Assembly: GCA_949358305.1 (NCBI GenBank)
Contig: OX442314.1
Span: 18,538,001 to 18,602,000 of the forward strand
DNA: 64,000 bases
From: Strigamia acuminata
Taxonomy: Eukaryota
Direction of reading: 5' to 3'
Part shown: positions 1 through 64,000 of the stretch, piece after piece
Position numbering within the stretch: the stretch's first letter is position 1
Layout: each line of letters starts with the position of its first letter
Notes under the pieces: generated by a model
Database searches by the model: none
Told to the model about the DNA's origin: nothing
Seen by the model: the letters and a program-made list of their open reading frames with translations, nothing else
Position numbers and translations under genes: made by a program

Positions 1-562
1 TCGAAGGTCGTGATAAGAGACACTAATGAGATGATTTGTCCGATAACTTGACTGAGGGTTATGCGAGCGAACAATTCGTGGTACGATAACAAAAATTAAT
101 TAATAGCCGCAACACCGAACAAAGTTGTCTTCCAATTATTCGTGGAAGAGGACACAGATAGAAATAATAAAAGTAAATCCGAAGCAAAAACGTATTTGGT
201 CTTCGGAGAAGGCGAGACGAATAAAAGAAGTGCTGGCCGAGAGTTCGAAATGTTGAAGCCCTTAAGTTATTGATTCTAAGTCTGACTGAGTCAATATTTT
301 CGGACGATGCAGTTCGGATCTGTCAAATGTCGAGACACTCGAGTATTTACAACCATTACTGTTTATATCCTCACCGTAATCAAATTTGATATCACGACTT
401 TGTTATTGCAGTTAAAACCCACAAGTTGGTCAAAACAATATTATTCTTCAACCAAATATCAACTTTTCGACGTTCTATTTCATTTTATGTCTCGATTTAA
501 ATTATATGGTGGGCGTATTCGTAACTTGTTTTGTTGTTTAAATGTCGTGCTCATCCCCCGGT

Positions 563-640
563 GACTGAAAACAGACTAAACCGGCCGCCATTTTTGAAGT
601 TAGATCAAAACAAGCAGTTTTAAAAAGCAGTTTAAACATG
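563..640 (+). repeat. Dispersed repeat fragment shared with 13988-14070
   Basis: GACTGAAAACAGACTAAA...AAGCAGTTT(T)AAAAAGCA occurs at both loci. Confidence 0.6.
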
Positions 641-1558
641 TTGATTAAATTATTCTAAATTATTTTATGATTGTGCCTAGTGAAATGTTCAAAAAATCAA
701 ATTAATTTCGCACTTTCTGTAAATATTTGGCAATTTTGACCAAAAAAAAACATGAAAAACCCATTTTAGTTTACTCAAAATCGAGTCGCTGCGGTACCTC
801 AATTGTAATTGCATTTTTTTTTACGATTTTGTTAGCATTTAAACAAATTAAAAATAAATATATTTTTTTTAAATTGAATGTTTATGAAGTGCGTAAATTT
901 TACTATCCTTAAATTGCTGTGCTGAGTAAAGAACCAAAGCAATAAAAAAAATTCATGGAGCGGGGCAGTACTTGGACTTTGAGAACGTTCTCTAACTCTG
1001 TTGGAACTTTTAATCTTTGCGTATGACAGCCATTACTGAAGCTTTTTATGATATAACAACCGTATAAAGTTTTAAGTCCACACATGTATTAAACCTATTT
1101 CCTTGTCCAGTTATAAACCCAAACTCACTATAAACTAGCCAATCATGAAACTTAAACCTGGTCTTTGAAATGGCTTCTACAAAACCGTCAGATGAGATGA
1201 TGAGCATGCTCAAACTATAAACGCGCTTCCGTTTTCAATATAGCTTTAGGTCTAATGGAAATCCAATGTTGTGGCATATTATTCTTGCCTTGAGGGACAT
1301 ATAAAGTGCGTTAAATCACTTAAGATCTTGGCTTTACTTTTATGATTGCTTTACTATTCCATAATGTGACTCGAGGTCGCCACGTTCCCCAGTGTCATTT
1401 CCCTTTATCCACACCAGCTCCTACTGTAGTGACCTCAACCTGCTGCCTCCGTCTTACTTCACCCATCAATTGGAAGTTAATAATAAGTAAACAGAATGAC
1501 AATCCTGGGTTCTACAGATCAAAGTTAAATGCCACGAAAATACCTTATGGCATTCAAC

Positions 1559-1756
1559 GGGGCGTGTGACCTAGCGCGACAAAATCTTACCGCGACACGA
1601 TCTACAGCGACTTTTGAAACTGCGACTACGTTTTTCTTTGTCTAATTCCTAAGAAGGGCTAACCTTACTGTTTTTTTATGTAAAAACCATTTTTAAGGAC
1701 GGATTGTCGCGGTAGATCGTGTCGCGGTAGATTATGTAGCGCTAGATGTGGGACCC
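1559..1756. mobile_element. Non-autonomous DNA transposon (MULE-like MITE)
   Basis: GGG...CCC ends, inverted subterminal CGCGACACGATCTAC motifs, near-perfect 9-bp TSD gCATTCAAC/tCATTCAAC. Confidence 0.6.
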
Positions 1757-3524
1757 TCATTCAACTGTGGTCAATAGAACGCCTTTCTGTTTAATACTAG
1801 CAACATAATTCCAGGAACGCAGCAGCATGTTGTGAGATCTCATCATCAGGATTCTGAAAAATGTCAATTCTGAGTTTAATAAAACAGTCTAATAAAAACC
1901 TTGAACCCAATCGCAGTGTTCTTGACGCAACAAGCTCTCTGAACTTATCCATTTGCCCTAATACTATACCTCATTTCCGTTGTAAAATTGTGAGCAATAG
2001 CTCCCCCCCCTGTTGGCCAGCTTTGGCTAAGATTTGCTCTGTTTGTAACAATTGGAAATAAAGCAGTCTTGTCACGACAATCAAACTTAACGGTTGTCAA
2101 TTCATTTCTCACAAAAACATTGAGTTTCGGTTTATATCGTTTATAAAACGACAAAAATAGTACACAAAAACGTGCCTAACCGTTTTTAGGCTCGTTTGTT
2201 ATATCATTTTTGCACCGCAATCGCGCAAGTACATGGGAAAAAAATCCTTTTCTTTTATTTAACCAACGAATTGTGGGTTTATTTCAATATAATTTAACAT
2301 TTACTCACATTGTGGGAGATGGATGCTTCACCTGAAACTGTTTATATGACACTTTAAAGTCTGAATCGTCAATCTAACTTTCGAGGTAGCCATTTTGAAT
2401 TTAGTTGTAAATACCAAAACCTGGCGTAAACCGATTCATAAACCACTCCAGTCGTGGTTTTGGTTTTTTCGGTTTTTGATGATGGTTTTTGGCTGTTTTT
2501 GATGCCATTCCGTTTATAAAAACAGTAAAAACCATAAAAACCGACACTTTGAACGCGCCTAATATTTCTTCTCCCATAAATAAAACGAGATTATGTATTA
2601 AATTAATCCACCAAAATGGCAACTATGAAAGGTTTTATCACTGCAAAATAAACTGAACAAGAAAAACGATTTGTTGGTGGTCAATATCCTGAAACTTTAT
2701 GCTTGACAGGAGAATTATGCCTTTGGCAAGATGTCGTTAAGGCGTAATTGCAAAGTTATATCCAAGTCATATTTTACGCGCTTCAAAGAAGAAGAAAAAT
2801 CTTCGTTTCCTGGCGGGTATCAACTCCCGACCCCAAGGCCAAAAGGCGAGCAGACTAAGCTAGCGAAGCCACCCGGTGTTGTAAAGTTTTCTCATTTTCA
2901 ATGACACAAGAGCTGACACTGCACTTCGCGATCAGTCATTTGAGTTCTGCGGCTTCTTTCTATTCCACGCTTTAATCTCCAGTGTAGTTGTGCAAGACAC
3001 TTTTATTGCAGTCATTCGTTTTATTATTATGCTAAAGGAAATCAGTTGTTTTCAATAACAATTCTGGTTTATACGTTCGTAAAAAACGTACTTTAATCAG
3101 ATTATATTGTATTTCCACCTTTATAGTCAGAAAATGTGGACATCATTTATGTTTATCTTTTGCTCCCAGAGCTTTGCGCTTCACTAACAAAGGAAATAAA
3201 CTTCTCAGGCGCAGATAAACGCAATTAAAATAACAATTTTAAAATGTTCTAAGAATAATAAAAGAAAGAAAAAAGTTTACATCCCGGAAAAAATTTCAAA
3301 GTTTTCACATTAATTTTTATGAGAAAATAAATGGTTTTTAAAATAAACATTGTATGGCATTTACCTATTCGGTTATTTACTTATTATTAAGAACAAATAT
3401 AGTGTATATTATTTTATACTCTCTAATCCGAACACACGGCATTTGTCCGGACTCGCCCAACTGCACTTTCTCCGGGCCGAGCAACTTTCTGGGCCCTTGT
3501 GTTCAGACCACACAGTGTTTTGTA

Positions 3525-3739
3525 CAGTCGTGGACAAAAAAAACTTCCCTTCAGTTTAGCTGTTTTAATTTTATCTACCAGGTGGCATAAAAATCCATTG
3601 AGATTCAATGACATCAATCTTGACCCGGTCTCTTGTCTTGCCCTAACAACAGTATTAAAAGATAGACATGGCAAATAAGCTTAATTATAGATAAACTTCA
3701 AAGAGCTAAACTAAAGGGAATTTTTTTTGTCAACGACTG
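3525..3739. mobile_element. Tc1/mariner-type MITE
   Basis: ~50-bp imperfect TIRs CAGTCGTGGACAAAAAAAACTTCCCTT.../...AAGGGAATTTTTTTTGTCAACGACTG; left flank TA. Confidence 0.7.
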
Positions 3740-6545
3740 CACATACACCTATGTAGTTTTATCATCTCATGTTCCATAATTAAAAAAATTAAATTGTCAT
3801 TTATTTCAAAATATATCCATCTTCAACCTCATCCCCACCCCTAAATGCTTTGAGTTTCACACCCCTCAGTCGATGAGTCGAACTCTGATAGTGATAAGCC
3901 ATCGACAATTTGTATGCTGCCTGGTGTTTGTAAGTTATTTAGCATTATGCCAAAGCAACCAAGCCTTTTTGCAATAATGCCGAGAAGTTTTACTTTTACT
4001 TTTCATCCCAAATACTTTTACCCAATATTGTTTTTTTTTTTGTAAATGTATTGATTATAATCTTCACTAAACACAAATAAAATCAAACAACAACCCAAAC
4101 ATAAAAACAGAAATATCCACATTATGTCAAATATGACGTGTTAAACCATAAAATTAAATGCTCACTTAATTATTCGTCTGTCTTGATATAAATTCAATTA
4201 ATTATCCCTTAGGTATGAAATTACACTATCACATATCGCTAATTCTAATTAATTCATACATTACGATTTGCTATTCTCAAAAATAGCAACATGAATATGC
4301 TTTTAAAGAGCTCATGCACTTTAGAATAATAACTGCTTATTAATCGCATCCGCCGGGCACGTATTTAGTCAAAATAATTTGTTAACATCACCTGACACTA
4401 CCTAATTGACATTTTATCAAATACTTATACCACAATAAATGAGTTTTACGTATTTATTTGCCGAATAAACGGTAAAAGCCTATTGTTTGTTTGATGCAAA
4501 TAAGATGAGGCTAAGAATTTGATTCCAGGCTAAAGAAGATGAGTTATTGACGATATAAAAAGAAAATGCGAAAGAAAGAGGCAAGACCACCCAATTGGTA
4601 TGTCAGTGGCAGGTGCCAGAGGCAACTTGATCTGTTTTCAAATTCATAGACCCTCTTTTCAATCTATTTTTAGCATTCTTTTCAAATGCAAACACAAAAA
4701 ATGTATAAAAAGAAATGATGTAATCAACAATTCCTAAATGACTTGATGCATAAGAAATGAGAATTTATTATTTATACGTCTTGATAAGGAGATGCACATT
4801 TCGAGCCTAAAGCAGCACGTTAATGTTAATTACCTGAAAAATTTAGCAACTTTCAAGTGTGCCCTCAAGTAATTCAAGTCAGCATCTTGTGCCAACTTTT
4901 TCTTTGATTTGTTGTTTGTCTTCAACCAGGTGCAGACTTTCCACCGTCACAGCCTTCAATAAAGACTCAGCCAGGCAGCAAAGGTCTGACAGGAAACCAA
5001 TTCTACAGAGTGAAAGACATAAAAAAAAGTGTCAATTTTGTAAAAAAAAAATTAATAAAAATTGCCTTTTAAAAGGATAAAAGTAAGTGGTTTATTACAA
5101 GTGAAATGATGAATTGCTAAGATAACCCACATCGTTCAAAAATGCATTGAAATTATATTGCAATGCATTCTGAAATGCTATTGGTTTGCAAATCATAATG
5201 CATTCCCAAGGCATTCCCAAGGCATTCCCAAGACCATGGTCAATATTATTATTTGTCAGATACGAAAGCATTTCCAAATGCATTTTTTTCAATTTTATTA
5301 TGAAATGCATTATTTAATGTATTAATTCGGCGAAATGCTATGCATTTTGGAATGCATTAAGTTGTATTCACAGTTAAAATGGCAATTTAACACACGACAT
5401 TTGCGACTCCCTTTACATTCCAAGCAATCTTTCCATTAAGAAACGAAAAAAGGAAAATACATTAACCTTAATCTCTGTCCAACTGGTGCCATTTCCCTTT
5501 TCCCTTCAGGATTCTGATGGCTGGGTAGCCAAATTAAGTGAAAAGTTTAATTTTCCATTTAAATAAACCTTTGTTATCAGCCTGTGTGCCCAAATCAATT
5601 CAATGACGCGTGCATCTATTACAGTTATAACACCCAGGACCCTACAGGGGATCTTTTATTTAGCGTCGCAAATAGAACAGCTTGTGTCAATTTTGAAAAC
5701 ATGAAGTTTTTTTTGAAAAAAGAAATAAAGAAAAAAAAGTTGCTAGTGAAAAGAGACAAAGACGAACACTCACTCCTGATTTAATTATCTGTTCCAATAC
5801 TCAAGTCAGAGCAAGAGGTAATTGCTCAAGACATCTTTGAAACTGCTTCAAGCAAATGTAGCAAACTTCAATGCTAAGCTTCAAATTTAATTAAAACTGT
5901 GCTCTCTGCTTGCTTGTTATCATCCTTCGTCATTCATATTTCTGGACAGATTACTTGTGATAGTAAAAATGAAAACAATTTTTTCTAATACTTAATTAAA
6001 TAAGATATAATTAAATTTTTCAAATATAGTTCGTGATCTATAGACTCTATAGTAAACCACAAATTATCCACCTTCGTCAAAGTTTGTGTTTTAACGCCAT
6101 AAACTTTACAATTACTTGTGAAACATCCACCTACGGCAACTAGGAACTTGGGAACTTGCATAAACATACGATTAGTAAACATCCTCGTGTGTATAGTTCT
6201 GTATCCAAGACGGAAGCAAAATGCAGAAAGCTACAAAGACAGAAAGTAGAAAAACATATGAATAAATAAAAATACGTCAACGACGCATTAAAATATTGTA
6301 ATACGTACCGAAGAAATCAAAACAATAAAAATCGCCTTGAAGTCAGTCGCCATTTTACGAGCTTATACGTCATACTCTGCAGCTGTAAGCGCCACTTATG
6401 GGAGTACATCTGAAACACCAAAAAAATACAATCCGATATAATTTAATTTAAATCCAATTTAATTGCATCTAAAATTGAGGTTGAGTGTGGGGTAAACAAA
6501 AAATAATATCTTCAAGTGTATTTTAATACCTGTTCAATTTTTTTT

Positions 6546-6760
6546 TGTTGTTTATTGAATGTTGTATTCCTGTCCGCCAGGTGTCTTTGTCACCTGTGCA
6601 CCTGTCACTGACACTGACCAATCAGTGACCCGAATTGTATTTGGTGCTCCACGCACTTTTTAACATCTGTTTAAGATTAAAACCATCACTGTTAATATTT
6701 TCACCTAACAACCACGCGTCTCCATTTTTATGCCTCCAACATATTAGAACAAAAACTACA
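6546..6760 (+). repeat. 5' LTR of copia element 1
   Basis: TGTTGTTTATTG...AAAACTACA, direct repeat of 11105-11319. Confidence 0.95.
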
Positions 6761-6790
6761 GGTTATGGGCCCAGCACGCTTCCACTGCGC
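6761..6790 (+). other. Primer-binding site complementary to the 5' half of initiator tRNA-Met (copia-type half-tRNA priming)
   Basis: GGTTATGGGCCCAGCACGCTTCCACTGCGC is the reverse complement of GCGCAGTGGAAGCGTGCTGGGCCCATAACC, the D-arm to anticodon region of animal tRNAi-Met as I recall it. Confidence 0.9.
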
Positions 6791-6881
6791 TTAAAAATCA
6801 TCAAGTTTTGTACCGGAACATTCGAGGAAGTTAAAAACGAATTTAACACGAACATTCCACAAGAAACAGAACTAAGAAACG

Positions 6882-9800
6882 ATGGCGAACGGCGGCGGAA
6901 ATTCAGCTCGAATCGAGGCGTTGGGAAAGGAAAACTTCGACACATGGAAGATCCAGATGGAAGCAATTTTGGATCAACGGGACCTACTCGTGCACGCGGA
7001 AGGTACGTCGAAACGACCAGAGACCATTGAAGGCAACGCGAAACGTATGAAGGAGATCGAGACGTGGGAGAAAAGTGATCGAACAGCCAAAAATGACATT
7101 TTGCTAAATATAAAGCAATCTGAACTTCGAATGGCCAAAAATTGCAGCACCGCAAATGAATTGTGGAGGAAGTTGCATAGTGTGTACCAATCGAAAGGAC
7201 CGGCAAGAAAAATCACGTTGTTAAAACGACTCGCGACACACAAGATGGCGGACGGAGAAAACGTGGAGAGTCACCTAAAAGAATTCTTCGAACTAGTAGA
7301 CAAATTGCTAGACATGGATTTTAAAATGCCCGAAGATTTCACAACGATTCTACTGCTACTGAGTTTGCCAAATTCCTACGACAACTTTCGATGCGCAATA
7401 GAATCCCAAGATAAATTGCCATCGCTGGAAGTTTTGGAGGGAAAAATCAAAGACGAGTCGATCGCCCGCGGAAAAGGAAAAGAAGACGTGTCGGACGCCA
7501 TGATGGCCAGAAAAACGTTCCAAAAACGTAAGCAACCAAAGAAATACGGCGACGAAAATTCGAATTCGACCGAGAAGCCAGTTTTCAAATACAAGTGTCA
7601 CGGTTGCGGAAAAATTGGCCACAAAATCGCCGATTGCCGAAGTAAAAGCAAGAAGGAAAGCGCATCAAGAGCCGAGAAATCCAAGTACGAATTATTTTTC
7701 TGCGAGCAAATCGAGACAGCGCTGATAAGCGAGACATCACGACCGAAAAATTGGTGTTTGGACAGCGGCGCCAGCTCCCACATGTGCTCGAACGATTCAA
7801 CATTTTCGACGATCGAATTCCTGAAAAACCAAAAACTGAATTTGGCCAGTAAAGCGAGTACAAAAATCGACGGAAAAGGAACCGCGAAAATTGTCGTCAA
7901 CACCGGGAACGGAAATGTGAAGCTGGATTTGGCGGAAACTCTTTTGGTGCGAGATCTACGAACGAATTTGATGTCAGTCGGGAAGATCACAGAACGGGGA
8001 CACAAGGTGATTTTCGATGATAAATCAGCAGAGGTGATAAATCCGAAGGGAGAAATCGTATTCACCGCCGAAAAAAGGAACGGACTGTATTACATCGTCG
8101 ACGAGACCGAGGATGCTGCGACTGCAGCGGAAATCGAAGTCGGAACCGGATCAAAACCTGCAAAACCCGCAAGTACGAAAATACAAGAATGGCACAAAAG
8201 ACTTGGGCACCTGAACGAGTCAAGTCTGAAAATACTAAACGAAAAGGCAAACGGAATTGACTTTGAAAAGGACGCAAAGCTGCCGACTTGTGAGACATGC
8301 ATCGAGGGGAAGCACGCAAGTAAAAAGTTTCCCATTTCCGTGTCAAAAAGTGAAAAACTATTGGAGTTGGTGCACTCGGACGTATGCGGACCAATGCCAA
8401 CGAAGTCCATGAATGGATCGAGGTTTTTCGTGACGTTTACCGACGATAAATCGAGATGGTGCAAGGTGTACTTTTTGAAACATAAAAGTGAAGTTTTCGA
8501 GGCATTCAAGTCGTTTAAAACTTTTTGCGAGAAGGAAACTGGATGCGCGCTCAAGGTTTTACGATCGGACAACGGGAAAGAATATGTAAATAAGAGATTC
8601 GACGCATATTTACAAGAAAACGGCATAAAGCGCCAAACCAGCGTCGAACGAACCCCGGAACAAAATGGCGTCTCGGAAAGAATGAATAGAACTTTGATCG
8701 AGATGGCACGATGCATGTTACTGCAAGCAAAATTGCCTAACTCATATTGGGCGGAAGCAATCAACACTGCATGCCACATCCGAAATAAATGCCCGACTAG
8801 AAGTTTGGAAAATGAAATCCCGCATCAAGTCTGGACCGGAAGAAAACCGAATGTCGACTATTTTCGAGTTTTTGGAAGCAGAGTCTTCGCGTTGGACAAG
8901 AAACCGAACAAGGGGAAGTTCGAACCGAAGTCAAAAGAATGTATTCTCATCGGATATTGGGACGGATCGAAGGCGTATCGCTTGTGGTCAAAAAGCGAAA
9001 ACAAAATTATAAAAAGTCGCGATGTGAAATTTGTCGAAAAATCGGAAAATGAAACGAATGAAGAATGTGAAGAAAACGATAATAACAATAATTTTAATGA
9101 CATTCTCACCGATTGCAGAACAGATCAAATCGAGAATGGAACCGAAATTTCCGAGGACGAAGTCGAGAGCGCAGGCGAGAACGAGCCCGACAATGAGGAC
9201 GAGAGAGAGACGCAACACGAAGAAGCCGAACCTCGTCAGAATGAAAACGCGCAAATAATTCCACGACGATCCTCGAGAACGCCAAAACCTTACCCAAATC
9301 GAAATGGGGACCCACCCAGAAAGAAATACACCAGAAAGAATCCGACAACAACTAATGAAGTTTTGGACGAAATTGCACAGATAGCAATTCTCGACGATCC
9401 AACGACAGCGGCCGAAGCTTTGAATGGAAACGACCCACAAGAATGGATGAAAGCGATGAAGGAAGAGTACGACGCTTTAATCGAAAACGAAACGTGGGAG
9501 GAGTGCGACCGACCAAAAAATAGAAACGTAATCGGATGTAGATGGGTCCTCCGCACGAAATTTGAAGCAGACGGGTCAATCGAACGCAGAAAGGCCAGAC
9601 TGGTCGCCAAGGGATACGCACAGCAGCCAGGCATTGATTATTTTGAAACCTACGCGCCCGTCGCACGACCGGGATCAATTCGAATGATGATGGCAATCGC
9701 AGCCGAGTTGGGATTGACCGTACACCAAATGGACGCGATAACGGCATATTTGAACGGCGAAATCGAAGAGGAAATTTTTATGGAATTCCCCGAATATTTG

Positions 9801-10982
9801 GAATTTATTGCTGGAATAAAAATCAAGAAAGGAAAAGTCTGCCGGATGAAAAAGGCGTTATACGGATTGAAGCAGTCGGGTCGCCAGTGGTACAAAAAAC
9901 TGGACGAGAAGTTGCAAAAGCACGGACTGAAGCCAACAAACGCAGACCCATGCGTGTATTACCAAACGAATGGAGAAGTCATCACGCTCGTCGCAATCTA
10001 CGTGGATGATTTTATCATCGCAACGAACTGCAAAAGAAACCTGGAGAAAATAAAATCGAACCTGAAGAGCGAGTTCAAAATGAAGGATTTAGGACAAATT
10101 CACTACTGTTTGGGAATCGAGTTTAAACAGGACGAAAAGACGAAATCAATCACGATGGCGCAGAAAAAATACGTTAAGGACATACTGAATCGTTTCGGAA
10201 TGCAAGACTGCTCGAAAAACACAACTCCACTCGACGCAAATCAGAAATTGCAGAAAAACAAAAAAAAGGAGGATGGGACCGACGAAGAGCTACTGGATCC
10301 AGAGAAGTTCCCGTACCAAAGTTTAATCGGATCACTAATGTACCTCGCCGTTTGCACTCGACCCGATATTTCCTACACCGTCAGCGCATTAAGTCAATAT
10401 AATACGTGTTTCACCGGAACTCATTGGACAGCAGCAAAACGCGTCCTAAGATATTTGAAGCACTCATCGAATCTCGGGCTAAAATTCGAAAAGACCGGAA
10501 AAGACTTAGTCGGCTACACGGATGCAGATTGGGGAGCAAACTTGGACGACCGTCGCTCGTACACCGGCTACTGCTTTAAACTCGCGAACGCGACAATATG
10601 CTGGGAAGCAAGAAAGCAGAAGACCGTCGCAACCTCGTCGACCGAAGCAGAATATATGGCGTTGGCCGACGCGTCAAAAGAAGCAATCTACTTGCGAAAC
10701 TTCCTAGACGAAATTAAATACATCAACAAGAAGAAAGAAACGACCCTCATTTATAGCGATAATCAGGGGGCACACAAATTGGTGCGAAACCCAATTTTTC
10801 ATTCCAGGACCAAGCACATCGACATTCGCCACCATTTCGTTCGAGAAACATGTGAGCGGGGAGATATCGACATAGAATTCCTGGAGAGTGAGAAGATGGT
10901 CGCCGATGTGTTGACCAAGGGGCTTTTTAAGCCAAAACACGAAGAATTGATCGCCCAATTTGGATTGAAGGAAATTGTTTAA
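6882..10982 (+). CDS. Copia gag-pol polyprotein (Gag with CCHC knuckle, aspartic protease, integrase, RT, RNase H), 1366 aa
   Basis: Motifs in copia order: CHGCGKIGHKIADC, WCLDSGAS, WHKRLGH/CETC, VHSDVCGP, RSDNGKEY, ARLVAKG, YVDD, DADWG, RTKHIDIRHHF. Confidence 0.97.
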   Translation: MANGGGNSARIEALGKENFDTWKIQMEAILDQRDLLVHAEGTSKRPETIEGNAKRMKEIETWEKSDRTAKNDILLNIKQSELRMAKNCSTANELWRKLHSVYQSKGPARKITLLKRLATHKMADGENVESHLKEFFELVDKLLDMDFKMPEDFTTILLLLSLPNSYDNFRCAIESQDKLPSLEVLEGKIKDESIARGKGKEDVSDAMMARKTFQKRKQPKKYGDENSNSTEKPVFKYKCHGCGKIGHKIADCRSKSKKESASRAEKSKYELFFCEQIETALISETSRPKNWCLDSGASSHMCSNDSTFSTIEFLKNQKLNLASKASTKIDGKGTAKIVVNTGNGNVKLDLAETLLVRDLRTNLMSVGKITERGHKVIFDDKSAEVINPKGEIVFTAEKRNGLYYIVDETEDAATAAEIEVGTGSKPAKPASTKIQEWHKRLGHLNESSLKILNEKANGIDFEKDAKLPTCETCIEGKHASKKFPISVSKSEKLLELVHSDVCGPMPTKSMNGSRFFVTFTDDKSRWCKVYFLKHKSEVFEAFKSFKTFCEKETGCALKVLRSDNGKEYVNKRFDAYLQENGIKRQTSVERTPEQNGVSERMNRTLIEMARCMLLQAKLPNSYWAEAINTACHIRNKCPTRSLENEIPHQVWTGRKPNVDYFRVFGSRVFALDKKPNKGKFEPKSKECILIGYWDGSKAYRLWSKSENKIIKSRDVKFVEKSENETNEECEENDNNNNFNDILTDCRTDQIENGTEISEDEVESAGENEPDNEDERETQHEEAEPRQNENAQIIPRRSSRTPKPYPNRNGDPPRKKYTRKNPTTTNEVLDEIAQIAILDDPTTAAEALNGNDPQEWMKAMKEEYDALIENETWEECDRPKNRNVIGCRWVLRTKFEADGSIERRKARLVAKGYAQQPGIDYFETYAPVARPGSIRMMMAIAAELGLTVHQMDAITAYLNGEIEEEIFMEFPEYLEFIAGIKIKKGKVCRMKKALYGLKQSGRQWYKKLDEKLQKHGLKPTNADPCVYYQTNGEVITLVAIYVDDFIIATNCKRNLEKIKSNLKSEFKMKDLGQIHYCLGIEFKQDEKTKSITMAQKKYVKDILNRFGMQDCSKNTTPLDANQKLQKNKKKEDGTDEELLDPEKFPYQSLIGSLMYLAVCTRPDISYTVSALSQYNTCFTGTHWTAAKRVLRYLKHSSNLGLKFEKTGKDLVGYTDADWGANLDDRRSYTGYCFKLANATICWEARKQKTVATSSTEAEYMALADASKEAIYLRNFLDEIKYINKKKETTLIYSDNQGAHKLVRNPIFHSRTKHIDIRHHFVRETCERGDIDIEFLESEKMVADVLTKGLFKPKHEELIAQFGLKEIV

Positions 10983-11104
10983 GAAATATTGTTTTTAATA
11001 TTTGAATTGTTTGTGAATGAATACTTTAATTTTTTAAATGTCTGAATTGTTTAAGAAAAATGTTTTGAATTTTAAAATGTAGGAATATTGCCATTCAGGG
11101 GAAG

Positions 11105-11319
11105 TGTTGTTTATTGAATGTTGTATTCCTGTCCGCCAGGTGTCTTTGTCACCTGTGCACCTGTCACTGACACTGACCAATCAGTGACCCGAATTGTATT
11201 TGGTGCTCCACGCACTTTTTAACATCTGTTTAAGATTAAAACCATCACTGTTAATATTTTCACCTAACAACCACGCGTCTCCATTTTTATGCCTCCAACA
11301 TATTAGAACAAAAACTACA
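11105..11319 (+). repeat. 3' LTR of copia element 1
   Basis: Direct repeat of 6546-6760, immediately preceded by a polypurine tract. Confidence 0.95.
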
Positions 11320-13291
11320 TTTTTAAAACAAGTTTCTGAATAAAATTTAAATTTCTTTGTGACATGTTCTTTAAATTATTCGTCGTTGTTTCCATCGACT
11401 CAAAAGTTTGTCGTTTATTTATTTGGAGCAACTTTTTCAATATTCCAAAGCTGTTAACCACAGCAGTGAAGCATATGATTGGTATGTTGCTTCTCTCCAC
11501 AATAATCTTCATTGATCACTCATCCAATTAAACTGTCTATCAACTCAAAAAATAATAAAAGGACTAGAGATTTATGTGTGTTTTTCCCCAAATGTTGCTC
11601 CAGATTATTTTCTTCGCACAAGGAAAAAAATCCGTAAGAAATAAAAAGCAAGTCATTAATCTAGTACGCACTTGGCACAGAATGAAAATGACCAATTATT
11701 GGTAAAAGATTACAATACGATTATAAGCAATCAACAACCAAGTCAGGCAGGATGTACAAGCATACAGTGTGACAAAAGTATAAACACACCTGTTTTTTTA
11801 CCATATACATTATATATTACCTTTATTTGCTCACTGGGACAATAAAAACCATAACTTTGTCATCCTGGCTTGCGACAGTTTTAAAATTCGAAATTTTGCG
11901 CACATTTTTGTGTCATTTCTTTATTTTCTTCATTTTTGTTGGTTAAGTATTAACTATTAAAAGTTTTGACGATTGTGGACATTCAATTTTTTTGTTAATA
12001 CAGACCCCTGAAAACCTAGTTTCCAGTTGAAATTAATGACGTGACAACTTTATTTTTGACAGAGATTCCACATTACTATATATAAAATTAATTTAACTTT
12101 AAAGAAATTAATTAATTAATTAATTAATTAATTAAATTCCTTTCAATCGATTTGAACACTAATTTAAAAATCCTTAAAATACGTGGTGGCACTAATAAAA
12201 TTCCTAAAATAGCTAACAAGAAGTCAATCACAAATCAGCAGCGATTTCTTGCTTTTCCTGGCAAGTTAATTGGCATAAAACTCAAATTTGTTGTAAAAAT
12301 AAATACCACTTTAAACAGTACTCTTCCCCTTTTAATCCCTTGACCTCTTAAAACTCATCTGTCCAGTTCAAGCATATCGATTCCCAATTTCATTATAATG
12401 TTCAACATTATGCACTAAAATAACAAAAATCACCACTACTAACAGAAACATAATCCACAGCTGCAACTTATGTCCAACGTCAACAAAAAGTGGCATACGC
12501 GCGCTGCATTCATATGTTTGCGTTACTTGGATACAAAGAGTTGCTTAGCAACTGAATGGCCCTGCGAAAGGCACTCAAAGTCAAATGGAGCCTGCACAGG
12601 CGATGGACTAGTTTGTTCCAAAAGTTTAAAACCTTTTAGCTGGAAAATAAAAATAAAAACAGTTGGCTTTAAAGATGCTATCAACAATCTGGTTTACAAC
12701 ATAATTTCCTAATATTTTATTTTTATTCCAAAATAAAATTTTTACAAATGTTCCTCGAGATGGCACCTGGAATAAAACTGTGTTTTGAATTATCACGCTT
12801 TCATAAAAGATAAATGATTCCTTTTGAAGGTGAAACCATTTGATAAGACTCGTTCATCCATACAGAAAAATCGATTGGGACGTTTTGAGGTCAGTAAATC
12901 AGCTGTACTTCCATTTTGTGGAGAAACAATTTGGGACATTCCAGCTCTCATGTCAAAGGGAAGAAACTTTTTTAATACAACATAAATATTTCATGTCCCG
13001 TTCACGGCTTTATCTCGCAGTTTGCAGCAAAGCTTTGCTCAACTCCCACAACGACTATCAAAGTAAAGCGGGCAGATTTACAAGAAAGTGGCTCCCCTAT
13101 CACATCTCATTCATCGACCCACAAAAATCTTTAAATAAGTTTAAAAAGAATTTACTACTTCGTAAGAAATAAAGACAAATAATAATGATTTCAATTCCCT
13201 TAGAAGCTAATCCTAAACTTCACCGCAAAACTTTCTCAAATTATAATTTTGATTCATCATCATCATTTATCTGTTGACCTGTTGCTCATAC

Positions 13292-13702
13292 CATAGACCT
13301 AAATACACTAGACTGCGAACTTTACATTGGGCCCAGCTTGTGAGCGGAGGAGGCATTGTTGTCAGATAGTGACGTCACTGATCCGCTCCAACTTCCTGTC
13401 GTCTTAAATTTGTGAATTTAATAAAATTTCGTGTTATTTTCGGGTTAAATTTGCAAATGAAATATAATTTAGAGTCATTAACAACTGAAATTCGTAAATT
13501 TCACTTAATTTCGAGTCATTTTCAAATTCAGTTATTTTCAAATTCGAGTCATTTTCGTTTGGAAATTTTGTTTGTATGCTGATTTCAGGCAGCCATTATG
13601 TTGACAGGAAGTCACAGATTCGCCAGTGTTATCACTTCCTGTATTCACAAGCTTCTTACCCACAATCCCTCAGTTCGCAGTCTAGTAGTGTTCAGGTCTG
13701 TG
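13292..13702. mobile_element. MITE with 7-bp TSD (P-superfamily-like)
   Basis: TIRs CATAGACCTAAATACACTAGACTGCGAACT / AGTTCGCAGTCTAGTAGTGTTCAGGTCTGTG; TSD CTCATAC at 13285-13291 and 13703-13709. Confidence 0.75.
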
Positions 13703-14126
13703 CTCATACAAATGAAATTTGCAAAACATTTTAAGAGAATCAAAATCAATATAACTCTGCATATGGCAAACTTTTCACTCGCCTTGATTATTTATTACAA
13801 AACACATGAAGACAACAAGTAGACGCATTTGTAGTCATGGATCTCTATAATACACGAGATATTATTACGCGCGAGTTTTGTAATGTAGTACATGCGCGAC
13901 GTCGGCCGACTCGGGTAATTGTTGTTGCAATTGTTGTTTTTCATGTCGCAACTCCTTTAAAAGTAGTCAAACGTCATACGTCCACAGCGACTGAAAACAG
14001 ACTAAATCGGTCGCAATTTTTGGAGATAGATCGAGGCAAGCAGTTTAAAAAGCAATCTAAATATGTGTTTTTAAATGTTGTTTAGTTTTAATGACTTTTA
14101 TCAATGCACCTACAAGTTCGCGCCCG

Positions 14127-14277
14127 GTATCTTGATGCTAAATCCGTACTTGCGCTTCCCATTCTGCGCAGACGATTTTCTAATTTTCTAATTTTCTAAT
14201 ACTGCTAAATAACAACTGAAATTAAACAATCGTCTGCGCAAAATGGGATGCGCAGTACGAATTTAGCATCAAGATAC
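14127..14277. mobile_element. Short hairpin MITE; a related end lies at ~55100-55136
   Basis: ~50-bp inverted repeats GTATCTTGATGCTAAAT...TGCGCAGACGATT. Confidence 0.7.
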
Positions 14278-17200
14278 GTTTATAGAATGCGAGTTGTCGT
14301 TATGAGCTTGCATTTCTTTAATCTAAGAAAATCACCGCCTCATTTACCACTAGAAATGTCTGCGTGGCCAACGTCCTTCCTTGCACGCACTCGGAAATCT
14401 CAACACGCGATTACTTATACTTTGTGCAAGAAATGTTTCTCTCACCTAAGAGAAACAACTCTCCGTCCCTTTCATCAGCCATTATCGTTCTCCGTATCAT
14501 TTTCTCTTAAGCTGAATTTACCCTCAATCCCTTCCATTCCTGCCGTGCGCTGACATCTGTTGGCCGGCTAGCTGGTCACATACGTTTTGGTTTAACATCG
14601 ATTTGATGATCCAAACGTTCGAGTGAAGTAAGTAAAAAATACTGGCAGCCGTGGTTGCACAAACTATTTTTCATAACACAAGAATTTAAATTCCACGTGT
14701 AAAAAACTTATCAAATTCCCAAGCAACCTAAGTTATCTTTATTTTCTTATTCTTCAGTGATCTTCAATAGTACATTCCCTATAAAGTAATAGACAGGTAT
14801 CACCAGCTTTAAACTAAACATTTGGCTTTTTTCCAAATATTGATTTTTTTTCATTCATTTATAAAATCTTCGCAGCACTTTCAATGACATTTATTAATTG
14901 CTTACCACACAAGAGCAAACAAAACTTCATAAACAAGTTCCTTTACATTTTTCCACTCGAAGTTTTCCCAGTTTATTTTGGTATGAAAATTATTTAAAGC
15001 AATAAGTCATCTTCACACAAATATCCAAAATCCCCATACGCACACTTTAAACTTTTCTCATTATACTGTAGTGGCTTGCACGAACACAATGAGCATACAA
15101 ATTATCTTCCAAATGGCCCGACTGTGTACCACCTAACTAAACGTTATGGTTGCTTGACAATTTCCTAAGAATGTGTGCTAGAACCAATTTCACTAACAAA
15201 TTCGTGCGAAAATGGGCACACAAAGGACAAACAAAATTTCTTTAAAGGATAATATCATCCAAACTTTTATTCAATCAAACAAATCAAGATAAACAGAAAT
15301 ACAGGTATTGCGCAAACATCAAACATTTAAACTGTACTTTTTGATGAAACTTGTAATTCCCTTATCCCCCTTTCTTCTCCCAAAGCAAATGTCCCCGTAG
15401 ATGTTACTGAGTGCTTCGGTTACTGTATCGGGAAATCTAGTCCGTGCTCTTGGTCCCCTATAGGAATCAATGCTGAAGACAAACACCAACGTCGGGGTAA
15501 GCGAGCACTCGAACAACCATCAAACCATCATTCTCTTAGTGATGTTCGCTAGAAGTATAGACTAGAACAAATTTTCTTCACTTTCCTTTTCACGATGAAT
15601 ATTTCATGACTATTTTATCCTCGTAGACGCCTTTTTTATATAGACATTACCTAGTAAAAGTTTCAAATTTTTCCAAGTAAAATATCAAATAAAAAATAGA
15701 TCCTATAAAATGATGGTCGAAGATAAAAATTGAATCAATTTATTAAACTGAATTTTTCAACATGCTTTAAATTTATAAAACGGTTATAAAAATGTTTAGA
15801 GATGATTTTTCCCCAAGATTAATTTTATGATTATTATCTTTATCTGCAAGTTTTTATCGTAAATGTAAAATTTGTAATTTTAAACGGCACAAAACAAAAC
15901 TATAAAATATTTCGTCTTCTATATACTACCACGAGTTATAAATCGCATCAAAATGCAGTCGATTCGCCGATGCTGTCTAAAGGTTCTTGAGCAATCCGTT
16001 TTTTTTTTTAACTTAAAAAAAAAACGACTTATGTTCGTGTAACGCCAAACTTTTCCATTTCAAATTTCACATTTCACAGAAGCAAATTCAATTCAAATAC
16101 TTTTGGCAAGTAAAACTTTTTAAATCTGCGATACGGTCTTAAAGACGAACATCAACATAATTTTTAGCTCAAAATTCTACATGGCTACGTACATCCCTTA
16201 GAACAAATCACCACATTACACATGCAACAAAAGTACGCATTTGTCAACGAGAAACTTGACACCAATTGCCAATAAAGCCTAAGAGATTAAGTCAGAATTA
16301 TAACCCCCAGCATTCTTTAGCACACACTGAATTCTTGTGTTTTGCATCAATTCAAACTCCCGACTCGGCACAAAAGGTGTCATGAATAATCGCCGCTCGG
16401 AACATTAACGATCATTAGCTAAAAATACAACCGTGGACACAAAGGAATTGCCTTTTATGAATAATTCAACAGCCAACAGCGAACACAAACAAACATATTG
16501 CATCGGGTGAAGTGGTACGTGCTTTTTCATTCCCTGAAATTAAATTTTCTTCTTTCATTGGCAAAACAAATGCAGAGTCTAATTACTGCGTAAATATTAC
16601 AATGTTTATTCTGACAAAGAATTGAAAACACTTTTTCTTCTCATTTTTCTGAAATTTTTTTTTATCAAAACAAAACCCAGGGCATTGAAATATAATGGAA
16701 TCTTTAAAGAAACTGAAGATTGAAAACATACCACAACAATTCGGATTAAAACGAGCGGAAACGAGCATCAAGACAAAACCATTAATCCCAAAGCCCGTCT
16801 TCGGCGCCCGTGTATCCAATCTCCATCCATTATATCTTTAATTCAACAACAACGTGATTAAAGAAAAACTTTTTACTTTTCTTTTCAAAATCCTCTCTAG
16901 CGAGAAAAATTGCCAACAGCACTCTTGTGTAAATATTCCCGAGTGAGCTTGCCCCACAACAAATTGCCGAGAAAAAAAGGCAGCAGACAGATTGCTAACA
17001 GTGGAAGAGAACACTAACTATATTAGACCTCTAATGGAGAATTGGCACAAAACGAAAGTCTTTATTGTACTTTCAGTAGTATAGATATAGTACAATCCTT
17101 CTTAAAATTAAATAACTCAAAAAAAAATTGTAAACACATGCAGTACCTCCAAGAAATTGTTCAACTTATTAGTCCTTCTTTGATTTTTGTGTCAATAAAT

Positions 17201-17854
17201 TATGCATTTACAAATGTTGTCATAGAAAATGAATACAAAATTAATCAACTGTTCCAAACATCAAACAGCATCAACTATCCATCACTACAAGTTTGTGCTT
17301 TTGTTTTATTAATAAAAAAGAAGTTTGTTGACGTCTGCAAGTTAGCAAAAAAAAAACAAGCTCGCATCTGTGTAACTTAATGTAAAATGCATAAAAAAAT
17401 CTATAGATGGCGTTACACTTTTTCTTGCAAATAAAGTTTAAAGAAAGAAAATCGATAAGTCCAAGGCCTTTCTTTCTCAAACCCAATAACAAAAAATAAT
17501 CTATGGGATATTAGATACATGAAAAAAAGAAAAACTTCCATTAAAATTTTATTGCAATATTAAATCAATTTTTTTTGAATGTTTCAATCATAACTTGCAT
17601 TTTCAACATCTCAAATGTCATCACAAAATTTAAAAACGGCAACTTTTTCATATTACAATATCAGGAAATCAACTTCAATCATTCCCATCTCATTTTTATT
17701 GAATTGTAGTGAAACCCATCCAATAAATAAACCAATAAGAATATTATTGTTTCTGCTCAACGAAACACTGCACGCGCGTAAACTTATAACAGAAAAAAAA
17801 AATTCACAAAACCCAATCATTTAGAAATGTTTTCCATTCGTCATATAAACATTA

Positions 17855-18163
17855 AGGTGTTTCATAAATGACACGCTGAAGGCGCTGAAGTGATTGTTAC
17901 AATAATCACAATCACTTCATTATTGAGTACCCACACCAGGTCCATTTTATTTATTTAATAATGTACAACAAACTCTCTTTTTCTAGTTTAAGCATTCTTC
18001 AGCACTAGCAACTCCTTTTCAGACGATTATACATACTGTAAGTGCTGAAGTGCTGAAGCGATTATTCATGTGATTGGCCCACACAGGTCACATGATAATA
18101 ACTTCAGCAGAATAATCGTCATAATCACTTCAGCACCTTCAGCGTATCATTTTTGAAACCCCT
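17855..18163. mobile_element. MITE (PIF/Harbinger-like ends)
   Basis: ~42-bp imperfect TIRs AGGTGTTTCATAAATGACACGCTGAAGGCGCTGAAGTGATT / AATCACTTCAGCACCTTCAGCGTATCATTTTTGAAACCCCT. Confidence 0.65.
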
Positions 18164-18178
18164 TGATCACTGAACATA

Positions 18179-18454
18179 CCATATTTTACCAAATAAGAGC
18201 CGCGGCTCTTATTCAAAACAGCCACTTTGAGCTGCGGCTTTAATTCGGGGGCGGCTCCAATTCGGGGGCGGCTCCAATTCGGGGGCGGCGCTTATTTGAA
18301 ATAGTCGCCAATAACTTACTATTACGTTCATTGAACGTATATAGCCGCGGCTACTATTCGAGGGCGGCTCTTATATAAAGTAGCCTATCTCGGCCGCGGC
18401 TACTATTCGAGGGCGGCTACAATTCGAGGGCGACTCTTATTCGGTAAAATACGG
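18179..18454. mobile_element. Tc2/pogo-like MITE with internal 17-bp repeats
   Basis: TA|CCATATTTTACCAAATAAGAG ... CTCTTATTCGGTAAAATACGG|TA; internal AATTCGGGGGCGGCTCC repeats. Confidence 0.72.
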
Positions 18455-20350
18455 TATACAGTAAAAGCCGTTTTACGTTCAAGGGAACTCATATGCAGCG
18501 GAAATAGTGAACAACAATTTTCACTCACCTTATTGATCAGTTGCTTAGCTTTGATCTTGCTCCTGCTAAGCTTATTGTATTTGCTTTTTCATTAGATCTT
18601 GTCACAAGCTATTTTTACAAAAATAAAAGCCAAGCAAAAGAGTTTATCTTCATTATATTTAGCTCCGAGTGCTGTAGCAAATTCGCAAAAGTAAAACTTT
18701 TTTCAAATTTCAATTATTAATATTAAAAAAAAAAACTGTATTTACAATCGAATTACAAACTTTTCTTTCACATAAGATATAGACCAAAACATAAAAGAAA
18801 TTGCTTCGGCAGTTCAGCTTAAATTTAAAAAAAAAAAAGTTTAATCTCCACAAATATTTACCCAGAAAAAAATGTCACCTTACAAAAATATTTTTCAGTC
18901 GACAAACTTTAGACCATTTGTCAACCTCGCTTGTTAAGACGAAACATATAAAAGTACTTTGCTTGGCTGTATGTGTTAAGTTGCACTCTTGTGGCCGATT
19001 GATATAAGTCAGTTGCAGTTCATCCCCTTTTTCATTTCCTTTTTTCCTTCTTTTTCAGTATCCATGCCACCATAGTGTGATTGAGTATAGCAGTTCACTC
19101 ACTCTCATGCTGGCGAAAAACAATCAGCATAACTTATCCCTCACATAATAACTTCCTTTAACTCAAACCAATGACGAAGAAAAAGAAGAAAAAAGGCTGC
19201 GAAAGTCAATTACCTCCACTTATAATAATCTTATTCATGATAATAATTTGACAAAGGAAAATTAGAATAAGTGCAATTTCACTTTAAGAGCATTTAATTA
19301 GACACAGACTTGTTCATCATTGCTGCTGTCAGATTACAGTACTAATTAAGATCATTTATTAGACCCCTAATGTCACAAGAGCATGCGGCAAATCCCTTGT
19401 ATTCAGAGCCAAATCCCACAAAACAAATCAATTTAAATTAATCTTAAACCATTTCAAAAAAAAATTTAAGCCTACTTCTGTCTACGGCTATTCAGAAAGA
19501 TAAATACACTGCTGTTTACCATATTCATTATAGTCACATTTATCTATATGATAAATGCCATGCAATATAATCAAAGCTGGAACTCAGATTTTTTTCTCTT
19601 CCAATTTAAGTTAGCTAATCGTGACATGAATGTTGATTGGATAAAAAAAAAGACTAGCTGGTTAAATTACATTTTCGAAACCATCTAAATGAGTATTTAA
19701 ATGGCCTTGCTTTTGAATAATTTGTTGCACGTAGTCGATAATTTCTGCCTATTGAATTAAATGAATGAAAATAAGATAAAAGACGTGGTTGTTTACCCTA
19801 AACTTGTGCACCTCATGAGGCTAAATAGTGTTAATCCTTGCTTGATTGCAGTGTATAATTGGACGTTAAAGTATACAGGTACACGTGCAAAAGTCAACAA
19901 GTAAAGAAAACAAGTCGATACTTCAGTCAACATAGGCATTAGCATTCATCTGCTTGTTCATTTTACCTTAAAATGTATAATTATACAGTATTTTCTTTTC
20001 CAGTTGGTAAAAATCAAAAACTTGTCTGCATGATGTGTTTTTAATGGTATAACGATTGATACAATTAATTTCTCACAACATGAAATGGTAATTAATTTCA
20101 GATGAAGCCCCCAAGTTTTTCCGTTTGTTATACTAACGTGTTTTCCAAATGAAATAAATTCTACAATGTGAAAATAAAATCATTTGGAGTTGCCCAAGAA
20201 GATGATGTAGATATAGAAAGTTTATTTTACGCTTTTAGTGAATTAAATCATTTCATCATCTGAATTACTTTCTTCACACAAACGTCAACTTAGAGCAAAA
20301 CTTAAAAATAGAACACTTCGATCTTTATAATGCTAGAGATTATAGCAATT

Positions 20351-20550
20351 TATAGCAAAAATACCACTTACAGTACAAATTTATTTGTAACACTACGTTT
20401 TATAGCAAAAATACCACTTACAGTACAAATTTATTTGTAACACTACGTTTTATAGCAAAAATACCACTTACAGTACAAATTTATTTGTAACACTACGTTT
20501 TATAGCAAAAATACCACTTACAGTACAAATTTATTTGTAACACTACGTTT
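20351..20550. repeat. Perfect 50-bp tandem repeat x4
   Basis: TATAGCAAAAATACCACTTACAGTACAAATTTATTTGTAACACTACGTTT at 20351, 20401, 20451 and 20501. Confidence 0.95.
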
Positions 20551-21348
20551 TTACCCACCATTATTTTTAATTCTGACAAACCGCGTACACAATTCCTAAA
20601 TGATGTATTAACTTAAGCTAATGTCAAACATAATCTGAACGTGTCGTTTATTCAATCTATAAGATGAAACGTTGATAATGACATGGTGGAAATGTCAAAC
20701 CACCATGGCGCCATCAAAAACGTTTTTAAAAAATGATAAATCGTATCATTAAAAGAATTGATGAAAATTTGCAACCTCATTTTCCCCATTCCATTTTCTA
20801 ATTAAAACCAACACAATATTTTATAATTCTCAAATATTGAACATTAGAGTGCTAATGTGACTTACATTATCATTTATCACCAAAAATGTTGAAATTATAG
20901 TAAAAAAGAAAAGAATTTATTTGCCATTTGTCATTGCTACTGCTGCTGATCTACAGCGCACTCTAGGAACACCAACTTGAACCTCGTACCCTAAACTTGA
21001 TGTGGTGAGAAATGATTAGTGTGATGTAGTGCATTGGACAAACAGCGACTTGGGATGAAAGGAACATCGATATATCAGCTGGGAATGGTCACAATTTCTT
21101 GTGAGTACTTCGAGTAACTAATCTTAAAACAAAAAATAAATCAAAACATAAGAATTGTTAGACGTAAATAAAAAAATACAATTCAATTGTAGAGATATAA
21201 TCTGCCACCAGAATACTCACGAATTTAAAAATTTTCAATTGTACCGACATAAGTTCCAACTCTACCACAGGGATACAATCATCAAAATTTGAAAGAACAA
21301 TTTGAAAGCCAAAACTCACACCAACAGTCAAAATTAGAGGAAATAAAA

Positions 21349-23443
21349 ATGAAATATATCCAATTATCAAAACACCTAGAAACTTCGCCATTTGATGTAA
21401 TAATGCAGTTTGGCTGTGGGCCTAATTTTGTTCTCAACCGATCTAAACGTTTTAAAGCAATGATAAAGCAACAGGTAATTGATTTTTTCCCAAGTTAAGT
21501 AAAACTAACACAACGATCTCATTTCGTAGGGTGAAAAGTTTTGGTTTCGATTCTGGTTACTATTTTGTCTTAAACCAGGCTGCCACGACCTGACAGCAGT
21601 GAGTATGAATTAGTGAGTTAAAAAATCAACATTTTTCGAATTATACTTTTAAAAAAAAACGAACAGATACAAGAATTGTGGCCTGAAATGACGTACTACG
21701 TTTATTTGTGTATACATGAAATATTTCTTCAAGGTACTTTTTTTACTTTTTCATCTGTCAATGACATTTTCTCCTACTAACCTCGAAATAATTTCAGATT
21801 CCCTTGATCAAGTGACCAAATATTGTTTGAATGAAGTTATTAAACCAATGCTTACTATATCACCAGGTAATGGTGATAATTTCTTCACTTTTCATTAGTC
21901 ATATTGTATTGATTTTCGCCAGAATCACAAATAAATGCAGAATTGAGATTGCAAACAACATCCGTTGACAAAGTGAGTTAAGTCTCATGACAATAATCTA
22001 ATTAATGACCGTAATTAATTGACTCTTACTAAGATGCAAGACATTGTCATCAAAAGCACTGGAATGGCTTTTGGTGTTGCTCTCTGCGATATATTTTTCA
22101 AGTGGCTAGAAGCCGAAGAAGTGGACAGGGAAACCGAAAGCTATTGGACAATCCCTGAAGAATACTTAGACCCAAAATTTAAACCAAGAGTGCTAGAAGA
22201 ATTTTTAGTAGCGGAGTGGAAAAATAAATTGTCCGTCCTTCTTGGTGTAGACGAGGGCCAAATTCCATGGTTGAAACGACTGATGGCTGGTGACCACAAT
22301 AGACAATGGCAGGTTCAAAAGAATAAGAATAAGTGCAGACATGACTCAGTCAACTTTATCTGTCAAATGTCGGAATTCATGAATAGAAACAGAAATAGAA
22401 GAAAATATGCAATTAGAAGCGTGGATGAGTTACCATTTGCAAAGAAGATGAATGTGGTAAATAAATCAGTTTGCTTTCGTACAAATAACCAAAAAAAAAG
22501 TAAATAAATTTACAGGAGCCAAGAAAATCACCCGATCCCCGTACAGAAGATAAATTGAAAATGCAAAGACGAATGATAGAAGAAAAATATGTCACTACGC
22601 TAACTACGGCTAAGAAAAAACGCAAGGAATGTGCCTACTGTTGGTCAATCGAAGAAAGCCCAAAGAAGTTCAAAAAATGTAAACGGTAAACATTATTTTA
22701 AAAAAAACTTGTTAAAATGCATCAGTAAAAAAAAATTGTAATTGAAGATGTGTTGACGAAAAGTGGTCTGATCCGAGATATTACTGCGACCAGAAGTGTC
22801 AAAGTAAGCATTTTTACACAGTAAAAATAATATTCGTGACTTTTCATGTTTATTATGCCCAATAAAACGTGAGCATAAAATAATGCAGTCTTCCAATAAG
22901 GTCAAAACTATATTGAAATTATTGCAATGTCTTTTGAAGTGCATGGAGTTTCACAAGAATACATTTAAATATGAATTCATCTTCAAAATGAATTTTTATA
23001 AAATGCATTATTTAATTGCTACACATTTTGTAATGCAGTATATTGTAAAATATATTTTGGAACCATATATTCTATTATTGATTATGTTAATGCAGCACAC
23101 AGTGTGCAAACAAAAGTTAATGTTGCGAGTCTTGGAATTAATGTTCATGTTATTACATTTTTTAAATTGATTTTATGAAGTTGCTGACTGGAAAGAATTG
23201 CATCACGAAGAACATCTTCAGTTTCGGAGTAAAACCGTCAGTGCGTTCCCGAAAAAATCATCCAGTAATATTACAAAAGAATGGAAGGATAAAAATAATT
23301 TGTATATTCAAGAAAAGATAGTATTAGTCAGTAAAGTCAGTAAAGATGATGAATTTTCTCAATTTACCCAAAGAAACCAAGCAATAATGAAGAACAATAT
23401 TCCAATTGAAGAGGCAAAGAAAGAAAAAATTTGCAACGTGTAA
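21349..23443 (+). CDS. Family member 1: 9-exon gene, unknown N-terminal domain plus atypical MYND-like zinc finger
   Basis: Exons 21349-21474, 21530-21598, 21667-21733, 21798-21866, 21923-21972, 22034-22456, 22516-22685, 22748-22803 and 23181-23443 join in frame across GT-AG introns. Product: MKYIQL..GCGPNFVLNR|GEKFWFRFWLLFC..|..MAFGVALCDIFFKWL..|..CAYC..KKCKR|CVDEKWSDPRYYCDQKCQ|IADWKELHHEEH. Confidence 0.85.
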
Positions 23444-23981
23444 ATGAATAATCCTGATGACATTTATGTGAAATCTATGAAGGCTGCCGCACCAACATCA
23501 GTATTCTATTTTTATTGTTTTATACCAATATTTTGTATTGTTTTTAATTTGGCGTCCATAAGAAGCGGCGTAAATAGATTAGAATTTGCAATTTTAAAAA
23601 AAAAATTAAAAATAATACGCAAAAATGAAAAATCTGATAAGTAATTTACTTGTTCATATTACATTTTCTATGAAATTAAATTTAAAAAGAAATTAAGTAT
23701 AATTGACAAAACGCGTGTAAATGTACCAAATAAAAACTATTTTTTTTTAAAATACAGAATCTAATTTTTTAATAAAATTACGATTTTGGTTCAGAAGTCT
23801 GTAACTGGAGCTCTCAACAATCACACAGCTCAACTCAACAATACAAAACGAAGTGGGTGCTCTAAATAGGCTTATATCTTCCTATTGCAATATTACCAAT
23901 AAAAGGGAATCACTTACTTTTCTGGTATTACCAATTTTTGCACACGGTTCCATTTCTCCTGATTTATTCACAGTGAAAACC

Positions 23982-26029
23982 ATGAGATTTATACCACTGG
24001 GTAAAGAAAGTCCAAAAGCAGCTGATTGTCACGTGTGGAGTGTAAAAAAATTTGGCTGCGGAGGTAATTTTGTTATGAATCGCAAGGACGTTTTCGAAAG
24101 AATGATTAAAGACCAGGTGACTACATAAACGCTCATTGCCTTTTCTACAATACTAAAATAAAATTTTTAAAGGGACAGACCTTTTGGTTTCGTTTCTGGT
24201 TAAATTTCACTTTGAATACAATTTTTCCTCTCTTTAATAAGGTATAAACGAGGTATACATACACATATAAGGTATAAATAATGGCTACACTTCCTTTTTT
24301 TAAGGTTCATTTCTGTACTAAAAAAGGTTCGGAGAATGAAATTTCCAGCCTTGCTATTGATGTGCACAAAAAGTTTCTGGAAGGTCAGCAATGTGAACGA
24401 GTAATAAACAATGAAATTAAATATTTTTACATTTCAGTGTCAGAAAAAGAGCGGATTCAGTTTAGCGTCGACATTGTTCAACTCCTATTAAAACCACGTA
24501 AGCGTTTCCGTTGGATTCGACCTTCCTCCAACGTATGCATCCCTCATTGCTTTAATCCTCTGCAGCTTCGATGAAAACAGACCTATTTGAGATGTGTATT
24601 CAATATTATACGATGGCATTTGCAACGGCTCTGTGTGACGTGTTTCATAAATGGTTATCAGCCCCAAAAATTCAACCAACCAATGAGACTTATTGGAAAA
24701 TTCCGAGCCAATTCCGTAACCCCGAATTCGTGCCCGGTACAGTCGAAAAATATATTGTCTTTGTGTGGAAGGACGAAGTTGCAGCACTTCTTGGCTTGCC
24801 GACTCAAGAGTTGCCTAAACTGATGAAACTGGGCATAGAGGTTTATTCCAACCCAGTTATACAAAAGATCCACGAAGCGTTTGAGAATGTTTTAGGCAAT
24901 GAAGTAACGCTGGACCCGCCGAAGTTAGCACAGTATAAACTTCGTGTTCAACAAAAAGTAGTTGAGCTTTCGAGACTTCTTCAAAATACGGATGAAAAAC
25001 CCAACCCGAATCAGAAATTTCGTCGTAAAAGAAAACAAGAACAATCCGAATCGATTAAAGTTTACAGACCTAAAAAGGTACGTCTATACTCTACTCTGGC
25101 ATACTATAAGAAAATAAAAAATTATTAATCTAATATATTTCTAATTCCAGAGTGTAGAGTATCCAAAAGTTGAAACCATTCAAAGGCCAGACAAAGTTGA
25201 AACAGTCCAAAGGCCAGAAAAAGTTGAAATAGCTCAAATACGACCATTTGACATTGAAACTATTCTGAACCAAATAAACGTCGAGACTCTTCTAAGACCG
25301 CAACTAATTAAACCTGTTCTCAAACATAAATTGATTGCACCTCTTCTGAAGCCGAAATTGATTGCACCTCTCCTGAAGCCAAAATTGCTTTCACCCGTTC
25401 TGAGACCAAAACTGCTAACACCTGTTCAGAGGCCAAAAACGCTTGTACCGGTTTTGAAACAAAAAAGGCCTGAAACTACTGAATCACGAACAATACCGAT
25501 ACGTTTTGATCCGCGGCAAAAATTATTCAAAACAGTGAATGAAAAAATTATGGAAATGTGTGTGAATCGTAAAAGTATTGAAATGCCTGTGAGTCAAAAA
25601 AGTATTGAAATGCCTGCGAGTCTAAAAAGTATTATAACGCCTTTAAATCAAAAAAGTATTATAACTCCTATAAATCAAAAAAATATTATAACGCCTGTAA
25701 ATCAAAAAAGTATTGAATCGACTGGGTCAATTGACGATATAATGGAGTCCGATTTAAATTATCGACTGGAGAAGTTAAAAACTTGGCTCGAAGATCGAAG
25801 TCCAAATCGAAATTGTACGTCTTGTAAACTAAGACCAACTGCAGGTCAAAACCAGACAAGTATCCCGAGAAGTACATCTCTTTCCATAAGGTCTAATTCG
25901 AATACTGATAATAAGGAAGTAAGAAAGTGTAGTACGTCTTACGAGAAACCTGTACCACTAGCAGCCATAGAATACAATAAAACGAAAACTGAACCTAATT
26001 GTACCGAATTAGGGAAAACTAAACTGTAA
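23982..26029 (+). CDS. Family member 2: divergent paralogue with a repetitive C-terminal region instead of a MYND finger (3' end uncertain)
   Basis: MRFIPL..FGCGGNFVMNR..MIKDQ|GQTFWFRFWLNF..|..MAFATALCDVFHKWL..YWKIP.. A long exon from 25151 carries 9-aa repeats (KLIAPLLKP, KSIEMPVSQ). Confidence 0.72.
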
Positions 26030-26515
26030 ATTTACCAACTCGAATTTACAATTTGTAATTTAAATTTATTTCTTCTCTCATTTTTTCCATAGATATCCAA
26101 ATATATCAATAAAAGTTGGAACGGTATTGCACTACTTCAATCAACATCCAACGCTAGACAGTCTTTTGATCATTTTTGCCACAATTTTACTCTTTTATGG
26201 TCGAGTTGTATTGAATACTGTATCAGAAAAATAAAAATAAATTGTTCTGTGATTTATGTATCAACTGATGTGTATTTGTGAGTTATTAAAACTGTTTGTT
26301 TCTGTTTCTATTGCTTTTTCTATTTCCATTAATTGAACTAGGGAAGCAGAGCCACCTTAAAACGCAACATAATACTAAAAAAAAAAATCCAAGACAAAAC
26401 TCAGGAATTGTTATTATACTGCCTGAATTTGTATTAACATTGCATAACGGGCTAAAGCTTGCTTTGAATTAATTTTTGCACCAAATAATTCCCGTCAACA
26501 CCATCTGTTTCTGTT

Positions 26516-28102
26516 ATGAAGTTTATTGATTTACGAAGAGACAACGGGAAAACTCCTTTTGATACGGTCTTAAACACCGGTTGTGGGCCTACCTTTGTTC
26601 TAAATCGAAAAAAGTATTTCTATTTTATGGTCAAAGGACAGGTAAATAGCGGAGAAATATTCAATTTTTCCTTTCCTCATTTTCAAACTAAATATTTCCT
26701 GTATTAACATTCAGAGTTTAGCATTTTGGTTCCGATTCTGGTTAACGTTCTGCCTGAATCCTGGATGCTCTTACTTAGATAATGTAAAAACAAGAATGGC
26801 GTGAACGGTGGTAGAAGTATGAAAATAAATTTATTAATTTTCAGGCATTTGAAGAATTTCCAGAACTGATGTTACACTTTTCTGAATACACGCACGAAAT
26901 TATATTACAAGGTATACCATTCACCAGCACGTAAACAGCATATAATCTGTCCATACTTTTATAGGAACAGACGACGAAATTTGCAACAAATGTTTTGATC
27001 TACTCATGAGAATGCTTCCCACACTTCTAAGTACGTGAACAAAAACGTAAACAACACACAACACTCGGTTCAATAAAATTTTAAAATTCTTATTCACAGC
27101 TCAAAATCCTATTTACAAAAAGAAATCCGTCGAATCAGTTTATAAGGTGAAGAATTCGATTAAATTAAATTAAATTGATATTAAATGCGATTTGTATTGG
27201 TCTAGGCTCAGATGTCAAGTTGTCTGGATATGGCGTTTGGTTGTGCTCTCTGTGAAGTGTTTTATAAATGGCTAAATTCCCAACGCGAAGACGAAGCTGG
27301 ATTCAATTTTTATTGGCAAATACCTGAAAAATATTTAAACCCTCAGTTCTTGCCGGGAATATTCGAACAATTTATTGTTAACCAATGGAAAGAGAATTTT
27401 GTACCTTTCCTTGGCGTAACTCCACAACAAGTTCCATGGGTAGAAGAATTACTTTCGCCACCAGGCTACGATATGATTATTCCTGACCTGAACCAGAGAT
27501 TTGAACTCTCGCCACCTCCCGAGAGTGATATAAATCTGTGGCTGAGAAAGCCGGCAGGTAGGACAAGGGTAAACCGAAGTTACAGCGATCGTTGGCACTA
27601 TTCTATAGAACTGAGGGCACTGTCCAAAAACATCAGAGAGTCACTTTGGTTGAAAAGAAATGCAATTTTGAGAATTGATGAAAAGCAAAAGTGTTCTATT
27701 TTGTTCCCCACGCGGTTCAAAATTAGTGTAACAGAAAGTAAAAACAGCAAAAGCAGCAAAAGCAGCAAAAGCAGGGTAAAATCGACAATTAAATTTGCAA
27801 ATTTTAATAAAACCAATAATTGTTTACATTTTTTTTTCTTTTTTAGATTTTCTCTTGTGATAGCACGGATAAAAGTACGGCGAGTAAACTAACTAATTCT
27901 ACACAGTCTGAACGAAGTCTGCAAGTAATTCCACACAACTTGTCCATTGAACTTGAAAGATGCTCTTACTGCAAATTACCAAGAAGAGAACCTGTGAGGT
28001 ATGTAAACTTAACAAACTATTGACAACCAAACTTTTTAATTCCTTTTTCCTTGCAGAAGAATAGTAAGCTATACAAACGACAACAATAATTATGAAATGT
28101 AA
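26516..28102 (+). CDS. Family member 3: N-terminal domain intact, zinc finger degenerate (3' exons uncertain)
   Basis: MKFIDL..GCGPTFVLNR..MVKGQ|SLAFWFRFWLTFCLNPGC..|..MAFGCALCEVFYKWL..FYWQIP..|..RCSYCK. I could not assemble an in-frame YYCxxxCQ/DW exon. Confidence 0.68.
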
Positions 28103-29170
28103 AAGTTTACTCATTTAATGAAAAACAACCTAACTCATTTACTTTTCATCATATTAGATGCCAGAGTGACTATTACGCGCCATTGTCGTTGTCAAGATAC
28201 GATAGGTATAAAAATTGACAAAACTGCCATCCTTCATTTTGTATTGAGAAATAAAATAAATATATAAAAAGTGTAAAAATAAATGACAATTATTTCCGAT
28301 TATGTTGTGAACTCCCTCAAGCATGGACGCAACAGAACCAACACCGATATCCGCAAACATTATAATTTTTAAATCTACGATACGAAAACTATTTCCGTTG
28401 TTTGGTTTTAAACTTTTTTGCAGGATCATCGACACATCGCTTTCGTTTCATTGCATGAAAACTTCCATAGTTTGTTTGCAAAATCTGTACTGATCGCGGC
28501 TCAAGGTGCCCAATTGGCACAGCTTGACTCGGCAGAATGGTTTCTTGGACCGAAGATGTTGGCAGTAATTGACCATCTTGTTGAACTTGAATTGAAGTTT
28601 GAATTTGTATTTGTATTATGGTTCCAATTCCAGACTCAGTTGATCTAGCTGCAGCTTGAATTTGTTCCATACTTTAAATTTTTTAGTTGAAAACAGCAAT
28701 TAGATGCGATTACAATAGGTTTGATCAAATGGGACTAAAGATCGAATTATTGCTGATCACATCAAAGGGAAGTGTCTTATACACTGCCATTCCAAAGTGT
28801 CACGAAACTTCGACGTCCACCTTCGTGGGAACAGTGTGTACGGACTATGTACGATAAAAAGTTAAAAACACGATAAAAACATAATACCGTACTAATTTTT
28901 AATGATATATCGAAATAAAATGCTGCAAAACCGAGAATTTTATTTTTAAAAGGTCCCCAAAAATGTTGAAAATGGAAAAGTTTTATCATTACTATGGAAA
29001 TAATTTTAACAATTGCTTATCCTTAGAACTCTGGGTAATATCACAGATTAATTTGAAATTCTGCAGGTATACTGTATCGCGAATATCACGCTTCGGATTC
29101 TATCTGTTTACAAAATTTTAGTGAGAGCTTTAGTACAATTCATCGCTGCTGTAATTAACTCGTATGCACC

Positions 29171-31032
29171 ATGAAATTTGTCCGTCTGCAAAGCGAAAAC
29201 AAAAAATCTCCGTATGCTACGATATCGGAGCACGGCTACGGGCCTAATTATGTTCTTAACCGGGTTCAAGATTTCAAAATAATGATAAGCGATCAGGTAG
29301 AAGTACACAAACACCTAGCCCATATTTACCTAATACTATACCGCATTTTGTAGGATTTGACTTTTTGGTTCAGGTTTTGGTTGCTGTTTTGTTTTGATCC
29401 AGGATTTGAACAACTACAATTGGTATTAATATATTAAATGATATAAAAACAAGATAACTTCATTACTCTTAATACACTTAGATCCAGGACCATTGGCCTA
29501 GAACTGCGCTGCAATGCCAAATAGTTGTGCACGATAAGTTTTTACTTGGTAAACCTTACCTAATAAAACCCAAACCCTTCTAAATAATTCATTTCCACTT
29601 TTAATTTAGGTTCAGTCAGTGAAGCGTGTGATTTTTGTTTAAATGCCGTTAGATTGTTACACTCTCCACACACAAGTAAACCTTAATACCAGAAATAAAA
29701 TTTTCTTTACAATTGTGCAACTTTTTAATGTACAGAGAAGACGAAGATAAAATCCGAAAGAAGAGCATTTAATCAACTCGTAAATATTTTCTAGTAGTAA
29801 ACGTAGTAAATAAATATTCATTTCTAATTTTAGTTGCAAGAATGTACAGAGATGGCCTTTGGTGCCGCCTTGTGCAATATTTTTGTACTGTGGCTGAATA
29901 CCGACAAGACTTATGCAAAGTGTGATACGTATTGGACCATTCCCCAGCACTATCTGTGTTCAAATTTTATTCCGGGGGAATTAGAAGTGTATCTAACTAC
30001 GCAGTGGCAGGATAATTTGGTGTCACTTCTTGGTGTTAACTTGAACCGTGTCGTGTGGATTAAAAAGATTTTACACCAATTTAAAAGACACTTGGCCGTG
30101 GCAAATATGGTTGAAAATGATCGACACACTGATTACACAAGATGGAGTCGAAAACTCATATCGGCTATGAACATGAACAGACTTGGAATAAAAAAAATTG
30201 AAGACGTACCGGAGAAGGATATTGATAAAAACTTGGTAATAAAAACAAAAAAAACTTGTCAAGCCCATGGACGGCAAAGCAAAACATTGGGGCTTTCAAT
30301 AGGGCATTGGCGCCCATGGGATTGTAGGCGTGTGATTAAATATTTAATAATTTCACATAAAAATAATCTTTCAAGTTGAAAAAATTTAAAAGAACTGGTT
30401 TTACGGAGAACAAAGTACGTCCTGTCAAAAGTAATTTAAAATTCAAAAGGCTACGCCACTGGCAGAAGTGTTCCCACTGTTATGCTAGCGAGAGTGTGGA
30501 AAAGAAATTCAAAAAGTGTAAACAGTAAGTCGCATAACACAAACTTATTGTGTCGTATGTCATCTTCAATAAAATTTCAGGTGCGTGGAAGAGCGGTGGC
30601 CTAACCCAAAGTATTACTGCTGTCGTTCGTGCCAAAGTATAAATACTATATAGTAATTACTGTATAACTTGTAGAAAAACTTGGAAATATATATGCTCAC
30701 CACAGTGCATCACGTGAATTTCGACAAGTTAAACATTGTACATGAAACACACTCTTTGAAGAGTTGGTGCAGTTTTGACATCAACTTGGCGTTACTTACA
30801 AACCGCAAGTTCTAGGTGTCTAAAAGTTTCTATTTAGTTACAAAACCACATGAAAAACCCAATAGTTTTTCTAGAAGTTAATCAGATGTACTGTACGAAC
30901 AAATATTTGATAAAAAAGGGACAAATTTTACTTTCAGTTGAGGATTGGTATTATTGCCATGAAAAAGAGCATAGAAGTTTCTCTAAAAATATATTCAGCG
31001 ACAGCGAAGACGATACAAAGCGGTTGATTTAA
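29171..31032 (+). CDS. Family member 4: 9-exon gene with MYND-like finger
   Basis: MKFVRL..GYGPNYVLNR|DLTFWFRFWLLFC|IQDHWP..|GSVSEACDFCL..|..|LQECTEMAFGAALC..|..KCSHC..KKCKQ|CVEERWPNPKYYCCRSCQ|IEDWYYCHEKEH; same intron phases as member 1. Confidence 0.85.
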
Positions 31033-31476
31033 TTTAGAATTTGTAATATTTTTATAAATTCATATCTTTGGATTGTATTTTTATAGTCAGTTCATTCAGT
31101 GATGTCTAAATCTGTCTTATTGTATTAAAATGTGATTTATTTTGCTCGCTTTCAATACACAAAAAAATTGTCGTTGTCAACTAATTTTTTTTTTTATTTA
31201 AATAAAAAGTTCAAAAACACCCACACGTACAGCAATGCATTTTTAAAAATCTGTCAGCAGGTGGGACTGAATCTGCACATGCTCACACTGCTCTTTGTAA
31301 GCACAAGAATATCTTCACATTTTGAATATATTTAGGCCATTACTAAATTTCCAGTTCTTATAATCTCATACAAGAAACTCAAACACCATAAATTTGTAAG
31401 TACCGTATTCACAATTTCTTTGTGGTCAAATGTTTATGTAAAATATTAAAACCTGAACAATTAGGTGATTTTAACC

Positions 31477-32627
31477 ATGAAATTCATTAATCTAAGTTCG
31501 GAAAAACAAAAAACTCCATTCAGAACAATATTGGAATATGGTTGTGGTCCTAACTATATTCTTAATCGTAAGCAAGATTTCCGCTTAATGGTCGAAGATC
31601 AAGTACGGAAAATAAGAACAAACATCTAAATGCAATATTAATTCATTCATTTTTACATTCTAAGGGGAAAATCTTCTGGTTTCGATTTTGGTTAACGTTT
31701 TGTTTACACCCGGAAGACCTTGAAATAACTGAAATGGTAAATCGATTAGCATTTTTTTTAAAACAACATTAAAACTTGTATTTGTTATCGAAACAGATCA
31801 ATGACTGTATGCCAGGAGTACTAGAGATTGTTAATGAAATAATTGGTGAAAAGTTTGTGGAAGGTATATAAAAATATTGCCGCAGTTGTCCTTCATTATG
31901 TAATTACCATAAACCTTTCTTTCAGCTATGGTTCAAGAAGCTTGTGACTATGCGTTCGAAAAAATCATATCACCCATGATCCCATGCGAGCAACCGAATG
32001 GTTTGTTTATTATACCGCAATTTTGTTGCAAAAAATGACTAAGAAATGATCGGACCCAAATTCCATGTTCTTGTAATTTTGTTTATAGATTTGCAGGTGA
32101 CCAAAAACGTAAAACCGCCAGTCTGCAAATGTTCTACAAGAAAAATCATCGATGTTATGGAGAAATGTGGTTTCTTAGCATTTGGTTGTGCTCTTTGTCA
32201 GGTCTTTTACAAATGGTCAATTGGAAAAGATGCAGATGTCAGAACTGATGGCAATTACTGGACTATACCGGCTCAGTATCTACAACCCAAATTCAAGCCA
32301 GGGCCATTGGAAATATATATGGCTTATACGTGGCATTATCAATTACCGTCTTTGCTAGGAGTGAGCTTAAAAGATCTTCCGTGGTTGAAAAAACTATTAC
32401 ACATGCAGAAAAGGGGAAGACTTAAGTTTACAAGTTGTGAGGACAAAGAGTGTTTCGACACAAGTCTCTATAAACGAACTGCTGCAGATTGGGAAGAAGA
32501 TATGACATTGCTTAAGAATAATATTGTTAGTATCGACGAAAAAGTCAAATTCACAACGCCAAAGCAAGCACGGGGGATAAAAACACACAAAGTAAGAAAA
32601 TAATCATTGATATTGGTATCATCTGGA

Positions 32628-32658
<31 letters not shown>

Positions 32659-33352
32659 ATATTAATTTATCAGAGAAGAAGATTCAAAATAAATAATAAT
32701 ATAACCAACCAATTCATTCTCGAACTACCGATTGAAAACAGCTTGAGTCCAGTTGAGAATGATCCGAATGAAATGGATGTCGAGTCAATTCAAAATGGCA
32801 TGATTAATGTTGCACCAACAATCACGTACGACATTTTGTCGGAAAGGTATCCACCAGAAGTCAATCGTGAGAACAATCGTGAGAACAATATAGTAAAATG
32901 GAAAAAAGAAAAATGTCGTGTCACTTCGAATTCAACTAAAACACTACGGCACTGTGCGTATTGTCTGAAGAAAGAAACGGATCGCAAGCAATTCAAGAAA
33001 TGTGCACTGTATGAATCATCAATTTTAAGCAACTAAATTCATGTGTAATAGTTTGTTCCCATTGCAGATGCGTTAAAGAAAAAGTAAAGTCGCCCAATTA
33101 TTACTGCAGTATTGTCTGTCAAAGTAAGAAAGAAAAATCCTTAACGAATCGTACAAACTAATGCATTCTACTATTACAGCCCAAGATTGGTTTAGAAGAC
33201 ACGACGTTGAGCATCAAAAAAATTGTGGTCAAATAAAGCCACTCATTGGCATGTTTAGTCAGTGTATTTACACATGTTCGTATTCCTTACAGGTATTACA
33301 GATTACACTAACATTAATAGAAAAGAGGAAACCTGTTTGTTCAGGTCAATAA
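31477..33352 (+). CDS. Family member 5: gene with MYND-like finger (exons 5 and 6 fused)
   Basis: MKFINL..GCGPNYILNR..MVEDQ|GKIFWFRFWLTFC..|..LAFGCALCQVFYKW..NYWTIP..|..RHCAYC..KKCAL|CVKEKVKSPNYYCSIVCQ|TQDWFRRHDVEH; exact stop uncertain. Confidence 0.82.
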
Positions 33353-34848
33353 ATCCCATTGAAAGCTTCAATGAGCAAATCAAGAAGGCCAGATGTTCAA
33401 TCTAAGAGCAATATAAATCAACTTGATTAGTTTTCTGTTAATTAATATTTTAATTGTGCTATGTTTTTACGGTATGACAACTTAAGAGTTTGTTATCACC
33501 TTTACATTAAAATCCATGCGCTAGCAAGAAAAGAAAAGATTCAATGGTTTTGCTTTTAATTCAATATTAATGATCCTTTGACGTAAAATAAAACTAGAAA
33601 ATAATAAATAATTATTTTATATTTTTTAAAAAATAAAAATTTACCATGTGCGCTCCGTTAAATTTAATTACATTAAATCAGACAATCAACATGAAGCAAA
33701 CAAGTTATCCAAAATGAAGCCAGATGGTTTAGATAACAAAGATTAATATGATTTGTTTCTGATTTATTTTCTCTAAATTGCTTTTTAAGTAGTGTAACGT
33801 TTAACAGAATTAGCAAATTTTGAGTACAATCATCGCCTCTCCGTTGGTTACGAGAAAGAATAATAATTGCTCATCACAAAATATGCAACTTCTCCACTAT
33901 CCATCCACCCATATGGCTAAAAAAAAATTAATTGGGCAATGTAAAAATATATTGTAAATATATCTTTTAATCGTACGAGCAACAACGTTGTGAGAGTGGA
34001 CGGGAATGCCCAAACAGCGCTGGACACTCGACACGTGTAGATAAGAGACACACAAGAGACTGTATTCGAGGCAACGGAAACTGCTTGCGTCCAAAAAATC
34101 TTGACGTTGACGCCAATTCCTGCTTCAACTCCAAGTTGAAGTAAGCGACGCAACGCAAGGAAAGGTCTTGTGGCCAACCAATCAAGATCGACTCTAACTC
34201 TCGTCGATTCACGTCTGGTTGGCGAGACTTTGCCACACGCAAACAGGCCGCCATTTTGGGATTTTGGAACTACCAGTAGTTCTGGAACTAAATCCAATTC
34301 CAGGTTACATTAAAACCATCTGATTTGCCAGACGTGCCCTACAGTGTGAACAGACTCTGCATTGCGTTTTTCCTTGCGTTGCGTTGCGTCTAGTGTGAAC
34401 ACAAGTGTGAACCAAGCTTTACATACACCAAAAAATCTACGAAGATAGACAGATGTCATCTGGACCCTGATAGTGCCGGACGCACGACATCTGTTATAGA
34501 TAATGGCACTTAAAACTGGATTTATGACAGTTTATTCAGTTGTCTAGGGGTCAATGCCTCATGGTCATGCCTTTTCCCAATGCTTTCGCTTTTCTACTCC
34601 ATTCTTGCACGATTCTGCTTCTACCTTCCCATTGGTTGCTGAAAGTGATTTATGGAACCAGCAACTCCGCCCAGGTGGGTGGAGTTGCACTTAGTGGTAA
34701 ACGGTTACAAATCTAACATCTTTGCCACAATCATTCAGCGACTCAGTGCGCAGAACCAGCGACGAAAACACTATACAGTTCGACTTCGAGCCACAACATT
34801 GAATTTTAAGATTCATCTACACTACTTTTTAATTTAAATCTGTGAAAA

Positions 34849-37542
34849 ATGAAGACAGCCTACATACTGTGCCTTTGTTATTCCATTTTTAACATTACAT
34901 GCATGTCTACCTTACCGTGTTCCGAAATCTTCTGTGCATCTCGGAACCATGCCTGCATTTCACTTGACGAAAAATGTTCCTGCAACCAACAGAAATTGTA
35001 CTGTCCCACTCTCAATCAAAACGCTTTCCATCTGTGCCACGATAAATACGACCACAGTTTTGCTTTAAACGGACAAGTCGGTTTCAACACAACACTGCTA
35101 GATGCATTCCACCTATGGACTCCTTACATCGCATCATTAACGGTTCCAAATGTGAATTTTAACCATTTTTGTGATCACACAAAGCCCTTAAAGAATTTTC
35201 CGTATGATTCGACCATTCCTCAGACAGATATGGTCGTTCTTGATTTTAATATTTTCCCGATCATACCGTCTGTCAGAGTGCTGGGATTGACTTTCGATTG
35301 CCTCCAAGAAATCAATGGTGATGTAAGTTCAAAGCTTCCAAACTTACAAACCGTTAATTTGACAGGAAATTACTTCTCTCAAATCCCTTCTGCCATTCAA
35401 AAATTAACCAATTTGAGAAAACTGTTCCTAAATGGAAATTATATTGAATCGTTACAACCCGATACACTCCACGCCCTACATCGACTGAATGTGTTAAATC
35501 TACGCTATAATCGTTTGGCTTTTTTACCGAGGACATTGTTACATAAGAGTAACTTCCTGACAGCTCTGGACTTATCGTATAATAATTTGGAAGTAATACC
35601 CGTCGACTTCTTCGAAAAGAATTCCTTTCTCTCTGTTTTAAACTTACAAAACAACAAATTAAAATCGTTAAGTGACGGGACTTTCTATGGTCTGGAAAAA
35701 CTAAAAGAGATAAACTTAAATTACAATCAATTGACATCATTGCCACCGGATTTATTCAAACGGTCATCTGACATTGAACAACTGAGTTTAAACAACAACA
35801 AGTTCACACGGATACCGATCATATCTTTCCGAAGAAACAAACCTGGAAGTATACAGTTAAAACGTAACAAAATTTCGCTGTTGGATTTACCCGTAACGAG
35901 TCGTATAAAACACGCCAACGTACTAGATCTCTCATTCAACTGCATTGAGAAAACACAATTCGACGAGTCTTCCGAGGGCATAATTCTGCATTTTAAATGT
36001 AAAAATTGCTGCCTTGGAGACGACATTTTCCCACTAATTTTGACCGACATATGGAAAGAGTTAGAAATACCGGATAATAAGTTAACAAAACTAAATGTGA
36101 CTCTTGTAACAATATTCAAGAGTGAAACTCTCACTCATCTGGATGTTGGGAATAATACGATCACCGAGATATTATTTGATGGTGAGTTTGAGCCGAATCA
36201 AAGGGCAATCGGGTATCCGACGATGATCGAAATGTGGCTTAATCCTATTGCTTGCAATTGCAAGTTAATTGCATTTTTCAACAATTATTTGCGTAATTCA
36301 GCTACATTTTATGTAAATTTCGACACAGAATTCATGCTTTGCAAAACACCTAACGAGTGGAAAGGAAAACGGGTCGAAGAATTGGACTGGACGACTCTAT
36401 CTTGCAACTTGACTGATAATTGCCCAACTCCGTGTTTATGTTCACAGAAAAATGACAAAGACGTGATTGTGGTGAATTGCAGCCACGCTGAGCTAACAGA
36501 ATTTCCAATGTATTTTAGCAATGCTTCAAGCGGCATAATATTTCACCTGGAATATAATAATATTACTTCTTTGCCTCCGAAAAATTCTTCAATTTGGCCG
36601 ACAATACAAGAATTAAATCTTAGTTACAACAAAATCCAGTCCACAGCGAATCTTACAGTCACTCACAAATTAATTCGTATTGAATTGAACAATAATCTTC
36701 TGACTCGTTTCGAACAGCCCGTACAAGATCTATTCACAATGGATAACATTTCGAGAACTGTGACTCTTTCCGGAAACCTTTGGCTGTGCAGTTGTGAGCT
36801 GACTCCCCAAATAAGAAACATCTTCATTAAAAGTCCAAATAGTTTGTTGGATCTGGATAAAATGGAATGCACATTTAGAGATACGCTACATGGTTTTAAC
36901 GATCTTGATCAATTTTGCCCACAAGATTTGTCGGCAGTAGACCTGGCATTGAGAGGGAGATTGCCCATCTATGCCTTCATTACAATATTAATTAGTGTTA
37001 TTAGTGTTATGAGTGCCATTTTTGTTCGCCTTAGATTGAAAATCCAATATTTCTTCTTTTCTAAAGGATGGTGTTTACGTTTTGTGAGTGAAGACGATGT
37101 TGACGCTGATAAAAAGTTCGATGCTTTTGTTTCTTACAGCAGTGAAGACGGTGATTGGGTGCGAGATGTTCTTGTGCAGAATTTGGAGCAAGTGACCCCA
37201 TCTTACAAGCTTTGTATTCCCGAACGAGACTGGCCTGGCGGCGAGCTAATAGTGGAACAAATGGGTCGTTCCATTAAAGAAAGTAGACGCATAATCATAG
37301 TTCTAACGAAGAATTTTTTGACGAGTGAATGCAGTTTACTGGAGTTTACTAATGCTTATCAACAATCGGTACAAGATGGAATCAGAAGAGTGATTATTGT
37401 CATTCCTGACGAAATACCGACTTTAGAAAATGCACCCGAAGAATTACGAGCATTTCTTACAACTACTACTTACATCGAGGCCAAAAAACCACACTTCATA
37501 AGAAAACTTCGGTGTTCAATGCCAAGAATACGAACTGAATAA
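34849..37542 (+). CDS. Toll-like receptor A (multiple-cysteine-cluster type), intronless, 897 aa
   Basis: Signal peptide, Cys-rich cap, LRRs, LRRCT (NPIACNC), second LRRNT (CPTPCLC..VVNCS), LRRs, GNLWLCSC, TM helix, TIR (FDAFVSYS..ERDWPGG). Confidence 0.95.
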   Translation: MKTAYILCLCYSIFNITCMSTLPCSEIFCASRNHACISLDEKCSCNQQKLYCPTLNQNAFHLCHDKYDHSFALNGQVGFNTTLLDAFHLWTPYIASLTVPNVNFNHFCDHTKPLKNFPYDSTIPQTDMVVLDFNIFPIIPSVRVLGLTFDCLQEINGDVSSKLPNLQTVNLTGNYFSQIPSAIQKLTNLRKLFLNGNYIESLQPDTLHALHRLNVLNLRYNRLAFLPRTLLHKSNFLTALDLSYNNLEVIPVDFFEKNSFLSVLNLQNNKLKSLSDGTFYGLEKLKEINLNYNQLTSLPPDLFKRSSDIEQLSLNNNKFTRIPIISFRRNKPGSIQLKRNKISLLDLPVTSRIKHANVLDLSFNCIEKTQFDESSEGIILHFKCKNCCLGDDIFPLILTDIWKELEIPDNKLTKLNVTLVTIFKSETLTHLDVGNNTITEILFDGEFEPNQRAIGYPTMIEMWLNPIACNCKLIAFFNNYLRNSATFYVNFDTEFMLCKTPNEWKGKRVEELDWTTLSCNLTDNCPTPCLCSQKNDKDVIVVNCSHAELTEFPMYFSNASSGIIFHLEYNNITSLPPKNSSIWPTIQELNLSYNKIQSTANLTVTHKLIRIELNNNLLTRFEQPVQDLFTMDNISRTVTLSGNLWLCSCELTPQIRNIFIKSPNSLLDLDKMECTFRDTLHGFNDLDQFCPQDLSAVDLALRGRLPIYAFITILISVISVMSAIFVRLRLKIQYFFFSKGWCLRFVSEDDVDADKKFDAFVSYSSEDGDWVRDVLVQNLEQVTPSYKLCIPERDWPGGELIVEQMGRSIKESRRIIIVLTKNFLTSECSLLEFTNAYQQSVQDGIRRVIIVIPDEIPTLENAPEELRAFLTTTTYIEAKKPHFIRKLRCSMPRIRTE

Positions 37543-37676
37543 ATATATTTTATTTTAACCGTACCAAAATAATTATTATTCAATGTTATATATACTTAAT
37601 TAGCTAAAAAAAAATAGTACTTAGATTTTCAAATGAGTGGTCATAAATCAAAAAATTAATAAAAGTAAGATGTAAT

Positions 37677-37834
37677 TGTTGATGATTAAAATCATAAAGT
37701 AACACACGGCATTGGAAATAACAAGATGGAATAATTTATTCGAAGTGTTGCCAACAACAAGCGCCGTAGCAACCAAAAATTGTACAACAATATTGCGCAT
37801 ATAGCGCTAAAAAGAAAAACCAATTACAACTACA
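37677..37834 (-). repeat. 3' LTR of copia element 2
   Basis: Direct repeat of 42320-42477, adjacent to the PPT. Confidence 0.93.
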
Positions 37835-38004
37835 AATTCCCCTTCTTTCTTTTTCAGCGCAAAGTGCAAAACAAAAAACGATTAATTATTTTACAAATTA
37901 CATTTTTTTTTTTCAAATAAACGCATCATGTAAAAACATCAAAGTATACACGCATGCAACAAAATTCTTCTTTCTTTCTTGTCTTTACTCTTTCTCCATT
38001 CTTT

Positions 38005-39432
38005 TCATCCCACGCCCAAAAACTGCTTGCACTTTAACAAACTTGGCCCGCCAAGTGGCTTGGTTAGCATGTCTGCTGGCATGTCCGCCCCTGGCATGTG
38101 CACGACTCGTACTCGGTCAGTTTCCACCTTGGATTTTATCAGGTGATACTTCCGGTTTAAATACTTGGTCCTGACCCGCTGGATGCCGTCCTGAAGCATC
38201 TGGACTGCAGATTGGTTGTCGTTGAAGAGAAGAACTTCTTCATCCCTCGCAGCATCCAAGTCCTTCAAAACCGATCTTGTCCACACCAGGTCCTTAACTC
38301 CGTCCGAGATCGCGTCTAATTCACTTTCACAAGATGATTGTGCCACGTCCGGCTGTTTCTTGCATTTCCAGTTAATTAGAGATTCTCCATCTCTAATTAC
38401 GAATCCGGCAAAAGTCCTTGCATCGGCTGTCGAATCCCAGCTTGAGTCGACATATCCGTGCAGTCGTGACTCGCCTCTCTTGTAAGTTAGTTTGTGATCT
38501 TGGGTTCCGCGAACGTATCTGAGAACGCGTTTCGCCGTTGCCAAATGAATCTCTCTCGGATCGCTGTTGAATCTTGACAACGAGCTCACAGGATAACTTA
38601 AGTCGGGTCTGGTGCTTGTAGCCAAATACATAAGACTTCCAATTACTTCTTGATACAGCGTTCGATCCACTGGTTTGCTCTCGTCGTACTCATCAAGTTT
38701 GAGTCCCAGTTCGCATGGTGTTGCAGTCGGATTACACTTGTCCAATCCGAATCTTTTCAAAATCTTGTCAGTGTATTTCCTCTGAAAAAGCCTTATCTCG
38801 TCCCCTTCTTGCTCTACTTCCAGTCCCAATATGTATTTTAATTTTCCCATTTCTACTATTTCCACGCATGCATTCAGTTCTTTCATTTTCCTGTTGCGTG
38901 TCGCGCTATCCGAACTTGCCGTAATCAGGTCGTCAACGTAAACTCCCATAATTATGAATCCTTGTTTGTCTTTGAACAAATATAGACATGGGTCATCCGG
39001 TTGTCTTATAAAACCAGCTTCGGTTAGAACTTCGTGCAATTTTTCATTCCAGCATCTCCCAGCCTGTTTGAGACCGTACAAACTCTTTATAATCAAGCAA
39101 ACATAACCCTTTCCTCCTATCTCGAAGCCTTCCGGTTGTTCCATATAAACTTGTTCTTTTAAGTCACCATGAAGGTAAGCTGTTTTAACGTCGTGTTGGT
39201 CTACCAATAGATCCTTCTTAGCTGCTACGTTGAGTAAGGTCCTCAATGACTCAATCCTTACTACGGGTGAAAAAGTTTGATCGTAATCTGTGCCTGGCCT
39301 TTGTCCACATCCGACCGCTACTAAACGTGCTTTGTAGCGACTTATGGTTCCGTCGGGGTTGGTTTTGATACGGAAAACCCATTTGGACTTAATTGTCTTC
39401 ACTCCTTTAGGCCTTTTCACAACTTTCCACAC
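38005..39432 (-). CDS. Copia element 2 reverse transcriptase/RNase H part (separated from the upstream part by a frameshift)
   Basis: KARLVAVG, HDVKTAYLHG, SLYGLKQAGRCW, YVDD, GYVDSSW, ADMLTKPL. Confidence 0.92.
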   Translation of the reverse strand: MWKVVKRPKGVKTIKSKWVFRIKTNPDGTISRYKARLVAVGCGQRPGTDYDQTFSPVVRIESLRTLLNVAAKKDLLVDQHDVKTAYLHGDLKEQVYMEQPEGFEIGGKGYVCLIIKSLYGLKQAGRCWNEKLHEVLTEAGFIRQPDDPCLYLFKDKQGFIIMGVYVDDLITASSDSATRNRKMKELNACVEIVEMGKLKYILGLEVEQEGDEIRLFQRKYTDKILKRFGLDKCNPTATPCELGLKLDEYDESKPVDRTLYQEVIGSLMYLATSTRPDLSYPVSSLSRFNSDPREIHLATAKRVLRYVRGTQDHKLTYKRGESRLHGYVDSSWDSTADARTFAGFVIRDGESLINWKCKKQPDVAQSSCESELDAISDGVKDLVWTRSVLKDLDAARDEEVLLFNDNQSAVQMLQDGIQRVRTKYLNRKYHLIKSKVETDRVRVVHMPGADMPADMLTKPLGGPSLLKCKQFLGVG

Positions 39433-42157
39433 TGTGTTGTCCCATCGAGTCTATCTCCTCTTGCATTGCAGCTCGCCATTTCTCTGCATCGAGTGAATTA
39501 ATTGCTTCTTGGTAAGTTGTCGGTGTAAATGGTGCGTCCTCTACCTCCACCATATGCGCCTGTTCCCTCAGTCTAGTTGAACGTCGCGCGCCGCGTTGCA
39601 GTAAATCCGCTTCGTTTTGTTCTATTTTCGCTCGATTTTCCACTGCCAATATCTCTTTAGTCGCACCCGGTCTCCTCCCCTTACGAGCGGGCAACCGTTC
39701 CGGCACTCGTGCAGCAACCACTGGTGCAATTGGTGCAATTATTGGTGCATCAGGTATATCAATTCGGTCATTTTCTTCCGCAATTGGTTCTTCTATTTCC
39801 GGAATCGGTTCTTCTATTTCCGGAATCGGTTGGACGATCGTATTGACCGGTGCATCGATCACGTCATAAGTCACGTCTAATTCATCCAAGTTGTCCGGTT
39901 GAATTTCTTGTGATGCAGACATATTGCCCAAACGTGATTCCTCAAATACAACATCACATGACTCAGTAATCTTCCCAGTGTGCAGCATAAAAATTCGATA
40001 CGCCTTGCGTTTCGAGGAGTAGCCCATCATAATCCCCTCTTTCGTTTTGTCAGAAAGCTTGCTCTGACGAAACTTCGGTTCTAAAACATGAGCAACGCAA
40101 CCAAAACGCCGTAAATAAGCAACTGTTGGTGCTTTTCCCGTCCATCGTTCATATGGTGTTATTCCATGAACGCTCGTCTTACATCTATTCCGCAGGTAAG
40201 CTGCCGTCAACATGGCTTCCCCCCAGAATTCTCGTGGCAATTTCGAACTAATTAACAAAGTTCTCATCGACTCCGTTATTGTCCGGTTCATGCGCTCGGC
40301 CGTTCCGTTACTAGCTGGTGAGTGGGCAGTTGTCAGTTCGTGATGTATTCCTTTCCGAGTGAAGAAATCATTTAAATCTTCATTCAAAAATTCGCCCCCG
40401 TTGTCAGAACGTATTCTCTTCACCTTCCGATCCATTCGTAATTCGTACTTGGCCAATAAATCTTGAATCGCTTTCCCCGCTTCACTCTTAGCTTTTAACA
40501 ACGTCACAAATACCATCCGACTGTAGTCGTCCACCGTCGTCAAAACGTAACGAGCCCCGCCAATCGTGTCAGCCGGCATTGGACCCATCAAATCCACGTG
40601 TAGCAATTCCAAAATCTCATTTGACTGTTTATACTTCACTGTACGACGTGGTATTTTGGTCGTTTTTCCCTTAATACAGTCCGTGCAATTTTCGCCTCGT
40701 GCTTCTCCGCTCCAAGTCAAGCCTCTCACCAAATTTCCTGCCATCATTTCATCCAAACTTCTAAAATTTGGGTGCCCCAAACGTTGATGCCATAAATCTC
40801 GTGTAACTGTTTGTGTTACGCACGCCTCCTCGCATGTTGCAGTGTTGGCTTCACTGCTCGCCGTTTCAATCATAAACTTGTTGTCCACACGTTGTGCAAT
40901 CATCACTTCATTTCCATCTCCGTCTCGTACCGTGGCGCATTGTCGTGTGAATAACACTGTCATTTCCGCATCTACTATTTTTGGAACCGATAACAAGTTC
41001 GTTTGCAACTTTGGTACGTATAATACGTTACTCAAACGTAACCGATTTCCCGAATCGTTGTCTTCGACAACCATTTCACCTCGTCCCGGTGATTCCGCCT
41101 CGACATCACCACTCGCCAAACCAACGTTTTGTGGATACGTCTCGAAAAACTCAAAACTTTCCTTGCTTGCAACCATGTGACTCGTCGCTCCCGAGTCGAC
41201 CAACCACTCTTCTCCCCTATTTATTCGGCGATTTGCCATCTTCACTCCCGTTTCACATGCATATTCTCGTTTTGGAATTGATAATTCCACTCCACCACGT
41301 GACGCATATTCGGTTGTTTTGCCCCCGCCACGTCCTCTGCTTGGTCCCCTCGTACTCGCTCCTCGACCTCGTAAATTCGTATTTCCGCGTACAGCGTCGC
41401 TCGTTTTTCCCTTGGACCAGCAGTCCCTTGCGTAGTGCCCTGTCTTGTGGCAATTATAACATTCCACGTTATTCTTTCCCTTTGGCCTCGCCCTGTACGC
41501 ATTCTCGTTGCTATCGCGATTTTTCTTTTTTTCCTTGTCTCGGTGTCTCTCTTCTTCTGATCTCAATGCTATTCGTGCTTCTTTCAACGTCAGGTTATTA
41601 TTTAGTCCCTCAAAGATCCGCACATTGTGCTCAAACTCTGCTCGTAGCCCTCGCGCCACATAGCTCAGCATCTCTTGATCAGTGTAAATTTTCCCGAGTT
41701 CAGCTCCCTTGCTTTTTATTGCGTCCGCGCGATTTATGTAGGTATCGACCGTTTCCTTGTCGCTCATCTTCAATTGAGCCAGTTCTACCCCGCATTTGAC
41801 CACTTCAAAGTCATTTTTTGGTCCCATGTGAGCTTCAATATTTTCCCATAGCTTCTTGGCGCTCGTTTCCGTGCTATATCGAACCGCCTGTTCTCCTGAA
41901 AGCGACAGCATCAAAATTCCCATTGCCTCGTCGTTTTTTCTTTCCCAATCTTCCCAGATAGCCCTCATCTGTCCGTAATTCGACTGTCCAAGCCGACCTT
42001 TCTCCGGTTCTTCATTTACAATTACCGTCTTCCACAGGCTCTTCATTTTCAGCACCGCACGCAGTCTCATTTTCCACAGAAAGTAGTTTCTGTCGGTTAA
42101 CCTCTCGACTGTCGTCGATGATGAAGAAACGTTTACAAACGATCCCGCTGTCTCCAT
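39407..42157 (-). CDS. Copia element 2 Gag-protease-integrase part of the polyprotein (probable ATG at 42157, METAGS...)
   Basis: CYNCHKTGHYARDC, WLVDSGAT, WHQRLGH, LHVDLMGP, RSDNGGEF; the frame ends just after WRAAMQEEIDSM. Confidence 0.9.
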   Translation of the reverse strand: METAGSFVNVSSSSTTVERLTDRNYFLWKMRLRAVLKMKSLWKTVIVNEEPEKGRLGQSNYGQMRAIWEDWERKNDEAMGILMLSLSGEQAVRYSTETSAKKLWENIEAHMGPKNDFEVVKCGVELAQLKMSDKETVDTYINRADAIKSKGAELGKIYTDQEMLSYVARGLRAEFEHNVRIFEGLNNNLTLKEARIALRSEEERHRDKEKKKNRDSNENAYRARPKGKNNVECYNCHKTGHYARDCWSKGKTSDAVRGNTNLRGRGASTRGPSRGRGGGKTTEYASRGGVELSIPKREYACETGVKMANRRINRGEEWLVDSGATSHMVASKESFEFFETYPQNVGLASGDVEAESPGRGEMVVEDNDSGNRLRLSNVLYVPKLQTNLLSVPKIVDAEMTVLFTRQCATVRDGDGNEVMIAQRVDNKFMIETASSEANTATCEEACVTQTVTRDLWHQRLGHPNFRSLDEMMAGNLVRGLTWSGEARGENCTDCIKGKTTKIPRRTVKYKQSNEILELLHVDLMGPMPADTIGGARYVLTTVDDYSRMVFVTLLKAKSEAGKAIQDLLAKYELRMDRKVKRIRSDNGGEFLNEDLNDFFTRKGIHHELTTAHSPASNGTAERMNRTITESMRTLLISSKLPREFWGEAMLTAAYLRNRCKTSVHGITPYERWTGKAPTVAYLRRFGCVAHVLEPKFRQSKLSDKTKEGIMMGYSSKRKAYRIFMLHTGKITESCDVVFEESRLGNMSASQEIQPDNLDELDVTYDVIDAPVNTIVQPIPEIEEPIPEIEEPIAEENDRIDIPDAPIIAPIAPVVAARVPERLPARKGRRPGATKEILAVENRAKIEQNEADLLQRGARRSTRLREQAHMVEVEDAPFTPTTYQEAINSLDAEKWRAAMQEEIDSMGQHSVESCEKA

Positions 42158-42319
42158 CTCTTGTCGTAATTCGCTCGTAGCAGACGACAAAAACAAATCG
42201 GGAATTAATTTCACGCCAAAAAATATCTTAAAATTGATAACTTGCGCTTTGGACCGTTTTCCTTGACCCAGCAACTCATTCCTTGATTGCCATAGTCGAA
42301 ACCACCCTCTGCTACCACT

Positions 42320-42477
42320 TGTTGATGATTAAAATCATAAAGTAACACACGGCATTGGAAATAACAAGATGGAATAATTTATTCGAAGTGTTGCCAACAA
42401 CAAGCGCCGTAGCAACCAAAAATTGTACAACAATATTGCGCATATAGCGCTAAAAAGAAAAACCAATTACAACTACA
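42320..42477 (-). repeat. 5' LTR of copia element 2
   Basis: Direct repeat of 37677-37834, followed on the minus strand by a PBS for the tRNAi-Met 3' end. Confidence 0.93.
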
Positions 42478-42664
42478 GTAATAAGATATTGTATGATCTA
42501 AAAATAACAATTTTTCAAATACGCTTATCATAAATCACACAATTTCCGCAATAACAAGAAAATTCTCAGAAATATTTTTTTCCCGTTGCTAGTGTGAATC
42601 AGGAGAGCATATTTGTTGCACTTTAAGACTCGTCCAAGGTAATTTATCACGAATATAGGCCGAA

Positions 42665-45502
42665 ATGAAGATCGCATACGTATTCTATTTGTATCAATTC
42701 ATAACCAACACTAAGTGCGCAAGCATATTACCCTGTTCTACGATTTTCTGTGCAACCCGACAACCTGCGTGCATTTCACTAGACGAAACATGTTTATGCA
42801 GACAGCAAACACTATATTGTCCTACACTCAATCCAAACGCATTCTATTTCAACTACGACCAATTCGCCAATACCGTTAGTTTATTTGGACAATACGGTTT
42901 CAACACAACAGTGGGCGATGCGTTGAAGTTATGGGCTCCTTATTTCGAATCATTAACGGCTCCCAATTTGTTTTTAGACGAATTTTGTGACCGTGTGAGG
43001 CAACAGGCGCCAATTGGATGTAAATCTACAAATCTTCAAGGTCAAGACGACTCGGTGGTTCTTGATTTCAACAGCTTCCCGATTATACATTCTATAAAAA
43101 CATTGCAACTGGGTTTCGATTGCCTTCAAGATATTACTGGTGACATTAGTTCGAAACTGCCGAACTTGGAAGGAATTTCTCTAAATATGAATTACTTCAC
43201 TAAAATCCCCGACGCAATTAAAAACTTAAACAACTTAAAAGGATTAATTTTGTCATCAAATTACTTAAGTAATTTATCCAGAAAAATGTTCAATAACTTA
43301 ACCCAAATGCAAGAACTTTACCTGAACGGAAATTGCATTATATTTATACAAGACGATACATTTTACGACTTACATCAACTGAAAATACTATCCTTAAGTT
43401 CTAATGGTTTGAGATCGTTACCATCGAATTTGTTGCATACAAATTTCGACTTGAAAGTGCTTGACTTGTCGTCTAATCAATTGGAAGAAATACCCGAGAG
43501 CTTCCTTCAGAAAAATCACCTACTTCGAAACTTAAACTTGAATTCCAACAAATTAACATCGTTGAATAGAGGATTATTCTCCGCCTTAACAAAACTGAAA
43601 ACCTTGAAATTGCAATACAACCGACTGTCATCGTTATCTCCCTATTTATTCCAATTCACATCAGAACTCGAATGGCTACACCTGGACTCCAACAATTTCA
43701 AAAAGATACCGAGTATTTACTTACGAAAACACGCTGCCACGAGCATTTCCTTAACGGAAAACAACATAATGACATTGGATTTACCCCTGACAACCCGAAT
43801 ACCAAACGCCAAACTCCTGGACTTGTCGTTCAATTGCATTCACAAAATTATATATAACGTATACAAGATTGGACCGATTTCATTGACATTAATTAATGAT
43901 GGCGGCATTTCGAACTTGAAATGCAGAAGATGTTGCCTTCAAGATAACATCTTCCCAGATATTTTTACCGGTGTACGGAACTCCATTGATCTATCCGACA
44001 ACATGATAACACAACTAAACGTGACACTAATGACTATCCACAGAAGCCCGTCACTTGTTCAGCTAGACCTTGGAAATAATTCGATCAGTAATATTGTGAT
44101 TGACAAGATGTTAGCCAGAAAATTGGATGAAAATTATCGCAGCACTAAGTTCGATTTGTTTTTTAATCCAATAAATTGCGACTGCAAGTTAATCCCATTA
44201 TTTGAAATAGACGAAACTAAATTCGAATACAAATATAATGTACATTTTGAGATGGAATTTATAATGTGCAAACAACCAAACGAGTTAAAAGGAAAAACGC
44301 TGGAAATTGTGGACTGGAAAAATCTCTACTGCAAGTTTACACAAAATTGCCCTCGATCATGCACGTGCTTCAATTTTACTTACACAAACCAAATTGTAGT
44401 GAATTGCAGCCACGCTGAGTTAACACAATTTCCACTGTATTTTGACAACACGTCAAAAACTATAGTTTATGACTTGCAACATAATAACATAACTTCATTG
44501 CCTCGGAAGAATTCTTCAATTTGGTCAAAAATACAAAAATTAAATCTTAGTCACAACAAAATCCAATCCACTGCGAATCTTACAGTCACACACACATTAA
44601 GTCACATTGAACTGAACAACAATCATCTAACTCGTTACGAACAGTCAATTGAACATCTATTCACAATGGATAACATTTCGAGAAGTGTCACTCTTTCCGG
44701 AAACCTTTGGCTGTGCAGTTGTGAGCTAACTCAAATGCGAAACATCATGATTAAAAGTTCAAGTCGTTTGTTGGATCTGGATAAAATGAAATGCACATTT
44801 GAAGACTCCCTATATGGTTTTAACGATCTCGATCAGTTTTGTCCACCAGATGTGTCGGAAGTAGACCTGGCATTGAGAGCGACATTGCCCGTATGTGCTT
44901 CTATTATAATCTTAATAAGTGTTTTGAGTGTCATTTTTGTTCGCCGTAAATTGCAAATCCAATATTTCTTGTTTTCTAAAGGATGGTGTTTACGTTTTGT
45001 GAGTGAAGACGATGTTGATGCTGATAAACTCTTCGATGCTTTTGTTTCTTACAGCAGTGAAGACGGTGAATGGGTTAGAGACGTTCTTGTGCAGGAATTG
45101 GAACTAAAGTCTCCATCTTACAAACTGTGTATCCACGAACGAGACTGGCCGGCCGGCGAACTAATACCGGAGCAAATCGTACGCTCAGTAAGACATAGTC
45201 GACGCACAATCATCGTACTGACCGAGCACTTTCTCACGAGTGATTGGAGTTTGATGGAGTTTTCCGTGGCTTATCAGCAAGCTGTTAAAGATGGAATAAG
45301 ACGACTTATGGTTATCATCCCCCACAAAATGCCAATCTTAGAGAATGCGCCCGATGAATTGCGTGCATTTCTTTCAACCACTACTTACATCGAAGCAAAT
45401 AAACCGCACTTTTTAAAAATACTCAGACTTTCAATGCCAAGAATAAGAAAACAAGATAAAATTTCACCACTATCAGCATCAATAATGTTGGAATCAGTGT
45501 AA
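42665..45502 (+). CDS. Toll-like receptor B1, intronless, 945 aa
   Basis: Same LRR-CC-LRR-TM-TIR architecture; TIR FDAFVSYS..CIHERDWPAG. Confidence 0.95.
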   Translation: MKIAYVFYLYQFITNTKCASILPCSTIFCATRQPACISLDETCLCRQQTLYCPTLNPNAFYFNYDQFANTVSLFGQYGFNTTVGDALKLWAPYFESLTAPNLFLDEFCDRVRQQAPIGCKSTNLQGQDDSVVLDFNSFPIIHSIKTLQLGFDCLQDITGDISSKLPNLEGISLNMNYFTKIPDAIKNLNNLKGLILSSNYLSNLSRKMFNNLTQMQELYLNGNCIIFIQDDTFYDLHQLKILSLSSNGLRSLPSNLLHTNFDLKVLDLSSNQLEEIPESFLQKNHLLRNLNLNSNKLTSLNRGLFSALTKLKTLKLQYNRLSSLSPYLFQFTSELEWLHLDSNNFKKIPSIYLRKHAATSISLTENNIMTLDLPLTTRIPNAKLLDLSFNCIHKIIYNVYKIGPISLTLINDGGISNLKCRRCCLQDNIFPDIFTGVRNSIDLSDNMITQLNVTLMTIHRSPSLVQLDLGNNSISNIVIDKMLARKLDENYRSTKFDLFFNPINCDCKLIPLFEIDETKFEYKYNVHFEMEFIMCKQPNELKGKTLEIVDWKNLYCKFTQNCPRSCTCFNFTYTNQIVVNCSHAELTQFPLYFDNTSKTIVYDLQHNNITSLPRKNSSIWSKIQKLNLSHNKIQSTANLTVTHTLSHIELNNNHLTRYEQSIEHLFTMDNISRSVTLSGNLWLCSCELTQMRNIMIKSSSRLLDLDKMKCTFEDSLYGFNDLDQFCPPDVSEVDLALRATLPVCASIIILISVLSVIFVRRKLQIQYFLFSKGWCLRFVSEDDVDADKLFDAFVSYSSEDGEWVRDVLVQELELKSPSYKLCIHERDWPAGELIPEQIVRSVRHSRRTIIVLTEHFLTSDWSLMEFSVAYQQAVKDGIRRLMVIIPHKMPILENAPDELRAFLSTTTYIEANKPHFLKILRLSMPRIRKQDKISPLSASIMLESV

Positions 45503-45553
45503 AAATCGCCACCAGAACAAAATCAATAACGTCAATTACAACAAAAGTACTAA

Positions 45554-46682
45554 GCCTGGCGGCGAGCTAATAGTGGAACAAATCGTTCGTTCCATTAAAA
45601 AAAGTAGGCGCATAATCATAGTTCTAACGAAGAATTTTTTGACGAGTGGATGGAGTTTACTGGAGTTCACTATGGTTTATCAACAATCGGTCCAAGACGG
45701 AATCAGAAGAGTGATTATTGTCATTGCTGACAAAATACTGACTTTAGAAAATGCACCTGAAAAATTATGAGCATTTCTTACAGCTACTATTATACTTACA
45801 TTGCTGCGATCCGGGAGTTTTAATTACAATAAAATACTAAATGTAATAAATTACAGATTGAATGCCGTTTATAAGACTTATATCTGGCCTGGAATTATGT
45901 CTAAGGGTTATGAATAAAATACTCCATACAAGATAAGGTTAAAATCAAATAAACAATAATTTAATCAGTAAAAATTTATACAATGAAATGAATAATGGAT
46001 AAATACAAAAAGGATTTACAATAATGTAAAGCGACTATTGTCACGAAATTAAAGAAAAGCGCGTAATGGCTTGTTACTCGCGAAACACGCAAATGGCGTG
46101 TACAACAACGGCTCGTTGTTGTGATGGCAACGACGTCTTCTCCCTCGAGTACTCACACGTACGACGGCGATGGCGGTGTTTTACAGTGAACACTGGCTTC
46201 TTCTCTTCAAAGGCGTGGTGCAGTGGCGGCTGGTACACACGACGCAAACAAGTGCTGGCTTTGCACGATGGGCAAAGAAAGCACTGTTCTCAATTCACCA
46301 AAACAGAACAAAGCCAATACTTGCAGGTTTTTTGCTAAGCAGTGACAAGGTGTGTTAGGTGTTTTGTGGTGAAATCAATTTGATAATTCAAGCTTGGCAC
46401 ACTTCAGAGCTGCGCAACAAAAGATTGTGCAGCACAAAAATGGTTAATTAGTGCTCATTCCGGCCAAATTAGAGTGAGATGTGCTTAGGGGAGTTTTTAC
46501 CCCTTAGTCACATGACTGGTTTGGCCCAAAGTAATTAAGAAAAACACAATATTTCTTAGTGGTGATAATTTTATTACTTAAAAACAATAAAAGCACACAG
46601 AGATCACCACAACATCGAGGCCTAAAAACCCCACTTCATACGAAAACTTCGGTGTTCAATGCCAAGAATACGTGCTGAATAA
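45554..46682 (+). pseudogene. 5'-truncated TIR fragment of a TLR-A-type gene, with a premature stop and interrupted by an insertion
   Basis: Matches 37233-37542 (PGGELIVEQ...SMPRIRAE*). CGA>TGA at 45768. The fragment is split by the 45802-46611 insertion and followed by the TLR-A 3' flank. Confidence 0.88.
45802..46611. mobile_element. 810-bp insertion, probable solo LTR
   Basis: TG...CA ends (TGCTGCGATC...GATCACCACA, imperfect inverted repeat), 4-bp TSD ACAT at 45798-45801 and 46612-46615, no coding capacity. Confidence 0.72.
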
Positions 46683-46999
46683 ATATATTTTATTTTAACC
46701 GTACCAAAATAATTATTATTCAATGTTATATATACTTAATCAGCTAAAAAAAATTGTACTTAGATTTTGAAATTAGTGGTCATAAATCAAAAAATTAATA
46801 AAAGTAAGATGTAATAAGATATTGTACAATCTAAAAATAACAATTTTTCAAATACGCTTATCATAAATCACACAATTTCCGCAATAACAAGAAAATTCTC
46901 AGAAATATTTTCCGTTGCTAGTGTGAATCAGGAGAGCATATTTGTTCTTTTTGCACTTTAAGACTCGTCCAAGGTAATTTATCACGAATATAGGCCGAA

Positions 47000-49876
47000 A
47001 TGAAGATCGCATACGTATTCTATTTGTATCAATTCATAATCAACACTAAGTGCGCAAGCATATTACCCTGTTCTACGATTTTCTGTGCAACCCGACAACC
47101 TGCGTGCATTTCACTAGACGAAACATGTTTATGCAGACAGCAAACACTACATTGTCCTACACTCAATCCAAACGCATTCTATTTCAACTACGACCAATTC
47201 GACAATACCGTTAGTTTATTTGGACAATACGGTTTCAACACAACAGTGGGCGATGCGTTGAAGTTATGGGCTCCTTATTTCGAATCAATAACGGCACCCA
47301 GTTTGCATCTTAACGAATTTTGTGACCGTGTAAGGCAACAAGCGCCAATTGGCTGTTTATCTACAAATCTTCAAGGTCAAGACGACTCGGTGGTTCTTGA
47401 TTTCAACAGCTTCCCGATTATACATTCTATAAAAAAACTGGAACTGAATTTCGATTGCCTTCGAGATATTACTGGTGATATTAGTTCGAAACTCCCCAAC
47501 TTGGAAGGCATTTCTCTAAATGGGAATTACTTCACTAAAATCCCCGATGCCATTACACACTTAAACAACTTGAAGGGATTGAAATTGTCATCGAATTACT
47601 TAAGTAATTTATCCAGAAAAATGTTCAATAACTTTACCCAAATGCAAGAACTTTCCCTGGCCGGAAATTGCATTATATTTATACAAAACGATACATTTTA
47701 CGACTTAAATCAACTGAAAATACTATCCATAAATTCTAATGGTTTGAGATCGTTACCATCGAATTTGTTGCATACAAATTTCGACTTGAAAGCGCTTGAC
47801 TTGTCGTCTAATCAATTGGAAGAAATACCCGAGAGCTTCCTTCAGAAAAATTATCTACTTGGATACTTAAATTTGAATTCCAACAAATTAAAATCGTTGA
47901 ATAGAGGATTATTCTCCGCCTTAACAAAACTGAAAACATTGAAATTGCAATCCAACCGACTGTCATCGTTATCTCCCTATTTATTCCAATTCACATCAGA
48001 ACTCGAATGGATACACCTAGACTCCAACAACTTCAAAAAGATACCGAGTATTAACTTACGAAAACACGCCGCCACGAGCATTTCCTTAACCAAAAACAAC
48101 ATAATGACATTGGAGTTACCCCTGACAAACCGAATACCTAACGCCAAACTCCTGGACTTGTCGTACAACTGCATTCACAAAATTATATACGAATACAACG
48201 TATCATACGAGGTTGGCCCGATTCCATTGACATTAATTGATAGTGGCGGCATTTCGGACTTGAAATGCAGAATATGTTGCCTTCAAGATGACGTCTTCCC
48301 AGGTATTTTTGCCGATGTACGGAACTCCATTGATCTATCTGACAACATGATAACTCAACTAAACGTGACACTAATGACTATCCACAAAAGCCCGTCACTT
48401 CTTCAGCTAGACCTTGGAAATAATTCGATCAGTAATATTGTGATTGACAAGATGTTAGCCAGAAAATTGGATGAAAATGATTTCAGCACTAAAATCGATT
48501 TGTGGTTAAATCCAATCAATTGCGACTGTAAGTTAATTCCATTATTTGAAATAGACGAAACTAAATACGAATACAAATATAACGTACATTTTGAGATGGA
48601 AATGTTGATGTGCAAACAACCAAACGAGTTAAAAGGAAAATCGCTCGACACTGATGTGGACTGGAGAAATCTGTCCTGCAAGTTAACACAAAATTGCCCT
48701 AGATCATGCACGTGCTTCGAGTTTACCTACAGAAACCAAATTGTAGTAAATTGCAGCCATGCTGAGTTAACACAATTTCCACTGTATTTTGACAACACAT
48801 CAAACACTTTAGTTTATGACTTGCAACATAATAACATAACTTCATTGCCTCCGAAGAATTCTTCAATTTGGTCAAAAATACAAGAACTAAACCTTAGTCA
48901 CAACAAAATCCAATCCATTGCGAATATTACCGTCACTCCCACATTAAGTCGCGTTGAATTGAACCACAATCGTCTGACTCGTTACGAACAGTCAATCGAA
49001 CATCTATTCACAATGGATAATATTTCCAGAACTGTCACGCTTTCCGGAAACCTTTGGCTGTGCAGTTGTGAGCTAACTCAAATGCGAAACATCATGATTA
49101 AAAGTCCAAGTCATTTGCTGGATCTGGATAAAATGAAATGTACATTTGAAGACTCCCTGTATGGTTTTAACGATCTCGATCAGTTTTGTCCACCAGATGT
49201 GTCGGAAGTAGACCTGGCATTGAGAGCGACATTGCCCGTCTGTGCTTTTATTATAATCTTAATAAGTGTTTTGAGTGTCATTTTTGTTCGCCGTAAATTG
49301 GAAATCCAATATTTCTTGTTTTCTAAAGGATGGTGTTTACGTTTTGTGAGTGAAGACGATGTTGATGCTGATAAACTCTTCGATGCTTTTGTTTCTTACA
49401 GCAGTGAAGACGGTGAATGGGTTAGAGACGTCCTTGTGCAGGAATTGGAACTAAAGTCTCCATCTTACAAACTGTGTATCCACGAACGAGACTGGCCGGG
49501 CGGCGAACTAATACCGGAGCAAATCGTACGCTCAGTAAGACATAGTCGACGCACAATCATCGTACTGACCGAGCACTTTCTCACGAGTGATTGGAGTTTG
49601 ATGGAGTTTTCCGTTGCTTATCAGCAAGCTGTTAAAGATGGAATAAGACGACTTATGGTTATCATCCCCTACAAAATGCCAATCTTAGAGAATGCGCCTG
49701 ATGAATTGCGTGCATTTCTTTCAACCACTACTTACATCGAAGCAAATAAACCGCACTTTTTAAGAATACTCAGACTTTCAATGCCAAGAATAAGAAAACC
49801 AAACAAAATATCACCACAATCAGCATCAATAATGTTGGAATCAGTGCAAACATCGCCACCAGAAGGAAATCAATAA
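47000..49876 (+). CDS. Toll-like receptor B2, intronless, 958 aa
   Basis: Close paralogue of 42665-45502 with LRR/TM/TIR. Confidence 0.95.
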   Translation: MKIAYVFYLYQFIINTKCASILPCSTIFCATRQPACISLDETCLCRQQTLHCPTLNPNAFYFNYDQFDNTVSLFGQYGFNTTVGDALKLWAPYFESITAPSLHLNEFCDRVRQQAPIGCLSTNLQGQDDSVVLDFNSFPIIHSIKKLELNFDCLRDITGDISSKLPNLEGISLNGNYFTKIPDAITHLNNLKGLKLSSNYLSNLSRKMFNNFTQMQELSLAGNCIIFIQNDTFYDLNQLKILSINSNGLRSLPSNLLHTNFDLKALDLSSNQLEEIPESFLQKNYLLGYLNLNSNKLKSLNRGLFSALTKLKTLKLQSNRLSSLSPYLFQFTSELEWIHLDSNNFKKIPSINLRKHAATSISLTKNNIMTLELPLTNRIPNAKLLDLSYNCIHKIIYEYNVSYEVGPIPLTLIDSGGISDLKCRICCLQDDVFPGIFADVRNSIDLSDNMITQLNVTLMTIHKSPSLLQLDLGNNSISNIVIDKMLARKLDENDFSTKIDLWLNPINCDCKLIPLFEIDETKYEYKYNVHFEMEMLMCKQPNELKGKSLDTDVDWRNLSCKLTQNCPRSCTCFEFTYRNQIVVNCSHAELTQFPLYFDNTSNTLVYDLQHNNITSLPPKNSSIWSKIQELNLSHNKIQSIANITVTPTLSRVELNHNRLTRYEQSIEHLFTMDNISRTVTLSGNLWLCSCELTQMRNIMIKSPSHLLDLDKMKCTFEDSLYGFNDLDQFCPPDVSEVDLALRATLPVCAFIIILISVLSVIFVRRKLEIQYFLFSKGWCLRFVSEDDVDADKLFDAFVSYSSEDGEWVRDVLVQELELKSPSYKLCIHERDWPGGELIPEQIVRSVRHSRRTIIVLTEHFLTSDWSLMEFSVAYQQAVKDGIRRLMVIIPYKMPILENAPDELRAFLSTTTYIEANKPHFLRILRLSMPRIRKPNKISPQSASIMLESVQTSPPEGNQ

Positions 49877-50369
49877 CGTCAATCACAACAAAAGTACTAA
49901 TTCAAAGTTCAAAATTTCCCCTTAACTTCGTCCCAAAAACCACAATAATAAATCAACAAGAATTAAATTTCTCAATTTGAAACAACAATCCGCATGTTAT
50001 GACACAATGTGATGATACAGTTGCGCGTCTTCGTTTGTGTACAACCACCTAAAGTTATTAGCCTCAATGAGCACAAAAATAATTAAGCATTTCATCCTGT
50101 AACTAACAAACAAACTGTTAGTAGTTTTATTATGAAAACGTGTGTAATTCTCGAGCGTGCTTTTGTATTGTTGGACGATACGAACATTTGTAAACACATT
50201 TCGCTTCATGTTCAAACTTCCATCTTGTGTCGTCTATTTATTCAGTCTTACACAAACTCCCAAGATATTTTTTTTTCATACATTTGCCAAACCTAATATT
50301 TTGATTTTAGTTTCCGTCACAATGGTGGTAGTGGTGATGTCCTCGAAGACGTAGTTCTACGTAAAATAA

Positions 50370-50480
50370 TCTCATCTCATAAGAAAATTTAGACGCTCAA
50401 TGCCAAAATTAACAACTGAATAAATATATTTTATCACATTGTATCAAAATTATTATTATTATGCAATGTTTCACATACTT
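50370..50480 (+). pseudogene. Tiny remnant of the 3' end of a third TLR-A-type gene
   Basis: Encodes HLIRKFRRSMPKLTTE* (TLR-A: HFIRKLRCSMPRIRTE*), followed by a TLR-A-like 3' flank. Confidence 0.7.
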
Positions 50481-50840
50481 CTGTACCTTACTACACTTAC
50501 ATCATTTGTAATAAAATTTCCCACACTTAGCGAAAGATATCACTCATGATTGCAAGAAAAAAGTGACCATGAACAAAAAAAATTTGATGAAATTAATAAC
50601 ATTCTATTGTCCAAAGATAAAAATTTTCAGAAAAGAATAAATTTACCATTAATTATACAATTTCCGCAACAACAAAAAATTTCTCAGAAATATTTCTTTT
50701 GTCGTTGCTTGTGCGAATTAGCCGTAAAAAACGCAGAAACCGTAAACCACTTTGTATCGCCAGATTTCTACAAGCTGCAAGATGTATACACTCCAATTTT
50801 AAGACTCCCTTGAGGTAATTTATCCTGAATATTGGCAAAA

Positions 50841-53711
50841 ATGAAGATCGCATATTTTTTTTATCTTTATCAATTCATAATCAACACCATGTGCAAAAGT
50901 GAACTCTGTTCCACAATTTTCTGTGCAACCCGACAACCTGCGTGCATTTCATTAGACGAAACATGTTCCTGCAAGCACCAAAAACTGCACTGTCCTAATC
51001 TCAATTCAAACGCATTCGGTTTTGATTACGACAAATTCGATAACACGTTTGGTTTATTTGGACAACTTGGTTTCAACACAACAGTGAGCGATGCATTAAA
51101 GTTATGGACTCCTTATTTCGCTTCAATAACAGTTCCGTATTTGAATTTAAACAATTTTTGTGACCGTGTAAAGCAACCAGCGCCTCTTGGATGTACATCT
51201 ACAAATCTTCAAGGTCAAGACGACTCGCTAATTCTTGATTTCAATTCTTTCCCAATCATACATTCTATAAAAACATTGCAACTGGGTTTCGATTGCCTTC
51301 GAGATGTTACTGGTGATATTAGTTCGAAACTCCCGAACTTGGAAGTCATTTCTCTACTAGGAAATCACTTCACTAAAATTCCCGACGCCATTAAAAACTT
51401 AAACAGCTTGAAGGAATTGATATTGTCAACTAATTTCTTAAGTAAATTATCCAGAAATATGTTCAGTAACCTAACCCATCTGCAACAACTTTTCCTGAAC
51501 GAAAACTGCATTGAATCGTTACCAAACGATACATTTCACGACTTATTTCAACTGAGACTGCTGTCCATGAATTCTAATGGTTTGAAATCGTTACCATCGA
51601 ATTTGCTGCATCGAAATTTCGACCTAACAACGCTTGACTTGTCAATGAATGAATTGGAAGAAATGCCCGTCAACTTCCTTCAGAAAAATGACAAACTTGT
51701 ACACTTGACGTTGCATTCCAACAAAATAAAATCGTTAAACACCAGTGTATTTTCCGCATTAAGAAAACTAAAAAACTTAAACTTGGAACACAATCGATTA
51801 GCATCGTTATCTCCTTATTTATTCCAATTCACATCAGATCTCGAATCGGTGAACTTGAACTTCAACAACTTCACACGGATTCCGACTATATTCTTACGAA
51901 AACACGACGCTGCGAGCATCTACTTAACCAGAAACAACATAACAACATTGGATTTGCCCCTAACGAGCCGAATACCCAACGCCAAATTCCTAGACCTGTC
52001 GTATAACTGCATTCACAAAATTGAACTTAACGACTATGAGGTTAGCCCGATTCCACAAACATTAATTGATGGTGGTGGCATTGTGGACTTGAGATGTAGA
52101 ACATGTTGCCTTAAAGATGACATTTTTCCAGACATTTTGACCGGCATGCGGAAACGAATAGATATATCTTACAACATGATAACACAATTGAACGTGACAC
52201 TTGTGAATTTACACAAAAGCTCGTCACTTTTAAACCTAGACATTGGAAATAATTCGATCAGTAATATCCTGATTGACAAGACAGCTGAAAAATTGAATGA
52301 AGATGATCGCAGGCTTGCAATCGATTTGTGGTTAAATCCAATCAATTGCGATTGCAAGTCAATTCCATTATTTGAAGTACTCTATTTGAAAAAATTCGAT
52401 TATCCCGTAAAATTCGATTCAGAATTTATGTGGTGTAACCAACCAAACGAGTTACGAGGAAAATTGCTCGAAACTGTGGACTGGAGAAATCTGTACTGCA
52501 AGTTTACACAAAATTGCCCTAAATCATGCAGGTGTGTCAATTTTACCTACAAAAACCGAATTGTAGTGAATTGCAGCCACGCTGAGCTAACACAATTTCC
52601 ACTGTATTTTGACAACACATCAAACACTATAGTTTTTGACTTGCAACATAATAACATAACTTCATTGCCTCCGAAAAATTCTTCAATTTGGTCAAAAATA
52701 CAAGAACTAAACCTTAGTCACAACAAAATCCAAACCATTGCGAATATTACCGTCACTCCCACATTAAGTCGAATTGAATTGAACAACAATCATCTGACTC
52801 GTTACGAACAGTCAATCAGACATCTATTCACAATGGATAATATTTCCAGAACTGTCACTCTTTCCGGAAACCTTTGGCTGTGCAGTTGTGAGCTAACTCA
52901 AATGCGAAACATCATGATTAAAAGTCCAAGTCGTTTGTTGGATCTGGATAAAATGAAATGTACATTTGAAGACTCCCTATATGGTTTTAACGATCTCGAT
53001 CAGTTTTGTCCACCAGACTTGTCGGAAGTAGACCTGGCATTGAGAGCGATATTGCCCGTCTGTGCTTTTATTATAATCTTAATAAGTGTTTTGAGTGTCA
53101 TTTTTGTTCGCCGTAAATTGGAAATCCAATATTTCTTGTTTTCTAAAGGATGGTGTTTACGTTTTGTGAGTGAAGACGATGTTGATGCTGATAAACTCTT
53201 CGATGCTTTTGTTTCTTACAGCAGTGAAGACGGTGAATGGGTTAGAGACGTCCTTGTGCAGGAATTGGAACTAAAGTCTCCATCTTACAAGCTGTGTATC
53301 CACGAACGAGACTGGCCGGGCGGCGAACTAATACCGGAGCAAATCGTACGCTCAGTAAGACATAGCCGACGCACAATCATCGTACTGACCGAGCACTTTC
53401 TCACGAGTGATTGGAGTTTGATGGAGTTTTCCGTGGCTTATCAGCAAGCTGTTAAAGATGGAATAAGACGACTTATGGTTATCATCCCCTACAAAATGCC
53501 AATCTTAGAGAATGCGCCTGATGAATTGCGTGCATTTCTTTCAACCACTACTTACATCGAAGCAAATAAACCGCACTTTTTAAAAATACTCAGACGTTCA
53601 ATGCCAAGAATCCGAACAAAAAACGACACATCACCATCACCATCAGCATCAATATTATTGGAATCGGTGCAATCTTCGCCACCAGAGGGCAGTTTTTCTA
53701 ATTATTGTTAA
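50841..53711 (+). CDS. Toll-like receptor B3, intronless, ~956 aa (true ATG probably 50841)
   Basis: MKIAYFFYLYQF start aligns with B1/B2; LRR/TM/TIR. Confidence 0.95.
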   Translation: MKIAYFFYLYQFIINTMCKSELCSTIFCATRQPACISLDETCSCKHQKLHCPNLNSNAFGFDYDKFDNTFGLFGQLGFNTTVSDALKLWTPYFASITVPYLNLNNFCDRVKQPAPLGCTSTNLQGQDDSLILDFNSFPIIHSIKTLQLGFDCLRDVTGDISSKLPNLEVISLLGNHFTKIPDAIKNLNSLKELILSTNFLSKLSRNMFSNLTHLQQLFLNENCIESLPNDTFHDLFQLRLLSMNSNGLKSLPSNLLHRNFDLTTLDLSMNELEEMPVNFLQKNDKLVHLTLHSNKIKSLNTSVFSALRKLKNLNLEHNRLASLSPYLFQFTSDLESVNLNFNNFTRIPTIFLRKHDAASIYLTRNNITTLDLPLTSRIPNAKFLDLSYNCIHKIELNDYEVSPIPQTLIDGGGIVDLRCRTCCLKDDIFPDILTGMRKRIDISYNMITQLNVTLVNLHKSSSLLNLDIGNNSISNILIDKTAEKLNEDDRRLAIDLWLNPINCDCKSIPLFEVLYLKKFDYPVKFDSEFMWCNQPNELRGKLLETVDWRNLYCKFTQNCPKSCRCVNFTYKNRIVVNCSHAELTQFPLYFDNTSNTIVFDLQHNNITSLPPKNSSIWSKIQELNLSHNKIQTIANITVTPTLSRIELNNNHLTRYEQSIRHLFTMDNISRTVTLSGNLWLCSCELTQMRNIMIKSPSRLLDLDKMKCTFEDSLYGFNDLDQFCPPDLSEVDLALRAILPVCAFIIILISVLSVIFVRRKLEIQYFLFSKGWCLRFVSEDDVDADKLFDAFVSYSSEDGEWVRDVLVQELELKSPSYKLCIHERDWPGGELIPEQIVRSVRHSRRTIIVLTEHFLTSDWSLMEFSVAYQQAVKDGIRRLMVIIPYKMPILENAPDELRAFLSTTTYIEANKPHFLKILRRSMPRIRTKNDTSPSPSASILLESVQSSPPEGSFSNYC

Positions 53712-54058
53712 TGGGACTAAATTCTAAGTCAATTATGTTAATCACTAAAGTAATTCAAAATTTAAAATTCCCCATTAACTTTGGCCTACATCAATAATAA
53801 ATCAACAAGAAAAAACAGTTAAACATAAAATTTTAAAAAAAATTACGGAGTACTCAATTTTTATTACATTTATGTCCCACACAACAAAAATAATTTTTTC
53901 TTTGCACCAGAAGACAGCATTGTGTCGCAAATAAAAATGCATTTTGGGTAAAATTCAACGTATTAAAGTAAACGCAAGCCAAACCTCTTGTAAAATATTC
54001 TCAAAATTTATACAATAAACATTTGTTCATTAATACCGCAACAACAAAATTAAAAAGT

Positions 54059-56120
54059 ATGAAATTCATCCAATTGATCAGAGAACCGGGTGAGACTCCA
54101 TACGACACAATAGTGCGTTTAGGTTGTGGGCCTAACTTTGTACTTAACCAACTGGACACATTTGAATCGATGATCAAACAACAAGTATTAAAATAAAGCA
54201 ACAACTAACCTTAAACAATGTCTTCTAACTAAAACCACTTCATTTTGCAGGGTTTGACATTTTGGTTCCGGTTTTGGTTAACCTTTTGTTTCGATCCAGG
54301 TTGTGAAAACCTAAAAATGGTAAGAAAAATTGCAATTTAGTGACTGCAAGTCTTAAAGAGTCGAAACGTCACTGTTCATTTGGTAAATAAGTCATTTCAT
54401 GTTATTTAACACGTGTAGATTCAAGAAAAATGGTCCCATGTGACAACAAATGTTAAAATTGAAATCCACAAAGAATTTTTACAAGGTCTTTACAAACTTT
54501 TATAAAATATTTATACATTACTGTATTAATTTTCTATTTAATAGGTTCAGTAGACGATGCAATAAAGTATAGTTTGGACACAGCCATCATGTGTCTTAGA
54601 AATAAAAGTATACACATCATATATTTTATGAATACGAGATCTTTTCTAAAATCACGCATTATGTTTTCCTCAGAAAAAAATATAGTTTCACAAACAAATG
54701 CGATGAAGCATTTGTTTTCCGATGTAGTAAGTACAGTAAGTTGTGTGCTCTGGACATAAACCCCAAAGCCCAGCTGAGTCTGGTCGAGCGAGCACAAACT
54801 GTTGTAAAGATTCATTGGGTTTGGGTTGGGCCTGAGCTGTTCCGTCTGAATTAGAAGCCGTCAGGATAACATGTCCAGACCACTCAGCTTACAATAGCTG
54901 CATTAAAAAATAAAAATACAATTTTAGTTTAAGTAGTGTATTTTAAGTTTAAATTTTGATATATTATATACAATATAATTATAAATAAATAATTAATATA
55001 ATTTGATTTAATTTAATAAATAAGACAGGAAATGATGTCATTTTTGTTTTAAAATTGAAGTAAAACACAAAATATTTTAATTTTTGAACCTGATGCGTAG
55101 TTTCAAATTTAGCATCAAGATACCAGGCGTGAACTGTAGTGTGCTTAATGACAAATCCACCATTGGTTATGCCTATATTTTTTTTAATCCACCATTGTTT
55201 TATTATTTTAGTTACACGAATGTATGATAATGGCGTTCGGAGCCTCGCTTTGTGAAGTTTTCTACAAATGGCTCTCAGCTCCGCAAATGGATGAAACGTG
55301 TGATAATTATTGGAAAGTTCCAGAGAACTACTTGGATTCAACTTTTGAACCTAAGGAATTAGAGATGTATTTAGTTGAATACTGGGAAGATAATTTAGTT
55401 ACGCTTTTCGGAGTACGGTTAAGAAATGTGCCATGGGTGTTACGACTGATATACAAGAATAAAGAGAGCAATATTGAGACTGAAAATGAAGATGTTGTGA
55501 ACCTAGACGAATACGTTTATTTAACACCATACCTCAAGCTCATAACTCAGATCACAAAATCGATGAAAAATAACTCCGACGAACGGCGATTAGAGATAAA
55601 TAAAGCGGATGAATTACCAAACATGGGCAAAATTTGGAGCGACGGTAAACTATCGAGCGAAATGGAACAAGTTTATTTAAAAACAACTAATGTCATATCC
55701 ACGCGGTTTCGAAAACTCTACAATCGAAAGAAAAATAGTAAAAGCAATGTTGACGAGATCGAACAAAAACAAACGACTAGTCCGATAAATGAAGCGCTGG
55801 TGTGTGGCTTATGTTTAGGCGAGTTAGATGTTTTGACAAACGATATGAGAAAGTGCAAACGGTCAGTTTTCTTATTGCCAAATGCAAAATTTATATTAAA
55901 ACAATTCTTTTTAGATGCGTGGATGAACATTGGGTACATCCACGATATTACTGTTCGGATACCTGCCAGAGTAAGTACTACAGTAAAAGTTTGTGGATTT
56001 CAGAAATGTGGCCTGTCGTCCCAACTCCTAACTCAATACTGAATTTAATTTGTTCTAGTGGAAGACTGGTTTCTGCACCACCAAAAAGAGCATGCTACCT
56101 GCATGCAGAAGAAGCTTTAA
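54059..56120 (+). CDS. Family member 6: gene with MYND-like finger (exons 6 and 7 read through)
   Basis: MKFIQL..GCGPNFVLNQ..MIKQQ|GLTFWFRFWLTFCFDPGC|IQEKWS..|GSVDDAIKYSL..|..|LHECMIMAFGASLCEVFYKWL..CGLC..RKCKR|CVDEHWVHPRYYCSDTCQ|MEDWFLHHQKEH. Confidence 0.85.
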
Positions 56121-56578
56121 GAAAATATCGTGACCAATTTTTTTAATTTAAAAATGGTATACTTAAAAGTTTATACGTCTATGTGGCAACGCCATAAAAA
56201 AGTAATTGCATTGAAAGTTGAGCCCTTAATCCAATAACCAAAATATATTTTTAAGTGTATTAAAATTGTTTTTCGTATTTTAAAAGAACATTTAATTATT
56301 CATAATAGCACATCAAATCACTTGACAGACATATTCAGCAATTTTAGCTTCAATTCAAACAAGAAATTATTGCTGTATTACAGCTACAACATTAAAATAC
56401 ACGATTACAAGCAAGACTTGACCTCCACCCACCTCCACAAGACATAACAAAAACTCAATATTCTACATAGAGACGCAATCAAACGCTTTTAACCAAACAA
56501 TGTTGTTTGCAATTGTTACACACATTACCCTATTTTTTATTTTACTTAAAAATTTCCAAGTTAAAGTAGAAATTCAAA

Positions 56579-58126
56579 ATGAAGTTTATAGATATATCAA
56601 ACGATTGCGACCATTGCTCATGGGATATAATAGAAAAACATGGATGCGGGCCGAATTTTTTACTGAATAGGCAAGAAGAATTTGAATCAATGATAAAGGA
56701 CCAAGTACTATTACATATCAAGTTTGATATAAAATTTTCTAATGATCATACAATTTTCCATTTTTAGGGTTTTGTATTTTGGTTTAGATTTTGGTTAACT
56801 TTTTCTTTTGAGCCTGGTTGTTGTGAACTGAAAGAAGTATGACTAAACTTATAAAATAACAACTCTATAGAATAAAATCATAACAAATTAGATACAAAAC
56901 GAATGGTTTGAAGCTAAACACGCGGCCAATATATTTATTCATCAACAATTCTTACAAGGTGAATACTCGACGCATTTGCGATCTAAGTCTTACATTAATA
57001 TCACACATTTAAGGTTCGGCACAAGATGCTATAACATATTGCCTAGGCAAAGTAATCCAAAGATTAAAAGTTTGCAGTTAAGTATTATCCTTTTCTGTAT
57101 TAATTAATTCTACAAATTTTTAATTTCTTTTCAAGAAAAAACCCGTGTTGGTAACTGGCGGACCCGCCAACAAATGTATTCAGACTTGGTAGGTAAGTAA
57201 AAGCACGTATTTAATTGCAATTTTTAATTGACATCCAAGCTATAGTTGCAGGAATGTACCGAAATTGCATTTGGAACTGCTCTTTGTGCAGTTTTCTACA
57301 AGTGGTTAACCACAAATAAGAAACAAGAGAAGCAAAAATATTGGAAAATTCCTAGCACTTACTCAGACCCCCAATTTGAGCCAGGTGCACTGGAGGATTA
57401 TTTAATGAACTATTGGGAAGACAATTTGATGGTGCTTCTTGGTGTTCAATTGCGCCAAGTTCCGTGGGTGTTGAAGCAATTCTACACATCCACGCCCACG
57501 AAACATGTTGATAAACCCATTACAAATTTGTTTCCAATGTCGGAAAAAATCGTACCAATTTTAAAAAGTTTCAGAAACTTAAAGAGAATAGGAATTGAAA
57601 TTGTTGATGATTTACCGAAAGTAAAAGAAACCTAAACTAATACAATTTATCTTTAAAAATGTAGAATTTGTACTCCTTTTATAGTTTGGTGACCCCAGAG
57701 TGAATTATACCTCGCGTGAATTGAATTCAAAACCGCTTGAGATGGAAAACGATAACATACAAGATTATGTATTTAATATTATGTATTTCAACCATCATCA
57801 ATGTTCCCATTGTTTGAGTTTAGAATGCATCACCAAGAAGTTTCGTATTTGTAAAGCGTGAGTGTTATTAGTGTATTACCTCGTCGTCTAATTCTGATGT
57901 GGCGAATTTGAAATTCGAATTACAGATGTCAGGAAGAATGCGTTGTTTATCCACGATATTATTGCAGCGATTTATGTCAAAGTAAGTTCTGAAACAAATA
58001 GAATGTTTAAAAAAAATATTTAAACATGTCTTTCAATTTGCTTTAGTGGAAGATTGGTTTCAACTACATTGTGCAGAGCATGACAAGAAGATACTTAATA
58101 TTGACAGCCTTGGGTTTAAGAAATAA
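56579..58126 (+). CDS. Family member 7: 9-exon gene with MYND-like finger
   Basis: MKFIDI..GCGPNFLLNR|GFVFWFRFWLTF..|IQNEWF..|GSAQDAITYCL..|..|LQECTEIAFGTALCAVFYKWL..|..QCSHC..RICKA|CQEECVVYPRYYCSDLCQ|MEDWFQLHCAEH. Confidence 0.85.
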
Positions 58127-58340
58127 AAATATTCTTTTGTTATTATTTTACCACTTATTAAAATATTCAAATAAAATGTAAAGCTTTAATAAACGCCAAA
58201 TAAAAAATTGGACAATTTTTTTAAAAGCAGAAAAATGAAGATTCTATCCCTTGCCTACAGATGGAGCTAAATGTTACACATTCCCAATCCTTCATCTTTG
58301 ATAAAAATTATTTAGAGTCGTCGCATTCCGCTGTTTCACA

Positions 58341-60675
58341 ATGAAATTTATCGATTTAAAACAGGACGGCAAATCACCGTACGATTCGATTATAACTAAC
58401 AGTTGTGGGCCTAACTATGTACTAAATAGACTTGACTTGTTTGAATCTATGATAAAAGAGCAAGTAAGAATGCTAAACCTTAACCTTACCATCTTAAACG
58501 ACATTCCGTCATTGCTAATCTGCATTAATCTATCAGGGCATTATATTCTGGTTCAGGTTTTGGTTAATGTTTTCTTCTACACCTTGCTGCAGTGACCTGG
58601 AAATGGTAAAATAACATAACTTAATTTAAAACTGTTACAGTGCAAATTGTTAAATGTAAAAGATTTGTCACTAACAGATTCAAAAGCAATGGCCGTATGA
58701 AAGAACCACAGCAAATATTCAGATACATAAAGAATTTCTTAAAGGTATCACTTCAACTAAAATAATTTAACTTAAATTAAATTTGCTTAATATCAAGATG
58801 CATCCTAAGTTTGTTTACATGGTACAACAAAAATAAACAACAAAACCCACCTAACTGTAGTTTCACCTGGAAGCATTATATTATAAAAATTAAAAGTTTG
58901 ACTTCCAAATCTAACTTATGACTTTTAACTTTAAATTTTTGATTTATCTTGCAGGTTCGGTTGAAGATATGATAAGTTATTGTTTAAATGAAGCTATCAA
59001 CCAGCTAAAATTTGCGAGTATTATTACTTACAACCACTTCATCATTGCCGCCATGTGTTAAATCAATTTATTTTGTAGGAATTTTACCACATACATCAAA
59101 ACGAAAAACCAGCTACCAGATGTTAAACAATTTGGTGCGTGAGCCAAAATGATTCTATAAAATCGTAATTTTGGATGTATCTAAGCAACACGGTGTTTTA
59201 CATGTTTCTAAAATAGGTGCAAGAATGTTCTGACACAGCATTTGGTGCGTCATTGTGTGAAGTTTTTTACAAGTGGTTGAAAGCTAAAGATTTGACTGGC
59301 AAATGCCAAAATTATTGGCAAATTCCGAACGAATATTTAGATCCTGCTTTTGAACCAGGAATTTTAGAAAAATTCTTGGTCGAACGTTGGGATAACAATT
59401 TGGTCGTTCTACTGGGAGTCAATTTACGAGATATTCCTTGGCTACTGAAGATATTATACAGTTCAAAACTAACTACTGAACTCATGTATCACATCACGGA
59501 CAAAGATCCAATGCTATCTGCAATTGTGGAATTTTTAAGAAAATACAGACACAGAACGAGAGTTCACATTAGAAATGCTGACGAACATCTGGAGGTAAAT
59601 CATAGCGCAATTTATTAATGACAACCAATAAGAACGGTTACAAAACAGCCATCGTTCAGCTGACCAACAAACTTTCGTTATATCAAACCGATTTTATGGG
59701 TCCCTTGCAATTCGTTATAAGGAGATTCAACTGTACTGATAAGCTGTTCGATAAATAACCTTTTTCTTTTAAATGGATGCTGTATTAGCAGATTAGACAA
59801 ACGAACCCTGATGCTGGCAAAATTAATAGAAAAAGTAGGAGTTCCAAAAAGAATGGAATCTGTTGCAACAATGTAAATTCTGGTTTCCCAAATGATGCAT
59901 CGTTACAGCATGAAGATTTTTCTATATGTTGCTACTGCTCGGGAACTGGATCCAATTTATCAAATCTGATTAAATGCAAAAGGTGAGTCATCAACTGCAT
60001 TTAATCCTGAATGCTAAGCGACTTGACAGACTTTCATTCCTTTATGTCATTTCCTGATGTCAAAAAGAGGTAAAGCAAGAAAAGTAGCAAAGTAAAAGAA
60101 TAAGGGAAATTAGAAACCTACTTACCGTATAAGCTTAAACGTGGGACTCGAAATGTCACTGCGCATGCTCAGAGCATATTTACGAATAAATGCCAGTATG
60201 ATTTGTTTTTGAGACACCCACTACAATATATACGTTTCAATGTTTCCCCTAATATTGCACTCAACTCGCCTAATGAAAATCTGCAAAGTCACTTTTCAAG
60301 ATGTTCGTGATGTTGACAGCTTTTTTCATTGCAGATGCATTTCAGAAAATTGGGAAAAGCCAAGATGTTATTGTACTTTTATATGTCAGAGTAAGTACAC
60401 ACAGTTTACACTGTAACCCCAAAAAAACCTTAACCAATATAATTTTTTCACTTCACATAGTGGAACATTGGTTTCTGAATCATAATAATGAGCATAATGT
60501 GATGGAGATGCATGAAACAAACAATTCCTCTGGGCCACTAGAAACTATGCCCAAACCGCTAACACGTGGCATCAAACATGTTAAGAACACGCCAACGATG
60601 TCTACTAAAAGCTGCATGGAATCACGTGGTAGTAAAGTTGGTATTAAAAAAATATCTAAAATTGTGAAAGTCTGA
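58341..60675 (+). CDS. Family member 8: 9-exon gene with MYND-like finger
   Basis: MKFIDL..SCGPNYVLNR|GIIFWFRFWLMF..|IQKQWP..|GSVEDMISYCL..|..|VQECSDTAFGASLCEVFYKWL..|..CCYC..IKCKR|CISENWEKPRCYCTFICQ|MEHWFLNHNNEH. Confidence 0.85.
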
Positions 60676-61024
60676 GATTCTGTAATTGTAGCTCAAGAAA
60701 GCAAAAACATAAATAAAAATGTTATTTGTCGGTTCCGGTAATTGGGTTCACTATTTAAAAATAAAAACAATGACGAATTGCATCACCAGACGGCAAACTA
60801 AATCAGTGGTTTATGGGTAAATAAATTCGATCTAGAAAACTTTAGTGTAACTAAATAATATTGTTTTAGCTCTAACAGTAAGTTATCCAAATTTTTAAGA
60901 AACTGTATCATTTCAATTGAACATCACATTTATTTTGAGATTTATTAATCTGGCCACAGATACAAAGCATTTGCCACATGCCACTGTAATCAAAAAAGGC
61001 TTTTGGTCATTTGGTTTTAACAGA

Positions 61025-61120
61025 CAAAAGACCAAAAGATCAAAAAGATCAAAAAGATCAAAAAGACCAAAAAGATCAATAAGACCAAAAAAGACCAAAA
61101 ATGATCAAAAACGATTCAAA
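61025..61120. repeat. 9-bp tandem repeat (CAAAAAGAT/C) grading into the 11-bp satellite
   Basis: caaaagaccaaaagatcaaaaagatcaaaaagatc... Confidence 0.75.
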
Positions 61121-64000
61121 ATGATCCAAAATGACCCAAAATGACTCCCAAATGATTCCCAAATGACCGCTAAGCAATCCCCAAACGACCTCCAAATGAC
61201 CCCGAAACGACTCTCAAACAATCTCTAAATGACCCCCAAACAATTTCCAAACGACTCGCAAACGACCGCCAAACAATCCCCAAACAGCTCCAAAACGACC
61301 TCCAAACAATCTTCAAATGATCCCAAACGGCTCCCAAACAACTTCCAAACGGCTCCCAAACGACCCCCAAACGACCTTCAAACAACTCCCAAACAATCTT
61401 CAAATGATCGCAAGCAGCTCCCAAACGACCTCTAAATGACTTCCAAACAACCCCCAAACGACCTCCAAACGACCCTCAAACGATCTCCAAATGGCCCTTA
61501 AGTGGCTCCCAAACGACCTCCAAACGACTCCCAAACGACTTTTAAACAACCTCCAAATAACCTCCAAACGACCTTCAAACGGCTCCCAAACAACCTCCAA
61601 ACGACCCCCAAACAATCTTCATAAGACCCCTTAACAGCCTCTAAACGACTTCCAAACGACCCCCAAACAATCTTCAAATGATCCCAAACAGCTCCCAAAC
61701 AACCTCTAAATGACCCCCAAACGACCTTCAAACGGCTCTCAAATGACCCATAAACAACCTCCAAACGACCCCCAAACCTACAAACGACCCCCAAACCTAC
61801 AAACGATCCCCAAACAGCCTCCAAACGACTCAAATGACCTCCAAATGACCTCAAACAACCTCCAAATGACCTCAAACAACCTCCAAATGACCCGCAAACG
61901 ACCTTCATATGGCTCTCAAACGACCCACAAACAACCTCCAAACGACCCTCAAACGACCTCCAAATGGCCCCCAAACGGCTCCCAAACGACTCCCAAACGA
62001 CCTCCAAACGACTTTTAAACAACCTCTAAATAACCTCAAAACGACCTTCAAATAGCCCCCAAACGATCTCCAAACGATCTCCAAACGACCTCCAAACAAC
62101 CTCCAAACGACCCTCAAACGACCTCCAAACGACCCCCAAACCTACAAAAGACCCCCAAACCTACAAACGACCCCCAAACAGCCTCCAAACAACTCAAATG
62201 ACCTCCAAATGACCTCAAACAACCTCCAAATGACCCCCAAACAACCTCCAAATGACCCCCAAACAACCTTCATACGGCTCTCAAACGAACCTCCAAACGA
62301 CCCTCAAACGACCTCCAAATGACTCCCAAACGACCTCCAAATAACCTCCAAACAACACCCAAACGACCTCCAAACAACCTTCATATGACCTCCAAACGAC
62401 TCCCAAACAACCTCCAAACGACCTTCAAATGGCCCCCAAACGACCTCCAAACAACCTCCAAACGACCCCCAAACGACCTTCAAACAACTCCCAAACAATC
62501 TTCAAATGATCGCAAGCAGCTCCCAAACGACCTCTAAATGACTTCCAAACAACCCCCAAACGACCTCCAAACGACCCTCAAACGATCTCCAAATGGCCCT
62601 TAAGTGGCTCCCAAACGACCTCCAAACGACTCCCAAACGACTTTTAAACAACCTCCAAATAACCTCCAAACGACCTTCAAACGGCTCCCAAACAACCTCC
62701 AAACGACCCCCAAACAATCTTCATAAGACCCCTTAACAGCCTCTAAACGACTTCCAAACGACCCCCAAACAATCTTCAAATGATCCCAAACAGCTCCCAA
62801 ACAACCTCTAAATGACCCCCAAACGACCTTCAAACGGCTCTCAAATGACCCATAAACAACCTCCAAACGACCCCCAAACCTACAAACGACCCCCAAACCT
62901 ACAAACGATCCCCAAACAGCCTCCAAACGACTCAAATGACCTCCAAATGACCTCAAACAACCTCCAAATGACCTCAAACAACCTCCAAATGACCCGCAAA
63001 CGACTTTCATATGGCTCTCAAACGACCCACAAACAACCTCCAAACGACCCTCAAACGACCTCCAAATGGCCCCCAAACGGCTCCCAAACGACTCCCAAAC
63101 GACCTCCAAACGACTTTTAAACAACCTCTAAATAACCTCGAAACGACCTTCAAATAGCCCCCAAACGATCTCCAAACGATCTCCAAACGACCTCCAAACA
63201 ACCTCCAAACGACCCTCAAACGACCTCCAAACGACCCCCAAACCTTTAAACGACCCCCAAACCTACAAAAGACCCCCAAACCTACAAACGACCCCCAAAC
63301 AGCCTCCAAACAACTCAAATGACCTCCAAATGACCTCAAACAACCTCCAAATGACCCCCAAACAACCTTCATACGGCTCTCAAACGAACCTCCAAACGAC
63401 CCTCAAACGACCTCCAAATGACTCCCAAACGACCTCCAAATAACCTCCAAACAACACCCAAACGACCTCCAAACAACCTTCATATGACCTCCAAACGACT
63501 CCCAAACAACCTCCAAACGACCTTCAAATGGCCCCCAAACGACCTCCAAACAACCTCCAAACGACCCCCAAACCTACAAACGATCCCCAAATCCTACAAA
63601 CGACCCCCAAACAGCCTCCAAACGACTCAAATGGCCTCCAAATAACCTCAAACAACCACCAAATGACCTCAAACAACCTCCAAATGACCTTTAAATGACC
63701 TTGAAACAATCCCCAAACAACCTCCAAATGTCCCCCAAACGACCTTCAAACGACCCCCAAACGACCTCCAAACAACTCCCAAACGACCTCCAAACAACTC
63801 TCAAACGAGCTCCAAACAACCTCCAAACCTCCAAACAACCCCCAAACAACCTCCAAACAACCCCCAAACAATCCCGAAACGACCCCCAAACAATCCCGAA
63901 ACGACCCCAAAACAATCCCGAAACGACCCCAAAACAATTCCCAAACGATCCCAAAAAGACCCTCAAACAACGCCCAAACAACCTCTAAACCACCCTCAAA
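61120..64000. repeat. Satellite of degenerate ~11-bp monomers (CCAAACGACCT-like) with a ~1.1-kb higher-order repeat; runs off the window end
   Basis: Continuous C/A-rich, G-poor array. ORF pairs 61400/62502, 61498/62600 and 61710/62812 are near-identical at a 1102-bp offset. Confidence 0.93.

What the first reader, a model, noticed from the sequence alone, without database searches (positions are those of the whole stretch)
21349..60675. Eight-member tandem family of uncharacterised genes: unknown N-terminal domain plus a non-canonical MYND-like zinc finger
Seen in sequence: eight co-oriented genes (ATGs at 21349, 23982, 26516, 29171, 31477, 54059, 56579, 58341). They share one exon skeleton (intron phases 0,0,1,1,0,0,2,1) and a ~220-aa N-terminal region. 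Near-invariant motifs are MK/RF/Y-I/V-x-L, GCGPNFVLNR, FWFRFWL (identical in all eight), AFGxxLCxVFYKWL, YWxIPxxYLxPxFxPG and WxDNLVxLLGVxxxxVPW; the intervening sequence is highly diverged. Motif conservation despite divergence, together with intact splice phases, implies purifying selection on a folded domain. I do not recognise this domain as any named family. The genes are invisible in the ORF track except as fragments. Inference: a lineage-specific expanded family built on a possibly undescribed domain.
Basis: partly seen in the sequence, partly recalled or inferred. Interest (0 to 1): 0.88.

Follow-up and report, generated by a model that had tools for sequence, protein, structure and literature searches.

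The report
Centipede-expanded helical-domain MYND finger family
Eight intact, long-diverged centipede genes encode a helical domain that resembles no solved structure searched here, six of them with an unusual MYND zinc finger; relatives occur in spiders, horseshoe crab and a clam, and the proteins likely act as adaptors that grip proline-rich partners.

Summary
The family is real. All eight genes splice (GT-AG) into open frames of 353-577 aa. Synonymous sites are saturated while the ~215-aa N-terminal domain stays 30-52% identical. The details were overstated. Only 4 of 8 genes have the full intron pattern, only 6 of 8 have the finger, and only FWFRFWL holds in all eight as written.

The window is likely from a centipede close to Strigamia maritima, which holds at least 24 domain copies and orthologues 70-85% identical. 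The domain is not lineage-specific. Spiders, horseshoe crab and a clam have the same domain-plus-finger design. The domain is probably already catalogued as DUF8117/PF26431 (inferred, not scanned). The expansion is centipede-specific within the sequences found.

A confident model (pLDDT 85.5) is all-helical, and its best match among 48,161 solved chains is only Z 4.1. The finger is a MYND with His as eighth ligand and keeps the Tyr/Gln/Trp that bind proline-rich peptides.

Best reading: an intracellular, non-catalytic adaptor (about 0.5). No RNA data or binding test was obtained.

The parts
21349..23443 (+). g1, 430 aa: N-domain, basic linker, C6H2 MYND finger
   Evidence: Exons 21349-21474, 21530-21598, 21667-21733, 21798-21866, 21923-21972, 22034-22456, 22516-22685, 22748-22803, 23181-23443. 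S. maritima orthologue T1IGY3: 181/212 identical in the domain, 43/49 in the finger, 55/92 in the linker.
23982..26029 (+). g2, 577 aa: most diverged N-domain, no finger, long tail of 9-residue repeats
   Evidence: Exons 23982-24116, 24173-24241, 24305-24383, 24438-24497, 24566-25077, 25151-26029. Finger profile finds nothing. First 45 residues 41/45 identical to the tail of T1IGY3, so g1-g2 adjacency is shared with S. maritima.
25328..25438 (+). 27-nt tandem repeat in g2 encoding three PxLxP motifs (possible MYND docking sites; weak lead)
   Evidence: Repeat. Motifs: (3 copies; at least one arises in 27-32% of shuffles, and the three are copies of one unit).
26516..28102 (+). g3, about 380 aa: N-domain, finger decayed to a CxxC remnant; 3' end uncertain
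   Evidence: Exons 26516-26641, 26715-26783, 26845-26911, 26965-27030, 27100-27146, 27206-27775, 27847-27998, last exon from 28057 or 28158. Orthologue T1IGY2 161/210 identical; its model also has no finger.
29171..31032 (+). g4, 357 aa: N-domain plus finger
   Evidence: Exons 29171-29296, 29354-29422, 29482-29548, 29610-29675, 29736-29779, 29834-30235, 30376-30524, 30581-30636, 30938-31032.
31477..33352 (+). g5, 468 aa: N-domain plus finger; lacks intron 5
   Evidence: Exons 31477-31602, 31665-31736, 31797-31863, 31926-32000, 32089-32591, 32674-33008, 33068-33123, 33180-33352. Orthologue T1IVL9 150/213 identical.
54059..56120 (+). g6, 381 aa: N-domain plus finger; lacks intron 6
   Evidence: Exons 54059-54184, 54251-54319, 54419-54485, 54545-54607, 54674-54726, 55212-55861, 55915-55970, 56059-56120; the intron-3 donor is weak (GTCTTT).
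56579..58126 (+). g7, 353 aa: N-domain plus finger
   Evidence: Exons 56579-56704, 56768-56836, 56892-56958, 57014-57076, 57136-57188, 57246-57620, 57685-57857, 57926-57981, 58047-58126.
58341..60675 (+). g8, 406 aa: N-domain plus finger
   Evidence: Exons 58341-58463, 58537-58605, 58678-58744, 58955-59017, 59079-59134, 59217-59594, 59789-59982, 60335-60390, 60461-60675. Closest to the first half of T1IVL8, 154/208 identical.

Best explanation
These are eight functional-looking paralogues of an old protostome family (probably DUF8117), expanded in centipedes, that likely work as intracellular adaptors: a predicted all-helical N-terminal domain would dock on one partner while the C-terminal MYND finger would grip a proline-rich peptide in another. 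Shown: gene structure, selection, homology to chelicerate and mollusc proteins, and finger residues. Predicted: the helical fold. Inferred: non-catalytic role, peptide binding by the finger, and location in cytoplasm or nucleus. A variable, often basic linker of 74-159 residues joins the two parts. Duplication would have diversified partners or tissues, and two copies (g2, g3) dropped the finger while keeping the domain.
For: Finger: Tyr, Gln and Trp at the MYND spacing (0, +6, +10) in 6 of 6 window fingers. These are the three strictly conserved non-zinc residues that contact PXLXP/PPPLI peptides, and mutating the Gln or Trp abolishes binding (PMC4742278, passages; PMC3555993, passages). zf-MYND matches 13 of 14 family members at E<=1, best 7.7e-8. 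The modelled finger lies on the BS69 MYND at 1.7 A over 39 residues, Z 3.8. N-domain: 22 of the 30 most conserved columns are hydrophobic and only 4 polar. No signal peptide or clear membrane helix; best 19-residue hydropathy is 0.96-1.71. Confident compact helical model, pLDDT 85.5, pTM 0.84. Domain-at-Met1 and finger-at-end architecture is kept in centipede, spiders and clam. Domain and finger are more conserved than the linker between orthologues: 85%, 88%, 60%.
Against: No partner, location or expression is known for any member. The finger departs from the MYND consensus (His as last ligand, one extra residue before the first His, longer loops), and MYND domains differ in ligand specificity (PMC3555993). 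Four polar positions (Gln41, Arg48, His81, Glu180, P0015 numbering) are nearly invariant from centipede to chelicerates and could mark an active or ligand site. 2 of 8 window genes and the horseshoe-crab isoforms lack a finger, so the finger is dispensable for some members.
Confidence: 0.5

Rival explanations
1. The N-domain is an enzyme or small-ligand/nucleic-acid binding module, and the finger only targets it.
For: Near-invariant Gln41, Arg48, His81, Glu180 and a frequent Cys143 across centipede and remote members. Many invariant aromatics could line a pocket. Two HEPN-type chains rank second and third in the fold search (Z 4.0).
Against: No enzyme family hit in Pfam, NCBIfam or PDB sequences. 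The HEPN alignments score Z 4.0 at rmsd 3.4-4.2 and run into the less conserved tail helix. Only 4 of the 30 top-conserved columns are polar. I could not check whether the four residues cluster in space.
Confidence: 0.2
2. The N-domain contains a highly diverged CARD/death-fold-like module, and the proteins are innate-immune signalling adaptors that self-associate, expanded alongside the neighbouring Toll-like receptors.
For: The top fold match is the ARC CARD (Z 4.1, rmsd 3.1, 76 of 80 residues on model residues 20-150), and 6 of the top 50 rows are named CARD chains (7 of 50 with the weaker model). Four intronless TIR-bearing receptors lie inside the array. Strigamia has expanded TLRs (PMC4833078, passages).
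Against: Z 4.1 is below the 7-8 typical even for models with no clear relative, and 0 of 48,161 chains reach Z 5. No CARD/Death Pfam hit at E<=1. The TLR genes are 66-94% identical at DNA level, far younger than the synonymously saturated array. The family is under strong purifying selection with stable orthologues. Consecutive S. maritima accessions T1IVL7-T1IVM0 are all family members, with no TLR between them if accession order follows gene order (inferred).
Confidence: 0.1
3. They are germline or sperm/cilium assembly factors of the ZMYND10 type (helical region plus terminal MYND), duplicated as testis genes. This is a more specific version of the adaptor reading.
For: The best sequence match of the finger among solved structures is ZMYND10 (E 0.0086), which is also the top Foldseek row. 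That ZMYND10 is a dynein-arm assembly factor, and that compact tandem gene arrays are often testis-expressed, is recalled knowledge.
Against: The match covers the finger only. No ZMYND10-like protein was among the 28 hits of the N-domain profile. No expression data.
Confidence: 0.15
4. The array is decaying or transposon-derived sequence with no cellular role.
For: Two intact copia elements lie in the window; g3's finger has decayed; no transcripts were seen.
Against: All eight frames are open after synonymous saturation; 22 of 22 invariant degenerate columns use more than one codon. Orthologues are kept in a second species. Multi-intron structure, no mobile-element domain hit, and no relative in viral or metagenome contigs.
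Confidence: 0.03

Closest known systems
DUF8117 / Pfam PF26431 proteins (Mya arenaria WAR25533.1; unnamed Logan proteins P0023, P0037)
   Same: Homologous N-terminal domain starting at Met1 and the same C6H2 finger at the C-terminus. A profile of 7 non-centipede relatives alone finds all 8 window models at E 1e-10 to 2.9e-5 for a 1.84-billion library; fingers are 16-26 of 49 identical.
   Different: The relatives are 480-1290 aa with long middles, against 353-577 aa here. The centipede copies carry their own motifs (GCGPNF loop, second Trp of FWFRFW, LLGV..PW end). That PF26431 is DUF8117 is recalled. That the label sits on this domain is inferred from shared regions. The window proteins were not scored against that model.
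MYND zinc finger (PF01753) proteins: ZMYND10, BS69/ZMYND11, ETO, DEAF-1, SMYD
   Same: Two CxxC pairs, Y-C-x3-C-Q-x2-D/H-W core, terminal position, peptide-binding Tyr/Gln/Trp, predicted fold.
   Different: The eighth ligand is His, not Cys (C6H2 instead of the C4-C2HC given in PMC3555993), in 6 of 6 window and 19 of 19 database fingers. Trp-x3-His spacing and longer loops. Most centipede members fall below the Pfam cut-off. The partner domain is unrelated to SET, SAND, bromo or ankyrin domains as far as tested.
MetAP1 N-terminal zinc finger (C6H2 type)
   Same: Six Cys and two His ligands (MetAP1 ligand set recalled; C6H2 resemblance mentioned in PMC4994957). The mouse MetAP1 finger 7sek is among the fold matches (Z 4.0).
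   Different: No zf-C6H2 or peptidase M24 Pfam match at E<=1. The finger is C-terminal and closer in sequence to MYND.
Strigamia maritima UniRef entries T1IGY2/3, T1IVL7-T1IVM0, T1ISU7-9, T1J705/7 and others
   Same: The same family; four close pairs with window genes (g1, g3, g5 at 100/100, g8 at 92/48).
   Different: Automatic labels only ('MYND-type domain-containing' or 'uncharacterized'); several entries fuse neighbouring genes; no study found.

Membership tests
MYND finger (PF01753) | Eight zinc ligands in the C4-C2HC order, ending in Cys | tested here: not met
   Last ligand is His in 6 of 6 window fingers and 19 of 19 database fingers, with a pattern that allowed either residue; consensus from PMC3555993.
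MYND finger (PF01753) | Conserved non-zinc Tyr, Gln, Trp of the peptide groove | tested here: met
   All three in 6 of 6 window fingers; Gln replaced in 5 of 19 database fingers, Trp in 1 of 19 (residues from PMC4742278).
MYND finger (PF01753) | Pfam gathering score 22.7 bits | tested here: inconclusive
   Relatives score 15.5-32.7 bits; P0007, P0022, P0023, P0026 pass and the others do not. The spliced window proteins were not scanned.
MYND finger (PF01753) | Cross-brace treble-clef fold | tested here: inconclusive
   Model of an S. maritima finger (pLDDT 74-89) matches MYND chains: top two Foldseek rows E 0.58 and 1.7; 5hda Z 3.8, rmsd 1.7, 39 aligned.
MYND finger (PF01753) | Binds a proline-rich (PXLXP/PPPLI-type) peptide | not testable with these tools
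DUF8117 / PF26431 | Score above the family's cut-off | not testable with these tools
   The Pfam copy here gave no such family for P0023 or P0027, whereas the newer precomputed annotation lists PF26431 on P0023 and P0037.
DUF8117 / PF26431 | Homology to proteins that carry the label | tested here: met
   Centipede profile finds P0023 (E 4.8e-7) and P0027 (E 1.8e-4); reciprocal remote-only profile finds 8 of 8 window models.
DUF8117 / PF26431 | The label lies on the N-terminal domain | tested here: inconclusive
   P0023 and P0027 share only residues 1-210/1-162 and the finger. No coordinates for the label were returned, and PF26431 = DUF8117 is recalled.
MetAP1-type zf-C6H2 | Six Cys plus two His ligands | tested here: met
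   Invariant C, C, C, C, C, C, H, H in 14 of 14 aligned fingers.
MetAP1-type zf-C6H2 | Pfam zf-C6H2 match and a following M24 peptidase domain | tested here: not met
   Neither is among the families matched at E<=1 by 14 members.
CARD / death fold | Six-helix Greek-key bundle superimposing on CARDs | tested here: inconclusive
   Z 4.1, rmsd 3.1, 76 aligned (4uz0_B), tied with unrelated helical folds.
CARD / death fold | Pfam CARD/Death/DED/PYD match | tested here: not met
   None at E<=1 in scans of 4, 9 and 14 members.
Transposon protein | Transposase, integrase or RT domain, or flanking terminal repeats | tested here: not met
   No such Pfam hit for family members; self-comparison shows LTR pairs only around the two copia elements.

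The most novel reading that the evidence does not exclude
The N-domain is a new all-helical fold, possibly built around a CARD-like six-helix core, that serves as a homotypic interaction module. The centipede paralogues would form a combinatorial network in which finger-less members such as g2 supply PxLxP docking sites for their siblings' C6H2 MYND fingers.
Probability: 0.1. Interest if true: 0.75.

Novelty: new variant of a known kind. Interest (0 to 1): 0.45.

Why it matters
It links an unstudied centipede expansion (8 genes here, at least 24 domain copies in S. maritima) to an old protostome family with no known function. It gives the domain a confident model whose best match among 48,161 solved chains is weak, which makes it a good structure target. 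It also defines a His-terminated MYND subtype kept from centipede to clam. Many compact paralogues make conserved-surface mapping and partner screens practical. It does not yet bear on a long-standing question, and the domain is probably already listed as a DUF.

Tried and rejected
No whole genome was held, so copy number in this species is unknown. No RNA evidence was obtained, so all junctions rest on conservation. The complex predictor was not available; a planned test of finger against the g2 PxLxP repeat was never run.

Sequence searches of solved structures found nothing for the N-domain: 0 hits at E<=1 for P0003, 0 at E<=10 for the centipede profile, and 2 chance-level hits (E 0.31, 0.56) for the broad profile. 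Foldseek gave no PDB match at E<=0.001 for either model, and none in viral models, which were searched only with the weak model. VIA-align gave 0 chains at Z>=5 for either model. These blanks do not prove a new fold, and no library of predicted cellular structures was available.

The ESM Atlas gave no usable hit for two queries. NCBIfam: 0 of 9. Viral and metagenome contigs: 116 and 290 pattern matches, none confirmed; these used the centipede alignment only. P0019 (turtle complement receptor, Sushi repeats) was rejected as a false hit among the 28. P0028's label 'Na+/melibiose symporter-like' was not accepted, since it aligns with the domain's first 120 residues. The SAM domains in P0014 look like a fused neighbouring gene. 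A 7-mer scan of 450 nt upstream gave mostly A/T-rich words, with no shuffle control, so no shared promoter motif is claimed. The 244-aa remote-profile search covered only proteins of 558-2000 aa and returned 4 proteins, so absence from insects, crustaceans or vertebrates is not shown.

Literature: 0 papers for DUF8117, PF26431 or centipede+MYND+gene family expansion. Strigamia+MYND gave 2 matches, 1 listed, an unrelated spider paper seen as a listing only. The S. maritima genome paper has 0 occurrences of MYND in its main text; its supplements were not read and might list the family. Earlier scan notes held nothing on this family.
Full report
Observation. I built gene models by coordinates. 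All eight splice through GT-AG introns, mostly 53-90 nt, into stop-free frames of 430, 577, 380, 357, 468, 381, 353 and 406 aa. A profile of the domain run over six frames finds pieces only in these eight genes. Introns 1 and 3 sit in the same alignment column in 8 of 8 genes, intron 2 in 7 of 8, and the two finger introns in 6 of 6. The shared-skeleton claim is true only in part. The full phase string holds in 4 of 8; g5 and g2 lack intron 5, g6 lacks intron 6, g2 has no finger and g3 only a remnant. Junctions are unconfirmed by RNA.

Selection. Over the domain the paralogues are 30-52% identical. In all 28 pairs pN (0.30-0.46) is far below pS (0.66-0.79). dS is undefined in 10 pairs, and dN/dS is about 0.14-0.36 in the other 18 (my arithmetic; near saturation, so rough). 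Fourfold third positions are 0.32 identical against 0.28 expected at saturation, while second positions are 0.66 identical. All 22 invariant columns with degenerate codons use more than one codon. The duplications are old and the protein is constrained.

Relatives. An alignment of the eight long exons found four Strigamia maritima proteins, and a second search four more. A full profile search of 1.84 billion representatives gave 28 hits: 20 S. maritima, 7 remote, 1 false. The named remote hits are horseshoe crab (Tachypleus, seven RefSeq isoforms in its cluster), two spiders (Uloborus, Parasteatoda) and the clam Mya. Two unnamed Logan proteins share a longer region with the spider ones, and one JGI fragment covers the first 120 residues. 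Five of the seven end in the same finger; Tachypleus and the fragment do not. A profile of the remote seven alone recovers all eight window models at E 1e-10 to 2.9e-5. In a 38-row tree, 8 window and 24 S. maritima copies form one clade (100/100) against six remote rows. g1, g3 and g5 pair with S. maritima genes at 100/100 and g8 at 92/48. Left out of the tree: P0019-P0021, P0028-P0035, P0037, P0039-P0042, the first copy in P0036 and the tail of P0002; some S. maritima entries look like duplicate haplotypes. Orthologue identity of 70-85% places the window in a centipede near, but not identical to, S. maritima (inference). So the domain likely predates the arthropod-mollusc split, and the compact multi-copy form is centipede-specific among the sequences found. 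Copy number in the other animals was not tested.

Is the domain named? The Pfam copy here has no match for it. The database's newer annotation puts PF26431 and PF01753 on P0023 and P0037, and UniRef calls the clam protein 'DUF8117 domain-containing'. P0023 and the clam protein share only the N-domain and the finger. With my recall that PF26431 is DUF8117, the N-domain is probably that DUF (about 0.8). No paper in the library mentions either label.

Structure. With 34 rows, AlphaFold2 modelled the S. maritima member P0015 at pLDDT 85.5 and pTM 0.84. It has thirteen helices within residues 13-210 and only single-residue bridges at 2 and 154. Foldseek found no PDB match at E<=0.001, best 2.7. VIA-align against 48,161 chains gave none at Z>=5; the best was the ARC CARD at Z 4.1, rmsd 3.1, 76 aligned, tied with HEPN and other helical chains. 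Six of the top 50 rows are named CARDs, which is a lead only. Conservation is mostly hydrophobic core (22 of the top 30 columns), with Gln41, Arg48, His81 and Glu180 as the polar exceptions. There is no signal peptide or convincing membrane helix, and 5 of 8 genes have basic clusters after the domain.

Finger. The pattern is C-x2-C, C-x2-C, Y-C-x3-C-Q-x2-D/H-W-x3-H-x3-H. All eight ligands are invariant in 14 aligned relatives, and the last is His in 6 of 6 window and 19 of 19 database fingers. Canonical MYND is C4-C2HC (PMC3555993, passages). zf-MYND matches 13 of 14 members, mostly under the cut-off. ZMYND10 is the nearest solved sequence, E 0.0086. The Tyr, Gln and Trp that bind PXLXP in BS69 (PMC4742278, passages) are kept at the same spacing in 6 of 6 window fingers. 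This is a MYND-derived finger with a MetAP1-like ligand set, and it is family-wide rather than a centipede oddity.

Mechanism. The most likely reading (0.5) is an intracellular adaptor. The finger binds a proline-rich peptide (inferred from retained residues) and the helical domain binds a second partner (inferred from the lack of an obvious catalytic constellation). Rivals are an enzyme or ligand-binding domain (0.2), a ZMYND10-like germline or cilium factor (0.15), a CARD-like immune adaptor (0.1) and non-function (0.03). The Toll-like receptor block inside the array is weak support for immunity. Those four genes are 66-94% identical in DNA and flank a copia element with identical LTRs, so they are much younger than the array, and TLR expansion is a known general trait of Strigamia (PMC4833078 and PMC4244043, passages). 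One odd feature: g2, which lacks a finger, carries three PxLxP motifs in a 9-residue repeat, the only such motifs among the eight. But they are copies of one unit, and one occurrence arises in 27-32% of shuffles.

Papers seen. Passages: PMC3555993, PMC4742278, PMC4833078, PMC4244043, PMC4994957, PMC10642216 (the last not useful). Listings only. No supplements were read.

Verdict. A real, well-constrained gene family with an orphan-looking helical domain and a variant MYND finger. New variant of a known kind; interest 0.45.

Noticed in passing
window 34846-37542, 42659-45502, 46994-49876, 50829-53711 (+): Four intronless Toll-like receptor genes (LRR plus TIR), 66-94% identical in DNA, sit between family genes g5 and g6; the last three are a recent triplication.
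   Followed up: partly
window 6546-11319 (+): Intact Ty1/copia retrotransposon with one 1368-aa ORF and 215-nt LTRs that are 100% identical, so a very recent insertion.
   Followed up: partly
window 37676-42477 (-): Second copia element with 159-nt identical LTRs, inserted just after the first Toll gene; its pol is in two ORFs (39407-42328 and 38005-39450) in different frames.
   Followed up: partly
window 37233-37676 vs 45554-45789 and 46612-46815: The 3' end of the first Toll gene is 92-95% identical to stretches downstream of the second Toll gene, although their coding bodies are only about 70-78% alike; this suggests partial duplication or gene conversion.
   Followed up: no
window 25165-25717 (+): The tail exon of g2 holds three separate 27-nt (9-residue) coding repeats; one encodes PxLxP motifs.
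   Followed up: partly
window 61175-64000: C/A-rich 11/22-nt satellite with a higher-order repeat of about 1100 nt (two identical 175-aa minus-strand ORFs at 61498 and 62600) running off the window end.
   Followed up: no
P0022, P0023, P0025, P0026, about residues 280-340: The spider and spider-like relatives share an extra Cys/His-rich segment after the N-domain, absent from the centipede and clam proteins; possibly a second zinc site.
   Followed up: no
S. maritima entries P0001, P0002, P0009, P0010, P0036, P0042: Several UniRef entries hold two or three domain copies in a row, probably neighbouring genes fused by annotation, which points to further tandem arrays in that species.
   Followed up: partly
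window 20349-20551: Perfect 50-nt tandem repeat, 4.1 copies, 800 nt upstream of g1.
   Followed up: no
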